Positions 1-64,000 of a stretch of DNA of 64,000 bases are shown here, one piece after another. Both the position numbers and the translations under genes were made by a program. A model generated the notes under the pieces. The model had not been told where the DNA came from. It did no database searches and was given only the letters and a program-made list of their open reading frames with translations. Origin of the DNA: a bacterium (GTDB lineage: Bacteria > Patescibacteriota > Saccharimonadia > Saccharimonadales > DATKHC01); assembly GCA_021781215.1 (NCBI GenBank), contig JAJXXC010000002.1, positions 83,371 to 147,370 of the forward strand. Reading direction: 5' to 3'. Numbering within the stretch: the first letter of the stretch is position 1; the number at the start of each line of letters is the position of its first letter.

Positions 1-2467
1 ATTTTTCTTCAACCGCTATCATAGATAATTTCATTAGTTCAGCTGCCGTTCCCTGTATCGGCATATTAATAGCCGCTCGTTCAGCAGCTTTACGAATAAT
101 AAAATTGGGGCTATTAATGTCGGGCATTGGCCTTCTCCTACCAAATAGGTCTTCAACAAAACCATTTGTTTTTGCATCTTTCAACAGTTTTTCCATGTAA
201 CTAAGGAGTGGTTTCCTGAGTTCATAGTAACGTTCAATGAATTTCTTTGACTGCTCCTGAGTCATATTAGTTGCAACGCTAAGACCGTGAGGACTCATTC
301 CGTATAGGATTCCGAAATTGATAGTTTTAGCGAATCGTCTCATCTCTTTAGTAACTAACTCAGGTTTTTGTCCACTCATCTGAGCCGCAGTTACTGTATG
401 AACATCTAATCCGGCATTAAATTGACTAATCAATTCATCGTCTTTAGATAGATAGGCTGCCAGTCTAAGCTCAAACTGAGAATAGTCGGCGGCTATAAAG
501 CTATATCCTTTTCTTGATACAAATGCTGATCTAATCTCGCGACCAATTTCGGTTTTTATTGGTATGTTCTGTAGATTTGGATCAGTAGAACTTAGTCTGC
601 CAGTTTGAGCAACAGTTAAATTAAAACTAGTATGAATTCTAGAGTTTGAGTCTGCTAGTCTGGGTAGCGCCTCTATGTATGTATTTAACAATTTTGAATA
701 TTCTCGATATTCAGTTATTAGGTCTATTATCGGGTGTACACCCCTTAACTTATCCAGCTCCTTAGCACCAGTCGAAAGATTATTTTTACCTTTCTTTACC
801 CCTGCTGTAGATAGATTTAATTCTTTATATAAAATCTCGGCTAGCTGTATGGGTGAGTTTATATTAAATTCATGACCGGCATATTCAAAAATTGATTTCT
901 GAATAGAGCCTATTTTCTCTTTGAAGTCAGTTGCCATTTTAGCAAGCAAATCAGTATCCAGCCCAATGCCCTCAAATTCCATCCTAGCCAAAATCGGAAT
1001 TATTTTCCACTCAACATCACTAGCTAGGCTACTAATTTTAGGATAACTAAGTAGCTCAGTCTTTTGAATTTTTGTGACTTCGCGTATTACTGCCACAATA
1101 TCGGGAGATTTTTGAATAAATTCATCATCATCTAAATCGTCGAGTGAAACCGAGGAATAGCCCAGACTATCTTCAGCCAGTTCGGTTATGGTAAGGGCCC
1201 TATTCAATGAATTAATTAGAAAGGCTCCAATAAGAATGTCATGATTAATATTGCCTATATTCACTCCTAAACTAAAACAGGTTTGAATAGTATTTTTCAG
1301 ATCATACCCGATAATTTCAGGTTTGCTTGAAAACAAATTAGTTAGTATATTACTTAGTAATTTTTTATCTAGCTTAACAATGTCCAGAAGAAAGTTTGTT
1401 TCACTATCAGGACTAATATTTAAGTAAAGCGGTACATTTCCATGTTTGCCTCTCGCCCTAGAATATATGACTAATTCATTAGTTTTAGGAAATTTTAATT
1501 GAGTTAATTTTTCATCAGTATCAATCACAAAATTTTTAGGGACTCTTAAGTCGTAGTTAGAGCTAGAAATCATAGTTGAATCTATCTTAAAAATTTCCGG
1601 TAACTTACTAACTAGAGATTTAAATTCTAATTCACTTAAAATTTTCTTTAATTCTTCGGGCTTAACTCTACTGCCATCAACTTCATTTATATCTAAAGAG
1701 ATCGGGGCATCTAACCATATCTGGGCTAATTTTCTACTCATATAAGCCGAATCCTTACCAGCTAATAATTTCTTACTCGTTGAGGCTTTTATTAAATCCA
1801 AATTATCATAAATATCGTCTAGCGTAGAATAATCACCTAGTAATTCTGTGGCTGTTTTACTGCCAATTCCCGGAACACCAGGTATATTATCCGAAGAATC
1901 CCCGGCTAGAGATTTATAGTCGACAAATTGTTCAACTTTAATATTATGTTTTTTCTCGAAACTATCTACATTATATTCTTCTATATTGCTCAAACCCTTC
2001 TTCAGTATGTAAGCTCTAGTGTGGGTATTTACTAGCTGTAAAACATCAAGGTCGGAAGTTACTAGATATGTTTCAATATTCTTTGCAGTTGCTTGATACG
2101 ATAGCGTTCCCATAATATCGTCTGCCTCATAATCATCAAGCTCATATAGTGGCCAACCAAATGCATCCAATAACTTATGCAGTATAGGTATTTGTAGATA
2201 AAAGTCGTCAGGAGCTGGTTTACGTCCAGCTTTATATTCCGGATATATCTCTAACCTTTTTCTTATATTGGTTTTTGGTTTATCCCAGGCTACACAAACA
2301 TAATCTGGCTTTAATTTTCTTAATACTTCTAGAGCCATTACTGCAAAACCATAAATTCCACCCGTTGGTACGCCATCTTTGGTTTTAAGCTCTGGCATGG
2401 CATAATAGCCACGGTAAAATATACTTTTACCATCAATTATTACAAATCTCTTTAATTTATCAGCCAT
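1..2467 (-). CDS. polA: DNA polymerase I (5'-3' exonuclease + polymerase domains); C-terminal end runs off the window start
   Basis: Own translation of the minus strand from ATG at 2467 gives MADKLKRFVIIDGKSIFYRGYYAMPELKTKDGVPTGGIYGF (5'-3' exo/FEN N-terminus). Near position 1 the same frame reads AERAAINMPIQGTAAELMK (family A polymerase motif). It is missing from the ORF track because no stop lies inside the window. Confidence 0.93.
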   Translation of the reverse strand, partial: MADKLKRFVIIDGKSIFYRGYYAMPELKTKDGVPTGGIYGFAVMALEVLRKLKPDYVCVAWDKPKTNIRKRLEIYPEYKAGRKPAPDDFYLQIPILHKLLDAFGWPLYELDDYEADDIMGTLSYQATAKNIETYLVTSDLDVLQLVNTHTRAYILKKGLSNIEEYNVDSFEKKHNIKVEQFVDYKSLAGDSSDNIPGVPGIGSKTATELLGDYSTLDDIYDNLDLIKASTSKKLLAGKDSAYMSRKLAQIWLDAPISLDINEVDGSRVKPEELKKILSELEFKSLVSKLPEIFKIDSTMISSSNYDLRVPKNFVIDTDEKLTQLKFPKTNELVIYSRARGKHGNVPLYLNISPDSETNFLLDIVKLDKKLLSNILTNLFSSKPEIIGYDLKNTIQTCFSLGVNIGNINHDILIGAFLINSLNRALTITELAEDSLGYSSVSLDDLDDDEFIQKSPDIVAVIREVTKIQKTELLSYPKISSLASDVEWKIIPILARMEFEGIGLDTDLLAKMATDFKEKIGSIQKSIFEYAGHEFNINSPIQLAEILYKELNLSTAGVKKGKNNLSTGAKELDKLRGVHPIIDLITEYREYSKLLNTYIEALPRLADSNSRIHTSFNLTVAQTGRLSSTDPNLQNIPIKTEIGREIRSAFVSRKGYSFIAADYSQFELRLAAYLSKDDELISQFNAGLDVHTVTAAQMSGQKPELVTKEMRRFAKTINFGILYGMSPHGLSVATNMTQEQSKKFIERYYELRKPLLSYMEKLLKDAKTNGFVEDLFGRRRPMPDINSPNFIIRKAAERAAINMPIQGTAAELMKLSMIAVEEK

Positions 2468-2548
2468 CTAGAATTAATTATATCTAAAACAATCAGATAG
2501 TAGTAATTTGAATTTAAATTCAAAAGAAGTTAATTGATCTAGAAAATA

Positions 2549-3673
2549 CTATTTGATATATTCGTAGAGTTTTTTAGCGTCTTTGTGTTTTCTTAATTTT
2601 GCTAATGCCTTAGCTTCAATTTGCCTAATTCTCTCTCTGGTTACACTGAATTCCTGGCCGACCTCTTCGAGCGTATAGTTCTTTCCGTCTTCTAGGCCAA
2701 ATCTTAATTTAATGATTTTTTGCTCTCGCTCAGTTAATCCATTGAGCATTCCGCTAACATGTTCTTTTAATAATTGATTAGTTGCCGATTCTTCGGGGCT
2801 AATCGTGTCTTCATCTTCGATAAAATCACCCAAGACTGAATCCTCTTCGTCTTCATGAACACTCGCGTCCAAACTAGAAATGTCCTGTTTGATTTTCATT
2901 ATGTGTTCGACTTTATCTACATCAATTTCCATCGCTTCAGCTATTTCTTCATTGCTAGGCTCACGATTTAATTCCTGGGTTAACCTTCTTTGAGTTCTCA
3001 AAAGTTTATTAATTGTTTCAACCATGTGTACTGGTATTCTGATAGTCCTAGCCTGGTCAGCTATAGCTCGAGTTATAGCCTGTCTAATCCACCAGGTGGC
3101 ATATGTTGAGAATTTAAATCCCTTGTCTGGATCAAATTTCTCAACTGCTCTAAGTAACCCCGTATTACCTTCTTGAATTAAGTCCAGTAGATCAAGCCCC
3201 CTACCAACATATCTTTTAGCGATACTAACTACTAGCCGCATGTTGGCCTCAGCCATTTTATCCTTTGCAACTTTATCTCCGGCCACCACCCTATTAGCTA
3301 ACGCTAGTTCTTCCTCGGAAGAAAGCAAAGGAATTTTACCAATTTCTCTGAGGTATAGGCGTACTGAATCATCAGAAATATCATCAAAGAAATTTGCAGC
3401 CTCGAGGTTCACTTCTTCTTCAGTACTCTCCCACTCAGCTGGAAAATCTGTAGCCATCGGCTGGGTTAATCCAGTAATCACAACTCCAGAGTCAGAAAGT
3501 TCAGTGTAAACTGCGTCTAGCTGTTCAACGTTTTCAGGAGTGTCGGGAATAACATCAAATATTTCTCGTTGATCAATACGATTTTCTTTTTTAGCTTTAG
3601 CTATCAAATCGTTCTTCAGTTGGTCAGGATCAATTTGAACACTATCGTCATTAACTATATTTTTTTTAACCAT
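2549..3673 (-). CDS. rpoD: RNA polymerase primary sigma factor (sigma-70 family)
   Basis: Region 2-4 signatures: [53 protein letters not shown] and the region 4 [27 protein letters not shown]. It lies directly downstream of dnaG, the conserved dnaG-rpoD order. Confidence 0.95.
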
Positions 3674-3677
3674 TTAT

Positions 3678-5432
3678 TCAACTCCCAATTATCTTTAATA
3701 ATTCATCTAACTTTTTAGCTTTTTTCAATAAATTTTGAGTCGCTTCTTCATCCGAATATTGCATATCTAGGGAAAGTAAATCTTTTTGTTTTTTAACGAA
3801 TTTTACTATTAGACGATCTCTTAAGCGTTTAGATTCGTAAACTAATTCTATATCGCTTAGATCTTGATATAACGTCTCGTATTGTAACATCAACATTTTA
3901 ACATAATCTGCAATATTATTCAATTCACGTCGGCTATTTTTAGTAAACTTATAGTCAGGATTCGCTTTCAAAAATGTTATTAATATTCGCTGATCCTCAG
4001 AGCCAAACATGTTTTTTTTAACTATTTCTAGATTTTTTCTAGATCCTGGGTTATATAAACAAATTGCTATGAATTGATCTTGAGTTTTTCTTTGATCAAT
4101 TTCGTCTTTATCAAGTACAGGTTTATCGATTTTAGGAGTTTTTAGTTTTGCAGTTTTTTCTGGAGCAAAACTACTTGATTTAGATATAAGAGCCGACTTA
4201 TCAACGTTTAATATCTTAGACAATTTACCATAGTAATGATCTTGCTCAACGCTATCGGATAATTTATTTATTACTGGTAGTAAAATATCTGAAAATTTTC
4301 GTTTATCTTTAGCCTGATTTAGGTCTAAGACTTTTTGATAACTATCGATTAACCAATCCACGGCATAAATAGGCCTGTTTACATACCCTTCCCATAATTT
4401 TGGATTGATTTGAATTAGCTCATCTGGGTCTTTGGCATTATCAATAGCTATCACGCTCAAGTTAACTTTAGCCTTGCTGGCGATTGGAATAGCCCGCTCA
4501 GTCGCAGTTTGACCAGCACTATCTTGATCAAAGGCCAGGCGGACATCTGAAGATAGGTTACCAATGATTTTTAGATGCTGTTCGGTTATTGCCGTACCAG
4601 CCGTTGCGACTACCTGTTTAACGCCTACTTGATATGAAGATATTACATCCAAATTTCCCTCTACTATTACGCAATAACCAGAAGTTCGAATTGAATCCTT
4701 GGCTAAATGGAGTCCGTAAACATGTCGACTTTTATCATATAAAATTGTTTGTGGCGTATTTATGTACTTCGGGGAATTACTATCACTGACTAATTGTCTA
4801 GCCGTAAAGCCAATCACCCTACCTTGTCCATCTGCTAGTGGTATCATTAGCCTGCCCCTAAACATATCAATCGGGTTTCGATAACCTCTGGTTGCAAGCC
4901 CTGACTCCTGCAAATCTTTTATATTGAAGCCTTGTTTTAATAGAAATTTAATCAATGCATCTCCGTTATTCGGAGAATAGCCTAACCTAAAGTCCAATAC
5001 AGTTTCTTTATCAAAGTGTCTATTTTTAAATACGTAATCTAAGGCTTCTCTGCTATTGCGCAATTGAACTTGATAAAATTTTGTAGCTAATTCCAACACG
5101 TTATAGGCTATTTGTTTATTTTTAATAAGTGCGCCCGATTTGCCGTTAGAATATTTACTCAAATCAATACCGGCCTTATTAGCTAAAATGCTAAGAGCTT
5201 CTTTAAAGTCGACGCCTTCAATATCCATAATAAAAGAAAAAACATTACCACCCTTTCCGGAAGAAAAATCATGCCATATCTGTTTTTCTGGGCTAACCAT
5301 CAAACTTGGTGATTTTTCGGTAGTGAATGGACTTAATCCTTTAAAATTACGACCGGCACGCTTAAGCTGGATATATTCTCCGACTATATCCTCAATACTA
5401 ATCCTCGATTTAATATCTTCTACAACATCCAT
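3678..5432 (-). CDS. dnaG: DNA primase DnaG (zinc-ribbon ligands substituted, see findings)
   Basis: The N-terminal primase ZBD scaffold FKGLSPFTTEKSPSLMVSPEKQIWHDFSSGKGGNVFSF is present. The RNA polymerase core and TOPRIM motif CVIVEGNLDVISS are present. The 4-nt spacing to rpoD fits an operon. Confidence 0.9.
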   Translation of the reverse strand: MDVVEDIKSRISIEDIVGEYIQLKRAGRNFKGLSPFTTEKSPSLMVSPEKQIWHDFSSGKGGNVFSFIMDIEGVDFKEALSILANKAGIDLSKYSNGKSGALIKNKQIAYNVLELATKFYQVQLRNSREALDYVFKNRHFDKETVLDFRLGYSPNNGDALIKFLLKQGFNIKDLQESGLATRGYRNPIDMFRGRLMIPLADGQGRVIGFTARQLVSDSNSPKYINTPQTILYDKSRHVYGLHLAKDSIRTSGYCVIVEGNLDVISSYQVGVKQVVATAGTAITEQHLKIIGNLSSDVRLAFDQDSAGQTATERAIPIASKAKVNLSVIAIDNAKDPDELIQINPKLWEGYVNRPIYAVDWLIDSYQKVLDLNQAKDKRKFSDILLPVINKLSDSVEQDHYYGKLSKILNVDKSALISKSSSFAPEKTAKLKTPKIDKPVLDKDEIDQRKTQDQFIAICLYNPGSRKNLEIVKKNMFGSEDQRILITFLKANPDYKFTKNSRRELNNIADYVKMLMLQYETLYQDLSDIELVYESKRLRDRLIVKFVKKQKDLLSLDMQYSDEEATQNLLKKAKKLDELLKIIGS

Positions 5433-5509
5433 CTATAGTTGCTATTTTACGCTAAGAAGAGAAATCCTACTATCAAATCAATCTATTTCTAAATTCTCAA
5501 ATTTTATTA

Positions 5510-6292
5510 TCAAATAGAACTATTCTTACCAAATGTATTTTTCAAAGCTTTGACCATTGAAGATTGTGCGGACTGGAAATTATCATCAGCTGATTTAAAC
5601 ACTGCGTTCCTTTGAGTAATTAACTGATTAATTCTGTTAGTAAAGGACTTGTCACCTATCAAAGCATTTCTAAATGTGGTCTGAGCTGTATTCATCGAGG
5701 ACTGAAAAATAGAATGAATCCTTGGTCCGTCCGTAGGATTGCTAGTGCAACTTGTTCTCGCTGTATTGATGGCATCATTGACTGCGGTCTGGAATGCAGA
5801 TGATTGCCCATCAATAGTTATTTGCCTAAGGTCTAGAGTTGATTTAACAGATGCCCTAAATGTGGCCGTGGCCTCATCATGGATTGATCTACGCATAGCT
5901 ATTAATTCATTTATGTTAGTCTCATAAATATTTACGGCCTGTTTTTCAATATTAGTAGTTGCCTTCACTCCAAGCTTAGTGAAATCGTCGTTTATATTCT
6001 TATCTGTTTGTTTTCTAGAATTAGCTATATTTTGATCAGTCTGTTGCCATTGAGTTGCCAATAACTGAGTTTGCAAAGTTTGCGCCTGCAATACCTTACT
6101 GAATGAATCGTTAAAAGCTGAAATAACCGGGTTAACTTCTCTGTTAAAACTAGAACAAAATGGACTCGGTTTAGAGCCAGTGGCATAGCTTGTTACCAAA
6201 GGCACAGCCAGTAAGGAGCCAACCAAAAAAATAACCAATAATCTTAGCCTAAAGACTTCTTTATAGTTTCGATGCATTGTAAGCTCCGGCAA
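5510..6292 (-). CDS. hypothetical secreted/anchored protein, Q/T/N-rich helical
   Basis: The long ORF has a hydrophobic N-terminal segment, LRLLVIFLVGSLLAVPLVTSYA. I recognise no family. The start could be Met6 (6277). Confidence 0.6.
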   Translation of the reverse strand: MPELTMHRNYKEVFRLRLLVIFLVGSLLAVPLVTSYATGSKPSPFCSSFNREVNPVISAFNDSFSKVLQAQTLQTQLLATQWQQTDQNIANSRKQTDKNINDDFTKLGVKATTNIEKQAVNIYETNINELIAMRRSIHDEATATFRASVKSTLDLRQITIDGQSSAFQTAVNDAINTARTSCTSNPTDGPRIHSIFQSSMNTAQTTFRNALIGDKSFTNRINQLITQRNAVFKSADDNFQSAQSSMVKALKNTFGKNSSI

Positions 6293-6590
6293 GATTATTT
6301 AACGCTTTATTCACTGTAGTAATACTTTGCTGTATTTGGGAGTCGGATGAATTATCAATAGATTCCTCTAATTGAACATCTCTCTGGGTTAATTGAGTTA
6401 CACTCTTTGTTGAGCCATCAATTACTATCGGTTGAGATAAGGACACGTTAGTATTGGTAGCTGGCGATTTATGCCTATCCATAACCCCTACAATGCTTAG
6501 TCCTATAACTACAATCACGCCGATGATAGCCAAGCTAGACCTTATAAATGTCGGATCAGAATAATGACTCAAAATAGTTTTGTAACTCAA
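6261..6590 (-). CDS. hypothetical single-pass membrane protein
   Basis: This 109-aa ORF has one TM segment (SLAIIGVIVVIGLSIVGVM). It overlaps the downstream gene by about 17-32 nt, which suggests coupling. Confidence 0.5.
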   Translation of the reverse strand: MSYKTILSHYSDPTFIRSSLAIIGVIVVIGLSIVGVMDRHKSPATNTNVSLSQPIVIDGSTKSVTQLTQRDVQLEESIDNSSDSQIQQSITTVNKALNNLAGAYNASKL

Positions 6591-6740
6591 GAATAAACCT
6601 ATTAATTACTGCTTACGTTTAACAATCTAATTATACCCAATATTTCCAGACTATCAACAAGCTCAAGGCTATCTGCAAAGTTGATCTTATATTGAAAAGC
6701 CTATGTCGATGACTCAAAAGACATAATTCATCAAGAAAAT

Positions 6741-7073
6741 CTAAGCTATTTCTTTAGCAATATTATACGAAAGTGTAATTAAATCTTTGATTTCATCTAT
6801 TGGTACCTGTCCTGAATTAACTATACTAATCCATTTATCTTGATCTAGTTTTTGGCCTGGCATTACTGATTCATATTTTTCTTGAAGAAACTTGGACAAT
6901 ATTTTGTCACACCTTAAGCTAATGATAATTGGGTTTTTATTATTTATAAGAGCGAACATTTGCTCATTTACAGTGTACAGATCAATATTCTTCTCAAAAG
7001 GATGGCTTTTCTTCACACCCTTATGGCTGGCGAGATATTCAATAATTATATTCTTTGAACTAGGATCAATCAT
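6741..7073 (-). CDS. MmcQ/YjbR-family protein (tentative)
   Basis: Size and pattern (YLASHKGVKKSHPFEKNIDLYTVNEQMFALI...ISLRCD) resemble the YjbR family. The track start at 7166 would overlap orn by 86 nt. The internal ATG at 7073 begins 8 nt after the orn stop, so I use it. Confidence 0.5.
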   Translation of the reverse strand: MIDPSSKNIIIEYLASHKGVKKSHPFEKNIDLYTVNEQMFALINNKNPIIISLRCDKILSKFLQEKYESVMPGQKLDQDKWISIVNSGQVPIDEIKDLITLSYNIAKEIA

Positions 7074-7080
7074 AAAATCG

Positions 7081-7668
7081 TCATTCTTCTTCGGCCAAGA
7101 CCACATCATGGCCGTCGAACCATTTAAGGTAACATTCAAGCTCAGCAATAGAGGCTTTAATATCATCTAAAGCTCTGTGATTTGATTGTTTTTCAAACTC
7201 AACTCCAAATTTAGCGTTCATCACCAACTTCCACGAACTAACATCCAACATTCTATAATGTAACTTGGCATCAAATGCTGGCCAATACTGTTTTATAAAG
7301 CCTCGATCAGAGTGGATAGAGTTGCCAGCAAGTATCGCCGGTTGATTACCAAAATGTTGAGCTACAAATTTAATCAAGTCCGCCTCGACTTGCTCAGAGC
7401 TTTTGGCATCACTCGGAATATTTAAGAAATAGTCACGATTTTCCGGGAATTCATCATTGTACCAACTATTAGCCTCAAACAATTCTTTCAATTTGTTTTT
7501 ATCGTGTTTTAATCTTGCTTCGTAGCTAGCTATAATTTTAAAATCAAAATCGGTCACTATCGTCGCAATCTCAACTATTAGATCTTTTTTAAAATCCAAC
7601 CCGGTCATCTCAAGATCTATCCAAAGTAATCTTGTGGGCAAGTTAAGTTTATTAATTTTTGTCTTCAT
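7081..7668 (-). CDS. orn: oligoribonuclease (DEDDh 3'-5' exoribonuclease)
   Basis: LLWIDLEMTGLD (Exo I), a later GNSIHSDRGFI motif and a C-terminal HRALDDIKASIAELECY are typical of Orn. Confidence 0.85.
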   Translation of the reverse strand: MKTKINKLNLPTRLLWIDLEMTGLDFKKDLIVEIATIVTDFDFKIIASYEARLKHDKNKLKELFEANSWYNDEFPENRDYFLNIPSDAKSSEQVEADLIKFVAQHFGNQPAILAGNSIHSDRGFIKQYWPAFDAKLHYRMLDVSSWKLVMNAKFGVEFEKQSNHRALDDIKASIAELECYLKWFDGHDVVLAEEE

Positions 7669-7670
7669 TT

Positions 7671-8066
7671 TTATTCTTTTTTCTTATCAAGCTTATCAAG
7701 CTGTAATAGTTTAATTATCAGATATATAGTAAAGGCTGCTGCTAAAAATTCAATAATGCTACTTATTACCCTCCCATAAGCCAATCCTGACGTACATTGT
7801 CCGCGACTAGATTTAATACAAATCTGAGCGTCATTAAAATTAATATTTCCAGTTAATAGTCCTACTAATGGATTAACGATATTAGCTACTACTGAGTCCA
7901 CAACACTCTTTAAACTAGTACCCAAAAATATACCAATAGCTAGAGCTATCACCCCGTGGGATCTAATGAAATCAACAAAACCCTGAAATGGTTTGGCTTT
8001 TTTAAGCTTCTTAACTATACGTTTGTTTACGTTTTTAGATTTTTTAATTGGCTGACGGTTATCCAT
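7671..8066 (-). CDS. mscL: large-conductance mechanosensitive channel
   Basis: FVDFIRSHGVIALAIGIFLGTSLKSVVDSVVANIVNPLVGLL is the MscL TM1 signature. The track start at 8081 is a TTG. The ATG at 8066 is preceded by AAAGGGGA (SD). Confidence 0.85.
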   Translation of the reverse strand: MDNRQPIKKSKNVNKRIVKKLKKAKPFQGFVDFIRSHGVIALAIGIFLGTSLKSVVDSVVANIVNPLVGLLTGNINFNDAQICIKSSRGQCTSGLAYGRVISSIIEFLAAAFTIYLIIKLLQLDKLDKKKE

Positions 8067-8085
8067 GTATTCCCCTTTCAATAAT

Positions 8086-9741
8086 TTACATATAATCTGG
8101 TGCCGGAATATGTAATAAGTCTAAACCAGTTTTTAATATTCTTACATAGCGATTGACTATTCTGACCCTAAGGTCTTGCCTGGGGTCACCGATAACTCTA
8201 TTCCGCTCATAAAAACTGTTGAATTCCTGGGCTAATTGATAAAGAAAAGTACAGATATGATGGGGCATATATTCATTAATAGATTGTTCAACGACTTCAG
8301 TGAATTGGCTCATTAAGGAAACCAAATTTCTTTCATCAACATCCAAAATATAATCATGGTCGAGAGATACTGAGTCCAAATTAGATAATTTTGCTAAAAT
8401 ATTTTTGGCTCTAGCATGAGCATACTGAATATATGGACCAGAATTACCTTCAATGGTAACCGATTCCTTGGGATTAAAAACAATGTTAGCGCCAATTCTT
8501 TGCTTAATAAAAGTGTAGCGAAGTGCGGCCATAAATATATCTTTTTTTACATTTGAGTCTGGATACTGCTCTTCAATTGCCTGTTTTATGCTATTTATTA
8601 ACTCAGCTCCAGTATAAACATCACCTGTCCTACTGCTCATTTTACCAGTAGTTAGGGTTAGGAAACCGTGGCTGATATGAATGGTTCGCCGTGCTAACTC
8701 TGGATCTATTTTTGCCAAAGCAGCAAATACTACCTTGAAATTATCATCTTGTTCATTAGCAGTAATAATTATTGATTTATCAGCTTCCGGAAAATCTTTC
8801 GATTTTAATTGAGTTAGTCCCAGATCCTTGGCTTGATAGGTAGGCAGCCCTTGTGAAGTAATGAAAACTGCTGTATATAGACCATCTTGTTCGCCTCTAT
8901 AAATAATAGCTCCTTGGCTTTTTTCAAATACTTTTCCTATATTTTGCTCCACCAGATTTTTACCTATAACTGCTGACTGACTCTCGACATAACGTTTATC
9001 AAAACTTACGCCAATCTCGTTAAATATCTTATCAAACTGATCAAAGCTCATTTTCTTGCCGAAATCATAAATATAATTAATCTGCTCGTCATTTTTGGTA
9101 TAGACGCTATTATTGATTAACTTAATCCGTTCACTGGCTGCAGGGTTATTCTGATATGCTCTCTCGCCTTCAGCATAAAAATAACCTATCGATTTTTCTT
9201 TAGTGACGGTGTCCAGTAGTGAAATGTCCCAATTTATATGTTCTCCAATACCATATATACCCTTGGCGATGTTTAAACCAACGTCACCCTGATAAATCAA
9301 GCTCTTAACATCGGCTCCGCTGGATTTTAGTAACGAGCTAATGACATCACCGACGATAGAACTATATACGTGACCTAGGTGCATTTCTTTAAACGCATTG
9401 GGGTCACCATATTCAACTAAAACCTGTTTGCCTGCATGAACTTTTGGCCAGGTTAATTCCTGGTTCAATATCGATAATATATCAGCATTTTTTAGAGTTA
9501 TATTGATAAATCCAGGGGCAACAAGCTCAACCTTGCTAAACTTATTCAAATTATTTAATTCTTTAACTAAATCTTTTGCAATATCCAGTGGAGACTTTTT
9601 AAGTCTTGGGGCAAGTTGCATGGCTACATTCGTCGAGAAATCACCGAACTGTTTTTCGGGTCGATCGATGTTTGCCTGAATATCTATGCCGAACTGTTTC
9701 TCGCAAAGCGCTTTAATAATATCAGTAATCTCAGATTTCAT
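8086..9741 (-). CDS. argS: arginine--tRNA ligase
   Basis: Class I HIGH variant MHLGHVYS, the KMSKS-like GKMSSRTG and the C-terminal DALR anticodon-binding pattern are present. The length is 551 aa. Confidence 0.9.
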   Translation of the reverse strand: MKSEITDIIKALCEKQFGIDIQANIDRPEKQFGDFSTNVAMQLAPRLKKSPLDIAKDLVKELNNLNKFSKVELVAPGFINITLKNADILSILNQELTWPKVHAGKQVLVEYGDPNAFKEMHLGHVYSSIVGDVISSLLKSSGADVKSLIYQGDVGLNIAKGIYGIGEHINWDISLLDTVTKEKSIGYFYAEGERAYQNNPAASERIKLINNSVYTKNDEQINYIYDFGKKMSFDQFDKIFNEIGVSFDKRYVESQSAVIGKNLVEQNIGKVFEKSQGAIIYRGEQDGLYTAVFITSQGLPTYQAKDLGLTQLKSKDFPEADKSIIITANEQDDNFKVVFAALAKIDPELARRTIHISHGFLTLTTGKMSSRTGDVYTGAELINSIKQAIEEQYPDSNVKKDIFMAALRYTFIKQRIGANIVFNPKESVTIEGNSGPYIQYAHARAKNILAKLSNLDSVSLDHDYILDVDERNLVSLMSQFTEVVEQSINEYMPHHICTFLYQLAQEFNSFYERNRVIGDPRQDLRVRIVNRYVRILKTGLDLLHIPAPDYM

Positions 9742-9769
9742 AATTTAGACCTATTATACAAAACCCTAA

Positions 9770-10444
9770 CTATTTATTTTTAAAGTATTTAATAAACTGC
9801 CAAATAACTAGATACATTGCACCAATAGTGAAGCTAAAAGCAAACATAATCGGCAAGAATGATGGATGGATTGATGGATGGATCAAAGTATCCGAGGTAT
9901 CAAAAAGAATTCCCGACGGATTAAGGACAATATCCCAACTATTCCACCGTAAATATCTACCTAGATAAATCGCAAAACTAACAACTATAATCAAAACAGC
10001 TATTATCATATGCGCATACTTGTAATACATTCTTTTTAGCACTTCAACGTGAAAAATATAGAGACTTGCAAATCCTGCAACTAAACCAATGAATATGGCT
10101 AGGTTTGTAAAGATGATGTTATATAAAACATCGATACTAATAATGTCCTGTACGTGGATTAAGTCAGTTATCATATAAAACGAATTGGGTAAAAAAACTA
10201 ATAGCAGAAAAGTGAGAATAAGATTTGAGGTTTTAAGCCAAGGTTGAGTTTTAAGTTTATTGGCAAGAATAATAGCAAAAAACGGAGATATAAAAGCCAA
10301 AAAAACATTATATGGCAAATAAAAATAATAGGTGGATTTTGAAGTGATGGCATTTATGGAAATCATCGCAAGACATATAACCAAAGCTATACAAAGCGAG
10401 ATGACAACAGGATAGTGCTTTCGCTCAATAAATCTTAATTTCAT
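9770..10444 (-). CDS. DUF1361-family polytopic membrane protein
   Basis: Six or more TM segments plus the motifs FLPNSFYMITDLIH and RWNSWD, which I associate with DUF1361. Confidence 0.7.
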   Translation of the reverse strand: MKLRFIERKHYPVVISLCIALVICLAMISINAITSKSTYYFYLPYNVFLAFISPFFAIILANKLKTQPWLKTSNLILTFLLLVFLPNSFYMITDLIHVQDIISIDVLYNIIFTNLAIFIGLVAGFASLYIFHVEVLKRMYYKYAHMIIAVLIIVVSFAIYLGRYLRWNSWDIVLNPSGILFDTSDTLIHPSIHPSFLPIMFAFSFTIGAMYLVIWQFIKYFKNK

Positions 10445-10450
10445 CCAATC

Positions 10451-10459
10451 ATTATACCA
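10451..10459 (-). promoter_or_regulatory. extended -10 (TGgTATAAT on minus strand), 6 nt from ATG 10444; leaderless-type promoter
   Basis: The plus-strand attataccA reverse-complements to TGGTATAAT. The gap ccaatc contains no SD. Confidence 0.55.
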
Positions 10460-10478
10460 ATAATCAAAGATAACAGGT

Positions 10479-10484
10479 TATAAT
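10479..10484 (+). promoter_or_regulatory. -10 hexamer TATAAT, 6 nt from ATG 10491; leaderless-type promoter
   Basis: The sequence reads ggtTATAATgcctttATG. It is divergent from the 10451 promoter within a 46-bp spacer. Confidence 0.55.
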
Positions 10485-10490
10485 GCCTTT

Positions 10491-11138
10491 ATGGATCGCA
10501 AAACCAATAACATAATAGACTCAGTAGACATCACGATTAGGAAATATCTTAAAAAAATTGCTTTTTTTATAAATTGGCTTAGCTCGGGTAAAATAACCCC
10601 AAACTCTATAACCATATCTGGATTGTTTTTACATTTGATTGTTGCCTGGTTAATTATTAATAGCCAATTACTGGCGGCTGCTATCTTTTTAGTTGTTTTT
10701 GGCCTATTCGATACTCTAGATGGAGAGCTAGCAAGATTACAAAAAACTCAATCATCAGCCGGAGCAATACTTGATGCTACAACTGATAGATTTAAAGAAA
10801 TAATTTTATATTCTTCTATAGCCTATTACTTTATCCATCATAATCAAGCTTCTTTTGCAGTGTGGGCGGTAATTGCCTGTGGATTTAGTATTTCAGTAAG
10901 CTATGTCAGAGCTAAGAGTGAGGCGGTCTATGCAGGAATCGGTAAAAATACCACTAGTTTTAGTAAAACATTTAAAAATGGGCTCTTACGATTTGAGGTG
11001 AGAATGCTATTACTGGTAATTGGGCTATTGGCTAATGAATTAACCTGGACTGTGGTTATAATCGCAGTCCTGTCCTTTTACACTGCAATTAGTAGGTTAG
11101 TAGATGCTAGCTATAAACTTAGCCATGATAAAAATTGA
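10491..11138 (+). CDS. CDP-alcohol phosphatidyltransferase family protein
   Basis: DTLDGELAR...TDRFKE matches D-x2-DG-x2-AR...D-x3-D. The protein is polytopic. Confidence 0.8.
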   Translation: MDRKTNNIIDSVDITIRKYLKKIAFFINWLSSGKITPNSITISGLFLHLIVAWLIINSQLLAAAIFLVVFGLFDTLDGELARLQKTQSSAGAILDATTDRFKEIILYSSIAYYFIHHNQASFAVWAVIACGFSISVSYVRAKSEAVYAGIGKNTTSFSKTFKNGLLRFEVRMLLLVIGLLANELTWTVVIIAVLSFYTAISRLVDASYKLSHDKN

Positions 11139-11769
11139 TCTACACACTCATTCAATAGCATCAGCTGACGGCGGGCTAACGGTAGATGATTATGCTAGGG
11201 CTGTTAAGACTGGTCTGCTTGATATCATTGCCATAACTGACCACAATCAAATTGACTTTGCTGCAAGAATCCAAGAAAAATATCCTAAAAACATAATAGT
11301 TGGAGAAGAAATTATGACCATTGATGGAGAAATAATTGGTCTATTTTTGACTAAAAAAATTGATTCTGACTTAGATCTTGCCGATACCATTGACCGCATT
11401 CACAACCAAGGAGGACTATGCTACATCCCTCACCCTCTAGAAAAATTAAGACATGGATTAAGTTGGGAAAACTTATCTAAAATTAAAGACAATGTCGATA
11501 TCTTAGAGATTGGCAATGGAAGGGCTTTAAATAAACGAAACTATAAAAAATTAACTAACTGGGCTTCATCTAATAACATCCAAACTGCTTCTAGTAGTGA
11601 CGCTCATGGTCCAAAAGGTCTAGGCAAATCGTATACCTCAACCTCTTCAGTGCCCGCTAATGCTAGAGACTTAATCTCAGCCCTCGGTTCATCATCTAAG
11701 ATAATCACCTATCCTAGTTTAATTGAACTTTTATATCCAAAATATAATAGAATACGTAATAAGTCATGA
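11125..11769 (+). CDS. PHP-domain metal-dependent phosphoesterase
   Basis: MIKIDLHTHSIASADG, ITDHN and IPHP are PHP His/Asp motifs. The track start at 11104 is also possible. The gene overlaps both neighbours. Confidence 0.75.
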   Translation: MIKIDLHTHSIASADGGLTVDDYARAVKTGLLDIIAITDHNQIDFAARIQEKYPKNIIVGEEIMTIDGEIIGLFLTKKIDSDLDLADTIDRIHNQGGLCYIPHPLEKLRHGLSWENLSKIKDNVDILEIGNGRALNKRNYKKLTNWASSNNIQTASSSDAHGPKGLGKSYTSTSSVPANARDLISALGSSSKIITYPSLIELLYPKYNRIRNKS

Positions 11770-12323
11770 TTAAAGATTTAATATTTTCAATTTGGTTTTT
11801 TCTGCCAGCAGGATTAGCTAACGCCAGCCCAATATATGCGGTAAGAATCCCGGGCCTAAAAAAATTAGGCTACCCGTTGGACTTTAATAAAAAATTTCAA
11901 GGAAAGTTAATTTTTGGTAAAAATAAAACCTGGAGAGGGTTAATATTGGCAATTACTGTCGGCATTGTGGTGACTACTATCCAGCACTATATGTACATCC
12001 ATAGCTCATGGATCAGATCCGTATCGCAACCATTAAATTACCGAACAGTTAATTTTGTGCTACTAGGCACGCTACTTGGGGCCGGAGCTATTCTCGGAGA
12101 TGCTGTTGAAAGTTTTGCTAAACGTCGACTAGACATTAAACCAGGTTCTTCGTGGTTTCCATATGATCAAATAGATTACATTTTTGGCGGATGTCTACTG
12201 TCGTGGTTTATAGTTAGCTTAAGCATTCCAGAATATATATTAATTCTTGGGGTATGGTTCGTAATACATCTAGTTTCTAGCTATGTGGGCTATTTAACTG
12301 GGATGAAAGATAAACCAATCTAG
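11766..12323 (+). CDS. CDP-archaeol synthase-like (CarS/DUF46 family) membrane protein
   Basis: PLDFNKKFQGKLIFGKNKTWRG and GAILGDAVESFAKRRLDIKPGSSWFPYDQIDY are colinear with the archaeal CarS motifs as I recall them (P.DFG..F.DG.RILGDGKTWRG; GDL..SFIKRR...G......DQ). An ATGA overlap joins it to the PHP gene. Confidence 0.65.
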   Translation: MIKDLIFSIWFFLPAGLANASPIYAVRIPGLKKLGYPLDFNKKFQGKLIFGKNKTWRGLILAITVGIVVTTIQHYMYIHSSWIRSVSQPLNYRTVNFVLLGTLLGAGAILGDAVESFAKRRLDIKPGSSWFPYDQIDYIFGGCLLSWFIVSLSIPEYILILGVWFVIHLVSSYVGYLTGMKDKPI

Positions 12324-13336
12324 ACCTGTTTAGCTACATTAACAATTAGGTTAAATGTGGCACCACCATCTGCATTGTTGGATACACTTAGTCCTGCTTG
12401 ATTGGCATTAGCAATTTCCTTAGCTAAGGCCAATCCAAGGCCATGACCAGGTATTTTGTTCGATCGGCTCATGTCGCTTCGGTATAGTCTTTCGAATATT
12501 AGTGGCATATCCATTCTAGCAACGCCCGGTCCATGATCAGAAACTGAAAATATAAAAATATTTTTATGCTGTTTACCGGTTAGGCTAATCTTTGATTTTT
12601 TAGGACTATATTTAACCGCATTGTCCAAAAAGATGACTATTATTTGTGACAGGCTTTCCAAGTTACCGAATATTTTATGATCATCTATGCTAGTTTCTAT
12701 CCGATTACTTTCCGAATAAACTTTTGAAAATTGAGATATGGCGTGATTAATAACATCTGTAGACTTAATTGATGACAATTTAATTTTGCCACCTTGGTTA
12801 GTGTCTGAAAGAGCCAGCAAGTTGTTAGTTAATAACTCCAACCGCTGCACTTCTTCGAGATTACTCACTATCTGGTTTCTGGCCTCGGCTTCAGTAAATG
12901 ATTTTTGACGCAGAAAAACTTCATTTTCCGTTCTCATAACCGATAGCGGCGTATTCAGTTCGTGGCTAGCATCGGACGCAAACTTGACCTGAAGCTTATG
13001 CGCGTCTTCAATTGGCCTGAGCGTTCTTCCGGCAAACCAATAACTTATAGGTACACCTATAATAATAGCTAAAATATTAAAATAAATTGTCCATTCCAGC
13101 AGTTGTTTTTGGGCATCAGCATCCTGTTCTTGTTGAATTTTTTGAACCGGTGAAATAAATAATGGAATACCGACCTGTTCACGAATTAACTGCGATATCT
13201 CTCCTCTCGTGTCCTGATTTTTGTGTTCAAATGCATTCTGAGCAACAATTCGAATACCGAATGTGGTTAGAGAACTGACAAAAACAATTGCTATTAGATA
13301 AAAAAATGTAAGCTGAACTCTGGCTGACTTAAACAT
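12320..13336 (-). CDS. sensor histidine kinase
   Basis: Two N-terminal TM segments, the H-box SHELNTPL, the N/G boxes DNAVKYS and DHGPGV, and GHGLGLALAKEIA. Confidence 0.9.
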   Translation of the reverse strand: MFKSARVQLTFFYLIAIVFVSSLTTFGIRIVAQNAFEHKNQDTRGEISQLIREQVGIPLFISPVQKIQQEQDADAQKQLLEWTIYFNILAIIIGVPISYWFAGRTLRPIEDAHKLQVKFASDASHELNTPLSVMRTENEVFLRQKSFTEAEARNQIVSNLEEVQRLELLTNNLLALSDTNQGGKIKLSSIKSTDVINHAISQFSKVYSESNRIETSIDDHKIFGNLESLSQIIVIFLDNAVKYSPKKSKISLTGKQHKNIFIFSVSDHGPGVARMDMPLIFERLYRSDMSRSNKIPGHGLGLALAKEIANANQAGLSVSNNADGGATFNLIVNVAKQV

Positions 13337-13337
13337 A

Positions 13338-14000
13338 CTACCTTATAACGTAGCCGTACCCTCTTACGGTTTGAATACTATTACTTTTAGGACCCAATTT
13401 CTTTCTCAAATGAGCTATAAAGGTCTCGACAGTATTGGGCTGAACCCTATTTTGATCATCCCAAACATGATTTAATAGTCTTTCCTTGCTTATTACTTCC
13501 CCTCTATACCTTAATAAGTATTCCAATAGGATAAATTCTTTGGCGGTAACTTGGACAACCTTACCGCTTACCATCAAAGTTTTAGCTAAAGGATCTAGAA
13601 CTAAATCATTCAAAGACATGGCTTGATCAACTTTTTGCCTTGGTCGTCTTAAGAGTGCGCGCATTCTAGCCAATAGCTCATCGAAAGAAAACGGCTTAGA
13701 CAAATAATCGTCTGCTCCTGTATCTAGGCCTTTAACCTTATCGCCTATGGCGCCCTTAGCAGTTAACATAAGTATCGGAAAAATTCTTTGATCGGTCTTC
13801 CACTTGGTAATCAAACCCGGTCCATCAAAACGGCCCGGTATCATCCAGTCGAGCAATACAAGGTCATATTCAGATGTCTCAGCTAAATAAAAAGCTTGAT
13901 CCGAGTCCAGGGCTATATCAACCACATAGTCCTCAGCCATTAAGCCCTTACGGAGGCTATTAGCTAATTTTTCTTCATCTTCGACAACCAGGATTTTCAT
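13338..14000 (-). CDS. OmpR-family response regulator
   Basis: MKILVVEDEE...VLLDWMIPG...LTAKG receiver plus a winged-helix C-terminus (TVRGYGYVIR). I prefer the ATG at 14000 to the track start at 14042. Confidence 0.9.
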   Translation of the reverse strand: MKILVVEDEEKLANSLRKGLMAEDYVVDIALDSDQAFYLAETSEYDLVLLDWMIPGRFDGPGLITKWKTDQRIFPILMLTAKGAIGDKVKGLDTGADDYLSKPFSFDELLARMRALLRRPRQKVDQAMSLNDLVLDPLAKTLMVSGKVVQVTAKEFILLEYLLRYRGEVISKERLLNHVWDDQNRVQPNTVETFIAHLRKKLGPKSNSIQTVRGYGYVIR

Positions 14001-14054
14001 AAATATAATCTTATATATAAAATCTGCTGATAAACTGGCCAAATTCAGTTTTCA

Positions 14055-15086
14055 TTATTTTAGTTTATTCTTAAATGATTCAATAATATCGACTGGGGTT
14101 GGATTAATACCGTTTAAAATAGCTAAATAGATACTGACAAAATCACCCAAAGCTATGCCATACATGATTTGATCTAATAAATCTTCACCCTTTAAATCTA
14201 TTACTTCAGCTGCCGGTTTCTTACCGGATAAAAGTTGCTCCGTAACTGCAAACCTCTTAAGTACCTTTGGGTTATCAAGACTCGATCTAAGTTCTATAAC
14301 TGCGTACGGTTTATCTACCGGGTGACTAGTCCATCCAATAAATTCGTTATGATTAAACTCTGGGAACTGATTAACCCACGATACTGTTTTGGCATTCTCA
14401 TTAATGCTGATTTTCCATTTATAGGCTACTGGGAAAAATTTAGCAGACGAATAAACTACGACGGATTTACCGATAATCTCAAGTGCAATTTGTTTGGCTA
14501 AATTACTGGACGTAGCCTTGGTTTCAATAAAATCATCTATTAGCCCCTCAAGTCTTAATGATGCCTCTTCAAGTTGGCCGACTAAACCAACAGATAATCC
14601 GGCTTGTTCTAATATCTCCGCGAGAGCTCGTAATTGATAACCAAAAGTCATTCTGGGTTGGTATCCACCGGGTAGTTTAATGCGTGGCAGCTTATATTCA
14701 TCGGCAATTTTCTCTAACTCTCCACCGCTACAAACCACAATAATCATTGGAGGCTGGTCAAGACTAAGTGCCTCATTTAAAATGCTCACGGTTTCCTCAG
14801 TATTTCCAGAATAACTAACTACCACCAATAGAGTGGTTACTGATGTATAACTTGGCAAGTGATAGTCCTGAACTATTTGAATAGGAAGTTTTGGATTTGG
14901 CCAGGTTGACAAAAATTTAGCTGCTAAACCAGACCCCCCCATTCCGGCAATAATCAAATTATTTACGGTTTTTGGTGGTGTCCATTTGAAACTATAGTCA
15001 TTTCTATATTGAGCGGGCTGTTTTCTGGTTATACCAAGTGAATCCTCACTATCTCTTGAATGAATCACTTTCAAATCATCTAGCAT
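14055..15086 (-). CDS. bifunctional phosphoglucose/phosphomannose isomerase (SIS domains)
   Basis: AGMGGSG and VSYSGNTEET are SIS motifs. The 343-aa length is typical of the archaeal/CPR-type PGI/PMI. Confidence 0.75.
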   Translation of the reverse strand: MLDDLKVIHSRDSEDSLGITRKQPAQYRNDYSFKWTPPKTVNNLIIAGMGGSGLAAKFLSTWPNPKLPIQIVQDYHLPSYTSVTTLLVVVSYSGNTEETVSILNEALSLDQPPMIIVVCSGGELEKIADEYKLPRIKLPGGYQPRMTFGYQLRALAEILEQAGLSVGLVGQLEEASLRLEGLIDDFIETKATSSNLAKQIALEIIGKSVVVYSSAKFFPVAYKWKISINENAKTVSWVNQFPEFNHNEFIGWTSHPVDKPYAVIELRSSLDNPKVLKRFAVTEQLLSGKKPAAEVIDLKGEDLLDQIMYGIALGDFVSIYLAILNGINPTPVDIIESFKNKLK

Positions 15087-15158
15087 CTAGGCTCCTTTAT
15101 TATTTACTACTCTAACTATTATATGATATATTTCTAATGAATACATAAGGGGGTTGGG

Positions 15159-15608
15159 ATGTTCGACGAAAACGCGCAAAATAATACACAACAAACAGAT
15201 ACTCAAGATAATCAAATAGCAAATAATCAGACTCAAAATACACCACTGATTTCACCCGATGTACCTGTATCGGATAACTTACCAATCACTGATCCATACA
15301 TACCCACAACTATCCCCCAAACAGCTGAAGATAGTGTCGACAATAGCCCATCCCCAGATGACGACTTGATGTCAATTAAAAAGCAGGCTCTTCAACAACT
15401 AGCCCCGCTAGTAAACCAGTTAGACCAGGAGCCAGATGAAAAATTCAAAACTATGTTAATGATGATTCAGGCATCTGACGATAAAACTATGCTTAGTACT
15501 GCCTATGAAACAGCTCAAAAAATATCCGATGAAAAAATTAGAGCTCAAGCACTCTTAGATATAGTTAACGAAATTAATTACTTTACGCATCAAACAAAAT
15601 CTGAATAG
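15159..15608 (+). CDS. hypothetical protein with Q/N/T/P-rich N-terminal half
   Basis: The ORF is preceded by the SD AAGGGGG. I recognise no family. Confidence 0.55.
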   Translation: MFDENAQNNTQQTDTQDNQIANNQTQNTPLISPDVPVSDNLPITDPYIPTTIPQTAEDSVDNSPSPDDDLMSIKKQALQQLAPLVNQLDQEPDEKFKTMLMMIQASDDKTMLSTAYETAQKISDEKIRAQALLDIVNEINYFTHQTKSE

Positions 15609-15625
15609 ATTATAGTCTGGCTAAA

Positions 15626-17272
15626 CTACATCATCCCCATACCACTACCCATTGACCCCATATCTGGAGTAGAAGATTTTGGCTCAGGTACATCAACTAC
15701 CAAAGCCCCCATAGTAATCGCCGTACCGGCTATAGAGACTGAATTTAAAACAGCCTCTTTAGTAACTCTAGTTGGGTCAACTACACCAGCATTCTTAAGA
15801 TCTACCAACGAAGTCGGGTTATTAACATCTATTCCCTGTCCATCTTTAGCTTCAAGTATTTTTGGCAACCACTGATCTGGGTTAAGTCCGGAATTATTCA
15901 TTAACTCATAGAAAGGCTTAGTTAGGGCATTTCTAAGAATTTGTTTACCAGCGGATAAGCTATCATTTCCCTCACTTACAATATCTTTGCTTATATTTAA
16001 TAGAGTGACTCCACCACCGGCTACGATACCCTCATCCAACGCTGCCTTAACAGCTGCAACGGCATCATCAACTCTAAATTTCTTTTCTTCAATTTCAGTC
16101 TCAGTTGAGCCGCCAACTTTAATCACCGCGACTTTACCCGAAAGCGCAGCACGTCTTTTGTCCAAGTTTTCTTTATCATACTCACTAGTGGCTGTACTTA
16201 TTTGGGCCTTTATCTGATTAATTCGATCCTTGATTTCGCTAACCGAGCCAGTACCTTCAATAATTGTAGTTTCGTCTTTAGTAACAATAACCTTTCTAGC
16301 ACTACCTATCATTGATAAATCGGCGGTCTCAAAACTAGACCCTAGTTCTTCCGATATGACTGTTGCTCCAGTTAAGACGGCGATGTCATTTAAAATATCC
16401 TTACGACGATCACCGAAAGAGGGAGCCTTAATAGCTATTGTATTAAAAGTACCCTTTAGTTTATTTAGAATCAGAGTTCCAAGAGCTTCTCCTTCAACTT
16501 CTTCGGCAATTAATACCAAGTCTTTTTTTCCTGCAGCAGCCAATTTTTCAAGAATTGGTAGAAATTCAGTCACAGAACTAATTTTCTTATCGGTAATTAT
16601 GATACTTGGTTTATCATATATAGCCTCCATACGAGTAGTGTCTGTTACCATGTATGAACTTACAAAGCCCCTATCAAAGGTAAAGCCTTCAACCACTTCA
16701 CTCTCGAGAGCTAAACCCTGTCCCTCTTCAACCGTAACCACACCTTCTTTGCCAACTTTTTCAATCACCTCAGCAATCAACCGACCAATTTCCTGATCTC
16801 CGGCACTAATAGTGGCAACTTCAGCTACTCGATTTTTCTTTCCCTGAACATCTTCACTAAGACTGTCCAATTTTTTAATCGCTTCTTGCGCTGCCTGTTC
16901 TAAGCCCTTTCTAAGTTGCATTGGATTATGTCCAGCTGCAATTAATTTATTTGATTCTTGAAGAATATGATAAGTCAAGACAGTCACCGTAGTGGTTCCA
17001 TCACCCGCTACATCATTCATTTTATTTGCTGCCTGTTTAATTAATTCTGCGCCAACTTTATAACCAAGAGTTTCATCATCAACTTCAGCAATATCTACTG
17101 CCTTAGCTACTGTTACACCATCATGAGTTACTGTTGGGTTACCATAAGACTTACCAATTACAACATTGCGCCCTTTAGGACCCATAGTAGTTCTAACGGC
17201 ATCATATAAAACTTTAGCGCCACCCAATACTCGACTTCTTGCATCATCATCATAAAAAACTTTTTTAGACAT
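15626..17272 (-). CDS. groL: chaperonin GroEL
   Basis: AVRTTMGPKGRNVV and AGDGTTTVTVL motifs and a C-terminal GSMGSGMGMM tail. Confidence 0.98.
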   Translation of the reverse strand: MSKKVFYDDDARSRVLGGAKVLYDAVRTTMGPKGRNVVIGKSYGNPTVTHDGVTVAKAVDIAEVDDETLGYKVGAELIKQAANKMNDVAGDGTTTVTVLTYHILQESNKLIAAGHNPMQLRKGLEQAAQEAIKKLDSLSEDVQGKKNRVAEVATISAGDQEIGRLIAEVIEKVGKEGVVTVEEGQGLALESEVVEGFTFDRGFVSSYMVTDTTRMEAIYDKPSIIITDKKISSVTEFLPILEKLAAAGKKDLVLIAEEVEGEALGTLILNKLKGTFNTIAIKAPSFGDRRKDILNDIAVLTGATVISEELGSSFETADLSMIGSARKVIVTKDETTIIEGTGSVSEIKDRINQIKAQISTATSEYDKENLDKRRAALSGKVAVIKVGGSTETEIEEKKFRVDDAVAAVKAALDEGIVAGGGVTLLNISKDIVSEGNDSLSAGKQILRNALTKPFYELMNNSGLNPDQWLPKILEAKDGQGIDVNNPTSLVDLKNAGVVDPTRVTKEAVLNSVSIAGTAITMGALVVDVPEPKSSTPDMGSMGSGMGMM

Positions 17273-17295
17273 GTTCTTAATAACTCCTAATTAAA

Positions 17296-17562
17296 TTATT
17301 TAACCGTAGCTAGTACGTCTTCTTCTTTTACTAAAATATATTCGTCTGAACCTAGTTTTACATCAGTTGTAGAATAGCTTTTATAAATTATACGATCATT
17401 AACTTTAACTTGTTTCACACTTTTGCCAATCGCTAGTACTTTTGCGACCTTAGGTTTTTCTTGAGCATTTTCTGTCAAAAATAAACCACTTGCAGTCTTA
17501 GTTTCACTAACTTCTGATTGGGCTACTAAATAGTCTGATAATGGTTGAATGTTAACACTCAT
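17296..17562 (-). CDS. groS: co-chaperonin GroES
   Basis: An 88-aa ORF upstream of groEL, with IQPLSDYLVA...ASGLFL and a mobile loop. The SD AGGAG precedes the ATG. Confidence 0.95.
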   Translation of the reverse strand: MSVNIQPLSDYLVAQSEVSETKTASGLFLTENAQEKPKVAKVLAIGKSVKQVKVNDRIIYKSYSTTDVKLGSDEYILVKEEDVLATVK

Positions 17563-17623
17563 TTTAAACTCCTAGTTATTATTACAATTTTAGTTAGTAT
17601 TTACTCATATATAACACTAACTT

Positions 17624-17650
17624 TCAGCACTCATCATAGTCGACTGCTAG
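17624..17650 (-). promoter_or_regulatory. CIRCE-like inverted repeat (HrcA operator candidate) upstream of groES
   Basis: The minus strand reads CTAGCAGTC-N9-GAGTGCTGA, against the consensus TTAGCACTC-N9-GAGTGCTAA (15/18 matches). It overlaps the putative groES promoter spacer and -10. Confidence 0.55.
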
Positions 17651-17662
17651 TTCGGGTGTCAA
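17633..17662 (-). promoter_or_regulatory. putative groES promoter (TTGACA-N18-TATGAT on minus strand)
   Basis: The reverse complement of 17657-17662 is TTGACA and of 17633-17638 is TATGAT. The leader is about 65 nt and ends in an SD. Confidence 0.45.
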
Positions 17663-17727
17663 ATTTATTCATAAATATGGCCAAAAACATTTTAGACCAA
17701 CATATAAACTTGTATACGGTGTAGTTT

Positions 17728-17736
17728 TGTTATACT
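17728..17736 (+). promoter_or_regulatory. extended -10 TGtTATACT, 7 nt from ATG 17744
   Basis: The sequence reads ttTGtTATACTagaatttATG with no SD in the gap. Confidence 0.5.
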
Positions 17737-17743
17737 AGAATTT

Positions 17744-18541
17744 ATGACAAAAAACATACTAATGTGCGAACCAAAATACTTTGACATTGAATATGAGATT
17801 AATCCATGGATGAAATTAACTGATCAGCCAAGTGACTTAACTGCTGAAGAACAGTGGCATAAACTCCTAGGGATATACACTAATGAGTTGGGTTGGAATG
17901 TTAAATTTATTGATCCGGTCAAACACCTGCCGGACATGGTATTTGCAACTGATTGTTGCCTAATGTTAGACGGTAAAATAATGCTATCTAAATTTAGATA
18001 CCCAGAACGACGACCTGAGTCAGAGCGCTATAAGCAATGGTTCATAGATAATGGTTTTAATAAAATCAAACAAACTAGCAATTTTTTTGAAGGCGGAGGA
18101 GATACTATGGTCTGTGGCCAAAAAATCATTGCCGGTTACGGATTCCGAAGCCAATTAGAAAGCCATAAAGAGCTTGAAGATTATTTTTCCCGTGAAGTTA
18201 TTTCACTTAAAATTGTTGATCCATTTTTCTATCATTTAGATACAAGCCTAACGGTTCTAAGCGATGACACCATCGCATTCTACCCGGGTGCAATAGACGA
18301 ACCTAGCCAAGAATTATTAAGAAGCAAAATACCTAATTGTATTGAAGCTACTCTTGAAGAGGCTCAAGGTTTTGGTCTAAACGCAGTTAGTGACGGGAAA
18401 ACGATTGTTACCAGTGATGCCAACCAGTCATTAATTGAAAAATATCGTCAAGCAGGTTTTACAGTAATTCCGACTCCGATACTGGAATTTAGGAAAAGCG
18501 GTGGTGGAGTTAAGTGCTTAACTCTTGAGTTAAGAAGTTAA
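17744..18541 (+). CDS. amidinotransferase/DDAH-fold guanidino-group-modifying enzyme
   Basis: The C-terminal GGGVKCLTLEL (catalytic Cys), FYHLDT and the 265-aa length fit the arginine deiminase/DDAH/amidinotransferase superfamily. The exact substrate cannot be called. Confidence 0.6.
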   Translation: MTKNILMCEPKYFDIEYEINPWMKLTDQPSDLTAEEQWHKLLGIYTNELGWNVKFIDPVKHLPDMVFATDCCLMLDGKIMLSKFRYPERRPESERYKQWFIDNGFNKIKQTSNFFEGGGDTMVCGQKIIAGYGFRSQLESHKELEDYFSREVISLKIVDPFFYHLDTSLTVLSDDTIAFYPGAIDEPSQELLRSKIPNCIEATLEEAQGFGLNAVSDGKTIVTSDANQSLIEKYRQAGFTVIPTPILEFRKSGGGVKCLTLELRS

Positions 18542-19900
18542 TCTTTTTTTTAAACACTTCCTGGCGACCGTAACCTCATCAAATGACCTCTTGATAACTC
18601 TTCGAGGATCGTCGTCATCTTGCAATAAACCTCTTAGGTGAGCGGCTTCTGGGCCATTCGATAAAATAGATTTTTCATGCCCCTTGCCTAGTAGCAAAAC
18701 CATGTCACCAGATTTAGCCATACCAACCGCGGCCTGAATCGCCTTTTCTCGATCATGTATCAAAAAAAGATCATGGTTAATTTTTTTCCCAGATTCTATT
18801 GCTCCAGATGCAATTTGATTTAATATCTCCAGGCCATCAACATCACGATCATCTTCTTCGGTAGCAATTACGATATCACAAAATCTACCCGCAATACTTC
18901 CCTGGGCTGCTCGTTTTGCTTCATCTCGTCTCCCTGCACTACCGAAAACACAGATAATTTTACCCTTAGTGATTTTTTTGACCTCATTAAAAATTACCTT
19001 AAAGCTATCTGGTGTATGAGCGTAATCCACAATCACTCCAAAATCCTGGCCTTCATCCACATAGGTCATGCGACCTTCTACTGCCTTAAGATCAGCTATT
19101 CCTTTCTCTATCTGTTGTTTGTTAAGACCAATTGTTCTACCTACTAATATTGCGGCCAATGAATTAGAGATGTTAAAGCTTCCTGGAAGATGACAGTTAA
19201 TCTGATATTCATCTCCTGCTATCTTTGCTACATATGAGCTACCAGATGAATTCATCTTGATGCTGGAAGCTGTTATATCACCCTTGTTAATTCCATATGT
19301 AATTGGATATTTTATACTATTAGCGAAAATACTAGCATTTCTATCTTCTGCATTTACAATTCCAACTCTATAGCCTTTTTTATAAGAATTTGTCTGAACG
19401 AAAAGCTGTCTTTTGGCGTCTAAGTAGTTTTCAAAAGTTTTATGGTAATCAAGGTGTTCATGATTAATATTGGTCATTACTGCTATTGAATATGGAATTC
19501 CCCAAACTCGATGTTGTGCCAAGGCATGACTGGTTGTTTCTAGAACTAACCACTCAGCTCCAGAACGTTTAATCTTAACCATTGATTTAGCTAAGCTAAA
19601 CGCACTAACCGTGGTAAGTCTAGTTGGATTTGGAACTAGTCCCTTCCCGTCTCCATAGTCTATAGAGATAGTGGTCATCATGGCTGCTTTAAAATTATTT
19701 GAGACCAGGAGTTGATGTATTAGCGTTGAGGTACTGGTTTTACCATCGGTACCAGTCACTCCAATAACTTTTAATTTTCTGGCTGGGAACCTATAGATTG
19801 TTTGAGCAAAAATTGCCTCTAAAAGATGGCCGTATGGTTCAATTTTTCTAAACAATTCTCTAGGAATAATTTTTTTAACGATTCTTCTGGGGTTCATCAC
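18530..19900 (-). CDS. murE: UDP-MurNAc-L-Ala-D-Glu--diamino acid ligase (MurE-type Mur ligase)
   Basis: VIGVTGTDGKTST P-loop, Mur ligase middle and C-terminal domains, 456 aa. Its 3' end overlaps the convergent gene by 12 nt. Confidence 0.8.
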   Translation of the reverse strand: MMNPRRIVKKIIPRELFRKIEPYGHLLEAIFAQTIYRFPARKLKVIGVTGTDGKTSTSTLIHQLLVSNNFKAAMMTTISIDYGDGKGLVPNPTRLTTVSAFSLAKSMVKIKRSGAEWLVLETTSHALAQHRVWGIPYSIAVMTNINHEHLDYHKTFENYLDAKRQLFVQTNSYKKGYRVGIVNAEDRNASIFANSIKYPITYGINKGDITASSIKMNSSGSSYVAKIAGDEYQINCHLPGSFNISNSLAAILVGRTIGLNKQQIEKGIADLKAVEGRMTYVDEGQDFGVIVDYAHTPDSFKVIFNEVKKITKGKIICVFGSAGRRDEAKRAAQGSIAGRFCDIVIATEEDDRDVDGLEILNQIASGAIESGKKINHDLFLIHDREKAIQAAVGMAKSGDMVLLLGKGHEKSILSNGPEAAHLRGLLQDDDDPRRVIKRSFDEVTVARKCLKKRLTS

Positions 19901-19928
19901 CCATAATTATAGTATACTTACTCTTAAA

Positions 19929-20987
19929 ATGAATGTTTTAGGAATAGAATCTAGCTGTGACGAGACTGCAGCCTCAATAGTGTCCGATGGAAAAACTATG
20001 CTATCGAATGTGGTAGCTAGTAGTTTAGAGCTTCATCGTTATTATGGGGGTGTAGTTCCGGAAATTGCCGCTAGAAGCCATATTCAATCAATAATTCCTG
20101 TGATTGAAGAATCTTTAACTCAGTCAGCACTAGGCTGGGATGATATTGATGCTATAGCAGTAACTCATGGCGCAGGATTAGGTGGTAGTCTACTGGTCGG
20201 AGTAACCACCGCTAAAACCCTAGCCATCACTAAAAATAAGCCATTATACGCCGTAAACCATGTTGCGGGACACGTTTATGCGAATTTCATAACCAACACT
20301 ACGCTCAACAACTATTACCTTCCGGATAATCAGCCAGAATTTCCGTTATTAGCGCTAATCGTCAGTGGTGGTCATAGTCAATTAGTCTATTTCAAAAATC
20401 ACTTTAAGTATAAATTACTCGGTCAAACTCGAGATGATGCCATAGGAGAAGCCTTTGATAAGGTAGCACGAATTATTGGCCTTCCCTACCCTGGCGGACC
20501 GAGTATTGCTGACGCAGCTTTGTCAGGGAATCCCAATCAATTTACCCTACCTAAAGCTAAGATGGCAAAATACGACTTTAGTTTTTCTGGATTAAAAACT
20601 GCGGTTCTAAGGCTATCGCAAGAATTAATTGGTGAAGATTATCACTTCCCTAGTTTTAAGCTTGCAGAACGGCTTAATTCAACTCAGAAAGCCAATATTG
20701 CCGCTAGCTTTCAACGCGTAGCTATTGAGTCCGTAGTAGATAAGGCCTTAATTGCCTATAACGAATACAAACCAAAGACATTTGTAATAGCTGGTGGTGT
20801 AGCAAGTAATTTAGAACTGAGGCGACAGATAAAGGATCGTTTCTCAATTAACGTCAGCTATACTGATCCGAAGTTATGTACTGATAACGGAGCAATGATT
20901 GCCTGTATTGGATACTACCAGGCTAAATTTGGCATCGATCTCGCCGACCCCTATTCATTAGCCATTCAACCTAACTTAGTAATGTAG
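19929..20987 (+). CDS. tsaD: tRNA N6-adenosine threonylcarbamoyltransferase
   Basis: VLGIESSCDETAASIV, SGGHSQL and GGVASN motifs. Confidence 0.93.
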   Translation: MNVLGIESSCDETAASIVSDGKTMLSNVVASSLELHRYYGGVVPEIAARSHIQSIIPVIEESLTQSALGWDDIDAIAVTHGAGLGGSLLVGVTTAKTLAITKNKPLYAVNHVAGHVYANFITNTTLNNYYLPDNQPEFPLLALIVSGGHSQLVYFKNHFKYKLLGQTRDDAIGEAFDKVARIIGLPYPGGPSIADAALSGNPNQFTLPKAKMAKYDFSFSGLKTAVLRLSQELIGEDYHFPSFKLAERLNSTQKANIAASFQRVAIESVVDKALIAYNEYKPKTFVIAGGVASNLELRRQIKDRFSINVSYTDPKLCTDNGAMIACIGYYQAKFGIDLADPYSLAIQPNLVM

Positions 20988-21055
20988 CTTGCTCATTCAC
21001 GTGAACAAATTAACTCCTTAGAAAACTATTAAAAAGGCATAAAGCATGTTATCGT

Positions 21056-21061
21056 TAAGAT
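21056..21061 (+). promoter_or_regulatory. -10-like hexamer TAAGAT, 6 nt from ATG 21068
   Basis: The sequence reads cgtTAAGATagatttATG with no SD. Confidence 0.35.
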
Positions 21062-21067
21062 AGATTT

Positions 21068-23617
21068 ATGAATTTAGACAAGAACTATGACCCAGTAAAA
21101 TACGAGCCAAAAATCTATCAGAATTGGATAGATGGTGGTGCATTCAAATCGACCAATAAATCATCCGAATATTTCAGTATTGTATTACCACCACCTAACG
21201 CGAATGCGAGCTTGCATTTAGGCCATAACTTAACAGTTGCAGTTGAAGATATATCGGCTAGATACAACCGAATGCAGGGAAGAGACACTGTATTTATTCC
21301 AGGCGCAGATCATGCTGGATTTGAAACTTGGGTTGTTTATGAATCGAAATTAAATAAAGAAGGGAAGACCAGATTCGACTTCACTAACAAACAGTTATAT
21401 GACCAGGTATGGGACTTTGTTGCTAGTAATCAGCAGACTATGCTCAATCAGTTAAAAAAAATGGGGATATCAGCAGACTGGGATAGATTTACTTATACTC
21501 TTGATCAAAAAGTAGTTAACCAAGTTCATAATACCTTTAAAAAAATGTGGCAAGATGGGCTAGTCTACAGGGGTGAAAGATTAGTAAACTATTGCACGTT
21601 TCACGGAACATCATTCAGTGATATTGAGGTAGTTTATGAAAACCAAGCAGGTAAGCTATGGTACTTAAAATATCCGCTCAAAGATAGCCAGGATTTTATA
21701 GTTGTTGCCACCACGAGACCAGAAACAATACTTGGTGATACTGCAGTTGCCGTTAATCCTAAGGATAAAAAATATCTTAGCCTAATCGGTAAAACAGTGG
21801 TTCTACCGATTACTAATCGTGAAATTCCGATATTATCAGATCCAATGGTCGAATCTGACTTCGGTACTGGTGCGGTAAAAATAACTCCTGCCCACGACAT
21901 TAATGATTACGATTTAGCCGAAAGACATAATTTACCAATGATAAGCGTAATTAATAAACAGGGAATAATGGATGGCGATATACCGGTGCAATACCTTGGA
22001 CTATCTGTAAGCGAAGCTAGAGAAAAAATTATCAACGATTTAGAGAAACTAAACTTAGTAGAAAAAATCGAGGATTACTCTAACAGAGTTGGTTATTGCT
22101 ATAAGTGTCACACGGTTATTCAACCACTGTTAAGTAAACAATGGTTTGTAAAAATGAAGCCGTTGGCAGACGCTGCAATTAATCAACTAGAGCAATCAAG
22201 GATTAATTTTTATCCTTCCTCTAAACTTAATCAATCAATAGAGTACTTAAAAAATATCCGTGACTGGAATATTAGTCGACAAATTGCGTGGGGAATACCA
22301 ATTCCAGCATTTCAGAATAAATTAGACGAAAATGACTGGATTTTCGACGAGAGAGTTAATCAGGATGAGCTTACAATTAATGGAAAAACATATCTGCGAG
22401 ATCAGGACGTATTTGATACTTGGTTTTCTAGCGGGCAATGGCCATACACACTACTAGACTATCCAGACGGTGAGTCTTTCAAAAAATTCTATCCACTAAG
22501 CTTAATGGAAACTGGCGGTGAAATCCTATACCAATGGGTGTGTAGGATGATTATTTTAGGCATTTATATAACTGGTGAAATACCGTTTAAAAATGTTTAT
22601 ATTCACGGCTACGTCTTAGCCGATGATGGATCCAAAATGAGTAAGTCGGTAGGGAATGTCGTGGACCCTATACCCTTAATTGATAAATATGGTTCAGATG
22701 CAGTAAGAATCGGTTTAATTATCGGTCGAACTGCGGGCGTTAATCGAGGCTTTGATATCCGAAAAATTGAAGAGGGAAGAAACTTTGCTAATAAATTATG
22801 GAACATTGCTAGGTTTATCAAATCTAAAACTGATGAAACTTTTAGCTACGACGATAATCCTAACCCTACTTCGCCTCAAGATAGATGGGTATTGTCTAAA
22901 TTAGGGGAGATCTCGAAAACTGTATCTGAATTGCTGGAAAATTACCGTTATTCCGAAGCCTTTGATGCAATTTATAGTTTTACTTGGAATGATTTCGCCG
23001 ATTGGTATATTGAAAGCTCAAAAACACAATTAAATGTTTCTGTATTAAGCTACTGTTTTAGCAATATCTTAAGGATAGTTCATCCATTCGCTCCTTTTAT
23101 TAGTGAGGCAATATGGGGGAACTTAAATTGGCAGAAAGGTGAGTTTCTAGCAACGAGTAGTTGGCCTGAATTTAAATTCTCTGAAGTAGCAGACAATGAT
23201 TTTCAAACAATTATTAACCTAACAACCGAGATAAGATTCGTTAAGGCTACTCTTGGTGCTGAAACTAAATTAAACCTAGAGTCCAATAATCCACTGATAA
23301 ATAAACAGCTCGATACGTTAACTAGCCTATCAAAGCTAAGCACAGCCAAAGAAGGAGCAGGGGGGAGTGGCCTTAAATTACACTCAGCCGATAATGTCTG
23401 GATAAACCTATCTGCATCGGAAATAAAGAATTTTATTAATAGCCTCAAAAAACAGAAACAGGACCAATTGGCTACGATTAGAAATCTCGAAGCACGACTA
23501 CAAAATAAATCTTATCTTGAAAAAGCACCAGCCCATCTTGTAGTTGAAACCAAGAATGATCTAGCTACGCATAAATTTAATCTAGAAGAGCTAGATAAGC
23601 AGCTGGATAGTTTTTAG
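21068..23617 (+). CDS. valS: valine--tRNA ligase
   Basis: PPPNANASLHLGHNL (HIGH), KMSKSVGN, an editing-domain insertion and a C-terminal coiled coil. The length is 849 aa. Confidence 0.95.
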   Translation: MNLDKNYDPVKYEPKIYQNWIDGGAFKSTNKSSEYFSIVLPPPNANASLHLGHNLTVAVEDISARYNRMQGRDTVFIPGADHAGFETWVVYESKLNKEGKTRFDFTNKQLYDQVWDFVASNQQTMLNQLKKMGISADWDRFTYTLDQKVVNQVHNTFKKMWQDGLVYRGERLVNYCTFHGTSFSDIEVVYENQAGKLWYLKYPLKDSQDFIVVATTRPETILGDTAVAVNPKDKKYLSLIGKTVVLPITNREIPILSDPMVESDFGTGAVKITPAHDINDYDLAERHNLPMISVINKQGIMDGDIPVQYLGLSVSEAREKIINDLEKLNLVEKIEDYSNRVGYCYKCHTVIQPLLSKQWFVKMKPLADAAINQLEQSRINFYPSSKLNQSIEYLKNIRDWNISRQIAWGIPIPAFQNKLDENDWIFDERVNQDELTINGKTYLRDQDVFDTWFSSGQWPYTLLDYPDGESFKKFYPLSLMETGGEILYQWVCRMIILGIYITGEIPFKNVYIHGYVLADDGSKMSKSVGNVVDPIPLIDKYGSDAVRIGLIIGRTAGVNRGFDIRKIEEGRNFANKLWNIARFIKSKTDETFSYDDNPNPTSPQDRWVLSKLGEISKTVSELLENYRYSEAFDAIYSFTWNDFADWYIESSKTQLNVSVLSYCFSNILRIVHPFAPFISEAIWGNLNWQKGEFLATSSWPEFKFSEVADNDFQTIINLTTEIRFVKATLGAETKLNLESNNPLINKQLDTLTSLSKLSTAKEGAGGSGLKLHSADNVWINLSASEIKNFINSLKKQKQDQLATIRNLEARLQNKSYLEKAPAHLVVETKNDLATHKFNLEELDKQLDSF

Positions 23618-23618
23618 T

Positions 23619-24464
23619 TTAATTAATTTCGAGGGCAGTCTTAATCCGCTGAATACTGTCTTCGGGGTCAGTGTCATTAAACCAAATAACATGCCATCCC
23701 ATCTTATCGGCAGCAGCAAGATTACTTCTTGAATCATCAATTAACAAAATCTCACCAGATTCTGCATCCGACTTCTGTTCTGCTTGTTGAAAAATCTGTA
23801 GCTCCGGCTTTAGTGACATCACGACAGATGAATCGATAATTGAGTCATAAATGATTTTTGGAATAAGCTCCCTAGACATTAGTTCGTCTATAAAACCTGG
23901 CATTATATCGCTAATAAGGCCTATTCTATAGTTAGCAGCTATCTGATTAACTAATCCATACATTCCTGGCATAGCTTCGACCGAACTCATGTAATAATCT
24001 TGAAAATTAATTTTTTCAATCTTAAGATCACCGGACAATTTTTCATTAAACTCATCGAGAGAGATTTTGCCTCTACATACGTCATCATTATAATGCCAAA
24101 AAACGGTTTCAACATCTTCAGAGCTTATTGAAAATTGATGTGCTATCTTTGTAAATGCTCGATGATAAAAACGAACGAGACATCCATTTATATCAAGATA
24201 AACAAATTTAATTCCAGATTTCGAAGTTTTCTTACCGGCCATCGATTTGCTACCAGCCACGTTTTCTAGTATTTCGCTCAACTCCAATCCAAGAGTATTA
24301 GCAATTTTTTGGATCGTAAAAATAGATGGAGCCTTGATTGCTCCACGTTCAATCTTAGCCAAAGTTGAATAGCTAAGATTAGCCCTTTGGCATAGTTGTT
24401 GCTGTGTTAAACCTTTAGATAGTCTAGCTAACTGCAGGGCCTTCCCTAAACCCACCTCATTCAT
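23619..24464 (-). CDS. XRE-family HTH domain fused to a HAD-like hydrolase domain
   Basis: N-terminus: LARLSKGLTQQQLCQRANLSYSTLAKIERG (HTH_3). C-terminus: YLDINGCLV (motif I reads D-x-N), GLISD and LIDDS (HAD motifs II and IV). Confidence 0.75.
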   Translation of the reverse strand: MNEVGLGKALQLARLSKGLTQQQLCQRANLSYSTLAKIERGAIKAPSIFTIQKIANTLGLELSEILENVAGSKSMAGKKTSKSGIKFVYLDINGCLVRFYHRAFTKIAHQFSISSEDVETVFWHYNDDVCRGKISLDEFNEKLSGDLKIEKINFQDYYMSSVEAMPGMYGLVNQIAANYRIGLISDIMPGFIDELMSRELIPKIIYDSIIDSSVVMSLKPELQIFQQAEQKSDAESGEILLIDDSRSNLAAADKMGWHVIWFNDTDPEDSIQRIKTALEIN

Positions 24465-24517
24465 AGCATTATAATACTATCTCTGGGCATTAATTAAAAG
24501 CTGATAGTACTTAAAAG

Positions 24518-24697
24518 CTAGCCTTTTTTAATTATGCTCCGTAGGATTAGATATAAAAGCATTGCAAGAAGTAAACCAATTATAATTGCACCAATTAAGG
24601 CATTCTTTTTATTATTGCCGGTGGTCCTTAGTAATTTGTTATATGTCCAGCCGCCCGATCCAATACCAAATAATAAAGCGATTACAAGATTACTCAT
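24518..24697 (-). CDS. 59-aa two-TM small membrane protein (below the ORF-track size cutoff)
   Basis: Own translation: MSNLVIALLFGIGSGGWTYNKLLRTTGNNKKNALIGAIIIGLLLAMLLYLILRSIIKKG. It is preceded by an extended -10 (TGgTATAAT) 8 nt from the ATG. It competes with the less plausible plus-strand track ORF 24534..24758. Confidence 0.5.
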   Translation of the reverse strand: MSNLVIALLFGIGSGGWTYNKLLRTTGNNKKNALIGAIIIGLLLAMLLYLILRSIIKKG

Positions 24698-24705
24698 CTC
24701 AGTAA

Positions 24706-24714
24706 ATTATACCA
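24706..24714 (-). promoter_or_regulatory. extended -10 TGgTATAAT (minus strand), 8 nt from ATG 24697
   Basis: The plus-strand attatacca reverse-complements to TGGTATAAT. It lies in the 18-nt gap after the HIT gene stop. Confidence 0.45.
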
Positions 24715-24715
24715 A

Positions 24716-25108
24716 TCAGAAGGCTAATCTACTAGCCATATTAGATAGTTTTTGGTGATTGACTGGGACTGATTCATCGGCCGCTTGTCTGTACTCATCT
24801 ACGGTATTAAATGCGATTACATGCACGTGGCAATGGGGAACATCAACACCTATAACCTGAAGCCCAATTCTTTTAGTCTGTAATACTTTTTTCATTCTTT
24901 TGGCTACTTTTTTTACGGTTAGCATGAGCGCTTGATAATTTTTATCATCTAAATCAAAAAACTGATCTACTTGAACTTTTGGGATTACTAATACATGACC
25001 GACTGCAATTGGATAGAGGGGAATAATAGCTATCGTGAGCTCGTCTTCGTAGACCTTATGGCAGGGAAGTTCGTGTTTTATAATTTTAGTAAATATGCTG
25101 TCTTCCAT
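24716..25108 (-). CDS. HIT-family (histidine triad) nucleotide hydrolase
   Basis: CIFCKI-like FTKIIKHELPCHKVYEDE and the triad HCHVHVI. I prefer the ATG at 25108 (MEDSIF) to the track start at 25153. Confidence 0.85.
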   Translation of the reverse strand: MEDSIFTKIIKHELPCHKVYEDELTIAIIPLYPIAVGHVLVIPKVQVDQFFDLDDKNYQALMLTVKKVAKRMKKVLQTKRIGLQVIGVDVPHCHVHVIAFNTVDEYRQAADESVPVNHQKLSNMASRLAF

Positions 25109-25361
25109 AAGCTCTTTTAATTTTAATACTCTAGATGATATTAACCAATTCAATAATTATGAGCAGATAAATGTATTTCAAGCATTCAATCTACTAGCAT
25201 TATATAGGCCGTTAAATCATTCTTAGTCGTCAAAAAGGGGAACTGGCATAAATTTAATTAAATTGCATTGAGGGGCCTGTATTTATGTCAAAACTGCCAT
25301 AAATTACAACAAGGTCGGTGCCTGTACTAAAACAGCCGCAGAACTCTTAGGTCTGGAATTC

Positions 25362-25757
25362 CTAGCGAATATTAACTTCAAGTCCCGGCTCTAATAATAT
25401 ACATTCCTCTGCGAGTAGACGACGATGACATTGATCGGGCTGATTCTCAACACATAGAACAGTTACTACTCCATTTTTTGCTAAGTCTATGAGCGCAGCA
25501 ATTTTTGCCATAGCCAGAGGCAGTCTTAAATATTCTCTATATCCTTCTTCGAATTCAGGCCAAGTCATTCCTCTTTTGCGATAAGCCCCGATAAGTATTG
25601 GCGGGGGAGAAAGCTCCGGCCACCATTCATCATAAAGTTCTGGTAATATCTCTGGGTCAAGGGTAATACCATCATTCATTGTATGGCGACTCATAATAGA
25701 AATGCGTTTACCATCTATTGATTGTGGCCATGATTTAATCGACTTGGTATTTAGCAT
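25362..25757 (-). CDS. DUF488 (YeaO-like) family protein
   Basis: WPEFEEGYREYL...VTVLCVENQPDQCHRRLLAE resembles the DUF488 C-terminal signature. The start is uncertain. Confidence 0.55.
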   Translation of the reverse strand: MLNTKSIKSWPQSIDGKRISIMSRHTMNDGITLDPEILPELYDEWWPELSPPPILIGAYRKRGMTWPEFEEGYREYLRLPLAMAKIAALIDLAKNGVVTVLCVENQPDQCHRRLLAEECILLEPGLEVNIR

Positions 25758-25787
25758 AAAACACGCATTGATTTCTTGTGAATTATT

Positions 25788-25880
<93 letters not shown>

Positions 25881-25920
25881 GTCTACTAAGATATTTTAAC
25901 CTAAATAAATATAATTTAGA

Positions 25921-26151
25921 CTAGATAACTTTTCTTGCACCGTAGAACCAAGCTAGTACTGCAAAGCTCAAAGCTAAAATTATGCTGGCAATACCATGTT
26001 CAATATATTTATGAGTTGATGCAACAGCGTAACCCGGTAGATGGTGATATAGCGACCCTGCTGGGGTTGTAATGTAGTAGACGCCTAGTATTAAGGAGGC
26101 TACTGCTATAGCAATAAATACTGCTAATAAGATTTTTTTCATTATAACCAT
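25921..26151 (-). CDS. 76-aa two-TM membrane protein
   Basis: The hydrophobic ORF joins the upstream gene through a TAATG overlap, so it is probably the last gene of the murD operon. Confidence 0.55.
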   Translation of the reverse strand: MVIMKKILLAVFIAIAVASLILGVYYITTPAGSLYHHLPGYAVASTHKYIEHGIASIILALSFAVLAWFYGARKVI

Positions 26152-27437
26152 TATATTTTAATCTTTTTAATTAGCAATTTAGACATTTCTTCAGGCATAT
26201 CATCTGCTCCAAGTAGTTGATAATCATAGTCGACCGGTAAATCAAATTGATACTTATCGAGTTGAGGATAAATGTTCTGAGCTAACCTCATAGCAGACCT
26301 AGACTCTTTGATTTCACCGACACAGTCAAGTGGCTTATCTCCTGAAATACCTATTATTTGTCTATACAGTTGGTCCATGCTCGTATCTAATATCAGGTTT
26401 TTGTGCCAAAGTTTTTCAAGTTTCTTTCGTTTAACAAATGGGGTAAAAGCTAAGAAAATAAATGCACATTTTGGACATTTTCCGCACCAATAGATTGATT
26501 CGCTTTGATGGGTGTAGGCATTATTGCAAGAACTAAAAACTGACTTATATTTATTAAAATATCTTGTGGCGAAAAGTTCAGATATATATATTTCGCTTAG
26601 TGGTCGTAGGAAAGAATAGTAGCGTATAGAATCTCCATAATTTGCCCCTAGGTAAGACTGCAGTAGTCTTTCGAACTCTGAACTCTTTGAATACTGATGA
26701 TTAACTTCTATCCCGTCATACTCTAGCGTTGCTTCGTTTGCCGAACGCTCGTTTGACATAACTACATCTTTTCTGCCAGTTAAAATTGCTACAACAACGC
26801 CAACTAGACCAAATATAGCCGATATTGGTACGTGTCCATTGTAGGCGTCCTCTTGATTAAGTTTAATTAATTGTCGGTCCCACTGTCGTTCGACAAAAAA
26901 ATGTTTAGATTTCATTTTCTTAACCAAGGGTTCTAATTGTTTTCGATGGTCTAGGCTCCACGTAGCCAAGTCATGACCTGAATCCTTTAAAAATTCGTAA
27001 GATACCAGCGAGTCCTTGCCACCACCAATACTAAGAAGGAGACCTGAACTCTGAAATTCTAATTTTGGTTTAACTTCTAGGTCATTTTTAGGAAAATTTA
27101 TATCGCTACGAGGATTTAGGTGATTGACGTAGAAAAATTCACCAAGTCCTTTTTGATAAGTTGACTTAAAAAAATTGTAATCATTAACTGATAATTTCTG
27201 ACCATTAATAATAATTTTCGGGGCCATATAGGCCTTAAAATACGAAATTCCAGACATAATAAATAGCGAATAGATAGCTCTGTCCAATACTTGCTTATCA
27301 AAAGTCACGAAATCAAAATCAAATTTATAGGTTTCACAAAAATTAAGAATTCCGTCATAACTATAATAAAGCCTTAAGTTTTTGGAATCAGCATCAAAAT
27401 TATAGCTCTCGAAAATAAAATTATTGTATTTGATCAT
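26151..27437 (-). CDS. PP-loop (adenine nucleotide alpha-hydrolase-like) protein with a CxxCxxC motif; candidate MurL-type UDP-MurNAc-L-Ala-L-Glu epimerase
   Basis: LLSIGGGKDSLVSYEF resembles the SGGxDS PP-loop, and WCGKCPKCAFIF resembles a QueC-like zinc site. An ATGA overlap joins it to murD. The functional call is inference. Confidence 0.45.
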   Translation of the reverse strand: MIKYNNFIFESYNFDADSKNLRLYYSYDGILNFCETYKFDFDFVTFDKQVLDRAIYSLFIMSGISYFKAYMAPKIIINGQKLSVNDYNFFKSTYQKGLGEFFYVNHLNPRSDINFPKNDLEVKPKLEFQSSGLLLSIGGGKDSLVSYEFLKDSGHDLATWSLDHRKQLEPLVKKMKSKHFFVERQWDRQLIKLNQEDAYNGHVPISAIFGLVGVVVAILTGRKDVVMSNERSANEATLEYDGIEVNHQYSKSSEFERLLQSYLGANYGDSIRYYSFLRPLSEIYISELFATRYFNKYKSVFSSCNNAYTHQSESIYWCGKCPKCAFIFLAFTPFVKRKKLEKLWHKNLILDTSMDQLYRQIIGISGDKPLDCVGEIKESRSAMRLAQNIYPQLDKYQFDLPVDYDYQLLGADDMPEEMSKLLIKKIKI

Positions 27438-28744
27438 AGATTATTGACTGCTTCTTCAAAAGCCTTGCCTCTCTCTTCAAAATTCTTGAACATATCAAAG
27501 CTAGCAAAACCCGGGGATAAAAGCACAGCATCTCCTTCGCTAGCATAATTAGTAGCCAATTCAACAACCTCGGTCATATTTTTAGCGTTCGTTATCTCAT
27601 AATTAGCGTAATTTTGGCCATCCAACTCTTTAGCTAAACGAGCGGCGCTAGCACCAATCAAAATTAGTTTCTTAACTAATCCATTTTTATCCTCACTGAT
27701 TATAGATTCAGACAAGGACTTCAAATCTAGATTTCTATCAAAACCACCAACAATTAATACCTTCGGCTTAGTTATGGCCTTCATTCCAGCAATAGCTGCA
27801 TCGGGCGCTGAAGCAAAGGAATCATTGTAATACCTGATTCCGTTTTTCTCTCTTATAAATTCAAGCCTATTTTTCAAGCCAGTAAAATTCTTAATAACCC
27901 TAGCAATAGCATCTTTACTTTTCGAAATCTGCCAAATACATGTCACGGCTGCGCATATATTCTCTAGATTATGCCTTCCCAATAATCCAACTTCACTAAC
28001 GGCACAGATAATTTGATCTTCGATAACTATATGTTGATTTTGAATAATCGCACCAGGGGTCTCTAGATATGGTACCCGATTGGCTAAACTAGTCTCTGCC
28101 AAAGACTTCGATTTATCATTTAGGGCATGGTAGATTACGATGTCATTTTCCGTCTGATGCTTAACAATATTTCGCTTTGAGTCTATATAACTCTCGATTT
28201 GTCCATGCCAATCAAGATGATCCTGGGTAATCATAAGACAAACTGCAATATGGGGAGAATAGTTACAATCAGATAACTGAAAACTAGACATCTCTAAAAC
28301 AATAAAATCATCCGCGCTAACTCTACCGAGTAAATTTAACGCCGGGATGCCAATATTACCAGCTAAATAAGACTTCTTACCGATCTCAATCAACATTTTA
28401 TGAATTAAAGTTGAGGTAGTACCTTTGCCCTTGGTACCGGTTACACCAATAATATTCTTAGTAGGTGACATTTGGAAAAAAATGTTTGTCCCACTGGTAA
28501 TCTTAGACTTATCAATTCCGGTATTATTATCAAAGATTAACGCTGGGTTTAGTCCGGGAGACCTAACAATTAGATCAAATTTGTCTAAATTTGTTAGATA
28601 ATCTTGGCCTAGCTGATAATTAATGCCAGAAACTTTCTCTAAGTCCGGGTTCTGATCACATATGGTTATCGAGTTTTCGGACTGATTAAAATAATTTAGA
28701 GTAGCGACGCCCTCTAGACCATATCCTAAAATTGCAATTTTCAT
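27434..28744 (-). CDS. murD: UDP-N-acetylmuramoyl-L-alanine--glutamate ligase (MurD-type)
   Basis: IGVTGTKGKGTTSTLI P-loop, an N-terminal Rossmann segment (KIAILGYGLEG) and 436 aa. Confidence 0.85.
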   Translation of the reverse strand: MKIAILGYGLEGVATLNYFNQSENSITICDQNPDLEKVSGINYQLGQDYLTNLDKFDLIVRSPGLNPALIFDNNTGIDKSKITSGTNIFFQMSPTKNIIGVTGTKGKGTTSTLIHKMLIEIGKKSYLAGNIGIPALNLLGRVSADDFIVLEMSSFQLSDCNYSPHIAVCLMITQDHLDWHGQIESYIDSKRNIVKHQTENDIVIYHALNDKSKSLAETSLANRVPYLETPGAIIQNQHIVIEDQIICAVSEVGLLGRHNLENICAAVTCIWQISKSKDAIARVIKNFTGLKNRLEFIREKNGIRYYNDSFASAPDAAIAGMKAITKPKVLIVGGFDRNLDLKSLSESIISEDKNGLVKKLILIGASAARLAKELDGQNYANYEITNAKNMTEVVELATNYASEGDAVLLSPGFASFDMFKNFEERGKAFEEAVNNL

Positions 28745-28752
28745 TACTTTTT

Positions 28753-28761
28753 ATTATATCA
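28753..28761 (-). promoter_or_regulatory. extended -10 TGaTATAAT (minus strand), 8 nt from murD ATG 28744
   Basis: The plus-strand attatatca reverse-complements to TGATATAAT. Confidence 0.5.
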
Positions 28762-28802
28762 ATTAAATATAGGTAAATAACTTAAAAATACTATTCGTGC
28801 AA

Positions 28803-28811
28803 TGCTATAAT
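28803..28811 (+). promoter_or_regulatory. extended -10 TGcTATAAT, 9 nt from ATG 28821
   Basis: The sequence reads aaTGcTATAATaattcaccaATG. It sits inside the GTG-initiated extension of the track ORF, which argues for the start at 28821. Confidence 0.55.
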
Positions 28812-28820
28812 AATTCACCA

Positions 28821-30209
28821 ATGGGTACCAAAAAAAACAATATTTTTGAAAAAACAATCGAAGCCCCAGCAAAAATTCTCGAATCTAGTTTTGAAACTAG
28901 CCATAAAATTGCCAATAAAGTTCCTCGAAACAGTAAAATTAACCCCTATAAACGGGCTAGGGACTACTGGTATACGCTAGGGCCCGGCCTAACAACCGGC
29001 GCATCAGACGACGACCCATCAGGCATCGCCACTTACTCGCAGACAGGAGCTCAATACGGCCTGGGCTTACTTTGGATGGCGGCATTCACTTTTCCGCTCA
29101 TGGCTGTCGTCCAAGAGATGTGTGCCAGAATCGGACTAGTCACAGGAAGGGGACTAGCTGGCAATATTCGTAAACATTTTGGTAAAAAAGTTTTATATGG
29201 CAGTACAATCCTACTTTTTGCTGCCAATACTTTCAATATTGGCGCAGATATTGGGTCAATGGCAAAGGCCGTACAATTACTAGCACCTAGAATTAATTTC
29301 AGCCTCCTGACCATTGGTTTTAGTATCTTTATATTATTACTACAGATCTTAACCCCATATGTTAAATATGCTAAATACTTAAAGTGGCTAGCTCTAATTT
29401 TATTTGTCTATATCGCATCGGCAATTTTGGCCCATCCAGACTGGAATATGATCGTTCGGCATGGAATAATCCCACACATAACCATGAGCCGTGATCAAAT
29501 TCTTCTAATTTGCGCTATTCTTGGGACAACGATCACCCCATATCTATTTTTCTGGCAAACCTCCCAAGAGATAGATGAGGAAATAGCCGCAGGAGCTACG
29601 ACCATTGCCAAAAGAGCAGGATCAGATAAAGTTCAGATGAAGTCCATGAGGGTAGACGTATGGTCGGGAATGTTCATATCTAACTTAGTAATGTTCTTCA
29701 TCATTGCCGCCTGTGGAAGCATTTTATTTACTCATGGAATAACCAACATAACTACAGCAGCTCAAGCAGCAGAAGCGCTGAGACCATTTGCGGGAAATGC
29801 GACTTATCTATTATTCGCAATCGGTATTATTGGTACCGGGCTATTGGCCATACCAGTTATGGCTGGGGCTAGCGCTTACGCCGTTAGTGAAACGATTGGT
29901 AAAAGACAGGGGTTAAACTCTAAACTTAAGCAAGCTTCAGCATTTTACGGAATTATTATTTTTTCCATGCTGATAGGGTTAGGCCTTAACTTTATCGGCC
30001 TAGATCCAATTAAGGCTTTAATTTATTCTGCTGTAGGCAACGGAATCGTAGCTCCAGTAATTTTGGTACTAATTTTATTAATCGCTAGAAATGAAAAAGT
30101 TATGGGAGAATGGAAAAATGGCAAACTATCTGCATCGTTAGGATGGATATTAACCCTACTGATGACAGTGTCTGGAGTGGCCGTAATCTATACTTTGTTT
30201 ATAAATTGA
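28821..30209 (+). CDS. Nramp/SLC11-family cation transporter with non-canonical metal-site motifs
   Basis: GPGLTTGASDDDPSGIATYSQTGAQYG (TM1) and AILGTTITPYLFFWQ (TM6) are colinear with the Nramp DPGN and A..MPH motifs but carry substitutions. About 11 TM segments. Confidence 0.8.
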   Translation: MGTKKNNIFEKTIEAPAKILESSFETSHKIANKVPRNSKINPYKRARDYWYTLGPGLTTGASDDDPSGIATYSQTGAQYGLGLLWMAAFTFPLMAVVQEMCARIGLVTGRGLAGNIRKHFGKKVLYGSTILLFAANTFNIGADIGSMAKAVQLLAPRINFSLLTIGFSIFILLLQILTPYVKYAKYLKWLALILFVYIASAILAHPDWNMIVRHGIIPHITMSRDQILLICAILGTTITPYLFFWQTSQEIDEEIAAGATTIAKRAGSDKVQMKSMRVDVWSGMFISNLVMFFIIAACGSILFTHGITNITTAAQAAEALRPFAGNATYLLFAIGIIGTGLLAIPVMAGASAYAVSETIGKRQGLNSKLKQASAFYGIIIFSMLIGLGLNFIGLDPIKALIYSAVGNGIVAPVILVLILLIARNEKVMGEWKNGKLSASLGWILTLLMTVSGVAVIYTLFIN

Positions 30210-30212
30210 TTC

Positions 30213-30272
30213 TTACGCTGTTTTAGCTTTTTTTGGTTTTTTAATTTCTTTTCGGCCTTTATCTTTTGACAT
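30213..30272 (-). CDS. candidate 19-aa lysine-rich small ORF
   Basis: Own translation: MSKDKGRKEIKKPKKAKTA. AAGGA lies 5 nt upstream of the ATG. The ORF is 64 nt downstream of yajQ on the same strand. Coding status is unproven. Confidence 0.3.
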   Translation of the reverse strand: MSKDKGRKEIKKPKKAKTA

Positions 30273-30336
30273 AAAAATCCTTGTTAGTCTTAGTTGTAAT
30301 GCTTAGTATAACTTAGAAAATTATAAAATAAAGACC

Positions 30337-30837
30337 TTATCTAAAATTATTAAAGCTAAGAGGGTAATCAAGATCATTAGACCTAAGCAGTGCCATCACT
30401 GACTGAAGATCATCTTTCTTTGCAGAAAATACTCTTACAGCATCTCCCTGAATTTGCACCTTCACCTTAGGGAATGATTCCCTAATCAACGAACTAATCT
30501 GCTTAGCCTTTTCCTGATTTAAGCCCTTCTTGAAAGGCACTCCCCAAGAAACTTTAAAATTAGATTCATTAGGTTTATTAGCATCAAGGTCTAAAGTTTT
30601 AAGACTTTGTCCCCTTAAAGATAGTTTTTTTCTAAAAATATCTACTATTACATCTAATTGGTATTGGTTCTCGCCAATAATTTTGATTCCACTCTTGTCG
30701 CTGTCCAGCCACTCTAGATTAATATTTGCAGATTTAAAATCATAACGATTACTAATTTCACGCTGAGTCTGATCGAAAACATTATTCATCTCTGCTTTAT
30801 CAAACTCACTTACAATATCAAAACTAAAATCAGCCAT
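30337..30837 (-). CDS. yajQ: YajQ-family nucleotide-binding protein (UPF0234)
   Basis: MADFSFDIVSEFDKAEMNNVFDQTQREISNRYDFK is the YajQ N-terminal signature. The length is 166 aa. Confidence 0.85.
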   Translation of the reverse strand: MADFSFDIVSEFDKAEMNNVFDQTQREISNRYDFKSANINLEWLDSDKSGIKIIGENQYQLDVIVDIFRKKLSLRGQSLKTLDLDANKPNESNFKVSWGVPFKKGLNQEKAKQISSLIRESFPKVKVQIQGDAVRVFSAKKDDLQSVMALLRSNDLDYPLSFNNFR

Positions 30838-30878
30838 GGGGTTATTATATCGGATATATTAGATTATTTAAGTATCGG

Positions 30879-31595
30879 CTATTTATTATATTGATCTTTT
30901 TTTAGAAGTTCATCTATTGTTATGAATCTATAGCCATCTTTTAATAACCTTGTGATTACCAGACCAACTGCTTGAACCGTTTGGGCCCTGTCTCCAACCC
31001 CACCTTCTTTGCCGTCATGAAAAATGATAATTGCGCCCGGTTTTGCTTTTTTTATGACTGCTCTAGCAATTTTATTAGCATCAATTTTAAACACTTCGAG
31101 AGAATGACAAAACTCTCCAGAAATTGGAGTCAATCCAGCTGATTTTAATCTTCGAAGCAATGATGGATATCGCCATAGCCATGGCGAGCGGTAAAGGGTA
31201 GGGGTTATATTTAAATACTTGTCAAATATCTCTTGGTTTTTTAAAACTTCTAGCTGATAAAAATTAGGCCTAAAATAGTTTCTAAAACGATGCGACACTG
31301 AATGGCTACCAATACTATGCCCCGCAGCCAACACCTTTCTTGCGACATCAGGATATCGCTCAATGCAGTTACCGACCATAAAAAATGTAGCTTTTATATT
31401 ATTTTCACTCAAGATATCTAATATCTGTGAGGTATAGGGCTCATTGGGGCCATCATCAAAAGTCAATGCAATCAACTTCTCTCTTGTTCTTACGCGCCAT
31501 ATATATCTGCCAAATACTTGAGAATATGAAGACATGAATAACCAGTAGCTGATAGCCAATAAAACCAAGATAATTAAAATTGAGAGAAATATCAT
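30879..31595 (-). CDS. polysaccharide deacetylase (NodB homology domain), N-terminal TM anchor
   Basis: LTFDDGPNEPYT, GHSIGSHSVSH and IIIFHDG motifs. Confidence 0.85.
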   Translation of the reverse strand: MIFLSILIILVLLAISYWLFMSSYSQVFGRYIWRVRTREKLIALTFDDGPNEPYTSQILDILSENNIKATFFMVGNCIERYPDVARKVLAAGHSIGSHSVSHRFRNYFRPNFYQLEVLKNQEIFDKYLNITPTLYRSPWLWRYPSLLRRLKSAGLTPISGEFCHSLEVFKIDANKIARAVIKKAKPGAIIIFHDGKEGGVGDRAQTVQAVGLVITRLLKDGYRFITIDELLKKDQYNK

Positions 31596-31598
31596 TGT

Positions 31599-32498
31599 CT
31601 ACTTCCTAAATGCGGTCTTAACCCTATCTATAGTACTAATAGTGTCATGCATATTATCTTTCAAAAAACTGCGCGAATATGGGATGGCAATAATAGCGAT
31701 GAGAATACCTGCGTAAACTGGCATCAATTTATTGCTAAAAGCAGTTTTTATACTGATCGGTTTTTTCCTAAAAGCAGGCGCAGAGCCAATTATTTCTCTT
31801 TTAAATAATCGATTAAGATAGTAGGCCGTTAAATAATAGAACAGAAATGTTACAAATAAATTATAGAATAGTCCTTGCTCAAGCCTTCTTCCCGAAGTAT
31901 AGGTTGAATTATTGTAGATAAATTTTACCCTACCACGTTTGCGGAGCTTGTGTAATAGATCGACTTCATCTCCAGCTTGTGGCAAATTAACATCGTATCC
32001 CTCCCATTCAGACTTCTTGAAGGCGATATTCGTGGCACTTAAATAAAATGGATGTCTGATTAAAAATTGAAGAAAAAACACGCTGCCAAATAAAAAAGGA
32101 GTATAGATTCGACCCCAACGAGGTCCAGTTATATATCTACACGGACCCCCAACAGCCACAATTTTGGAATTATTTTCAAAAGTAGCATTTATTTTAGTCA
32201 ACCAATCTTTTGAAAAAATCGTATCCGCATCAGTTGAAACTATAATTTCACCATTTGCATGTTCCGTGCCCGCCTGTCTGGCCCAACAGACACCCGGTTG
32301 TTTCTCGCTAACAACCTTAGCTCCGAAAGATTTTGCTATATTAACCGTGTCGTCGGTACAATTATTATCAACAATAATTATTTCAACATTCCCCTTAAAT
32401 GTCTGTTTTTTTAAAGATTCTAGGGTAGCGGCAATATAATTTTCCTCGTTATAACAAGGTATAACGATACTAAAGCGGGGTTTATTTAATTTATCCAT
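31599..32498 (-). CDS. family 2 glycosyltransferase with C-terminal TM segments
   Basis: FSIVIPCYNEE and STDADTIF (DxD) motifs. It lies 3 nt upstream of the deacetylase. Confidence 0.85.
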   Translation of the reverse strand: MDKLNKPRFSIVIPCYNEENYIAATLESLKKQTFKGNVEIIIVDNNCTDDTVNIAKSFGAKVVSEKQPGVCWARQAGTEHANGEIIVSTDADTIFSKDWLTKINATFENNSKIVAVGGPCRYITGPRWGRIYTPFLFGSVFFLQFLIRHPFYLSATNIAFKKSEWEGYDVNLPQAGDEVDLLHKLRKRGRVKFIYNNSTYTSGRRLEQGLFYNLFVTFLFYYLTAYYLNRLFKREIIGSAPAFRKKPISIKTAFSNKLMPVYAGILIAIIAIPYSRSFLKDNMHDTISTIDRVKTAFRK

Positions 32499-32678
32499 AA
32501 AATATTATTGATTTGACCAGCGTGCACCCTAAAAATAACTCATCTCAGTTTACAATAACTTTTGATAATTAGACACTAAAAATGTGATGTTTTTAGTAAT
32601 TATATTAAGCTACATAGAAATAATATAGCTCGACTCTAACGGTTAAGCATTGGGTCAGTATTATAACTTCTTTGTTTA

Positions 32679-33371
32679 TTATTTATCTTTTTTGAGTGCT
32701 AAAGCAGCGTCGTGTAGCTCATCGTATAGCTGACGGTTTTTTTGATTATCTCTCTCAAAAGTCTCACCGTCAGCCTTATCATATGCAGTCTTTAGTTTAT
32801 CGTATGCGTCTTTTAGACTTGGGTCCAGCCCTTCATTAGACGAAAGTACTACACCCATACTCCCAATACTGATTGGACATCTAAGCACTACATTGCCACC
32901 TGTTTTTCCCTCTTTTACTAATATATGGGCAGAAAGCTCTGTATCAAAAAGGCCAAGATTTATATTTCCTAGTCCATAACTTCTCAGCAGTTCAAGTACT
33001 TCGTCAATATTATCGTAAGAAAAAACAATGCTTGTTTCCAGATTATGCTCACTATCAAACATAGATCCAATTTCTATATCATTTGCGTTATCTGCAAATA
33101 TAATTGCCGTATCGGTAAACTCACGACTTCTTCCTTGCGCGTCTCGTCGTTCTGCTGCCTCTTTTAATCTATTTGATAACGACTTTGGAACAACTTCAGT
33201 CTCTACTACTTCACCCAAAGCGACTCCTTTGTTCTCAATGTCTCTTACATGATCTGGGTTTAATCCGTCGAGCTCTTGTGTGGCAGCCAATAATCCAGTT
33301 TTAGTTTCACCATCAATGCGCGGAAGCTCATGGATAGATTGATTACCAGGAAAATCCTCTATCGTACTCAT
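32679..33371 (-). CDS. hypothetical cytoplasmic protein (orphan)
   Basis: A 230-aa ORF with no signal peptide or TM segment. SD AAAGGGTA and an upstream promoter-like site are present. Confidence 0.6.
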   Translation of the reverse strand: MSTIEDFPGNQSIHELPRIDGETKTGLLAATQELDGLNPDHVRDIENKGVALGEVVETEVVPKSLSNRLKEAAERRDAQGRSREFTDTAIIFADNANDIEIGSMFDSEHNLETSIVFSYDNIDEVLELLRSYGLGNINLGLFDTELSAHILVKEGKTGGNVVLRCPISIGSMGVVLSSNEGLDPSLKDAYDKLKTAYDKADGETFERDNQKNRQLYDELHDAALALKKDK

Positions 33372-33423
33372 TTTTCATACCCTTTCAAAATTTTAATTAT
33401 TTTTTCTTTTTTGATATATCGCT

Positions 33424-33453
33424 ATTCTACTAGCGCTTAGACTATCCTGTCAA
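33424..33453 (-). promoter_or_regulatory. putative promoter TTGACA-N18-TAGAAT (minus strand) for 32679..33371
   Basis: The reverse complement of 33448-33453 is TTGACA and of 33424-33429 is TAGAAT. Confidence 0.4.
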
Positions 33454-33850
33454 TAAATAGCATCGCTCTATCTGGCAAGATACCTTAAGATACGAAACCC
33501 TGTATTCCTTAAGCTACCGGCATAATAGCTTGTATCCACTAGTAACGATAGTTGATTCTGCAAATAGTATTGAAAACTAACAAATGTGCGGATATAACGC
33601 CTTGATAACCAAGCTTAAGACCACTCAAGGACGTCAATGACTACAATCTTTTTAAGAATTATGCATCTTTAGATTGATCATTTTTTCATTGGTTGTATTC
33701 TCGGCAACTACTTTACTGGATTTTAGTGATTCAGAATTAGCAATATTATTTTATTTAAAAAATTATACTAGAACTTCAATGATTTATTGACTTGCATATT
33801 AAATTATCTGCATCTAAAGTTAGGATATAACAATAGATAGGGGATCTTAG

Positions 33851-35239
33851 ATGGACGAAAATGCTTCAGTTAAAAAAATATTTTCAAAACTTATGATTGA
33901 GCGAGTGCCTTCATACGCCAATAAAATATTCTACTCTCTAGGTTTCTTATCGATGATTTGCTTTACGATCCTAATTGTAACTGGGGTCATCATGGTATCC
34001 TTTGGCCCAAACTGGTGGCTGGTTAATGCTACTGGGCAATTTTTTCGAAGCATCCATCTCTGGGCTACTCAAGCCTTTGTTCTGTTTACAATTCTTCATT
34101 TATTAATTGTTTTTCTAACCTCGGGTTATAAGAAGCCTAGACGCTTAACTTGGGTGATTGGTGCCATAATGTTCTTTTTTGTTCTTATTGAGGCAGAATT
34201 TGGCTATGTTTTACGGGGAGATTTTTCATCACAATATCGGAGCCTCCAAGGTGCAGATTTATTTAATGGCAGTGGCATAGGCGGTTTTCTTAATGAGTTA
34301 AACTACCGACAAATCTTTGGATTGCACATAGTTGTTGTCCCACTACTCGTCTTGGGGTTATTGTTTATTCATTACGTTCTAATCAAAGCTAGGGGTATCG
34401 CCAAACCTTATCGACAAGATGTTAACTACACGGTAGTAAGGGCTAACCATAAAATATTATTCTTGCGAGGATTTATATTAATTCTGGCTATAGTTGGCCT
34501 GGCTGCTATCTTCCCATCACCATTCATTATTCCCACCTCAATTCAGGGTGTAGCCCAACAAGATCCGCAACTAATAAGCCAAACACTCGTCAAAGAATTT
34601 ACTAGAACCTCAGACACAGCCGCATATTTAGACAATATTGACCCATATAAATTTGATGTCAGGCAAGTATATATCGTCCAGCCTTATCAGAAATTAATGA
34701 TCGTCCAACACTCAGCAAACCAACTTAATATATTCGACGCAGAGTCAATAACAGCTCAAAACACACAGTTAGCGCAAGCAACCAGCTACTTTAATAACAA
34801 AATTAAACTACCGAAGCTTAATCCAGCTATAAATATAATCAACTCGCTCACCACTATGGCACAGTCTGGTTTATATGAGGCATCGCTGACTAACGCTAAC
34901 CCATCTGGAGATCAAACAACATATGCTCTACGTTTCCTTTCCGATACCGGCATCATGGATGCTAAGGCCCAAGCCCTCGGTATAACAACCCAGCAATATG
35001 GCATGCTACATGAAGAATCGAGCAAATTCCCAGTAGGGGCTTGGTGGTTGGCGCCGATTGGTTTATTAGACCACACTCTATTGGCTCATGATTCCAATGC
35101 TGACCGAGACGGAGCAGTTATAGTTGGCTTATCTATATTCGTCTTAATAGCATTCCCATACATACCATACTTTAACACCATACCGGATAAGCTTAAGGTC
35201 TATAAATTAGTTTGGCGTGAACGTAAGAGTAACCGATAA
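33851..35239 (+). CDS. cytochrome b (bc/b6-type N-terminal four-helix, di-haem motif)-like membrane protein with a large extra domain
   Basis: ILIVTGVIM, RSIH69-x13-H83, KKPRRLTWVIGAIMFF...FGYVL and LH159-x14-H174 are colinear with cytochrome b/b6 helices A-D. The C-terminal ~260 aa are unrelated and end in one more TM segment. Confidence 0.65.
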   Translation: MDENASVKKIFSKLMIERVPSYANKIFYSLGFLSMICFTILIVTGVIMVSFGPNWWLVNATGQFFRSIHLWATQAFVLFTILHLLIVFLTSGYKKPRRLTWVIGAIMFFFVLIEAEFGYVLRGDFSSQYRSLQGADLFNGSGIGGFLNELNYRQIFGLHIVVVPLLVLGLLFIHYVLIKARGIAKPYRQDVNYTVVRANHKILFLRGFILILAIVGLAAIFPSPFIIPTSIQGVAQQDPQLISQTLVKEFTRTSDTAAYLDNIDPYKFDVRQVYIVQPYQKLMIVQHSANQLNIFDAESITAQNTQLAQATSYFNNKIKLPKLNPAINIINSLTTMAQSGLYEASLTNANPSGDQTTYALRFLSDTGIMDAKAQALGITTQQYGMLHEESSKFPVGAWWLAPIGLLDHTLLAHDSNADRDGAVIVGLSIFVLIAFPYIPYFNTIPDKLKVYKLVWRERKSNR

Positions 35240-35254
35240 ACCACAACAACCTAT

Positions 35255-36991
35255 TTACCACATAATATTGATAAGACCTTGAGGCATATTTTCTGTCTCA
35301 TATTGGCCAGTACAACCCGTGCTGCTAGGCGGCAAGGTTGCGTGAAAAATTGAGCCAACAGAACCGTTGTTGGCAGTTATGTCAGAGAATTTAACAGCTG
35401 ACTGATGTATGTTGCTGCATGATGATCCGGTGCTGTATCGTTCATGAAATGTAGCAGATTTTGTATCTAACATTCCGATCTGGGCAGGGGTAGTAATACT
35501 ACCAATTATAGACGACACTTTAGTAGAGGTATCGATTACTGATGCAGTCCAGGTATTGATAAAAGCTGATTTATTAGTCAGCTCTAGTTTTAAATCATAG
35601 GTATGATTTATTAACCAATTATATTTTATTTCTGACGAATAATAAGTTTTATCACCCTGGCTACCAGAGGTATTATATCCCGGACCACTCGAGGAGAGAG
35701 ACCCCCAAATTGTAAATTTAGCCGTTTTACCCGACGATCCCTGTCCCACAGTCTCTAGCCCAAGATATCCCGTAAAAGAATCCGAAGCCTTAGAAAAATA
35801 AAATTGATTAGCAAAAAGGTATCCGTCAGGCGATCCATCTGATACTGGTGTTATATTTGCATCCATTCCGGTTAAGCCCTGGGTAGTTTCGGGCCAGTAC
35901 CAATAAGTATTATCAAAATATATTGCGTTTGTTAATGCTTGAGTGCTTGAGCCATTAAAAATTTTTGGAGCTACTGCCACGACCTGACTTACCGTAGAAT
36001 TATTGGCCACTACTGTCCCGGTGGTTGCCGACTGATTTGAACTAGTTGTCGCCGCAGGACTACAATTGCTTAAACTACTGACTTTTACTGGACTGGTCCA
36101 GGCTGCAGAATAACTGGTATCAGGTAGTGGCCCCAAGGCTATAGAGTCTCCTGCCGGTAAATTATCTAATGCATTGTCTGCCGTCATCCAGGCCCCAGCC
36201 TGGTCTTGCGATGACCCAGTAGCCAACGTACCGTCATAATTCCACGCTGAGCCTAAATCAATAATTTGATTACTATTCAACCATGCGGCGGCGTGAGGCG
36301 AGTATGCCCCACTCTGCATTTCGGGGACATAACTAGGCGTTACCATGGCTACATAAACATTTACTGTTCCGCTAATGGCGCCAGGGCTTTGACATGCATA
36401 GGAATAAAAAGTCGAGTTGGTGTAGGCCGATTGACCACTGGCCGAATATTTTACAACGTTAGCCTGATCGGCTACAACCTTAGCTTGATCATTTTTGTAA
36501 GCTGTTACCAGTGTGGTTTCTGCCGCCAAATCGCTCTTTAAAATATCATTTTTATGAGCCAAAATCGTCCTATCACTATTAACTCTTTCTAGAATGTTTG
36601 GGTTTCCAGCATTCGGACCAGAAGCATATGCAACTTTTGCATTTGCGAAAGCTTTTGATGCAACGTTAACCGCCTCTTGGTCAGACTGGACTATCTTTTC
36701 CTGCAAGGTAAGGAGAGATTGGTCTTCTGCAACCGCTGATTGATCAGTCGCTAGTTCGTCCTCTGATGTTTGAAGAATAGTCAAACTTGCTGTTGAATAT
36801 GAGCTAGCTGCAACTATGGGATTTTGAACACTTTTGCCCAAATAATCGTATGTATAACTCGATGCCTTTGATCCACCGGTAACATCAAAAATATAGACAC
36901 CAATTCCGATCATAGAGATTATGGCAGCCACCATAGTAATGAATTCAACGCGCGAGAAATCTTTGAAATTTAGTTTTTTAAGAAATGCCAT
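35255..36991 (-). CDS. large surface protein: prepilin-like N-terminus, coiled region, C-terminal lectin-like beta module
   Basis: The N-terminus is MAFLKKLNFKDFSRVEFITMVAAIISMIGIGVYIF. The C-terminal ~170 aa are homologous to the ectodomain of 43467..44768. Confidence 0.7.
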   Translation of the reverse strand: MAFLKKLNFKDFSRVEFITMVAAIISMIGIGVYIFDVTGGSKASSYTYDYLGKSVQNPIVAASSYSTASLTILQTSEDELATDQSAVAEDQSLLTLQEKIVQSDQEAVNVASKAFANAKVAYASGPNAGNPNILERVNSDRTILAHKNDILKSDLAAETTLVTAYKNDQAKVVADQANVVKYSASGQSAYTNSTFYSYACQSPGAISGTVNVYVAMVTPSYVPEMQSGAYSPHAAAWLNSNQIIDLGSAWNYDGTLATGSSQDQAGAWMTADNALDNLPAGDSIALGPLPDTSYSAAWTSPVKVSSLSNCSPAATTSSNQSATTGTVVANNSTVSQVVAVAPKIFNGSSTQALTNAIYFDNTYWYWPETTQGLTGMDANITPVSDGSPDGYLFANQFYFSKASDSFTGYLGLETVGQGSSGKTAKFTIWGSLSSSGPGYNTSGSQGDKTYYSSEIKYNWLINHTYDLKLELTNKSAFINTWTASVIDTSTKVSSIIGSITTPAQIGMLDTKSATFHERYSTGSSCSNIHQSAVKFSDITANNGSVGSIFHATLPPSSTGCTGQYETENMPQGLINIMW

Positions 36992-37110
36992 GTCTTTATT
37001 TCATAGGATGCTTACGGTTATATAACTTAAGCTTAACTGAAGATTAGGGTTCACACAAGTTAACATCTAGGCAAACAACATTAGACGCTCAGGATAGTAG
37101 GGACCAAGAC

Positions 37111-37425
37111 CTATTCATCAACCTTTTCCAAAAAAACCCTGTTACTAAAACCACCACGCAAGGACTTTTTTTCTTTTCTTGCAGACTCTATTTGATTAGT
37201 TGTAAACCCAAGTTTTTTACCAATAGCATATATTACCTCCAGAACATCGGCTAATTCTTCTAGTGAAGGGTTGTCTTTTAACTCCTGGGCTTCCTCAAAA
37301 AGTTTATCTATTAAGGCTATTAAATACTCTTTTTCATCTGACAAAATACGTGTATAAGGGATATCGCCATTAGCTTTAATTATATTGGGGATTTTATCTC
37401 TGACTAATTTATTGTAGGTCTTCAT
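37111..37425 (-). CDS. MazG-like nucleoside triphosphate pyrophosphohydrolase (small all-alpha type)
   Basis: YNKLVRDKIPNII...EEAQEL...EELADVLEVIYAI shows the EExxE/D pattern. The length is 104 aa. Confidence 0.75.
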   Translation of the reverse strand: MKTYNKLVRDKIPNIIKANGDIPYTRILSDEKEYLIALIDKLFEEAQELKDNPSLEELADVLEVIYAIGKKLGFTTNQIESARKEKKSLRGGFSNRVFLEKVDE

Positions 37426-37507
37426 TGTTAATTTAATTATTTAACTTAAACAAAAAATTAACAAGCACGAAGTTAATCTACGCCACATCAATCTAAATTT
37501 AAATGTC

Positions 37508-38128
37508 TTAGGTATTTATTTTATTCGCAAATACAACTAGTCTACTTGAATAGGTTTTATTATCCGGGTTCCATATCCCTTGACAGGTAATAATATTGAG
37601 ATGAGATAAATTATCGGTTGATGCGAATATATTTTTATCACTCTGACTAGGCGTGTAAATCTTTAGATCAACTACCACGAAAGATACGACCATATTATTA
37701 TTCTCTACAACCCTAATCAAGTTACCCTTATTTAGTTTATTTAGGTCATTAAATACCGCGGGCTCTCCATTTATCCAAAATCCATAATGCCCATCAATGA
37801 CCGAGCTCCCAATCTCTCCGGGGCGCGGACCTAAATTGAACCAAGCCCCGTTATTCCTACCGATTGGTACATCCATTGCGCCGTTACTGGCGATGCCCAC
37901 TGATTCTAGATTAATTGCAAGACTAATAGACGGTATAAGCAGCTTAACGGGAATGCCATATATAGGCAAAACTACCGGTTTGGTATTGATTTGTTTGCGG
38001 TATGTATTGGCGGTCGAAGCTATAGACGGAGAAATAGTTCGATATATACCTAGGCTAATAATGGGTACAAGCAATATCAACAATATGGTAAATCTAGCCG
38101 ATTTTTTATTTAAAAGGCTACTAGACAT
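37508..38128 (-). CDS. sortase-family transpeptidase
   Basis: An N-terminal TM anchor, then His (VIDGHYG), the catalytic Cys in LNIITCQG and Arg in SSRLVVFA. Confidence 0.85.
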   Translation of the reverse strand: MSSSLLNKKSARFTILLILLVPIISLGIYRTISPSIASTANTYRKQINTKPVVLPIYGIPVKLLIPSISLAINLESVGIASNGAMDVPIGRNNGAWFNLGPRPGEIGSSVIDGHYGFWINGEPAVFNDLNKLNKGNLIRVVENNNMVVSFVVVDLKIYTPSQSDKNIFASTDNLSHLNIITCQGIWNPDNKTYSSRLVVFANKINT

Positions 38129-38163
38129 TGTGTTACTAAACGCTTAGCTTAGCCTGAGTAGTC

Positions 38164-39000
38164 TTAGATATTTCGTCTTTTAGCGATATATAGTGACAAA
38201 ACGGCAACAATACCCCCAATGGCAACTAGGTCTTGCCATAAATATCCATTTTGTATTTGTGGGCCCGCACCGGTGTTGGGTAATTTAGGCACGACAGTAA
38301 CCGAGCCGAAAACAGATTTAGCTAAACAAGATGATCCAGTTATAGTATTACTATCCAACGTGACGGCTCCTGTTTGGGCTAAAGCACGACCATTTAAACT
38401 TGCACCAGTCTGCAAACTAATTGATGTTAGTGCCAATATATTACCAGTCAGTGACGTGTTTGTCCCTAGAGTCGCAGAGCTAACTACTCTCCACCAGACA
38501 TTACATGAATCACCGCCCAACACATTAGCTGAGCCGGAAGTTATAAGTGTCGATGCCGACTTAAAAATCCACACCCCACTGCCAGAAAGCGTCAAAGTTC
38601 CCGAAAGCGCAAAGGCGTCCGCGCAGTAAACTCCTGCTACAAGATTCAATCCAACCAAATCTTTCGTACCAGCATAGGTTGTAGTACACCCCTGATCAAG
38701 CGCACCAAATGCGGCCGTATCTGAAGTTTGTGCCGAAAGAGAATCGGCGGCATTACGAATTGTTCCAGGCGGCCCAACAATTCCCGGGGGAAAACCTGTC
38801 GGCAATCCGCCGGTACTTATGCCTAAGTCTCCAGGCATAGTTGTATTACCAGTATTGGTTACGGTAGTATTTCCTAATACCGAATAGCTGCCGACCGTAC
38901 CTAGCGTAGGTGATGTTGCGGCAAATACTTGTCCTACAACCCCTAGGCCCAAATAAGTCGTTAGAACACTTAATATTAATAGCTTGTTAATGTTCTTCAT
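38164..39000 (-). CDS. LPXTG-anchored ice-binding-like (DUF3494) surface protein
   Basis: Signal peptide; LGTVGSYSVLGNTTVTNTGNTTMPGDLGISTGGLPTGFPPG matches the DUF3494 N-terminal pattern; a C-terminal LPNTG (38269-38283), TM segment and KRRNI tail. Confidence 0.8.
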   Translation of the reverse strand: MKNINKLLILSVLTTYLGLGVVGQVFAATSPTLGTVGSYSVLGNTTVTNTGNTTMPGDLGISTGGLPTGFPPGIVGPPGTIRNAADSLSAQTSDTAAFGALDQGCTTTYAGTKDLVGLNLVAGVYCADAFALSGTLTLSGSGVWIFKSASTLITSGSANVLGGDSCNVWWRVVSSATLGTNTSLTGNILALTSISLQTGASLNGRALAQTGAVTLDSNTITGSSCLAKSVFGSVTVVPKLPNTGAGPQIQNGYLWQDLVAIGGIVAVLSLYIAKRRNI

Positions 39001-39229
39001 AGTGGTCTTCTTTCTTGGCTATTTAGCCAATTGGATTAAATATTTTACCATCAGACTACTTATCAATTTTTAAAGTTACTAGGATTATCTTTGATGCTCA
39101 CTAATTACGCTGCATGAACTTTCATGTTGTCATTATTTCAACGTTTATTTATATTATACTCCTTCGTACAGCTTTTAACTAAATAATTGAAATTGACCCT
39201 TATTAGATATGCAGATTTTCGTTTGAAGA

Positions 39230-39931
39230 CTATATTGTTTTACAGTGTTCAATTAGCATTTTTAGCTTCTCTGGAACAAAAATTCCACTATATGGCTCAA
39301 CTTCTATGCTTGTTGAGACAAGAAGTTGATCAAATGCTCCAGTATAATCACGAATATTATCTATGCTTATACCGCTTGCTACTGCTAGCTTTTTATCACC
39401 AATAGCCTGCTTCATAGCTTTAATCTTTTCTGGTCTTGGTGGTTTTCCGGTGCCTTTGCCACTAGTTGTGACCACATCAACATAAGGCATAAGATTCCTG
39501 GTCTCGATTACGGCTTGTTCTGTATTATCAGTGTAGGTTTGAGTGTATTTAAATGCGACTCCTCCAAGATAAAGTATTCTCGCAAGCTCTTGATGTTTAT
39601 GGCGTAGACTAACTAATTTGTCTTTATTCGGAATAGCGTCATCTGTCCATATACCATCTGGGAGCCTCGCTATATCGCCAGATTTAAATCGTGTATTAAT
39701 AAGTGAAAATGCACTTTCTGCAGAAGTAAGTTGCAAAAGATTTAAACCAATAAATCTGTATAGCTTTTCATCAGCAACTCCGTTATATGCCGAAAATAGT
39801 AAGTTGGTGTCGGGATTATGGTGGTCAATCAAATAGACCCCATTAGCTCCCGCCTCGAATGCGGGGGCCGCTTGATCCATTGCTTGCGACACTTCATTTA
39901 CGTGAACCACCGGGAATATTTCTATTGCCAT
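39230..39931 (-). CDS. BtpA/SgcQ-like TIM-barrel protein (tentative)
   Basis: IFPVVHVNE...GANGVYLIDHH...VDVVTTSGKGTGKPPRPEKIKAMKQAIGDKKLAVASGIS resembles the BtpA family layout. The assignment is from memory only. Confidence 0.4.
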   Translation of the reverse strand: MAIEIFPVVHVNEVSQAMDQAAPAFEAGANGVYLIDHHNPDTNLLFSAYNGVADEKLYRFIGLNLLQLTSAESAFSLINTRFKSGDIARLPDGIWTDDAIPNKDKLVSLRHKHQELARILYLGGVAFKYTQTYTDNTEQAVIETRNLMPYVDVVTTSGKGTGKPPRPEKIKAMKQAIGDKKLAVASGISIDNIRDYTGAFDQLLVSTSIEVEPYSGIFVPEKLKMLIEHCKTI

Positions 39932-39978
39932 AGTCTAATACTGACAGTAACAAAATTTAAATCAAGCATAGGCTTTAC

Positions 39979-40005
39979 AGGCACAACGTCGGTTGAGGCT
40001 AGAAC
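39979..40005 (+). repeat. intergenic element copy A (most diverged)
   Basis: AGGCACAACgtc-GGTTGAGGCTAGAAC. A CAAGCATAG box sits at 39963-39971. Confidence 0.6.
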
Positions 40006-40063
40006 GATCTTAGCAAATTTAAATCGCATCAATATAAAATGAGCCGTAACCACTGTGGCTAAC

Positions 40064-40558
40064 TTACTTAGAAGATTCCTGAAGTCGACGACTAAACCAT
40101 GTCTCCATACCTACTACGTTTCCCGCATAGTAAGAGGTGTTGCCTGGCACAACTACAATTGACTCAGCAAATAGCCTCGAAGAAATGCGCATAATATCAG
40201 CAACTGATCCCCTAAAGTCCGAATTAATTCTTCCCGAATTCATAAGACTTTGAATTTTCTCTATGCCAGAAGTATCATTACTGAAACCACTATCCTCCGT
40301 TGAAGCAACTTTTGCCACCGCATCGCTATACTCTAATAAGCCTACCCACTCTTTTCTCAGCTTTTCGGGTAGTTGGATAGGGCGAACGTCTCTAAGATAT
40401 ACTGCAGGATTTCTTAATACTATTTCAGCACCATTATCTGGTTCAATATTTGCAGCATAAAAATCAGCCCATTCTAAACCAACCTGTCTCTGAAGCTCGC
40501 CGAGTTGAGCAGGATTATTTGCTAGTTCTGGGGCTGATAAATGTTTTTTACTTTCCAT
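40064..40558 (-). CDS. hypothetical cytoplasmic protein (orphan)
   Basis: The track start at 40597 is a TTG. The ATG at 40558 (MESKKHLSAPE) is preceded by TATTAT-N7, so I prefer it. Confidence 0.6.
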   Translation of the reverse strand: MESKKHLSAPELANNPAQLGELQRQVGLEWADFYAANIEPDNGAEIVLRNPAVYLRDVRPIQLPEKLRKEWVGLLEYSDAVAKVASTEDSGFSNDTSGIEKIQSLMNSGRINSDFRGSVADIMRISSRLFAESIVVVPGNTSYYAGNVVGMETWFSRRLQESSK

Positions 40559-40602
40559 GATATTAATAATACTAGCATAAGCTTGATGTATTGTCAATGT
40601 CG

Positions 40603-40631
40603 TGATGCATAATACTGGCTGAGGTCAGAAC
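40603..40631 (+). repeat. intergenic element copy B
   Basis: TGATGCATAataCTGGCTGAGGTCAGAAC. Confidence 0.65.
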
Positions 40632-40661
40632 TTTCTATTTAATTAGATACAATTGTCCGAG

Positions 40662-41201
40662 CTAAAGCATGAACACATCTTCAGATATTTTGGGTGCTTT
40701 CGAGCCATTATAACTAAATGAAGCCTGATATTTGGTTAATTTAATCAGGTCTCTAATTGTATGCAAATAACCCTTACCTAACCTGTGTTTTTTATCAAAC
40801 ATATGCTCTTCAATGGGTTCTGAGCGTTCAGTTTGATGTTCAACCATTATTTTTAGTTCATCAGACAAATGTATTCTTAGGCCCATATTAAAAAGGGGCA
40901 TGTCTCTTTGATTTATTTTGAAAGGTTCAAATAATATATCGTCTTTTACCCTGGAGTCATGTAAGTCAACATCGTCCATTAGTTCATTGTCAAAAGCGTT
41001 AGTAATATCTCTAAGAATTAACTTAGCAACTTTCCTTGTACGTCTGGGTGAAAATTCTACTCCATTTTCATAAACTCTCGCTTTTGCTCCAGATTCTAAA
41101 GCTTCGTTCAGCGCTATAAATCCAAGCTTTGCTGCTCGTAATTCTTGGTCTGTTTCCAGTATTAAAACCGAATTTATACCATCATTGTTTTCAAGTCTCA
41201 C
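40662..41201 (-). CDS. hypothetical cytoplasmic protein (orphan), GTG start
   Basis: A 179-aa ORF with the SD AGGAGA 9 nt upstream of the GTG. I recognise no domain. Confidence 0.6.
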   Translation of the reverse strand: MRLENNDGINSVLILETDQELRAAKLGFIALNEALESGAKARVYENGVEFSPRRTRKVAKLILRDITNAFDNELMDDVDLHDSRVKDDILFEPFKINQRDMPLFNMGLRIHLSDELKIMVEHQTERSEPIEEHMFDKKHRLGKGYLHTIRDLIKLTKYQASFSYNGSKAPKISEDVFML

Positions 41202-41266
41202 TTTGGTTATATTCTCCTACGATAGATAATGATATATCTATTGTTTATATACAAGCATAGTCGTTT

Positions 41267-41295
41267 TGGTACACCGCGCTGGTTGAGGTTAGAAC
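41267..41295 (+). repeat. intergenic element copy C
   Basis: TGGTACACCgcgCTGGTTGAGGTTAGAAC. A CAAGCATAG box sits at 41252-41260. Confidence 0.7.
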
Positions 41296-41328
41296 CAAAT
41301 TGAAACAAATTAATTTTGTAACAGCAGG

Positions 41329-41357
41329 TTGACAAGACATCAATCTTATGCTAATAT
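41329..41357 (+). promoter_or_regulatory. sigma70-type promoter TTGACA-N17-TAATAT, -10 ends 6 nt before ATG 41364 (leaderless)
   Basis: The sequence reads ggTTGACAagacatcaatcttatgcTAATATgtagacATG. Confidence 0.7.
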
Positions 41358-41363
41358 GTAGAC

Positions 41364-42410
41364 ATGGAACAATTCAATGCCTCTAACGAATGGGGCACTA
41401 AAAAACAAATATCAGCCCTAGAAAATCCAATCAGTGAGTTTAATGCTCGTGGTGGGATGGATCTGGATAAATACCGAGCGCTTGAAGAACATCTAGCAAC
41501 AGAACACCCAGATTTAGGCAAAGAACAATGGGCAAAAATTCAGAAACTATTACCAAAATTTGAATTAATGGAAGATTCTGAGACCGGTCAAAAAATACGT
41601 ATTCAAAGATTTAATTGGCCGGAAAACGGTGATGTTTCTGAGCAAATTGTTACTTTCTCCAATATGCCATTTAGCGTATCTTTGGATCCAAAACATATTC
41701 AATACCAACACTATTTGGTTGCTAAAGAATTAAATACACCCTTTTTAGTATTCGAAAACCCTGCATATGGTGATTCAGATAAACTTACCAAGGAACAAAA
41801 AGAAGCTCTAAAAAGTAGTGGAGACTTCAGTCCTGTTGCAAATACTATGCTTGGTATAGCAAGTGCGCTGGGTACTCATAAAGCTAATTTCATTGGTTAC
41901 TCAATGGGTGCTGAAACTTCAGCCGCAATGGCCGCCAATGCTTCCAGTCACAATATTGAAGTAGAAAATTTGTTTGTCATGGAAGGTCCTGGTGTTCAAC
42001 CCCGCGAATCCCGAAAAGAAAAAAAGGATTTAGGCAAGAATTTTATAGGAGACACCAATAATCTTAGGTTTACATGGGCAAACCCAGTCGATCCCGTTAT
42101 GCGTGAAATTGCTAAACTTGGAATGCCAATTCCACACGGACTTTTGAGTTATGGAATGGCAATGACAAAAGGAACCCAAGAAAATAGTCTTAGGAAAGCT
42201 CTTGAGACACAGCCTGGTATGCATTTAACTGTTGCCTCAGCTAGAGCTAGTAAGATTAGCCCCGCAAACACCAATAACGATTTATTCAATAGATTACGTT
42301 CAGATTATCCAGAACGTTCTATTAGAAGAATCATTATCCCGGGTGAAAGTCATGCGTATGGCGACTCGGGCGAGAGATATGCAAATCTCAGTAGGTTAGT
42401 TTTGCAATAA
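41364..42410 (+). CDS. alpha/beta-hydrolase-fold protein (orphan)
   Basis: Nucleophile elbow GYSMGA, a C-terminal PGESHAYGD (candidate His), and no signal peptide. Confidence 0.65.
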   Translation: MEQFNASNEWGTKKQISALENPISEFNARGGMDLDKYRALEEHLATEHPDLGKEQWAKIQKLLPKFELMEDSETGQKIRIQRFNWPENGDVSEQIVTFSNMPFSVSLDPKHIQYQHYLVAKELNTPFLVFENPAYGDSDKLTKEQKEALKSSGDFSPVANTMLGIASALGTHKANFIGYSMGAETSAAMAANASSHNIEVENLFVMEGPGVQPRESRKEKKDLGKNFIGDTNNLRFTWANPVDPVMREIAKLGMPIPHGLLSYGMAMTKGTQENSLRKALETQPGMHLTVASARASKISPANTNNDLFNRLRSDYPERSIRRIIIPGESHAYGDSGERYANLSRLVLQ

Positions 42411-42466
42411 ATTTATATTTTATGTGTAGCTGCATAAAGTTAATTTAAGTTATGCTTAGATGTTCA

Positions 42467-42495
42467 TTGACATATTGTAGTATCTAGTATATTAT
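42467..42495 (+). promoter_or_regulatory. sigma70-type promoter TTGACA-N17-TATTAT, -10 ends 6 nt before ATG 42502 (leaderless)
   Basis: The sequence reads caTTGACAtattgtagtatctagtaTATTATatgtacATG. The geometry is the same as at 41329-41364. Confidence 0.65.
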
Positions 42496-42501
42496 ATGTA
42501 C

Positions 42502-43308
42502 ATGAAAAATGAGTTATTGGACCGGTCAGATACAAGGTTAGATTTTGATGCTGCACTGTGCATGAGTCAAATAATAAAACAAAAAGTTGACAGTAGGGCA
42601 GAATCTCAACAAATTTTGCAAGAAGCTAAGCAAGGAAATTTCTTTAAAACTTATCAAAAAAGAAGTCTTGCAAAGGGCTGGATAAGGTCCGCTGACGCAG
42701 ATATTGCATCAATGCAAAAAAAAGCAGAAGAAGAATACGAGGCTTATTCTAAAATAGATAGATCCAGTGAAGCCAAGAGCTTTATCGAATCCGTCACATC
42801 TAGGGCGCGAATGCTTGGTAATCAAGATATTGCGAGTGAACTTGAATATTTTCTTGCAATGAGTCCCCGGGAAAAAATACTACACGCGGAACCCTCTCTA
42901 CTTGCATCAGTTATAGAAACGATTTCTTTAAGTATTGCTAATACAAAGAAAAAACAGAAAGATGTTACGATAAAACTTTTCGAAGGTAAAGAAATTTACG
43001 GCTGGAATCCTTTGTCAGACATTATTGACGGTGAAAGTTATCATGAATCACGAGGTGTGGTAAAACCAGATACAGCAATAATTAGGGACGTTTATAGTCT
43101 TATAGGTTTTGATAACCGCCTTAGTGATATCCCAACTGATATGCCTGGTTTTCGTAGAGTGTTTCCAAGACTCAAACGAATATCGCCCCTATTATCTGTT
43201 GGTGGAGTTACACTAACATTTGATTTGTGGGGTCCAACAGAACATGGTGGTGAAGAATTACGGTACTACCCAGGTAATATAAACCTCACAATTAGTAGGT
43301 CACAATAA
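42502..43308 (+). CDS. hypothetical cytoplasmic protein (orphan)
   Basis: The track start at 42496 abuts the -10 hexamer. The ATG two codons later fits the promoter geometry. I recognise no domain. Confidence 0.6.
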   Translation: MKNELLDRSDTRLDFDAALCMSQIIKQKVDSRAESQQILQEAKQGNFFKTYQKRSLAKGWIRSADADIASMQKKAEEEYEAYSKIDRSSEAKSFIESVTSRARMLGNQDIASELEYFLAMSPREKILHAEPSLLASVIETISLSIANTKKKQKDVTIKLFEGKEIYGWNPLSDIIDGESYHESRGVVKPDTAIIRDVYSLIGFDNRLSDIPTDMPGFRRVFPRLKRISPLLSVGGVTLTFDLWGPTEHGGEELRYYPGNINLTISRSQ

Positions 43309-43375
43309 GTTTGTTTTATTATGTTACCGATTCGAAAGTAATGTGCGCAGGGTGGCGTAAAGATACCTAGATCTA

Positions 43376-43404
43376 TGGTGCACCACACTGGCTGAGGTTA
43401 TAAC
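43376..43404 (+). repeat. intergenic element copy D
   Basis: TGGTGCACCacaCTGGCTGAGGTTATAAC. ATGGTGCACC is identical to 44784-44793, the plus-strand image of the tRNA-Arg 3' end. Confidence 0.7.
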
Positions 43405-43466
43405 TATTTTGATGAGAGTGATTCGAATATTCTATAGCATCCGTAGTAAGAAAATAAGCTGATCAT

Positions 43467-44768
43467 GTGTTATATACTGTGATAAGTATCATTAATCCTC
43501 AAGCCTTAAATATTAAGATTATCAAAACCAAAAAAGTACAAACAAAACGTAAAAACTCCTTAAATAAATTATCGTTATTAATATTAGACTTCGTTTTTGT
43601 TCTTATTTTAAGTAATCCTGCATATGCAATGGCTAATGTTCAAAACACTTACACAAACATATATATGCCGGCTAGTAATCTTACGGATGTTTCGCATGAA
43701 GTAACTATTAACAATGTCCCCAACCTTGGTTCCGCTGACTTTTTTTGGTCAGATAACTTGTATTTTAATGGTGCGCCTAGCAATGGTACCGCCTATTTTG
43801 GCATTCAGGGTATCAACAGAGCTTTATTTTCTGTTTTTGACTACCCTAGTACTGAGGCATCCTCAAACTGTACGGTTCAGCAATCTGGTTTCGACGGCGG
43901 TGTCTACGCTTACGGTGGAACATCGTGCATAATTAACTACACAATAACGCAAGGACATACCTATTTACTCACCGTAACGGATGTGGGTCGAGATTCACAA
44001 GGGATAAACTGGCAGGCTAGTGTAGAGGATTTAACTACTGGTATAACTACTAACATTGCGACCGTCAATATTGCCACAAGCTGGGGAACGCTAACCAGTA
44101 CCCAAGATGCATGGACTGAATGGTTTGGACCGGTTCCAGCTAGTTGCTCAGCATTGCCTTATTCAAACGTCACATTTTCAAATTTTACTGCCAATAACGA
44201 TCAATATAGTACTCCAAGCTCTCACATCGACACACTTCAAACAGGAACAGGTTGTAGTGGTTATTCGCAAATAGTTGACACTAGTAATAATTCTTTTAAC
44301 CAAATAATGGGTATCAACCCACCGATAACCAATACAATCGTGCCATACAGTCCTCCTGTTACGCCTCCACCAATCACGACAACTACTATACCAACTAGTA
44401 CTGGTACACTGGATCCGACCAAATCAATCTCTAAATCTTCGACAACAACCAGCAATATAAAGACATCTAGTATGGTAAAGAAACCGAATAGGAATTTAAA
44501 TAAATCCTATATCGTTGGTGGCATTATCTTAATTATTATAATTTTAGGTAGTGTTTTGATTGCTAGGTTTATTCTACGGAAGAAAAAATTAGCACTACTG
44601 TCGAATTATTATGATTTACGTTCTTCTCCAAAAAAATTTGTTCCAGACAATTCAGTAGAATCAAAACCAACCATAGAAAATAACTCCACGAGTAGTACTA
44701 CACCCGTATCCTTGCAACCAATTATCGCAAATCCGATAAATGAAACATTAGAACCGCCAAAAGATTAA
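43467..44768 (+). CDS. type I membrane-anchored surface protein with lectin-like beta module and P/T-rich stalk
   Basis: Signal peptide (LSLLILDFVFVLILSNPAYA), an ectodomain homologous to the 35255..36991 C-terminus, a PPVTPPPITTTT stalk and a C-terminal TM segment followed by RKKK. The GTG start is uncertain (43467 or 43479). Confidence 0.7.
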   Translation: MLYTVISIINPQALNIKIIKTKKVQTKRKNSLNKLSLLILDFVFVLILSNPAYAMANVQNTYTNIYMPASNLTDVSHEVTINNVPNLGSADFFWSDNLYFNGAPSNGTAYFGIQGINRALFSVFDYPSTEASSNCTVQQSGFDGGVYAYGGTSCIINYTITQGHTYLLTVTDVGRDSQGINWQASVEDLTTGITTNIATVNIATSWGTLTSTQDAWTEWFGPVPASCSALPYSNVTFSNFTANNDQYSTPSSHIDTLQTGTGCSGYSQIVDTSNNSFNQIMGINPPITNTIVPYSPPVTPPPITTTTIPTSTGTLDPTKSISKSSTTTSNIKTSSMVKKPNRNLNKSYIVGGIILIIIILGSVLIARFILRKKKLALLSNYYDLRSSPKKFVPDNSVESKPTIENNSTSSTTPVSLQPIIANPINETLEPPKD

Positions 44769-44784
44769 ACAAGCACAAGCGTCA

Positions 44785-44861
44785 TGGTGCACCCGGCAGG
44801 ATTCGAACCTGCGACCTTCGGCTCCGCAAGCCAACGTTCTATCCAGCTAAACTACGGGTGC
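44785..44861 (-). tRNA. tRNA-Arg (anticodon GCG by my reading), CCA encoded
   Basis: Hand fold: acceptor GCACCCG/CGGGTGC, anticodon stem TTGGC/GCCGA with loop TT-GCG-GA, and T-arm GCAGG-TTCGAAT-CCTGC. The length is 77 nt. Confidence 0.88.
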
Positions 44862-44912
44862 AATGTTTAGACTAGAGAAATTTTAACAGGTTGCGGATAG
44901 TTTTGCGAATAC

Positions 44913-45440
44913 TTATAGCCCAATTTTTTTCATAAATATGTCTATTGGATCATGGGAAACTGGTTCCATGGGTAGAAATTCGCTCAATAAGGAGATTATC
45001 CGATTCCTGTCTTGGGGTTCAAAATAAATTGTTTTATTTGGAATCAGACGCTTAACTGATGTTAGCGCGATATGGTCTAGCCCATCTTCCGACACTATGG
45101 TATATGATTTAAATTCAGAGAAGGGGTAGTCTACGCTGTTAATAACAATGCCCTTAGTGTCTAATGTATAGTGTACTTCTCGTGGCTTTCGGGTAGCCAT
45201 ATAACAAAGCGCAAGACCCAGTATAAAAACAGCGGTTGTTGAAAAAATACTTTTAGTAAATAAGTATACTAGAAAACTTATGACCACTATTGACACAAAA
45301 AAAAGTAGATACCAGTTAATATTTTTAGAATTGTCGATAAATTCTGAGGCTGTCCAGGCTATGGAATCATTATTTTTTTTAGGAAATTGCCCAGCTAAAG
45401 CAGGGTCATTTTCTGGTGTAAAATGATTTTGTTCATCCAT
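44913..45440 (-). CDS. two-TM membrane protein with a C-terminal bPH-like domain (tentative)
   Basis: Two TM helices are followed by a ~90-aa soluble domain. The ATG at 45440 is preceded by TACAAT-N6. The track start is 45446. Confidence 0.55.
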   Translation of the reverse strand: MDEQNHFTPENDPALAGQFPKKNNDSIAWTASEFIDNSKNINWYLLFFVSIVVISFLVYLFTKSIFSTTAVFILGLALCYMATRKPREVHYTLDTKGIVINSVDYPFSEFKSYTIVSEDGLDHIALTSVKRLIPNKTIYFEPQDRNRIISLLSEFLPMEPVSHDPIDIFMKKIGL

Positions 45441-45544
45441 AAGCATATTGTACTTTAAGTTACACTAATGAACATAATTTTTTAAAATATACGATTATGA
45501 TATCGCGGAATAGAATATATTTTGATATAATTACAACCTGTTAT

Positions 45545-45637
45545 GGAGAGGTACCCAAGTGGTTGAAGGGGGCAGTTTGCTAAATTGCTAGGGGGAGGAA
45601 ACTCCCCGCGAGGGTTCGAATCCCTCCCTCTCCGCCA
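45545..45637 (+). tRNA. tRNA-Ser (anticodon GCT), CCA encoded
   Basis: Acceptor GGAGAGG/CCTCTCC, anticodon stem GCAGT/ATTGC with loop TT-GCT-AA, a long variable arm, and T-arm GAGGG-TTCGAAT-CCCTC. The length is 93 nt. Confidence 0.9.
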
Positions 45638-45714
45638 TAACTTATTAGCTATGCCCCATCCCGTAGGTCATCTCGGCGGTAGTATCTGTCGCCATACATG
45701 ATATCGTAGAGATA

Positions 45715-46101
45715 ATGATTTCTACCCAAAGAAAAGGCGACATTGCAAAAGCAAAAGCTATTAGCACCTTTACATCTTATGGTTTTGACGTATCCTTACC
45801 AATTACAGAGTCCGCAGCATATGACATTATCGTTGACGTGAATAACGTTCTGTACAGGGTTCAGGTAAAGTATTCGTCAAAAAAAGAAGTCGATCTTAGA
45901 AGAATTCATTCTAATTCAAAAGGTTATGTGATTAAAAAATATGAAGAAGCGTCTTACGACTGGCTATATGTATTCAGATTGGATGGAAAAGAATTTCTAA
46001 TAACAGATGTGCGTCATAATCAAAGCACAATAACCCCGCAGAATAAACATTCTATTGATTCTTATTTTAAGGAGAGGTGCCCGAGTGGTTTAAGGGAATA
46101 G
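45715..46101 (+). CDS. PD-(D/E)XK-type endonuclease-like protein (group I intron-associated endonuclease family, tentative)
   Basis: RKGDIAKAKAISTFTSYGFDVSLPITESAAYDIIVDVNNVLYRVQVKYS shows the D...QVK layout of that family. The last 31 nt overlap tRNA-Ser(TGA). Confidence 0.55.
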   Translation: MISTQRKGDIAKAKAISTFTSYGFDVSLPITESAAYDIIVDVNNVLYRVQVKYSSKKEVDLRRIHSNSKGYVIKKYEEASYDWLYVFRLDGKEFLITDVRHNQSTITPQNKHSIDSYFKERCPSGLRE

Positions 46102-46160
46102 TCTTGAAAACTATCATATCTGAAACGGTATCGTGGGTTCGAATCCCACCCTCTCCGCCA
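46071..46160 (+). tRNA. tRNA-Ser (anticodon TGA), CCA encoded
   Basis: Acceptor GGAGAGG/CCTCTCC, anticodon stem ATAGT/ACTAT with loop CT-TGA-AA, a long variable arm, and T-arm GTGGG-TTCGAAT-CCCAC. The length is 90 nt. Confidence 0.9.
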
Positions 46161-46172
46161 AAATTTAAAAAA

Positions 46173-47417
46173 CTATATAAACGAGAACAAAAGATAGAAA
46201 TTGAAAACTCCTGAGCCTAGAAGCAAAAATCTCATTCCTCGGGACAATGAATTGTGATTTTTTCGATAGACTATCATGAACAATAGAAATAGTCCCGGTA
46301 GAAAATCAAGAGAATAGCGATAACCCAGCTGGTCCCTACCTATTCCATAAAAGCTTAGAACCGCCAAACAACTGACCAGGGTTGCAATTATTAAGTTTCT
46401 TGCACGCCTATCGTATGATGACCATTTTTGGCTAAATAAATATATTAAGTATGGCGAGGTAATAAACATGCTAATTCCATATGGGTTTTCTTTAATGTAA
46501 GGGAATTTTAGCATCCATGAACTACTATTTTTAAGCACTACTTGTGGCGCGCTTAAGAATGCTGCGAAGAAATTGGTAGGAATATGTACTAGACTAAATA
46601 CCCCATATGAACGCGCTACCTCAGAGCTTGGGTATAGTAATTGGTAGCCATAGCCCCCATTAAATGGGCTATGGAAACGACTGAAATTATATAGTCCAAT
46701 CAAGACAGTCGCCAATCCGACAGGGAGCCCTAACTTGATAAATTGCTCAATCTTTTTAAACACTGTTTTAAAACTCCTGGTTTGCCACAATTCTAACCCG
46801 TAAAAAATTAATATCGGTGCCGCTGTTCCGCGAGTCAAAAGAATTAAGCCACAAATTATTCCAATTAACCACCAACGTTTTTTATAATAAAATTCATATA
46901 GACTCCAAAATAACAAAAAAGTGGTTAATACTTGAGCAAATAACCAACTACTAGACACCGACGCTACACCTATAAATACGCTGCCTAATGTAAAACCAAG
47001 CGCCAAGATTACGCTATCTTCCTTAGAATATAATAAGACTCTGGCTAACTTAAATAAAAAGAATAGTACTCCTAGTAATAAAGCCCATTTTATATAGCCC
47101 TGATAAAAAAATAAGTGAAAAACATTAAATAAAGCTACGAACGGCATTAATAGAACTGCCGGCAGGGGACCTTCTCCCCAAAAAATTTTTCCATGATAAA
47201 GTATGGGATCCTCTCCGGGACCGCCTATAGATGAAAGAAAATTAAGTTGTCCGTGCAAAAAAGCTTTAGCCAGCTCTGAAAATTGCTGGCCTCCCTCATA
47301 GGCAAAACCAGTTGAAAATAGAAACAATAAGATTGTAGCTGGGACAGTAAGTATAATAATCTGTCTAAACGGGAATTTTCTCGTAGTTTCTAATAAATAT
47401 TCGATAAGTCTTCTCAT
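46173..47417 (-). CDS. polytopic membrane protein, GT-C/ArnT-like glycosyltransferase suspected
   Basis: A 414-aa ORF with more than 10 TM segments. The general layout resembles GT-C enzymes, but I could not verify a diagnostic motif. Confidence 0.4.
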   Translation of the reverse strand: MRRLIEYLLETTRKFPFRQIIILTVPATILLFLFSTGFAYEGGQQFSELAKAFLHGQLNFLSSIGGPGEDPILYHGKIFWGEGPLPAVLLMPFVALFNVFHLFFYQGYIKWALLLGVLFFLFKLARVLLYSKEDSVILALGFTLGSVFIGVASVSSSWLFAQVLTTFLLFWSLYEFYYKKRWWLIGIICGLILLTRGTAAPILIFYGLELWQTRSFKTVFKKIEQFIKLGLPVGLATVLIGLYNFSRFHSPFNGGYGYQLLYPSSEVARSYGVFSLVHIPTNFFAAFLSAPQVVLKNSSSWMLKFPYIKENPYGISMFITSPYLIYLFSQKWSSYDRRARNLIIATLVSCLAVLSFYGIGRDQLGYRYSLDFLPGLFLLFMIVYRKNHNSLSRGMRFLLLGSGVFNFYLLFSFI

Positions 47418-47560
47418 TTAACTTAATTATATTTTAAAAAGTTAAATAGTAATAAGAATTCTTTAATACATATTTTTTACCCAATTAAGTCGTTTTAGCC
47501 ATGAGAAGGATTTATTTTATTGAAATGAATACATTTTATGTTGTATTTACTGATAAGTTC

Positions 47561-47590
47561 TTGCTTGAATAGTTTTTAATAGGTTATAAT
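47561..47590 (+). promoter_or_regulatory. putative hsp20 promoter TTGCTT-N18-TATAAT with ~60-nt leader
   Basis: The sequence reads cTTGCTTgaatagtttttaataggtTATAAT. The leader ends in the SD GGAGGG 8 nt before ATG 47656. Confidence 0.45.
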
Positions 47591-47655
47591 TCGATTAAAC
47601 AAAAATCTCTAACATAATTGATAACCATAAAGACGCTAATCGGAGGGTAACAAAG

Positions 47656-48132
47656 ATGGCACGTAAACCAAGTGACGATTTGCTTATGGACGACGACGAA
47701 TTAACCGCTGCCTTTTTAGGTGACGATGATTTAAATCAACCACAAGTTGGTCAAAACGGCTCAGCCGTAATAACAGAAGAATGGGAAGAAGAGGATGAAA
47801 CAATTGTTCCCGGACAACTAGCAATTGACGTTTTTGAAACCAAAGAAAAACTAGTAGTTAAAGCTAGGACTGCTGGAGTTAATAAAAACGATCTAGATAT
47901 CAGTATAGCCGACAATTCTCTAACTATTCGCGGAACCCTTTCAGCCGGTAACGAAGAAGATGTGGTAAACTACTTTGTCCAAGAATGTTATTGGGGAGAA
48001 TTTTCTAGAAGCCTAGCATTGCCAGTACCAGTTAAAGAAGATGGCATTGAAGCAGTTTTAAAGGATGGTGTTTTGACTGTTAGCTTTGTAAAAGTAAAGC
48101 AAGAAACTGTCAAAAAGATTACAGTTCTTTAA
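47656..48132 (+). CDS. Hsp20/alpha-crystallin small heat-shock protein
   Basis: The alpha-crystallin domain is present: GQLAIDVFETKEKLVVKARTAGVNKNDLDISIADNSLTIRG...GVLTVSF. Confidence 0.9.
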   Translation: MARKPSDDLLMDDDELTAAFLGDDDLNQPQVGQNGSAVITEEWEEEDETIVPGQLAIDVFETKEKLVVKARTAGVNKNDLDISIADNSLTIRGTLSAGNEEDVVNYFVQECYWGEFSRSLALPVPVKEDGIEAVLKDGVLTVSFVKVKQETVKKITVL

Positions 48133-48153
48133 TAAACAAAAATCTTACTAAAT

Positions 48154-48190
48154 AAAAAATAGGTAGCTATTAAAAAACTACCTATTTTTT
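48154..48190. terminator. bidirectional intrinsic terminator between convergent hsp20 and the pilin operon
   Basis: Perfect 13-bp stem AAAAAATAGGTAG / CTACCTATTTTTT with an 11-nt loop. The A-tract and T-tract give a U-run on either strand. Confidence 0.7.
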
Positions 48191-48211
48191 ATTTAAGAAT
48201 TTGGCTAGTTA

Positions 48212-48628
48212 TTAAAGGTGAGACGCCTTATTAAGTACAAACTTAACAATAATTTGTGCCAAAGCAACTACAATCAATCCAACTATAGCAAAAAGAATAG
48301 TATCTTTTGCGCTTGAGGTCTTTTCTGAGCTACCACCTGAAGTGATATATTTTACTCCACCAATAATAATCATAATGACGGCAATTATTCCTACTATTGC
48401 AGAGAACAAGTTAAGTACTAATGCTATTGTGTTATCGACAGTATTACCAGCAGCGCTGCCACATGTCGAACTACCGCTTGATGATGTTATGCTTCCAATA
48501 TTTCCCGTAGCACCACTACAAAGCGCGCCTGTATCCGCAGCATTCGCGATAGCCGGTGACGCAAGTGGCAAGCCGAGAGCTACAACTAACATAACTCCTA
48601 TTAATATTGATTTAAATCTACTAATCAT
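48212..48628 (-). CDS. VirB2/TrbC-like T4SS pilin paralog 1
   Basis: Signal peptide (AIANA), a Cys-x18-Cys variable segment, then FSAIVGIIAVIMIIIGGVKYITSGGSSEKTSSAKDTILFAIVGLIVVALAQIIV (two TM helices with a basic loop). Confidence 0.75.
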   Translation of the reverse strand: MISRFKSILIGVMLVVALGLPLASPAIANAADTGALCSGATGNIGSITSSSGSSTCGSAAGNTVDNTIALVLNLFSAIVGIIAVIMIIIGGVKYITSGGSSEKTSSAKDTILFAIVGLIVVALAQIIVKFVLNKASHL

Positions 48629-48691
48629 TTTAAATTTATTTACCTTTCTTGTTTCTTATTTAATTACATAATACATAAAAAATGTTTTTAA

Positions 48692-49090
48692 TTAAAGCTT
48701 TTGTGCTTTGTGAATAACAAATTGAACTATTATTTGGGCTATGGCAACAATAACCAGACCGATGATAGCATATAGTATAGTATTCTTTGCCTCATTTGTT
48801 CTTTCTGAATTACCATTGGAAGTGATATATTTTACTCCACCAATAATAATCATAATGACGGCAACAATGCCAACAATTGCAGAGAATATATTTAAGACAA
48901 GCCCCAGGGTGCCATTGAGAGATTGCCCGGATGCTTTTAATGAGTTACAGCCACCATTACTTATCACAGAAACACCTTTGCAGGCTTCGGACTGAGACGT
49001 CGTGTTGGACGCATAGGCAACAATCGGTAGGGCAAGGATCATTGAAAATCCGATAATTGGTATTATAAGTGGCTTAAAAATGTTTCTCAT
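48692..49090 (-). CDS. VirB2/TrbC-like T4SS pilin paralog 2
   Basis: Signal peptide, Cys-x10-Cys, then FSAIVGIVAVIMIIIGGVKYITSNGNSERTNEAKNTILYAIIGLVIVAIAQIIV. Confidence 0.75.
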   Translation of the reverse strand: MRNIFKPLIIPIIGFSMILALPIVAYASNTTSQSEACKGVSVISNGGCNSLKASGQSLNGTLGLVLNIFSAIVGIVAVIMIIIGGVKYITSNGNSERTNEAKNTILYAIIGLVIVAIAQIIVQFVIHKAQKL

Positions 49091-49497
49091 GACACCCTGC
49101 TAATTATAAATCCAATTATTATTCTAGCTAGTGCTATAACTATTAATCCAACCGAGGCGTAGATAATAGTATTTCGTGCACTAGAGATTTTTTCTGGCTT
49201 ACCGCTCGAAGTTATCATCTGAAGACCTGCAACTATAATCATGATAACAGCTACGAAGCCAGCAATTGCAGTAATGATATTAATAACATCATTTAAAACA
49301 CCATTTGTACCAATAATTGGATTAGTGGTTTGAGTATCCTTACAAAATGCAGAACTACTAACGTTACTGCCGGCGGTTGCACCACCACTACAAATTGGCG
49401 ACAAAGCATTAACCCGACCAGCGCCAAGGGTTAAAAAAATACCTACTACAACCACAGAGATTATTAACGATCTAATTGTCATATATTTTATTTTCAT
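49087..49497 (-). CDS. VirB2/TrbC-like T4SS pilin paralog 3
   Basis: Signal peptide, Cys-x15-Cys, then ITAIAGFVAVIMIIVAGLQMITSSGKPEKISSARNTIIYASVGLIVIALARIII. A 4-nt overlap joins it to paralog 2. Confidence 0.75.
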   Translation of the reverse strand: MKIKYMTIRSLIISVVVVGIFLTLGAGRVNALSPICSGGATAGSNVSSSAFCKDTQTTNPIIGTNGVLNDVINIITAIAGFVAVIMIIVAGLQMITSSGKPEKISSARNTIIYASVGLIVIALARIIIGFIISRVS

Positions 49498-49871
49498 TAA
49501 ATGTACCCTGCCACAAAACTAACAATTGTTACCGCAAATACGCAAACGATAAGGCCTATGGCTGCATAGAGAATAGTGTCTTTAGCTTTGGCGACCTCTT
49601 CTGGCTTGCCACTCGATGTAATAAATTTAAACCCAGCTAGTACTATAATCAGTACAGATACTGCGCCGACTACACTAAAGACAATATTTAATATTATGGC
49701 TATGGTGCTGTGATTAGCACAAACCTGAGGCAAGCTACTATAGTCTATACCAGAGGTTCCCGTGCTTTGAGTAGAACAAACGGAGCTTGCGGCATATACG
49801 CTACCGCCAATAATCAACTGAGTAAAGGTTAGTACGCCTAGGGCAACTATTGCAAGTTTAGAAATCTTCAT
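49497..49871 (-). CDS. VirB2/TrbC-like T4SS pilin paralog 4
   Basis: Signal peptide (VYAAS), Cys-x18-Cys, then FSVVGAVSVLIIVLAGFKFITSSGKPEEVAKAKDTILYAAIGLIVCVFAVTIV. Confidence 0.75.
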   Translation of the reverse strand: MKISKLAIVALGVLTFTQLIIGGSVYAASSVCSTQSTGTSGIDYSSLPQVCANHSTIAIILNIVFSVVGAVSVLIIVLAGFKFITSSGKPEEVAKAKDTILYAAIGLIVCVFAVTIVSFVAGYI

Positions 49872-49873
49872 AT

Positions 49874-50257
49874 TTAACCTAGCCTATATCCCAACCAATT
49901 AACAAGCGATGCAGCAACGATAGTAATAACTAAACCAACAAGAGCATTAATGATGGTCCCTCTGGCATGCTTAGTATTTTCGGGCTCACCCTGACTGGTT
50001 ATGTACTGAACTCCCCCGATAATCACAAAAATAACAGCCACAAGGCCCCCAATAATAAGTAGCATGTCCAAGATTGCTAATAAGACTAGGAGCAAGTTAT
50101 CTGGAGGCCAAAAGGTAAATGAATTAAAATTACAAGATCCGTCAGGGTTAGGAGTGACTTTAATATACTTATACCAAACCGGTAGACCAAAAAAAGTTTG
50201 ATTCGGATCACACACGGCTGCGAAATTTTTTATTGGTAAAAGGATATTTTCTAACAT
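49874..50257 (-). CDS. VirB2/TrbC-like T4SS pilin paralog 5 (no classical signal peptide)
   Basis: Cys-x25-Cys segment, then LLIIGGLVAVIFVIIGGVQYITSQGEPENTKHARGTIINALVGLVITIVAASLV. The N-terminus MLENILLPIKNFAAV is not signal-like. Confidence 0.65.
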   Translation of the reverse strand: MLENILLPIKNFAAVCDPNQTFFGLPVWYKYIKVTPNPDGSCNFNSFTFWPPDNLLLVLLAILDMLLIIGGLVAVIFVIIGGVQYITSQGEPENTKHARGTIINALVGLVITIVAASLVNWLGYRLG

Positions 50258-50275
50258 AAACCTATTGTATCCTAA

Positions 50276-52420
50276 CTAAATCCCTCCGGGAATTATAAAG
50301 TTTAAGAAAGCGTACAGCAGGAAGTAGGCAGCAAAACCGAGTAGGGCATTAAGTATTCGTTTTCTGGCAGCTTTTACGGCCTCGGGATTATCTCTAGAGG
50401 TTGAATACTGAACCCCTCCTACCACCACAGAAATAACAACCACCAAGCTTACCGCCACATTTAAGAATTTTATTAACGGGTTTATGTACGCTGTAACCAA
50501 ACAATTTGATCCATTATTTGACTTACAGCCATTTGGATCTGGTGCCGTAGTCGAACCCGCTGATTGATTTCCTAAACTCGGCAGACGTAACAGGGGATTA
50601 TTATTCTCTGCAGCGGCTAGGCTAAGATTTGGATTGGTCGAACAATCGGACGGAGACTGCTGAACCCAACCCATTTGACTGGCGTATGTTCCTGATGGAA
50701 TTACTATCGCAGAATAGCACTGGTTAGACTTAAAACTAAATTTACCGGTAGATGTTGGTGAACCGTTATAAGCCTGATAGTTGGTATCGACCACAGGATC
50801 GATGGACTCAACGTTATATTCACTCGGATTAGCTCCTGGACCACACTCATAGGTATAGCCGGTATTGTAATCGTAGCAAACACTGCTTGGGGTTGTAGAT
50901 CCCGTAGGATTAATGGACGAAGGGGATCCTGAACAAGCAACATCTGTTGGGGAACAGATGGATGTACTTATATTAGAGATATAGGTATATCCAGGGAGCT
51001 GAGGATATCCCGGCAATTCTGCACCATTTTCGCTTGGCGTACTGCCAGGTTGAAATAAACAGTTCAAACCCTGGCCACCACTAGGCCAACCATTAGTCCA
51101 ACCCACCGGCGCACCGCTTGAACTAGTTTTTGCATAATAAATATATCCTTCAGAGTTAGAGTTTCCAATATCCAAGTTACTAAGCGACTTGCTGGAACTT
51201 TTATTTACCAATATGAAGGGAAAGAACGCAGCAGTAGAACCATTAAGGCACGAGTTGGTAGTAAGGATTTGCCAATTAGGACCGGTTTTATTAACGCCTT
51301 GACTCGCTAAGACAGCTGCAGATCGAGTAGAATCGGGCTCTATGAGCTCACTTCCGCCATTTAAAGTAACTACAGTATTCGATGAGGTCCACTGAAACAT
51401 AGAATATTCCATCTGAGAATTTAATTTTGAAAGTGTAATAGGATACCCAGATTCTAATGCAGTGTTAATCGACCTGCCATAAAAAGTTCCATTAGTTGGA
51501 ACCTGGTAGGTGTTATTATTTGAACCAAAATAACAAAAACCCTGATTGGCAAATGTTGGTAAAAGCTGAACATCTGCATAATGCCCTCCGTTCGAAGTTA
51601 TTGCTACAATTCCTCCCATACAAGCAGTATTAGTTCCGGGGATAGGTTTGCCTGGGTCGATGGATACTAGCTTGCTGGAATTAGACGCATTCTCGGTAGG
51701 TAGATACAGCGTGTCGCCATCGTTTATAAAACGTGGGCCAGATGTCGCAAATTGCCCAACCCCATCCGTTGTGTAATAGGTTTTTGTCAGAGAATCATAG
51801 ATTTCGGTTGGGGATATAAATTTAAGATTTCCGGCGTATGAACCAGTGTCACTACTTATAACCTTGTGTCCGCTCGTATTTAACCAAGAAGTGTTCACCG
51901 TGATTATAGGATTGATCGCACCAGATATGTGATTAATCGTATAATCTACATCTTGACCGTTAAATTCTTCAATCAACGTCGGCTGATACTGTGATCGGCT
52001 ACCCTGAATCAGTAGTGTCTTTGGACTGCTCGGGTTTCCCGACGCCCCAAACACCATAGTCAAGGGATTTAAAACAAAACTTTGGCATCTTGACCCTTGG
52101 CCACAATTAACTAAATCGTATCCATAGACTATGCCGGTACCACCATCCATGTTTGGATCGGCGGTGCCACTCGGACCATTCCAGTCAAAAAAAGCCGTGT
52201 AAGACGTGCCGGCTATTGTGACCACTAGCTTAACTTTTGCTCCGCCATCCGTATAGCTAAAGACATACGTCGCAGTTTTTGGATTAGCAAAGGGGGCTAA
52301 TGCATAAGTCTTATGATTGAAGTAATTACCAAAAAAAGGAAGGGTCAGCACCAAGAAGCCTACAAACACCGAGACTTGTAAGAACCTAATAATTTGTTTT
52401 TTTATGTTTAAATAACGCAT
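50276..52420 (-). CDS. 714-aa Cys-rich G/S/T/N/P-rich ectodomain fused to a C-terminal VirB2/TrbC-like pilin module
   Basis: N-terminal signal/anchor (FLQVSVFVGFLVLTLPFF), a ~620-aa ectodomain with about 14 Cys, and a C-terminal VAVSLVVVISVVVGGVQYSTSRDNPEAVKAARKRILNALLGFAAYFLLYAF that aligns with the five pilin paralogs. Confidence 0.75.
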   Translation of the reverse strand: MRYLNIKKQIIRFLQVSVFVGFLVLTLPFFGNYFNHKTYALAPFANPKTATYVFSYTDGGAKVKLVVTIAGTSYTAFFDWNGPSGTADPNMDGGTGIVYGYDLVNCGQGSRCQSFVLNPLTMVFGASGNPSSPKTLLIQGSRSQYQPTLIEEFNGQDVDYTINHISGAINPIITVNTSWLNTSGHKVISSDTGSYAGNLKFISPTEIYDSLTKTYYTTDGVGQFATSGPRFINDGDTLYLPTENASNSSKLVSIDPGKPIPGTNTACMGGIVAITSNGGHYADVQLLPTFANQGFCYFGSNNNTYQVPTNGTFYGRSINTALESGYPITLSKLNSQMEYSMFQWTSSNTVVTLNGGSELIEPDSTRSAAVLASQGVNKTGPNWQILTTNSCLNGSTAAFFPFILVNKSSSKSLSNLDIGNSNSEGYIYYAKTSSSGAPVGWTNGWPSGGQGLNCLFQPGSTPSENGAELPGYPQLPGYTYISNISTSICSPTDVACSGSPSSINPTGSTTPSSVCYDYNTGYTYECGPGANPSEYNVESIDPVVDTNYQAYNGSPTSTGKFSFKSNQCYSAIVIPSGTYASQMGWVQQSPSDCSTNPNLSLAAAENNNPLLRLPSLGNQSAGSTTAPDPNGCKSNNGSNCLVTAYINPLIKFLNVAVSLVVVISVVVGGVQYSTSRDNPEAVKAARKRILNALLGFAAYFLLYAFLNFIIPGGI

Positions 52421-52485
52421 TGATCGCTGCCGAATTTTATACTAGTCAGTATACTCGATAATTGTACCAAAGGCTAATGCTTATG

Positions 52486-52491
52486 TATAAT
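52486..52491 (+). promoter_or_regulatory. -10 hexamer TATAAT, 6 nt from ATG 52498, head of the plus-strand T4SS operon
   Basis: The sequence reads atgTATAATttggtcATG. It lies in the 77-bp divergent spacer 52421-52497. Confidence 0.5.
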
Positions 52492-52497
52492 TTGGTC

Positions 52498-52965
52498 ATG
52501 CCTCCAACTTACCCAGAACAAAATAATCTTTATACGCCCGACGCCACGTTTAGTTATAGCCAAAAAACTAAAAGTTTTTGGAGGCAAAGGTCAACTAGAA
52601 TAGAAATAGCTATAGCCTTTTTAGTAACCGTTGGCCTAGCAATTACCTTATTCGAATTACGTAGTAGCCCACAGTCTGTAGCTAAACAATTTGTTTCATA
52701 TATAACAAATCAGCCGGCCAGCAAATCCTATCAACTCACTAGCACAGATTTTCGAGCAGCAATATCTCTTGCGACCTGGCAAATTGATATAAATTCTATA
52801 AAAAACACTTGCTCGAATAAATTTACCTTGACTTCAAGTACGAAGAAGGCGTTAACGGCAAGAACACTATTCTCAACGAGTGGAGCAAATGGTAATTGTC
52901 ATATAGAAGTTGACTTAATTAATAATTCTAACAAATGGCTAGTTGATTCATTCGTCTCTTACTAA
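52498..52965 (+). CDS. small bitopic protein; possible NTF2-like (VirB8-analog) component
   Basis: One TM segment (IEIAIAFLVTVGLAITLF) plus a ~100-aa ectodomain ending NSNKWLVDSF. The track start at 52462 is a TTG, and the promoter geometry favours 52498. Confidence 0.5.
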   Translation: MPPTYPEQNNLYTPDATFSYSQKTKSFWRQRSTRIEIAIAFLVTVGLAITLFELRSSPQSVAKQFVSYITNQPASKSYQLTSTDFRAAISLATWQIDINSIKNTCSNKFTLTSSTKKALTARTLFSTSGANGNCHIEVDLINNSNKWLVDSFVSY

Positions 52966-53046
52966 TATTTATAGATTTATTAAAAAACTTTTTTATTTCA
53001 AATAGTTAACGCAATCTTTCATAGTCTATATCAAATATCTCTCTAA

Positions 53047-53055
53047 TGTTATTAT
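53047..53055 (+). promoter_or_regulatory. extended -10 TGtTATTAT, 6 nt from ATG 53062
   Basis: The sequence reads aaTGtTATTATaggttaATG. Confidence 0.5.
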
Positions 53056-53061
53056 AGGTTA

Positions 53062-55281
53062 ATGGTAAGGAATAAAATAAAAATATGGGCATTTTTAAAA
53101 GTTGCCCTGATCGTTATGTCTCTGTCGAGTTTACTTATCATGTCCTCGCCAGTAAGTGCCTCGGCGCTTAGTTTGAGTAATAATACAGTTGCGACATCTG
53201 CCGCCCCCGGAATTAATTGTAGCGTCGATTTTAACCCGACTACCTGGCTTATCTGTCCTTTAATTTCTGGTATGTCTGCGGTTGTTGAAGGTTTTGACAG
53301 CTACATAACATCGGCACTAACAATCGATCCTTGTGTTTATTTTAATGCAAGTACCGCCCCCGATCCATCATGCAGCAAACAGTCCTCTAACACACCAGCC
53401 TCGAGCCAAAGTAATATTACTAGTACTGGTTTTTACACAGCCTGGTCTTCATTTAGAGACATAGCGCTGGGTCTAATGGTAATTGGGGCTCTTATAATGG
53501 TAATCTCGCAGATTGTTGGATTTGAGCTACTTGACGCCTATACAATTAGAAAAGTCCTACCAAGAATAATAATTGCCGCGATTGGCATATCGCTCTCTTG
53601 GCAATTGATGCAATTTTTAATTCAATTTTCTAACGATTTGGGTAATGGGATTAGTTACTTAATCTATCACCCATTCACAACCGGGGCAAACTCAATAAGT
53701 AACAAAGGTGTTGTTATTACTAATGGTGTTAGTTCGGCTGGAGCTATTTTGAGCTTTGCAGCTATTACCACCCTAGGGATTATGGCTACATTATCTTTTG
53801 TCCTAGTTGCTTTAGTTGCTGCATTTTTAGGCTTTGCAGTAGTTGTATTGAGACAGATTTTAATTATCTTTTTAGCTCTATTATCTCCAATTGCTATCGC
53901 TATGTTCATCTTGCCAGGAACTTCAAAAGTTTGGAAGTTGTGGTGGAACACCTTTTTTAAAGCCTTGCTAATGTTTCCTTTAATTATCGGCATGATAGCT
54001 ATTGGCAGAGTTTTTGCAGCAATCAGTAGCCAAAACGGTGGAAGTATTGGCCAATTCATTGCCTTTATAGCATACTTTGGCCCATATTTTATTATCCCTC
54101 AAACTTTTAAATTTGCCGGTGGAATCCTTAGCGCCGCCGGTGGAGCTGCAAGCAGAACAAATAAAGCATTTGGGAAAGCTGCAGGTGAATATCGAGGAAG
54201 GGAGCGAAAACGACTTGCAGAATTGGGGGCAAGAGGAGAACGTTTTAGGCACGGTAAACAAACCGGTTTTAGCGGCTTTTTAAACAGGAGAACTATCGGA
54301 ATATCATCTGGGGTCGGAGGACGATTCGGTATTGGCGAAAGAGGAGCTAGTAAAATTGAACAGATACAAAAAGACAGAGACGTAGCAAATCTATCCGAAA
54401 ATAAAAGTCTAATGAACTTAGCCCAAACAAGTAGTGAAGGAATAGCTATATTAGCCGCCTCTGGGGGGACTGTTCAAGGCGCAAGACAGGCGAGGAATCG
54501 ACTAAAGAGCCTGATGGTAGAGAATGATGTAGCGGATAAAATTGCTAAAAAACCCGGGGCTACAAGCGACGATATAGCAGTATTTAGAACAAATGCGGAA
54601 GCAAGTGCAGAGGCTGCTACACAGAGTGGTTTTTTGCAAGCGCAAGCAGTTGGCTTCACGACCTCAAACTCAAGAGGTGCGTTTAATGCGGCTGCGGCTA
54701 ATAAGTGGCGGGCTCTGGGGCCAATAGGTGCAAATGACTTTATAGACGAAGGGCTTAGTAGAGCTTACAGCAATAGCGATACCCTAAAAGCAGAGGCTGC
54801 CCAAACTCAAGCGTATAATGCCAGAAAGAGCGGTAGAACCGATATAGGTGGCGTAGACAAAACAACTGGTAAAACGAGTGCGTCTGACGGCTTCGCTAAG
54901 GCTGGCGCTCACGCAGTTGCCAGAGATTACGGTGACTCACTAAAATCTCAAGTTAATCGACTTCTTAGGGATCTAGGTGGAAGCAATGCTAAAGACTCAA
55001 TAGATGCCGCAGCACAGCTTGCTGCCCTAAGGGGGGCTATGGGGCCAGACCTACCTCTATCTAATCAAATAATAATTAATGATGCCCTTGAAAAAGCAGG
55101 CGTTAATTTAGGTTCTGATGAAGATGTAGCTACACAACTCGGAGCGTTGGTCGCAAGCAAAAGCCCAACACCAACAACCTCAAAAGAGATGGCCAACATT
55201 ATTCGTCACCGAATTGGAGCATATGTTGGGCCTCCTATGGGTGGAATGGGTGGTCAACCTCCAATAGCTCCAGAAGAATAG
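53062..55281 (+). CDS. VirB6/TrbL-like polytopic T4SS membrane protein with a long Ala/Gly-rich C-terminal domain
   Basis: Signal peptide (PVSASA), then about 6-7 TM helices between residues 130-360, then a ~370-aa hydrophilic tail. The position next to PrgI-like and VirB4 genes supports the call. Confidence 0.55.
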   Translation: MVRNKIKIWAFLKVALIVMSLSSLLIMSSPVSASALSLSNNTVATSAAPGINCSVDFNPTTWLICPLISGMSAVVEGFDSYITSALTIDPCVYFNASTAPDPSCSKQSSNTPASSQSNITSTGFYTAWSSFRDIALGLMVIGALIMVISQIVGFELLDAYTIRKVLPRIIIAAIGISLSWQLMQFLIQFSNDLGNGISYLIYHPFTTGANSISNKGVVITNGVSSAGAILSFAAITTLGIMATLSFVLVALVAAFLGFAVVVLRQILIIFLALLSPIAIAMFILPGTSKVWKLWWNTFFKALLMFPLIIGMIAIGRVFAAISSQNGGSIGQFIAFIAYFGPYFIIPQTFKFAGGILSAAGGAASRTNKAFGKAAGEYRGRERKRLAELGARGERFRHGKQTGFSGFLNRRTIGISSGVGGRFGIGERGASKIEQIQKDRDVANLSENKSLMNLAQTSSEGIAILAASGGTVQGARQARNRLKSLMVENDVADKIAKKPGATSDDIAVFRTNAEASAEAATQSGFLQAQAVGFTTSNSRGAFNAAAANKWRALGPIGANDFIDEGLSRAYSNSDTLKAEAAQTQAYNARKSGRTDIGGVDKTTGKTSASDGFAKAGAHAVARDYGDSLKSQVNRLLRDLGGSNAKDSIDAAAQLAALRGAMGPDLPLSNQIIINDALEKAGVNLGSDEDVATQLGALVASKSPTPTTSKEMANIIRHRIGAYVGPPMGGMGGQPPIAPEE

Positions 55282-55293
55282 ATCATCAAGGAA

Positions 55294-55320
55294 GTAATGC
55301 TTTACTAATAAAAGCATTAC
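55294..55320 (+). other. perfect 10-bp intercistronic hairpin (GTAATGCTTT-N7-AAAGCATTAC)
   Basis: It lies 13 nt after the VirB6-like stop and 18 nt before ATG 55339. No U-tract follows it. Confidence 0.5.
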
Positions 55321-55338
55321 CACTAATATTTAATAGTA

Positions 55339-56298
55339 ATGGCACAATATAAAGTAATCCAAGACATAGAGGCTGAAGATAAATTACTAGGCCCCTTAAC
55401 CCTTAAACAATTTATCTATGCAGCTATTACAATTATTCTAGGATTTATTGCCTATAAACTGGCCACAATATCGCCTTATGTAATAATTCTATTTTTGCCT
55501 GAAATGCTTTTTTTTGGGCTATTGGCTGCGCCTTTTGGGATTGATCAGCCTAACGAAATCTGGCTACTTGCTAAAATTAGATTTTATTTAAAGCCTCAGA
55601 TTAGAAAATGGGATCAAGATGGAATTGGGGGGCTAGTTACCGTTACTGCACCCAAAAAAATTGAAAAAAAATTAACTAAAGACTTTACGGCTACCGAAGC
55701 AAGAGGCAGACTAGAATCTTTAGCCAAAACACTGGATGCTGGTGGCTGGGTTAGGACCAGCCCCGGATCAGCTCTATTTAAAATAGGCTTCGGGAAGCCT
55801 TCGGAAGATAGATTGGTCGATCTAGGCTCGATAGCATCAGATCAACCAACCCCAGACATAATAGACCAAGACGATATTTTTGATGACAGTAATCTTCAGG
55901 TTCGTCACATAAGTTCGGTTATGGCTCAAAATGAAAAGAAAATTAAGGACTACCAAAAAAACCTAGTAAGCCCTACCGTAGCACCGGTACTATCATCAGA
56001 CGAGGCATCTGTCCCTAGGCCCGTAGAAAACTTTCAGTCGCCGAGAAACTATATAGCAGAAACACCGGTGCAGCCAGCCTTCAGCCCGATTGAATCACAA
56101 TTTAAGCCAAAAAATAATATTCCCACAAATCCGTTACAAAACATAGTGGCTTCAAACTATCAATCTCCGATGACAAGTCAACCCGATAATGCTAAAATTA
56201 ATGTACTTGCTAGAGACAATAATCGTTCTATCGCCTCTCTAAAACGTGAATTTAGTGGTGGGGATGATTCTGGTGAAGTGGTAATATCGCTCCACTAG
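55339..56298 (+). CDS. PrgI-family (VirB3-like) T4SS membrane protein with extended C-terminus
   Basis: MAQYKVIQDIEAEDKLLGPLTLKQFIYAAITIILGFIAYKLA plus a second TM segment matches the PrgI family start pattern as I recall it. Confidence 0.55.
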   Translation: MAQYKVIQDIEAEDKLLGPLTLKQFIYAAITIILGFIAYKLATISPYVIILFLPEMLFFGLLAAPFGIDQPNEIWLLAKIRFYLKPQIRKWDQDGIGGLVTVTAPKKIEKKLTKDFTATEARGRLESLAKTLDAGGWVRTSPGSALFKIGFGKPSEDRLVDLGSIASDQPTPDIIDQDDIFDDSNLQVRHISSVMAQNEKKIKDYQKNLVSPTVAPVLSSDEASVPRPVENFQSPRNYIAETPVQPAFSPIESQFKPKNNIPTNPLQNIVASNYQSPMTSQPDNAKINVLARDNNRSIASLKREFSGGDDSGEVVISLH

Positions 56299-56330
56299 TA
56301 GCATTAATAAATCATAAATTACAAATTTTC

Positions 56331-57185
56331 ATGGATCCAAATATAAATAATTCAATTGACCCAAATAGTTACCAGAAATTTGGCGAATCATATAATCAGC
56401 AATCAGTTGCTCCAGCTCCTCCTTTAAGTTCTCAAAAATCTCAATCCAGAAAAAGTAATCCTAGCAGTGCTCAAAATAGTTTACAGATTGCTGAAATAAG
56501 GGATGGTCTAGTAATAATGAAGGATGGCTCGTTCAGGTCTGTTGTTATGGTTAAGGCAATCAACTTTGATTTAATGAGTGGCGAAGAGAGAGAAGCTGTT
56601 GAGTACGCCTATCAAGGTTTTCTTAATTCTCTTTACTTCCCAATTCAAATCTTTATTCATTCAGAGAAAATAGACATTAAGCCCTATCTAGACCTACTAC
56701 AAAAAGTCAGAGGAAACCAAGATAACATGCTACTGGCCTTGCTCATGGATGATTATATAGAGTATATGTTCGCATTGTCACAACAGGCCAATATCATGGA
56801 TAAGCAATTCTATGTTGTTGTGCCTTATTCGCCGGCCGAAGAGCTAAAGCCCGATATATCATCGAGTAAAAATTTCTTTACTGGCTTAGTGGACATATTC
56901 TCTAGCAGCAGCAGAAAAGTTACTATTGATGAGCCTTCGCTTATTAAAGCGAAGGACGAACTAAGAAATCGAGTTCAGGCGCTACTAAGCGGTTTACAGC
57001 AGTCCGGTATTCAAGGAATACCACTAGACACACAAGAACTAATTGAATTGTATTACAACACCTATAATCCAGACACTTCAGTCAGGCAGCAACTTAAAGA
57101 TTTTGATGGCTTGGCTGCACCTATCGTTACAAGGGGTGAAGGCGCTGCACCCAGTCCAATCACCATGAATGGGGCTAATAACTAA
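56331..57185 (+). CDS. stand-alone VirB4 N-terminal-domain-like protein
   Basis: IAEIRDGLVIMKDGSFRSVVMVKAINFDLMSGEEREAVEYAYQGFLNSL matches the extreme N-terminal region of Gram-positive VirB4/TraE-type ATPases. The gene ends TAA-t-ATG with the next gene. Confidence 0.5.
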   Translation: MDPNINNSIDPNSYQKFGESYNQQSVAPAPPLSSQKSQSRKSNPSSAQNSLQIAEIRDGLVIMKDGSFRSVVMVKAINFDLMSGEEREAVEYAYQGFLNSLYFPIQIFIHSEKIDIKPYLDLLQKVRGNQDNMLLALLMDDYIEYMFALSQQANIMDKQFYVVVPYSPAEELKPDISSSKNFFTGLVDIFSSSSRKVTIDEPSLIKAKDELRNRVQALLSGLQQSGIQGIPLDTQELIELYYNTYNPDTSVRQQLKDFDGLAAPIVTRGEGAAPSPITMNGANN

Positions 57186-57186
57186 T

Positions 57187-59082
57187 ATGGCATTATTTAA
57201 AAAACCCAAGCTTGATCCAGTAACCGTTGCCCAACTTCAGCAAACTGCCGAAAAACATGAAGTAGATGCAGCTTTTAACAAAGGGATTGTTGATTTACGT
57301 GACTTTATAGCACCGAGCTCACTAGAATTTAAAAGCACTTATTTCCAACTTGGTACCAAATACGCCAGATCTTACTATGTTTATGGCTACCCTAGACAAG
57401 TATTCACCGGGTGGATGAGCAGTCTAGTCAATACCGACGAGGTCTTAGACATATCAATGTATATATATCCAGTTAATGGCCGCGTTGTATTAGAAAATCT
57501 GAGAAAAAAAGTAAGTCAACTTGAAGCTGGAATTCAAATTGATAACGAAAAGGGCAAGGTTAGGGATCCCGGTAAACAGGCCGCAATACAAGACGCCGAA
57601 GAAATGCGAGACAAGTTACAGGTTGGCGAAGAACACTTCTTCCGTCTAGGTTTTTACTTCACCCTTTATGGGAACAGCATAGATGAACTCGATTTTGTAT
57701 CACATAAAATCGAGAGCCTTCTAGGTCAACAATTAATTTATTCAAAGCCGGCTAGCTCTCAACAAGAACAAACCATGAACTCAGTAATTCCTCAGTTTAC
57801 CGACCAACTTCAAATTCGTAGGAACTTTGGTACCGGTGCGCTTAGTACTAGCTTCCCATTTACTAGCGCCAACTTAAGCGATGGCAAAGGGATTCTCTAC
57901 GGAGTTAATATGCATAATTCGGGACTGGTCTTGTTTGATAGATGGAGCCTGGAGAATAGCAACTCGGTAGTGTTTGCAAAATCAGGTGCAGGGAAATCAT
58001 TTGCCGTAAAACTTGAGGCGCTGAGAAGCATGATGTTCGGAACCGAGATTTTTATTATCGATCCAGAAAATGAGTACCAGAAAATGGCTGAAGCGGTCGG
58101 TGGAGCATACATTAGACTCAGCTTAAATTCAACAGTTAGGATAAATCCATTTGATTTACCGAAAGTAATAGATAGCGAAGATGTCGATAGCGCGCTCCGT
58201 ACCAACCTAATAACTCTTCATGGGTTGTTTAGACTCATGATGGGTGGTGCGCAAGTACAACTACTGGGCGCAACAGCTGCAACCCTCCCGGCCCTAAGTC
58301 CTGTCGAAGAGTCTGACCTTGATACGGCCTTAATTCAGACCTATTCAAAAGCAGGGATAACCAACGATCCTCTAACGCACGTAAGTAAGCCTCCGACCAT
58401 ATCCGACCTCTATGACGTTTTATTGCACATGGGCGGAACAGGACCTCAGCTTGCTCAAAGACTAAGAAAATATACCACTGGAACATTTGCCGGTATTTTT
58501 TCTCAACAAAGTAACATCAACATAGATAACCCAATGGTGGTCTTCAATATTCGAGATCTTGAAGACGAGCTAAGGCCGGTGGCAATGTATATTGTTCTAA
58601 ACTATATTTGGAATAAAACTAAAACTGACCAGAGACGCAGAATGTTGATAGTAGATGAAGCCTGGCAGTTAATGAAATACGAGGATACTGCTAACTTCTT
58701 ATTTAGCGTAGCCAAACGGGCTAGAAAATATAATCTGGGAATCACTACAATAACCCAGGACGTTGAAGATTTTATTGGCTCAAGAATGGGAAGAGCCATA
58801 GTGGCTAACGCGTCGATGCAGCTACTGTTAAAACAGTCGTCGAGTGCTATAGACTTATTGGCTGATGTATTTAAGCTAACTAGCGAAGAGAAGAAAAGAC
58901 TGCCCCAATTCCCAGTTGGTCAAGGTCTATTCTTTGCTGGTCAAAATCATGTGGCAATCCAAATCATTGCTAGCGAAACTGAGACCAATCTTATATCCAC
59001 AACCCCTCCACCCCAGCTTATTGACCTTGATAAGATAAATAATCAATCTGCTAACAATGATCAAGGAACAGCACCCGTCTAA
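57187..59082 (+). CDS. virB4: VirB4-family T4SS ATPase
   Basis: FIAPSSLEFKSTYFQLGTKYARSYYVYGYPRQVFTGWMSSL (VirB4 N-domain), Walker A AKSGAGKSFA, Walker B RRMLIVDEAWQL and the ITQDVEDF motif. Confidence 0.88.
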   Translation: MALFKKPKLDPVTVAQLQQTAEKHEVDAAFNKGIVDLRDFIAPSSLEFKSTYFQLGTKYARSYYVYGYPRQVFTGWMSSLVNTDEVLDISMYIYPVNGRVVLENLRKKVSQLEAGIQIDNEKGKVRDPGKQAAIQDAEEMRDKLQVGEEHFFRLGFYFTLYGNSIDELDFVSHKIESLLGQQLIYSKPASSQQEQTMNSVIPQFTDQLQIRRNFGTGALSTSFPFTSANLSDGKGILYGVNMHNSGLVLFDRWSLENSNSVVFAKSGAGKSFAVKLEALRSMMFGTEIFIIDPENEYQKMAEAVGGAYIRLSLNSTVRINPFDLPKVIDSEDVDSALRTNLITLHGLFRLMMGGAQVQLLGATAATLPALSPVEESDLDTALIQTYSKAGITNDPLTHVSKPPTISDLYDVLLHMGGTGPQLAQRLRKYTTGTFAGIFSQQSNINIDNPMVVFNIRDLEDELRPVAMYIVLNYIWNKTKTDQRRRMLIVDEAWQLMKYEDTANFLFSVAKRARKYNLGITTITQDVEDFIGSRMGRAIVANASMQLLLKQSSSAIDLLADVFKLTSEEKKRLPQFPVGQGLFFAGQNHVAIQIIASETETNLISTTPPPQLIDLDKINNQSANNDQGTAPV

Positions 59083-59111
59083 TAAATTTGGCTTAGCCCA
59101 ACTATTATCTG

Positions 59112-59117
59112 TAAAAT
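59112..59117 (+). promoter_or_regulatory. -10-like hexamer TAAAAT, 6 nt from ATG 59124 (possible internal promoter)
   Basis: The sequence reads ctgTAAAATaagcatATG. This could be chance in AT-rich DNA. Confidence 0.3.
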
Positions 59118-59123
59118 AAGCAT

Positions 59124-61820
59124 ATGTCACTAGACTTTTTAGAAAATGGTTACCAAGATGACTCTAATACATACAGCCCACTAAACTTTGAGTCTGGAGA
59201 TCTGATCCCATCGCCCGATACTCTCAAAGAACAAGAAAATGCAGACGAGCAAGCAGAAAATAGCGAAAACTTATACAATCCCAAAAAAAGTAACAATAAG
59301 CTCTCTAAGAAGCTGTTTTCTGCTGTTAAAAAGAATAAGGCCCTCGCTTTAGCTGGAGGAGGAATTGGTGGCGGAGTGCTAGTTCTTATAGTCTTAGTGT
59401 TTATTCTGGCTCAACAATTACCAAGTTTTGCTGCTCTTTTAGCCTCTCAATCAATGGCAAGAGCTAATCGTGCGTTTGAAAATAATACAACTCAACTCAC
59501 CTCGGAAGATATAGCGCTATCAGAAGAATCTTCAGCTAACAAATCAATAATTGAATCTAGCTACAGTGACGCTAATACGGGCGGTCTTTTATCAAAATTA
59601 AAAAGCTATACACCAAGTGGGGCAATAAATAATCTTGAAGGTGCCGGGACGCTTGAATATAATTATGGAAAAGTCAGTAGTGGAGTTGGAAAGTTAATAG
59701 GAGCAAAAGAGCTTAAAAGTATAACCGTTAATACGCCGACGGGCAGTCAGGAATTTTTAGCATCAGATATAGCTCCCAGTAAATGGGATACAGTAATGCA
59801 TCCTTTGCAAACATTTAATAATCGCGCATCATCTATATCTGATTTTTCTAATGCCCTTGGTTCGGTTGATGAATCAGGCTCCGTATTGCTTAGGTTTGGT
59901 GTTTTAAAACAATTAGTATCTGACCTGGGCGGAAACCCTTTGTCGGGTATATTTAGCTCCAAATTCATAAATAAATCTGCAAACGCATCTGATATAGAAC
60001 TTGATATGGAGGCGCAGCAAGCTATAAGCCCTCCGAGCGATATTCCCGTCACACCCCTTACAGATGCCCTTAACAGTGCTGTGACCGATGCACAAAATGT
60101 TCAAAATGCTGACGCTACAAATCCAGCTGCAATCGAAAACATCATTAAAAATGGCGGAACGCAAACTGATGTTAATAACGCCATAACTAAGGCCACGTCA
60201 AGCCTAACAAATAGTAGTCTTTTGTCTAAGCTTAGCATTACTTACGCGATTGGTGTTCCGGCATGTATTATTTTTGACGGTTCGCTGCAAACTCCGAACG
60301 CAAACAAAACAATCGACAAACAAGACAGTGAGGTTGCTAGAACCTACCTGCTAGTTGAAAGTAGTGCAGCCCAAGAAAAGGCCGGTCAACTGAATGCTGC
60401 TGCTGCGGGCGCTATTAACAGAAAGCTTGGAAACATTACTCAATCAAATGTTTATTCTAAAGCTTACGGCAAATCCTTTAATACCAATAGCAATATACTA
60501 AGCCCTCAGGCGGGTGTAGATGGACAATATTCCATATTCTCCGCTCTTTTTCCACAAAAAATAGCCGGAACCATAAATCCTATAGCCAGTAAATTATGTC
60601 CTATATTAACTAGCCCCAAAGTAGCAATTGCGGTTATTGGAGCTCAGGTCCTTTCGTATATTGGAGGCATCTTTACTGGTGGGCTATCCGACGCGGTAGA
60701 AGTAAATGCCACAATAGCTGCCAAAGAGGCTGTTGATGAGGCTCTTTCGACCGGAATTTCAGATATTACATCTGGAATAACTCAGGATGTAGTATCTAGT
60801 GTTGCGGCAAACGGGTCTGCAAAACAAATAGCATCTCAAACCCTTGGAGGTATTCTAAAAGAACAAAGTGCTAAATTGTATGAATATGTTATGGGGGGTA
60901 ATTTAACAAAAACTGTCGGCACGACTGCTGGAGCTGTCGCTACAACCTACGGATTAACCATGCTCGCACAACAAGTAGTAAGACAAGACCTGGGAACTAC
61001 TTATAATGGGTATAGCCAGGGAACAGATTTTGCTAATCAGGCTGCGGCGGGAGGGAATGTGCTTGCAAATCAAACAATGCAACATCAGTATTTCGGTGCG
61101 CCATTAAGCACTCAACAGGTCGCCATCAATAATGCCAGTGACATAAAATATTTAGCAAAACAAAATAGTACGAAATCTGCTTATCAAAGGTATCTTGCAA
61201 TAGACAACCCATACTCATTAATATCAAAACTTTCTTTAAATCTATATTCCGACATAACTAGCCTCTCGCCAAAATCACTTATTCAAAAAATTGCTTCAAT
61301 GATTAATCCAACGAAGCTATTCTCTGACCTATTTTTATTATTCAGGGGCAAAACAATAGCCGCCACGCCGAACACAACAGATGAGAGTAATTATGGTATT
61401 GTTCAATGGGGATATACTGGTGCAGAAGAGGCTCTAATAAACCCAACCACAGGCGACCCAAGCTATCAGCCACTAGAAAACGCCAAAGCACTAACCCAGC
61501 AGACTGAAAAAGTATTACCGAGCGGACAAACTGTTGGTCAATACATAGATAGTACCTATAGCCCTTGTTTCAGTGACAGTATGGGAACTCTATTAACGAC
61601 TAGCCCCTCGACCGGACCAGACACTACTGATAAATACATCGTAAGAAGTTCGACCGGTGATGTCATTGGAGGATTGTGTAGTCAGAAATATCTAGGGCCT
61701 AACAGCATGGATCCCACTATTGCTCCGTACGGAAAAGACTTAATCTTTAGGTGGAGAGTTGATAGCGCCTATCAACAGTCATTAGATTTATTAAATGGGG
61801 TCCAGAATGCTAATCAATAG
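59124..61820 (+). CDS. 898-aa bitopic protein of the T4SS-like operon (acidic cytoplasmic N-terminus, TM, large A/S/G/T/N/Q-rich ectodomain)
   Basis: The TM segment is ALALAGGGIGGGVLVLIVLVFILA at about residue 75. I recognise no domain. The position between VirB4 and the wall hydrolase suggests a channel or scaffold role. Confidence 0.6.
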   Translation: MSLDFLENGYQDDSNTYSPLNFESGDLIPSPDTLKEQENADEQAENSENLYNPKKSNNKLSKKLFSAVKKNKALALAGGGIGGGVLVLIVLVFILAQQLPSFAALLASQSMARANRAFENNTTQLTSEDIALSEESSANKSIIESSYSDANTGGLLSKLKSYTPSGAINNLEGAGTLEYNYGKVSSGVGKLIGAKELKSITVNTPTGSQEFLASDIAPSKWDTVMHPLQTFNNRASSISDFSNALGSVDESGSVLLRFGVLKQLVSDLGGNPLSGIFSSKFINKSANASDIELDMEAQQAISPPSDIPVTPLTDALNSAVTDAQNVQNADATNPAAIENIIKNGGTQTDVNNAITKATSSLTNSSLLSKLSITYAIGVPACIIFDGSLQTPNANKTIDKQDSEVARTYLLVESSAAQEKAGQLNAAAAGAINRKLGNITQSNVYSKAYGKSFNTNSNILSPQAGVDGQYSIFSALFPQKIAGTINPIASKLCPILTSPKVAIAVIGAQVLSYIGGIFTGGLSDAVEVNATIAAKEAVDEALSTGISDITSGITQDVVSSVAANGSAKQIASQTLGGILKEQSAKLYEYVMGGNLTKTVGTTAGAVATTYGLTMLAQQVVRQDLGTTYNGYSQGTDFANQAAAGGNVLANQTMQHQYFGAPLSTQQVAINNASDIKYLAKQNSTKSAYQRYLAIDNPYSLISKLSLNLYSDITSLSPKSLIQKIASMINPTKLFSDLFLLFRGKTIAATPNTTDESNYGIVQWGYTGAEEALINPTTGDPSYQPLENAKALTQQTEKVLPSGQTVGQYIDSTYSPCFSDSMGTLLTTSPSTGPDTTDKYIVRSSTGDVIGGLCSQKYLGPNSMDPTIAPYGKDLIFRWRVDSAYQQSLDLLNGVQNANQ

Positions 61821-63306
61821 ATTAAAAAAATTCTTAACTGTTGTACTCTCATTACTATCAACTATTATTTTAGTCTGCTATGGAATAGCAGGTGCGTCTC
61901 CTAGCAGTGACCTCCAGTCTATATTAGACGGAACGTCCTACTATAATCCTTCTGCAACATCGTGTGGAGCATATGGAACGGTTCCAATTCCAACCATTTC
62001 TGCAAATGCTGCATCGAGCGGTACTTGGACAGGGGGGCCAAAGACAGGCCCATATTACTTAGAAGAGTTTGCAATTCAAGTATTACAAGATGTAGCAAAA
62101 AAAACCAACACCCCAGTCGGAAATGTTTTAACCCAAGAACACGTTATCGCGTTAATTGGCTGGTTTTATAGAGAAGGCGGTGACATAGCCGATGGTCCTC
62201 CGCAAAACAACAATTATCCAAATTTATTCAATCCTCTCAATACGTCTATTAATGACCCTACTATTGAAAACACAAACGCACCAGGAGGAGTTGAGTCATT
62301 TCTGTCTTTCAACGATGGGGTAGAGGGGACTGCCAGGACTATAGTCGGGTCTTATCAAAACCGTATTGCTGCAATATTAACCCAACAATATTCAACCGCA
62401 GAACAAGTTGCGGAGACCATTGCTAATTTTCAAAATTATCCAGGTAATCTTGCTTGGGCATCACCAGGGGGGAACCCAACACAAGCTGAAGTGATAGCAG
62501 ATAATCAAAATGTTTATCTTCCGTCATTATTAACCCAGATAGAACAAGCTAGAACTAATTACATAAATGAAGCGACTCTAGAACTAGGCACTCCGCAGGC
62601 AGAATCGTTTATACCCAGTGATCATGTAGCTGCTAGCCTACTCCAATACCAACCGACCGCAAGTAGCTCTACAGGAATTAGCACTAACATCGGTAATCAA
62701 CCCGATACCAGTGCTAGCGCCTCAGGATGTGCAACTAACGTCTCGTGTAACAATAGTGCACCGACATCAGCTAGCTCGTCGCAGCTTACCCAAGTGAGAC
62801 AAAATATAGTTTGCATTGCCACCAATGAACTACAAGAACACTGGACGCCAATATCTTCAACAACTAAATACTCATACTACTTAACATACACTCAGGGCGC
62901 GACAGAAGAATGGTGTGCAGATTTTGCTAGCTGGGTTTATAATCAAGCCGGCGCACCGTTTGGTGTTAATGGAAACTGGCGAGAACCTTCGGTCGCTGGA
63001 ATTGTGTCGTTAGCCCAACAAAGCCAGGGTTTCCAGTGGCATCCACAATCATCAGGATACATACCAGTACCCGGAGATCTAGCGATTTATTATGACTCCT
63101 CCAGTTCTGCCCCGTATTATCACGTAACAGTTGTTGTTGCTGTTAATGGTGGTTCAGTTATTACAATAGGTGGTGATCAAACAAACCCCTTATATCCAAA
63201 CAATACAAACTATGGCAACAGTAACAGCAATTCTGTTGTGTCTATATCTGGTAATCAAAGTGAATATAGTAGCGGGGGGATAGCTGGCTATGTATCGCCA
63301 GATTAA
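61807..63306 (+). CDS. secreted cell-wall hydrolase with C-terminal CHAP domain (VirB1-analog)
   Basis: N-terminal anchor. The CHAP catalytic Cys lies in EEWCADFASWVYNQAG and the His in APYYHVTVVVAV...TIGGDQ. The ATG at 61807 has GGGG 7 nt upstream. The track start is 61795. Confidence 0.75.
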   Translation: MLINRLKKFLTVVLSLLSTIILVCYGIAGASPSSDLQSILDGTSYYNPSATSCGAYGTVPIPTISANAASSGTWTGGPKTGPYYLEEFAIQVLQDVAKKTNTPVGNVLTQEHVIALIGWFYREGGDIADGPPQNNNYPNLFNPLNTSINDPTIENTNAPGGVESFLSFNDGVEGTARTIVGSYQNRIAAILTQQYSTAEQVAETIANFQNYPGNLAWASPGGNPTQAEVIADNQNVYLPSLLTQIEQARTNYINEATLELGTPQAESFIPSDHVAASLLQYQPTASSSTGISTNIGNQPDTSASASGCATNVSCNNSAPTSASSSQLTQVRQNIVCIATNELQEHWTPISSTTKYSYYLTYTQGATEEWCADFASWVYNQAGAPFGVNGNWREPSVAGIVSLAQQSQGFQWHPQSSGYIPVPGDLAIYYDSSSSAPYYHVTVVVAVNGGSVITIGGDQTNPLYPNNTNYGNSNSNSVVSISGNQSEYSSGGIAGYVSPD

Positions 63307-63315
63307 GGAAGTATT

Positions 63316-63960
63316 ATGACAAAGACACGAATATCGGTATTTATAGTAATTATATTGTCACTATTTCTTTTGATGTTTATTAATAGTAAAAATAGTGGTT
63401 TTCGAATAATTAAATATAGCCCTCCCCTGAATAGCGTATCGACTATTACCCCGTATATCGATGTAGATTTTAGTGATCCGTTAGCAAGTACTGGATTATA
63501 TATTTACTCTTATCAAAACATCGTCAGTTCTTACAAAATATTCAATTCAAACTACTTACGAATTTATTTAAAAGTTCCTCTTCAAATAGGTATAAAATAT
63601 CAACTAAAATTTGTTAGCGTTATGAATAAATCAAATGGCTATATCAAGGACAGCGTTATATCATTCTCGCCCAAGAACGTTGGTGCGTCGTCTCTAACCA
63701 AAGATCAAATTAAATATTTAACCGATACTCAAAACAAATCGACAACTCAAATATATAACACTAGCCTTGTTGGTATATTGCCATACCTGTCTCCTGGTGA
63801 CGAGTTTTTAGTTAGCTATGAACAAATTAACGGAACACCCTATATTACAATAACTAGTGCATCTCAACAAGGATACAATAATGGTATTTTATGGATATCT
63901 AGCCAAGGATATAACCCCTCGAAATTAAACATAAAATATATAGACCAACAGCCTTACTGA
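63316..63960 (+). CDS. anchored hypothetical protein, last visible gene of the T4SS-like operon
   Basis: Signal anchor (ISVFIVIILSLFLLMFI). FRIIKYSPPLNSVSTITPYIDVDFSDPL resembles the start of SbsA-type Ig-like domains (weak). Confidence 0.55.
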   Translation: MTKTRISVFIVIILSLFLLMFINSKNSGFRIIKYSPPLNSVSTITPYIDVDFSDPLASTGLYIYSYQNIVSSYKIFNSNYLRIYLKVPLQIGIKYQLKFVSVMNKSNGYIKDSVISFSPKNVGASSLTKDQIKYLTDTQNKSTTQIYNTSLVGILPYLSPGDEFLVSYEQINGTPYITITSASQQGYNNGILWISSQGYNPSKLNIKYIDQQPY

Positions 63961-64000
63961 GTAACGATTATATTGGCCGTTTTATCAAAATGCTTAATTA

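Follow-up and report, generated by a model that had tools for sequence, protein, structure and literature searches.

The window, a 64-kb stretch of a Saccharibacteria genome, contains a tRNA-Arg(GCG) gene on the minus strand (44785-44861). On its 5′ side lies a conserved minus-strand gene encoding a 177-aa membrane protein (44913-45446), which we used as a fixed flank for locating the equivalent site in other genomes. On its 3′ side, a 29-nt element occurs four times in intergenic spacers, always on the plus strand, as three strong copies (B, C and D) and one decayed copy (A). Copy D (43376-43404), the nearest to the tRNA, consists of the core TGGTGCACC and the arm ACACTGGCTGAGGTTATAAC and scores 33.8 bits against a profile made from 27 copies; on the same profile, copy C (41267-41295; core TGGTACACC) scores 29.3 bits and copy B (40603-40631), whose core is partly decayed (TGATGCATA), 26.9 bits. 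Copy A (39978-40005) retains the arm GGTTGAGGCTAGAAC alone and, given its weak score of 7.2 bits (E = 1.7), is a probable rather than certain decayed copy. These observations agree with a preliminary description of the same DNA in the number, coordinates, single orientation and intergenic location of the copies, and in its claim that the window holds no other: a scan of the 64 kb with a core pattern returned exactly four sites, all on the plus strand. Four hits were reproduced in none of 100 shuffles (shuffle means 0.31 and 0.83).

The packet of DNA adjoining the tRNA (43405-44784, plus strand) carries a gene for a 433-aa secreted, membrane-anchored protein (43467-44768) with a weak match to DUF3472, so that the tRNA-proximal position is occupied by a surface protein gene and not by an integrase. 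Between copies C and D (41296-43375, plus strand) lie a 348-aa alpha/beta-hydrolase gene (41364-42410) and a 270-aa gene (42496-43308), each preceded by a promoter of the form TTGACA-17-TAnnAT (41329-41357 and 42467-42495, respectively); their mRNAs are probably leaderless. Packet B-C (40632-41266, minus strand) encodes a 179-aa protein (40662-41201) and packet A-B (40006-40602, minus strand) a 164-aa protein (40064-40558) from a promoter at 40597-40569. The 164-aa and hydrolase genes are homologous in their promoters and first codons. The description of the enclosed genes as orphans holds for the 179-aa gene, which has no family, but not for the hydrolase gene, which has 39 homologues in Saccharimonadales. 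The block contains three strong promoters, and its genes are found on both strands.

A second box accompanies the element, as first reported: CAAGCATAG occurs at 39963-39971 and 41252-41260, and CTAGCATAA at 40572-40580. This box is real and recurrent: 8 of 31 full copies have CTTATG or CATAAG no more than 25 nt from their core side and none of the 31 has it that close to the arm side, against a background of 1.7%. In other genomes the box is also found after the tRNA itself, and its best interpretation is therefore a promoter (-16 TRTG plus -10) or a half-site at the beginning of each putatively inserted packet. The preliminary description proposed, as one of two explanations, that the enclosed genes are co-regulated through the element, acting in the -35 region as an operator or activator site. 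Minus-strand starts are indeed found 45-66 nt downstream of copies A-C, 5 nt separate the end of copy B from a perfect TTGACA, the box recurs beside the element, and TGGTGCACCA is, as stated there, a 10-bp palindrome. However, neither the distance to the promoter nor the strand is fixed: copy B ends 5 nt from its -35 sequence whereas copy C is 33 nt from the -35 sequence of a gene on the opposite strand, no element accompanies the strong promoter at 42467, flanking genes occur in either orientation, and copy D and many copies elsewhere are located downstream of genes or between convergent genes.

The first 9 nt of the element are the antisense of the tRNA end, the shared core at 44785-44793 reading TGGTGCACC on the plus strand. 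The 10-mer said to be common to copy D and the end of tRNA-Arg, ATGGTGCACC, is indeed present at both 43375-43384 and 44784-44793. Identity between element and tRNA spans 9-12 nt only and the other 20 nt differ, including a 5-nt difference in length, such that the T-loop motif TTCGAAC of the tRNA is 5 nt nearer the core than its counterpart TTAGAAC in the element. The repeat is not, then, a copy of tens of nucleotides of the tRNA 3′ end; the tRNA-Arg gene itself is intact, with the variable block on its 3′ side. As the minus strand of the element ends in ...GGTGCACCA just as the tRNA does, as a 5-bp stem (CTGGC/GTTAG) can be drawn, and as copies A and B come after the stop codons of minus-strand genes, the element might be taken for the terminus of a structured small RNA, such as a minus-strand 3′ end resembling that of a tRNA, or for a signal acting in processing or termination. 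This is extremely unlikely: the element has no match in Rfam, the stem shows no two-sided compensatory change and is no better than in shuffled sequences, a tRNA 3′ half would need a spacing 5 nt shorter, and neither a T-stem partner nor a T-run is present.

An element family behind tRNA 3′ ends in related Saccharibacteria

The element extends beyond the genome of the window. We identified 35 non-redundant copies of the 29-mer (consensus TGGTGCACCACGCTGGCTGAGGTTAGAAC) in 19 loci of related Saccharibacteria; outside the core-side box and the arm, the sequence is unrelated from copy to copy. A tRNA gene is visible in 12 loci, being tRNA-Arg(GCG) in ten (arrays in the window, L005, L007, L015, L021, L032, L033, L037 and L041, and L034, where a packet directly follows the CCA at the same site) and tRNA-Tyr in two (L013 and L028). 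In all 12 the array is on the 3′ side of the tRNA, with its reverse complement co-oriented with the tRNA, and every multi-copy locus shows a single orientation. Toxin-antitoxin units occur in related arrays. No element was found in the distant relatives L036 and L042, and in L036 a terminator hairpin directly follows the tRNA.

The core varies with the tRNA. Arg-linked copies end in GGTGCACCA, while four of the six Tyr-linked copies in L028 end in CTGCACCA, the copy nearest that tRNA sharing 12 nt with it. Cores of the form GGTGTACCA, and likewise the core of copy C in the window, correspond to the tRNA-Arg variant found in L036 (...GGGTGTACCA). The 20-nt arm retains ~90% conservation among species with 45-82% protein identity, and it differs from the tRNA by an indel.

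Gene content on the 3′ side of tRNA-Arg is different in every genome, whereas synteny is maintained for the 177-aa gene, two tRNA-Ser genes, HSP20 and the pilin genes of type IV secretion (T4SS). In two pairs of contigs, the switches fall at the core. Positions 2757-3421 of L021 are 100% identical to positions 1-665 of the reverse complement of L030; past this shared stretch, L021 continues into the tRNA body and L030 into the element arm and a hydrolase packet. L030 represents the L021 array in circularly permuted form, although it could alternatively be a tandem duplication instead of an excised circle. Similarly, L029 (744-1341) and L034 (1252-1849) are 100% identical from GGTGCACCA onwards; ahead of this stretch, L029 has the element and L034 the tRNA. 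Both pairs of contigs thus change partner exactly at the shared 9-nt core TGGTGCACC. The strains L033 and L034 share 1260 nt at 100% identity, ending at the CCA of the tRNA, and are unrelated beyond it. Among the four or five assemblies of the window's own strain we saw no variation, which counts against integration.

These findings bear on two of the alternatives. Gene regulation by the element is very unlikely, given that it coincides exactly with homology breakpoints, that it lies behind tRNA genes and that Tyr-linked copies lack the palindrome; the spread expected of a regulon is also not seen in ~400 kb of related sequence together with the window, where the element occurs in arrays only, and behind the tRNA 3′ end wherever a tRNA is visible. 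Chance matches, or decayed local duplications of the tRNA gene without any mobile DNA, would suit the weakness of copy A and the loose similarity to the tRNA beyond 9 nt. This origin is refuted in practice by the cross-species conservation of an arm that differs from the tRNA by an indel and by the 100%-identity junction pairs, besides the failure of 100 shuffles to give four hits.

The second explanation in the preliminary description, att-type direct repeats left at the 3′ end of tRNA-Arg, is favoured by the junction pairs, the strain polymorphism and the co-variation of core and tRNA. We consider it likely that the 29-nt elements are hybrid attachment sites, the scars of serial integration at this tRNA end. 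Each scar would comprise the 9-nt core, antisense to the tRNA-Arg(GCG) 3′ end (GGTGCACCA), and a 20-nt arm brought by the incoming DNA as a loose mimic of the tRNA T-arm. Small circular packets of one or two genes with their own promoters would recombine site-specifically at the end of the tRNA gene, with crossover within the shared core so that the tRNA remains intact. The packet would land directly after the CCA and leave core and arm at its far end, and new arrivals would displace older packets outward, building a same-orientation array in which the outermost copies are the oldest and most decayed (in the order D, C, B, A). Copy A is then probably an old scar marking the outer limit of the array as far as it can be recognised. 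Under serial integration, the repeats point to a hot spot where genes are gained and lost, rather than to a gene switch, in a tiny parasitic bacterium of the Saccharibacteria.

Candidate recombinase and site geometry

The lack of an integrase, raised earlier as an objection to the integration explanation, is confirmed for the window, in whose 64 kb we found no recombinase of either the serine or the tyrosine class, and most related arrays also contain none. A related array, however, answers the objection: L041 encodes within its array a 508-aa protein with Resolvase and Recombinase domains, a large serine recombinase, and the last 11 codons of its gene traverse the element arm. A gene 80% identical to it in L043-45 ends in the same arm-like sequence. 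Of 113 full-length homologues, ~100 have a C-terminal tail that corresponds to antisense-translated tRNA, the C-termini being G[IFLV]EP in 67 of the 113 and TR[IL]EL in most others, both of which are antisense translations of a tRNA T-arm. The tail of P0122 (LVHPAGFEPTTF) matches LVHPAGFEPATF, the antisense translation of the window's own tRNA-Arg. The core beside the L041 recombinase gene is TGGTCAAGC, not TGGTGCACC. The 3′ end of the recombinase gene would thus span its own attachment site, and this overlap implies that the C-terminal tail changes upon integration.

The geometry of the site points to the same class of enzyme. TTAGAAC occupies positions 23-29 of the element and TTCGAAC positions 18-24 of the tRNA antisense; on inspection, GGTTAGAAC ends at element position 29 and GATTCGAAC at tRNA antisense position 24. 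In serine integrases, the motif of the zinc-ribbon domain lies at ~16-24 in the attP half-site and at 11-19 in attB, a 5-bp inward shift (PMC3783163). By sequence position, the offset between element and tRNA is the 5-bp attP/attB shift of these enzymes, and the centre implied by the motif geometry lies in the TGCA of the shared core. The half-sites of an attP form an imperfect dyad; here, an inverted partner arm of 29 nt was found in four contexts (L019, L020, L030 and beside the tRNA in L021), with asymmetric spacing, its GTTCTAAC motif being ~9 nt farther out. The other half-site is weakly conserved, the CTTATG/CATAAG box representing it in 8 of 31 copies.

It is unlikely, though less so than the readings above, that the repeats are sites of a tyrosine recombinase (a classical integrase targeting tRNA genes, a hijacked Xer system or a system like that of integrons) whose gene is located elsewhere in the genome, with the L041 recombinase a passenger. 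Tyrosine integrases serve most tRNA-gene islands (PMC4383910), arrays of one-gene units between short direct repeats are reminiscent of integrons or dif modules, and a XerC/D-like gene is present in the related genome L009. Against this, neither the window nor any array contains a tyrosine recombinase, inspection revealed no 11-6-11 dif-like symmetry, and a search of 120 nt for an inverted partner or hairpin at z above 2 gave none for 25 of 29 copies, which are hence not attC-like. Moreover, two features are peculiar to the serine-integrase reading: the distal motif is offset by 5 bp, and the end of the recombinase gene extends through the arm.

A large serine recombinase, from a family widespread in Saccharibacteria, is the most probable enzyme; this link is circumstantial, drawing on the L041 array, the gene-end overlap and the site geometry. 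With no recombinase gene in the window, the packets here would be relics or, if mobile at present, would be moved in trans. Serine integrases normally recombine attP with attB only. Repeated use of the hybrid tRNA junction would therefore require relaxed specificity, as in the staphylococcal Ccr enzymes.

Comparison with known systems

Integron arrays (attC, IntI) likewise consist of units of one or two genes with a repeated recombination site in one orientation, are shuffled between genomes and include toxin-antitoxin units, as related arrays do here. Integrons nevertheless have an attC site that forms an imperfect hairpin with paired R''/R' and L''/L' boxes, the tyrosine recombinase IntI beside attI, and a common promoter at attI, none of which is present here, and their cassettes are promoterless and co-oriented, whereas the genes here occupy both strands with their own promoters. 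Membership of the integrons was rejected on the absence of a complementary partner for 25 of 29 copies, the absence of a tyrosine recombinase and the presence of genes on both strands.

The sites of serine integrases (A118/LI, Bxb1, phiC31; Rutherford et al. 2013, PMC3783163) are similarly short and without accessory arm sites, with identity confined to a few bp around the centre and hybrid scars that persist after integration. As in those systems, the element places the distal 9-bp motif ~5 bp farther from the centre than the target half-site does, and a ~510-aa Resolvase plus Recombinase protein is present in a related array. Those integrases move phage genomes and are encoded beside the site, whereas the packets here are tiny (0.6-2.1 kb) and the locus has no recombinase. 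Canonical enzymes do not use hybrid sites, yet here one site would have taken repeated insertions, and, unlike in those systems, the end of the recombinase gene overlaps the attachment site.

Islander tRNA islands (PMC4383910) and Prochlorococcus tycheposons (10.1101/2020.12.28.424599) share with the array proposed here integration at tRNA genes, tandem arrays in which newer elements displace older ones outward, degraded repeats across a variable island in a streamlined genome, and accessory-gene cargo. Their repeats are displaced tRNA fragments of ~40 nt, in contrast to 9-12 nt of tRNA plus a conserved arm with a 5-nt offset here, and they usually have a tyrosine integrase beside the tRNA, where the likely enzyme here is a serine recombinase.

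SCC and pseudo-SCC composite islands of staphylococci lie at the 3′ end of rlmH (orfX) and are moved by Ccr serine recombinases. Their target is a protein gene rather than a tRNA gene, the units here are 10-50 times smaller and the host phylum is unrelated. The two systems are alike in insertion, here putatively by a serine recombinase, at the 3′ end of a conserved gene, and in tandem accretion with short direct repeats between elements, many units being without a recombinase and, putatively in the present case, served in trans.

A recurrent element at the 3' ends of tRNA genes

The window has the low GC content (~37%) of a Saccharibacteria genome, and contigs of assembly GCA_021833525.1 carry the same sequence. 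Pattern searches found exactly four sites of the 29-nt element in the 64 kb, all on the plus strand, and four sites were reached in 0 of 100 shuffles, in agreement with the preliminary description, which had reported four copies and no others and whose strings and coordinates all proved correct. Copies B (40603-40631), C (41267-41295) and D (43376-43404) are strong; copy A (39978-40005) consists of the right-hand arm only and matches a 27-copy profile at no better than E = 1.7. The copies delimit small packets of genes: a 164-aa gene lies between copies A and B and a 179-aa gene between copies B and C, both on the minus strand, and the plus strand carries a 348-aa alpha/beta-hydrolase gene (41364-42410), a 270-aa gene with a promoter from 42467 and a gene for a 433-aa surface protein that adjoins tRNA-Arg(gcg) (44785-44861, minus strand).

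Related contigs were reached via homologues of the hydrolase and then searched with a profile of the 29-mer, which recurs in these Saccharibacteria contigs in surroundings that are little conserved. A degenerate exact pattern gave real matches in two Saccharibacteria species-representative genomes and about ten metagenome contigs; since the species-representative genomes otherwise yielded one chance match only, the element family is narrow. Viral contigs gave no real match to this pattern and one chance match, and some metagenome matches had also arisen by chance (L016, L017, L018, L023, L024 and L027, which were set aside). With further loci added through a conserved 177-aa neighbour gene, we obtained 35 non-redundant copies in 19 loci, with the consensus TGGTGCACCACGCTGGCTGAGGTTAGAAC and the greatest variability at positions 10-12. 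Copies within arrays are spaced by 240-2100 nt, the densest array having six copies in 4.2 kb (L028), and every multi-copy locus uses one orientation only. Immediately to the right of an element copy, L020 (99-191) and L005 (13054-13146) share an 86% conserved stretch, TTAATTAGGAAAACTCGCCCGTCAAAACCACTAC..., although their neighbouring genes differ; in L005 its end enters a called gene (13132-14361).

Wherever a tRNA is visible, the array lies immediately downstream of its 3' end, with the reverse complement of the element, GTTCTAACCTCAGCCAGCGTGGTGCACCA, co-oriented with the tRNA. This is tRNA-Arg(GCG) in the window and in L005, L007, L015, L021, L032, L033, L037 and L041, and tRNA-Tyr(GTA) in L013 and L028; at the same tRNA-Arg site in L034, a packet lies directly past the CCA. 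tRNA-Arg ends in ...CCGGGTGCACCA and the Arg-linked element in ...GTGGTGCACCA, and tRNA-Tyr ends in ...CACCCTGCACCA, with CTGCACCA forming the end of four of the six copies in L028, where the copy closest to the tRNA has 12 nt in common with it. Cores of the type GGTGTACCA, as in window copy C, correspond to a variant tRNA-Arg found in L036, a distant relative.

The preliminary description had also considered the element as a shared operator of a small regulon. Near-consensus promoters are indeed present at three enclosed genes of the window, but the distance from element to promoter differs among these three strong promoters and one of them has no element. Genes flank the element on either strand, some copies follow genes or separate convergent ones, and the core palindrome is missing from the Tyr-linked copies, all of which speaks against an operator. 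The second box noted beside the element (CTTATG/CATAAG) was borne out, being present on the core side of 8 of 31 copies versus none of 31 on the arm side (background 1.7%). Since this box also occurs 3' of the tRNA itself in L005, L007 and L015, and in the window's minus-strand promoters is the TRTG -16 region, it belongs to the packet start, where it would serve as promoter, second half-site or both. A sigma-54 or ECF promoter was rejected because there is no conserved partner box downstream. 

The -10 boxes of two plus-strand promoters (regions 41329-41364 and 42467-42504) end 6-7 nt 5' of the ATGs at 41364 and 42502 (not 42496); no ribosome-binding site precedes either ATG, and these promoters probably give rise to leaderless mRNAs. 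Homology in promoter and first codons exists between the 164-aa gene (region 40490-40602, minus strand) and the hydrolase gene (region 41296-41440, plus strand), with 78% identity over 45 nt and 88% over 25 nt in the coding part (KKHLSAPE versus KKQISALE); the two regions form an inverted repeat with 700-nt spacing that flanks the 179-aa packet.

Switch points and variable gene content

We read the copies as att-type integration scars, left most probably by a large serine recombinase. In L021 and L030, which come from two samples and are 100% identical in their shared DNA, a 285-aa gene with the flank upstream of it leads into TGGTGCACC, past which L021 continues into the tRNA body and L030 into the element arm and a hydrolase packet. 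Taken whole, L030 is the L021 array in circularly permuted form, which would fit an excised circle of ~4.2 kb or a tandem copy; the nine bases shared at the switch do not suffice to produce a chimeric assembly. L029 and L034 have 598 nt in common at 100% identity, starting exactly at GGTGCACCA, preceded by an element in L029 and by the tRNA in L034. L033 and L034 match at 100% identity for 1260 nt, as far as the tRNA CCA, and are unrelated from there on, and the limit of homology between L026 and L005, and between L022 and L031, falls within 3-6 nt of the core edge.

On the 5' side of tRNA-Arg, synteny is kept among relatives with 82-31% identity in the 177-aa protein; the 177-aa gene lies there together with two tRNA-Ser genes, HSP20 and pilin genes of type IV secretion (T4SS). 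The comparison between genomes proposed in the preliminary description shows the block to be variable, the gene content on the 3' side of tRNA-Arg differing in each genome; no polymorphism was seen in the window's own strain. L036 and L042, relatives at 40% identity, lack the element, and L036 has a terminator hairpin 3' of its tRNA-Arg. Packet genes encode hydrolases, a glyoxalase, a metallo-beta-lactamase-fold protein, a serpin, toxin-antitoxin pairs and many proteins of unknown function. The toxin-antitoxin pairs, of PemK and YafQ type, recur as packets in related arrays (L005 15631-16241 and 17365-17900; L031 4513-5064; L032 12450-13006; L041 5694-6304).

The alpha/beta-hydrolase gene is a mobile gene. 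Its homologues on three other contigs lie within a type IV secretion cluster, in the TrbL-like/PrgI-like interval (L007 10001-11623; L008 6432-8054; L033 2024-3508), where each retains its own TTGACA-17-TAATAT promoter, and in L009 the gene lies 37 nt past tRNA-Asp; the hydrolase may be secretion-system cargo or an accessory. Between tRNA-Ser(gct) and tRNA-Ser(tga) (window 45545-46160) is a PD-(D/E)XK endonuclease gene (45715-46101), the end of which overlaps the second tRNA-Ser by 30 nt. As the two tRNA-Ser genes are only 11-20 nt apart in L007, L032, L033, L034 and L037, this ~430-nt stretch, common to the window and L021, is a separate insertion. The interval from a conserved glycosyltransferase gene (31599-32498) to copy A (32500-39950) holds a cytochrome-b-like gene, a 578-aa gene, a sortase, an LPXTG ice-binding-like protein and a BtpA-like gene, and has no equivalent at the same place in L005, L031 or L032 except for weak matches to two small L031 genes; the variable island may reach ~7 kb past the last recognisable scar.

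Site geometry and the candidate recombinase

In serine integrases, the 9-bp motif bound by the zinc-ribbon domain occupies positions 16-24 in an attP half-site and positions 11-19 in an attB half-site, a shift of 5 bp (PMC3783163). In the element GGTTAGAAC ends at position 29, and in the tRNA antisense GATTCGAAC, from the T-loop, ends at position 24, an offset of 5 bp as in serine integrases, with the implied centre in the TGCA of the shared core. The 29-mer thus behaves like a core with a single attP-type half-site, fused on the other side to the sequence that had lain behind the tRNA. An inverted partner arm in L019, L020, L030 and L021 is asymmetrically spaced, and the second half-site is poorly defined.

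Other structures were rejected. An attC-like hairpin would require an inverted partner, which reached z > 2 in only 4 of 29 copies searched over 120 nt on both sides (L019, L005:11125, L028:3040 and window copy D). An internal 5-bp stem, CTGGC/GTTAG, is 90% paired but shows no two-sided change and is no better than shuffles, and Rfam matched tRNAs only. On inspection, the spacing is 5 nt too long for a true tRNA 3' half and the T-loop purine is absent, and the arms lack the symmetry of a dif/Xer-like 11-6-11 site.

That the window has no integrase, as originally stated, was upheld for both tyrosine and serine recombinases, none being found by tblastn with a XerC-like protein or the candidate serine recombinase; a weak match left of copy C (E = 0.3-4) was discarded, being driven by the arm alone and containing a stop codon. 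Packet genes of the other arrays include no recombinase with the sole exception of L041, which encodes a 508-aa protein with Resolvase and Recombinase domains. The last 11 codons of this gene (...GQARWLRLEPLY) cross an element arm, a recombinase gene of 80% identity in L043-45 has the same arm-like sequence at its end, and the core adjoining the L041 gene, TGGTCAAGC, differs from the tRNA-Arg core. The proposed link between the serine recombinase and the element draws on this one array and on sequence logic.

The L041 recombinase belongs to a large family (235 homologues at E < 1e-20, among which several are named Saccharimonadales), and a search of viral contigs returned only a 30%-identical relative. 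Among 113 full-length homologues, 67 end in ...LVxxxG[IFLV]EP... and most others in ...TR[IL]ELVT..., tails that correspond to a tRNA acceptor and T-arm translated in antisense. The antisense of the window tRNA-Arg translates to LVHPAGFEPATFGSASQRSIQL, and the homologues P0122 and P0123 end in NLVHPAGFEPTTFSTAN and ...GIEPATFGTGNRRSIQLS; the recombinase genes therefore abut tRNA 3' ends and read into them. Among the homologues P0070-P0186, in ~100 of the 113 full-length proteins the terminal 12-23 residues are an antisense-translated tRNA 3' half, with the variants GIEP, GFEP, GLEP, GVEP or TRIEL, so that integration replaces the recombinase C-terminal tail. Seven family members have the alternative end ...LVG..WNQIKRELITMWQIV..., and a 121-nt long form of the element translates to the same kind of tail (LVHLPDTAWNQLKKELIRWHETFQ...). 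This long form (L005 15412-15532, 17910-18030 and 19774-19894; L031 4329-4449; L041 6402-6522) has copies 88-92% identical, begins with the same core followed by a variant half-site, GGCTTGGAAC, at unchanged spacing, and does not occur in the window. The C-terminal tail of 533-aa serine recombinase variants is encoded by it. The attachment site thus straddles the recombinase gene's end, and the tail is exchanged upon integration.

Possible gene capture and comparison with known systems

The genomes of Saccharibacteria and other candidate-phyla bacteria are very small, with few recognised mobile elements, and little is known of how these bacteria acquire accessory genes. The locus is a defined hot spot at which small gene packets are stacked and exchanged among strains and species, the packets including a hydrolase found elsewhere in a type IV secretion cluster, surface proteins and toxin-antitoxin pairs, and for annotation the orphan-gene block is explained as horizontally acquired cargo. 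Because the site is short and well defined and a candidate enzyme family is at hand, the system is directly testable; if the enzyme were confirmed, it would offer a natural landing pad and integrase for genetics in these bacteria, which are hard to manipulate. We found no earlier description in the literature of such an element or locus type in Saccharibacteria.

A bolder proposal, which we hold only tentatively and consider rather unlikely, is that this clade runs an integron-like gene-capture platform in which a serine recombinase acting in trans replaces IntI and has its tail rewritten by recombination. Its units would be micro-packets of one or two genes with their own promoter and no recombinase; at the 3' end of tRNA-Arg or tRNA-Tyr these would integrate, leave again as circles and be reshuffled. 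The native tail of the recombinase (...WNQIKRELI...) would be encoded across attP, and integration would exchange it for an antisense-tRNA tail (...GIEPVT...), a swap that could act as a built-in directionality switch.

The likeness to integron arrays is one of function only; large chromosomal integrons likewise have recurrent toxin-antitoxin units, but on the defining tests the locus is neither an integron nor a case of classical partial-tRNA repeats. It agrees with serine-integrase sites at the sequence level, although the enzyme is missing locally, and, as canonical serine integrases do not use hybrid sites, stacking here would need relaxed specificity or another route. Also among the closest systems are serine-integrase attachment sites, SCC and pseudo-SCC composite islands, and tRNA-anchored islands such as tycheposons.

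Follow-up and report, generated by a model that had tools for sequence, protein, structure and literature searches.

A type IV secretion system (T4SS) has been described in Southlakia epibionticum ML1 (SEML1_0004-0019; Wang et al. 2023), where nearly all of its genes were essential by Tn-seq (PMC10633639). S. epibionticum is the only organism for which such essentiality is known. A survey across Patescibacteria (Quinonero-Coronel et al. 2025, PMC12102498) reported pilin arrays, TrsD, missing relaxases and proximity to dnaA, and a 2025 FEMS review highlights the six-pilin array (PMC12857230).

We analysed a 64,000-nucleotide stretch of Saccharimonadales DNA (the window) that carries two divergent operons of this kind. 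An initial annotation of the same DNA regarded the pilin-rich architecture as not dissected before. That view does not hold, as the architecture has been published (PMC10633639, PMC12102498, PMC12857230), and both functions it suggested, effector delivery and ComB-like uptake, were also in print (uptake: PMC11665869). What looks new, against a VirB4/PrgI/pilin architecture that is already published, is only the very large surface domain of one pilin.

Organisation and conservation of the locus

Encoded here are a monoderm (MPF_FATA-like) inner-membrane translocon, made up of a putative VirB6-like channel protein, PrgI/VirB3 and a VirB4 split into TrsD-like and ATPase portions, together with an anchored CHAP wall hydrolase and six proteins ending in a VirB2-like pilin module (Table 1). 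Judged from the predicted proteins, a Gram-positive (MPF_FATA-like) core is combined here with a VirB2-like pilin array. We consider it highly probable that this is the chromosomal Patescibacteria-type T4SS of a Saccharimonadales (Saccharibacteria) bacterium, vertically inherited, origin-proximal (recF-dnaN-dnaA) and, as judged from published gene tables, a gene-for-gene orthologue of the S. epibionticum locus SEML1_0004-0019.

In S. epibionticum the order is the same: dnaA-dnaN-recF, an exported Ig-like protein, a wall hydrolase, a large anchored protein, VirB4, a TrsD-like protein, PrgI, a VirB6-like protein and an NTF2-like small protein, followed by a divergent six-pilin array, Hsp20 and tRNA-Ser. 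Gene sizes are alike, and that cluster also has no relaxase or coupling protein. The two loci differ in several parts. S. epibionticum carries a pair of VirB6-like genes (998 and 1088 aa) and an extra gene (SEML1_0004) before recF, whereas the window encodes a single, short VirB6-like protein (739 aa). The six pilins of S. epibionticum are all small (103-185 aa), whereas in the window only five are small and the sixth, of 714 aa, bears a giant ectodomain. In S. epibionticum the hydrolase combines two lysozyme domains with a Cys-protease; its counterpart in the window has CHAP behind an unassigned N-terminal domain.

Loci of this type occur throughout Saccharibacteria, next to the replication origin. 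Every one of the 42 related Saccharimonadales loci whose flanks were complete kept the gene order hsp20 / pilin array / virB6-prgI-trsD-virB4 / recF-dnaN-dnaA, a pattern consistent with vertical inheritance throughout an order. VirB4 is 77-82% identical across Saccharimonadales, in at least 570 genome stretches. The remaining genes of the window are housekeeping genes (polA, rpoD, dnaG, argS, groEL, valS and mur genes). At the right border the ends of recF and the 214-aa gene share 7 nt, and dnaN and then a dnaA fragment follow outside the window. These flanks and the conserved synteny agree with the initial annotation, which had proposed a possible chromosomal, non-conjugative machine, had mentioned T4SS-like genes in Saccharibacteria-type genomes and had suggested a comparison of gene order across related genomes. 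Its open reading frame coordinates were all recovered, its bitopic, polytopic and anchored topologies are consistent with the hydrophobic segments, and the profile models (PF18895, PF12666, VirB4, CHAP) match the ORFs it expected.

Table 1. Features of the secretion locus, with positions in the window.
Feature	Coordinates	Strand	Observations
Bidirectional terminator-like hairpin	48149..48195	.	Between convergent hsp20 and last pilin gene; A/T runs in arms
VirB2-like pilin 1 (138 aa)	48212..48628	-	PF18895 51.2 bits; signal peptide, Cys-pair variable loop, two-helix module
VirB2-like pilin 2 (132 aa)	48692..49090	-	PF18895 57.8 bits; 52% identity to pilin 1
VirB2-like pilin 3 (136 aa; 131 aa by gene callers)	49087..49497	-	PF18895 48.5 bits
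VirB2-like pilin 4 (124 aa)	49497..49871	-	PF18895 52.8 bits
VirB2-like pilin 5 (127 aa)	49874..50257	-	PF18895 47.4 bits; two hydrophobic segments
First pilin-operon gene (714 aa)	50276..52420	-	Signal anchor, ~500-600-aa Cys/Ser/Thr/Asn-rich ectodomain, C-terminal pilin module (residues ~640-712)
Divergent intergenic region	52421..52482	.	Pilin operon vs secretion-machine operon
Small bitopic protein (160 aa)	52483..52965	+	TM segment 40-58; position of NTF2-like/VirB8-like SEML1_0012
VirB6/TrbL-like polytopic membrane protein (739 aa)	53062..55281	+	~6-7 hydrophobic segments, long hydrophilic C-terminal tail
PrgI/VirB3-like protein (319 aa)	55339..56298	+	PF12666 35.5 bits vs cut-off 27, residues 5-90
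TrsD-like protein (284 aa)	56331..57185	+	NF041427 TrsD 29.5 bits; precomputed PF26593 TraC-like
VirB4 ATPase (631 aa)	57187..59082	+	Walker A SGAGKS, Walker B MLIVDEAW
Membrane-anchored protein (898 aa)	59124..61820	+	TM segment 77-95; positional counterpart of SEML1_0007
Anchored cell-wall hydrolase (499 aa)	61807..63306	+	C-terminal CHAP PF05257 42.1 bits vs cut-off 26, residues 370-460
Anchored or exported protein (214 aa)	63316..63960	+	N-terminal hydrophobic segment; positional counterpart of SEML1_0005
recF 3' end	63954..64000	-	Convergent; SMC_N/AAA_23; right border of locus

Two non-coding features were redrawn. The terminator previously placed at 48154-48190 is a real hairpin but slightly wider, with an 18-bp perfect stem (48149-48166 / 48178-48195) and an 11-nt loop (-18.4 kcal/mol, z = -8.5; 0 of 200 shuffles equally stable). 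A consensus terminator scan did not report it, as the loop is longer than 8 nt. The operons do diverge as described, but across 62 bp rather than 77 bp, given the gene-caller start at 52483 for the 160-aa protein. One sigma-70-like match was found in this region, on the minus strand (52489-52461); promoter-like matches there were not commoner than in shuffles.

The translocon and wall-associated proteins

The 160-aa protein belongs to a small family present in about 10 related loci, with no homologue beyond its own cluster in a 5.8-billion-protein database. A profile of 10 relatives gave weak matches to MecA_N (NTF2-like; E 2e-4, for one member) and DUF4864 (E 3.5e-3), and the AF2 model had a pLDDT of 41, too low for use. 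The VirB6-like identity of the 739-aa protein rests on a precomputed match to PF19590 TrbL_3, its topology, its gene position (kept in 63 loci) and the published structural annotation of its orthologue. These fit the earlier VirB6/TrbL-like call, although our own Pfam hmmscan at E<=1 and a PDB search returned no match to the protein; 3 of 36 orthologues matched TrbL PF04610 weakly. The PrgI/VirB3-like assignment was borne out by a PF12666 score above the cut-off.

The 284-aa protein aligns to N-terminal positions of VirB4 profiles (CD1110 2-75, Mbov_0397 90-252, TIGR00929 19-129), its TrsD and VirB4 matches all lying under curated cut-offs; the reading of this gene and its neighbour as a split VirB4, made in the initial annotation along with both Walker motifs, is therefore right. 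The TrsD-like gene was separate from virB4 in 75/75 related loci. The 631-aa part passes the NCBIfam model NF045971 conju_CD1110 (349 bits vs 325, profile positions 182-734) and has Pfam matches to P-loop_TraG (98 bits), AAA_10 and DUF87. Against PDB entries it matched 4ag5, a Gram-positive VirB4 C-terminal domain, at E 3e-48 and TrwK at 2e-5. By these matches, the VirB4 of the locus has MPF_FATA affinity.

Searches of Pfam, NCBIfam and PDB with the 898-aa protein gave no match. It has relatives in 23 loci (~27% identity), and a 33%-identical copy follows the gene for an ectodomain-bearing VirB6 in one of the loci (L088). On inspection His is absent from its last ~150 residues, which makes the C-terminal DD-peptidase domain reported for the S. 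epibionticum counterpart, SEML1_0007, unlikely here; the domain is probably missing. The earlier CHAP assignment stands, with PF05257 above its cut-off, but gene callers move the start of the hydrolase to 61807, giving 499 aa; this protein is the predicted functional counterpart of VirB1. The 214-aa protein had no family match; SEML1_0005 of S. epibionticum is annotated as PEGA/Ig-like.

The pilin array and a large ectodomain

Six minus-strand genes end in a pilin module, as first annotated. The five small pilins (48212-50257) match Pfam PF18895 T4SS_pilin at 47-58 bits (E 1e-12 to 1e-16; gathering cut-off 26.6 bits), and the module of the 714-aa protein falls just below threshold (22.3 bits, E 1.4e-4). 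Membership of TrbC/VirB2 PF04956 was rejected for the pilins (12.6-21.2 bits vs cut-off 27.9) in favour of the sister family PF18895. Against NF045849, the Mycoplasma-ICE pilin-like model, pilin 1 scored 35.6 bits (under the cut-off of 40) and the 714-aa protein 27.1 bits. The six paralogues are mutually divergent (29-52% identity), the module of the 714-aa protein being 29-38% identical to the other pilins, and a hydrophobic-segment scan found no N-terminal hydrophobic signal segment in pilin 5. The loci of relatives usually have six pilins.

In relatives, VirB6 proteins can be lengthened at the N-terminus by up to ~535 residues, and it is to the N-terminal ectodomain of these extended proteins that the ectodomain of the 714-aa pilin is homologous. 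The VirB6-like protein of the window lacks such an extension, and the protein at the position of the 714-aa pilin is only 105-337 aa long in 51 relatives. The ectodomain is hypervariable, sited either on the first pilin or on VirB6. It is probably a movable host-recognition module, and the 714-aa protein might conceivably act as a tip adhesin. The phylum survey (PMC12102498) makes no mention of pilins with large ectodomains or of an ectodomain shared with VirB6, and the sharing of this domain between a pilin and VirB6 looks like a previously unreported twist.

Possible functions of the system

We propose that the CHAP hydrolase would open the peptidoglycan, while PrgI would dock VirB4 and TrsD onto VirB6. 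VirB4 could then supply the energy to pull pilin subunits out of the membrane and polymerise them into a short, heteropolymeric pilus or conduit, reaching the actinobacterial host that carries the epibiont. The 714-aa pilin, with its large variable ectodomain, would be a host-recognition or tip subunit; in relatives VirB6 itself bears this ectodomain. Such a conduit would pass macromolecules between epibiont and host rather than serve conjugation, and we lean slightly towards protein export or host manipulation over import. To our knowledge, no T4SS pilus has yet been observed in a Patescibacterium.

The VirB4 of the locus falls in the conjugative family conju_CD1110, PrgI, TrsD and CHAP are typical MPF_FATA parts, and the pilin operon has three tRNA genes 2-3.5 kb to its left, all of which would suit the transfer module of an ordinary Gram-positive-type ICE or plasmid with its relaxase, coupling protein and integrase encoded beyond the inspected DNA. 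We nevertheless consider such an origin extremely improbable. No relaxase, VirD4 coupling protein or integrase was found among the ORFs of 110 aa or more in the 64-kb window, as the initial annotation had reported for its part of the DNA, nor in the 5.7 kb beyond position 64000, where that annotation had suggested looking for them and where recF, dnaN and dnaA adjoin the right end; 42/42 relatives have the locus in the same place between the same flanks, and relaxases occur in only 103 Patescibacteria genomes (PMC12102498). The statement that no coupling protein is in view holds for the window but does not extend to whole genomes, as many Patescibacteria have T4CP homologues far from virB4 (PMC12102498), and the genome of this locus may likewise encode one elsewhere.

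The missing relaxase and T4CP also suit an import machine comparable to the relaxase-less ComB of Helicobacter, which would take DNA, nucleotides or other macromolecules from the attached host and feed a nucleotide-auxotrophic organism. Import has been proposed in the literature because ComEC is dispensable and the T4SS essential in S. epibionticum (PMC12102498, PMC12857230, PMC11665869). However, known uptake T4SSs pass DNA to ComEC, the very protein that is dispensable there (PMC12857230); the ComB-specific diderm parts (VirB7/9/10 homologues) are absent from the locus, no DNA-binding or nuclease component was found in the two operons, and the idea is without experimental backing anywhere. 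We regard import as possible but rather unlikely. The divergence of the six paralogues and the hypervariable ectodomain on the first pilin or VirB6, together with the use of T4SS pili for attachment in other systems (PMC12857230), could instead indicate mainly an adhesion organelle, in which a VirB2-like pilus with variable paralogues and a big ectodomain would tether the epibiont and translocate nothing. This is improbable, given that a full set of channel, ATPase and wall hydrolases is conserved, with VirB4 at the identity given above, and that type IV pili already serve adhesion in Saccharibacteria (PMC10633639, PMC12857230).

Comparison with known systems

Apart from the S. epibionticum locus, the nearest systems are those of the Patescibacteria clade (PMC12102498), from which the window shows no essential difference: MPF_FATA-affine VirB4, TrsD adjoining VirB4, PrgI/VirB3 and, putatively, VirB6 are shared, as are VirB2 arrays (2-11 divergent genes), the lack of a relaxase and a location near dnaA/dnaN. 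With Gram-positive conjugative MPF_FATA T4SSs (pGO1 TrsD/TrsE, CTn2 CD1110, pCF10 PrgI, pIP501) the locus has in common a VirB4 that passes the CD1110-family model, PrgI with a CHAP-type hydrolase, the lack of outer-membrane core parts and, as in pGO1, a separate TrsD-like gene upstream of virB4. Unlike them it has no relaxase, T4CP or PrgB-type adhesin, possesses a VirB2-like pilin array, and is chromosomal, origin-proximal and, by its synteny, apparently vertically inherited.

Mycoplasma ICEs (Mbov_0395 pilin-like, Mbov_0397 VirB4) likewise come from a wall-less or monoderm lineage and encode a small two-helix pilin-like protein; the window's pilins and VirB4/TrsD match their NCBIfam models, all under curated cut-offs (35.6/40 and 266/590). 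Those elements are mobile, with one pilin-like gene each, whereas the window has an array. Helicobacter pylori ComB is also a T4SS with no relaxase or coupling protein and a non-conjugative role, but is a diderm VirB2-4/6-10 set; no locus ORF had a Pfam or NCBIfam match to VirB7/8/9/10-like envelope core parts. Finally, extended VirB6 proteins such as those of Rickettsiales (PMC12857230) resemble the N-terminally extended VirB6 in relatives of this locus, whereas in the window the extension has moved onto a pilin module.

Genomic context and distribution of the locus

Every window ORF of at least 110 aa was covered by Pfam scans or precomputed Pfam tables. None encoded a relaxase, a VirD4/TcpA-type ATPase or an integrase, so that the absence of relaxase, coupling protein and integrase reported for the locus in the initial annotation extends to the whole 64 kb. 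The rest of the window carries genes such as polA, rpoD, dnaG, argS, groEL, valS, those for mur ligases, a two-component system and a sortase. The sequence beyond base 64000 was read from a public contig (L003) with an identical 214-aa gene. Where a relaxase, VirD4 or integrase would have marked an ordinary ICE, this contig has a convergent recF, which shares 7 nt with the end of the 214-aa gene, and then dnaN and a fragment of dnaA. The right border of the T4SS locus is thus at 63960, next to the genes of the replication origin.

Relatives of VirB4 at 77-82% identity occur in at least 570 genome stretches, and every title names Saccharibacteria, Saccharimonadales or Patescibacteria. Gene order was the same in all 42 related loci with full 10-kb flanks: (hsp20), a minus-strand pilin array and plus-strand virB6-prgI-trsD-virB4 on the left, then variable genes behind virB4 and recF-dnaN-dnaA on the right. 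Most related loci have six pilin-module genes. The identical order and flanks are the mark of vertical inheritance, and on this comparative evidence the locus is an old chromosomal one and not a mobile element. The ICE hypothesis was rejected, given the lack of mobility genes among the window ORFs of at least 110 aa, the downstream recF-dnaN-dnaA and the constant flanks (42/42).

A tRNA cluster (Arg-GCG, Ser-GCT, Ser-TGA; 44785-46160) lies 2-3.5 kb left of the pilin operon, and a PD-(D/E)XK endonuclease ORF (45715-46101) overlaps tRNA-Ser (46071-46160) by 31 nt at its 3' end. A tRNA-Ser occupies the equivalent site in Southlakia epibionticum as well.

Features of the T4SS locus in window coordinates
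Feature	Position	Strand	Matches and remarks
Left-edge hairpin	48149-48166 / 48178-48195		perfect 18-bp stem, -18.4 kcal/mol, z -8.5
Pilin operon	48212-52420	-	six genes
Pilin 5, 127 aa	49874-50257	-	
First pilin, 714 aa	50276-52420	-	C-terminal module PF18895, 22.3 bits, E 1.4e-4 (cut-off 26.6)
Small bitopic protein, 160 aa	52483-52965	+	called start at 52483 (corrected from gene callers)
VirB6-like polytopic protein, 739 aa	53062-55281	+	
PrgI		+	PF12666, 35.5 bits
TrsD-like protein, 284 aa	56331-57185	+	NCBIfam TrsD model
VirB4, 631 aa		+	P-loop_TraG, AAA_10, DUF87
Anchored protein, 898 aa		+	
CHAP protein	called start 61807	+	PF05257, 42 bits; start corrected from gene callers
Anchored protein, 214 aa	ends at 63960	+	

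The pilin operon

The ORF map of the minus-strand operon agrees with the initial annotation, as does the VirB2/TrbC-like two-helix module assigned to all six genes. The five small pilins (124-138 aa) each exceeded the PF18895 T4SS_pilin cut-off in the Pfam scan (47-58 bits vs 26.6), with only sub-threshold matches to TrbC/VirB2 (PF04956). The C-terminus of the 714-aa protein has the same module, 29-38% identical to those of the other pilins and just below the cut-off. A signal-like hydrophobic segment lies at the N-terminus of four of the five small pilins, pilin 5 being the exception. By direct reading, the variable stretch ahead of helix 1 contains exactly two cysteines in all five, and this pair may form a disulfide-bonded loop. 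The pilins and VirB4 also match the 'pilin-like' and VirB4 families of Mycoplasma ICEs below the NCBIfam cut-offs, so there is at least one other exception to the absence of VirB2-like proteins from monoderm T4SSs.

The left-edge terminator described previously corresponds to a strong hairpin. In a promoter scan of the region, promoter-like matches were no commoner than in shuffled sequence, and we propose no promoter.

The secretion-machine operon

The 631-aa VirB4 passed the conju_CD1110 VirB4 model (349 bits vs 325; profile positions 182-734), and positions 2-75 of that model were matched by the 284-aa protein. The VirB4 model of Mycoplasma ICEs is matched at 90-252 by the 284-aa protein and at 283-893 by the 631-aa protein (NCBIfam). 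Judged from these profile matches, the two proteins complement each other as parts of a single VirB4, as had been proposed. The TrsD model, too, matches the 284-aa protein, and the pair therefore has the TrsD plus TrsE-type arrangement of pGO1. An assembly frameshift as the source of the split was rejected, the two being separate ORFs in 75/75 related loci and in S. epibionticum. The nearest solved structure to VirB4 is the C-terminal domain of the Gram-positive Thermoanaerobacter VirB4 (4ag5, E 3e-48), whereas Gram-negative TrwK reached only E 2e-5.

The earlier PrgI and CHAP calls were both confirmed in Pfam. On the VirB6/TrbL-like assignment of the 739-aa protein the tools disagreed: precomputed Pfam tables list PF19590 TrbL_3 for it and PF26593 TraC-like for the 284-aa protein, but direct hmmscan against Pfam-A at E<=1 returned neither. 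PDB sequence searches with the 284-, 739-, 898-, 499- (CHAP) and 214-aa proteins gave no significant match, and a PDB profile search with the VirB6 orthologues gave coiled-coil noise only.

The 898-aa protein returned only four proteins in a homologue search. Its C-terminal ~150 residues contain no histidine, so it probably lacks the DD-peptidase domain annotated in S. epibionticum 0007. On one metagenomic contig (L088), a homologue (3972-6536; 33% identity over 850 aa) lies directly behind the ectodomain-VirB6 gene, with PrgI, TrsD and VirB4 missing between them and a glucosaminidase-like gene following; the parts are rearranged there.

The 160-aa protein, encoded upstream of virB6, stands where S. 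epibionticum has the NTF2-like, VirB8-like 0012, and may be the elusive VirB8 analogue. It was an orphan in a search of 5.8 billion proteins (one returned), but belongs to a small bitopic family of about ten in related loci, whose genes lie on either strand. NTF2-like hints for the family profile were weak, as was its best PDB match (YoeB/IseA, E 0.036), to which we assign no meaning. The single-sequence AlphaFold2 model had a pLDDT of 41 and was unusable.

Other genes of the window

Two large anchored or secreted proteins (43467-44768, +; 35255-36991, -) weakly match DUF3472 (E about 9e-5) and are perhaps paralogues at the cell surface. A Thr/Pro-rich stalk and a C-terminal TM segment are further features of the first. 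A clear CarS-like gene of the CDP-archaeol synthase family (11766-12323, +; PF01864, E 3e-31), an archaeal-type lipid enzyme family within a bacterial genome, adjoins a CDP-alcohol phosphatidyltransferase gene. Precomputed tables list an Ice_binding-domain protein (38164-39000, -) and a cytochrome b-like protein (about 33850-35240, +; PF00033/PF13631). The latter is unexpected in a lineage said to have no respiratory chain.

An ectodomain shared by the first pilin and VirB6

In 51 relatives the position of the first pilin is occupied by proteins of only 105-337 aa, compared with 714 aa in the window. A homologue search with the 714-aa protein returned only two proteins, and of 1.84 billion representative proteins only ten are related to its ectodomain. 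Six of these end in the same pilin module, while three (1202-1261 aa) run on into a polytopic, VirB6-like stretch that can be aligned with the 739-aa protein. The ectodomain is 36% identical (E 1e-69) to the N-terminus of an extended VirB6 (P0003, L088:118-3735), and the in-locus VirB6 genes of L034 (3155-6862) and L040 (1618-5469) carry it at their N-termini. Among relatives, VirB6 is extended at its N-terminus by anything from 0 to about 535 residues; the window VirB6 has no extension. First-pilin and VirB6 lengths showed no trade-off across 51 loci (Spearman -0.04). AlphaFold2 on the ectodomain with a two-sequence alignment was unusable (pLDDT 32). Peptidase_S74, an intramolecular chaperone domain known from phage tail fibres and endosialidases, was matched by 2 of 36 VirB6 orthologues (Pfam, E 1.3e-7), and suggests that some VirB6 proteins bear tail-fibre-like receptor-binding extensions.

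We read these alignments as one surface module borne by either VirB6 or the operon-first pilin. Since either carries the same ectodomain, both N-termini would be host-facing. Much more tentatively, and we think on balance doubtfully, this ~500-600-aa ectodomain could be a portable host-recognition module that has moved between VirB6 and the VirB2-like pilin in this clade. If so, the two N-termini would hold equivalent positions in the assembled machine, and the operon-first pilin would be a tip or initiator subunit, a VirB5 analogue setting host specificity. That would be the first clue to the way in which the Patescibacteria T4SS makes contact with the host cell. The sharing singles out subunits on which host range may depend, and offers a definite object for domain swaps in Saccharibacteria that can be cultured.

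Proposed mechanism

With the parts list of the locus and its conservation in hand, a working model can be suggested. The CHAP hydrolase would open the wall, and VirB4/TrsD, held by PrgI on VirB6, would supply the energy to build a short heteropolymeric pilus or conduit from the VirB2-like subunits where epibiont and host meet. Recognition of the host surface would fall to the large ectodomain, and macromolecules would pass between epibiont and host in one direction or the other. To our knowledge, the Patescibacteria-type T4SS is the only T4SS essential for its owner's growth, and no other monoderm T4SS has a pilin array. We therefore consider it central to host exploitation by ultrasmall epibiotic bacteria.

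Conjugation is a very unlikely role for the locus. Import, effector export and pure adhesion are alike compatible with the sequence data, which cannot separate them. ComB-like uptake was proposed in a 2024 PNAS perspective that calls the system's role 'completely unknown' (PMC11665869), and Wang et al. 2023 suggested that the S. epibionticum T4SS may be a protein exporter or may have some other role (PMC10633639).

Comparison with known systems

The S. epibionticum gene series is collinear with that of the window, and the agreement extends to Hsp20 and tRNA-Ser (PMC10633639). Its order is dnaA, dnaN, recF, 0004, 0005 (PEGA/Ig-like, 211 aa), 0006 (lysozyme x2 plus Cys-protease), 0007 (1113 aa), 0008 (VirB4), 0009, 0010 (PrgI), 0011 (VirB6-like), 0012 (NTF2-like, matched to 4ec6), 0013 (VirB6-like), 0014-0019 (six pilins), 0020 (Hsp20) and 0022 (tRNA-Ser), with nearly every gene essential (PMC10633639). 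Wang et al. placed this T4SS (SEML1_0006-0019) closest to Gram-positive conjugative systems, with essential in-cluster pilins and coupling and relaxase proteins not recognisable (PMC10633639). In a survey of 2,474 virB4 genes, Quinonero-Coronel et al. 2025 placed the Patescibacteria VirB4 clade next to MPF_FATA; they found TrsD, PrgI/VirB3, VirB6 and 441 VirB2 arrays (2-11 genes each, mean identity 25%), with relaxases nearly absent and dnaA/dnaN close by (PMC12102498). A 2025 FEMS review singled out the six-pilin array and the essentiality (PMC12857230).

The suggestion in the initial annotation that this pilin-rich architecture had not been dissected is thus contradicted by its description, survey and review (PMC10633639, PMC12102498, PMC12857230). 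The interpretation of the window T4SS is correct and fully anticipated in the literature, and the window contributes one more orthologous copy of a locus already described. The ectodomain common to the first pilin and extended VirB6 proteins is one modest new lead, slightly beyond the literature consulted on these systems.
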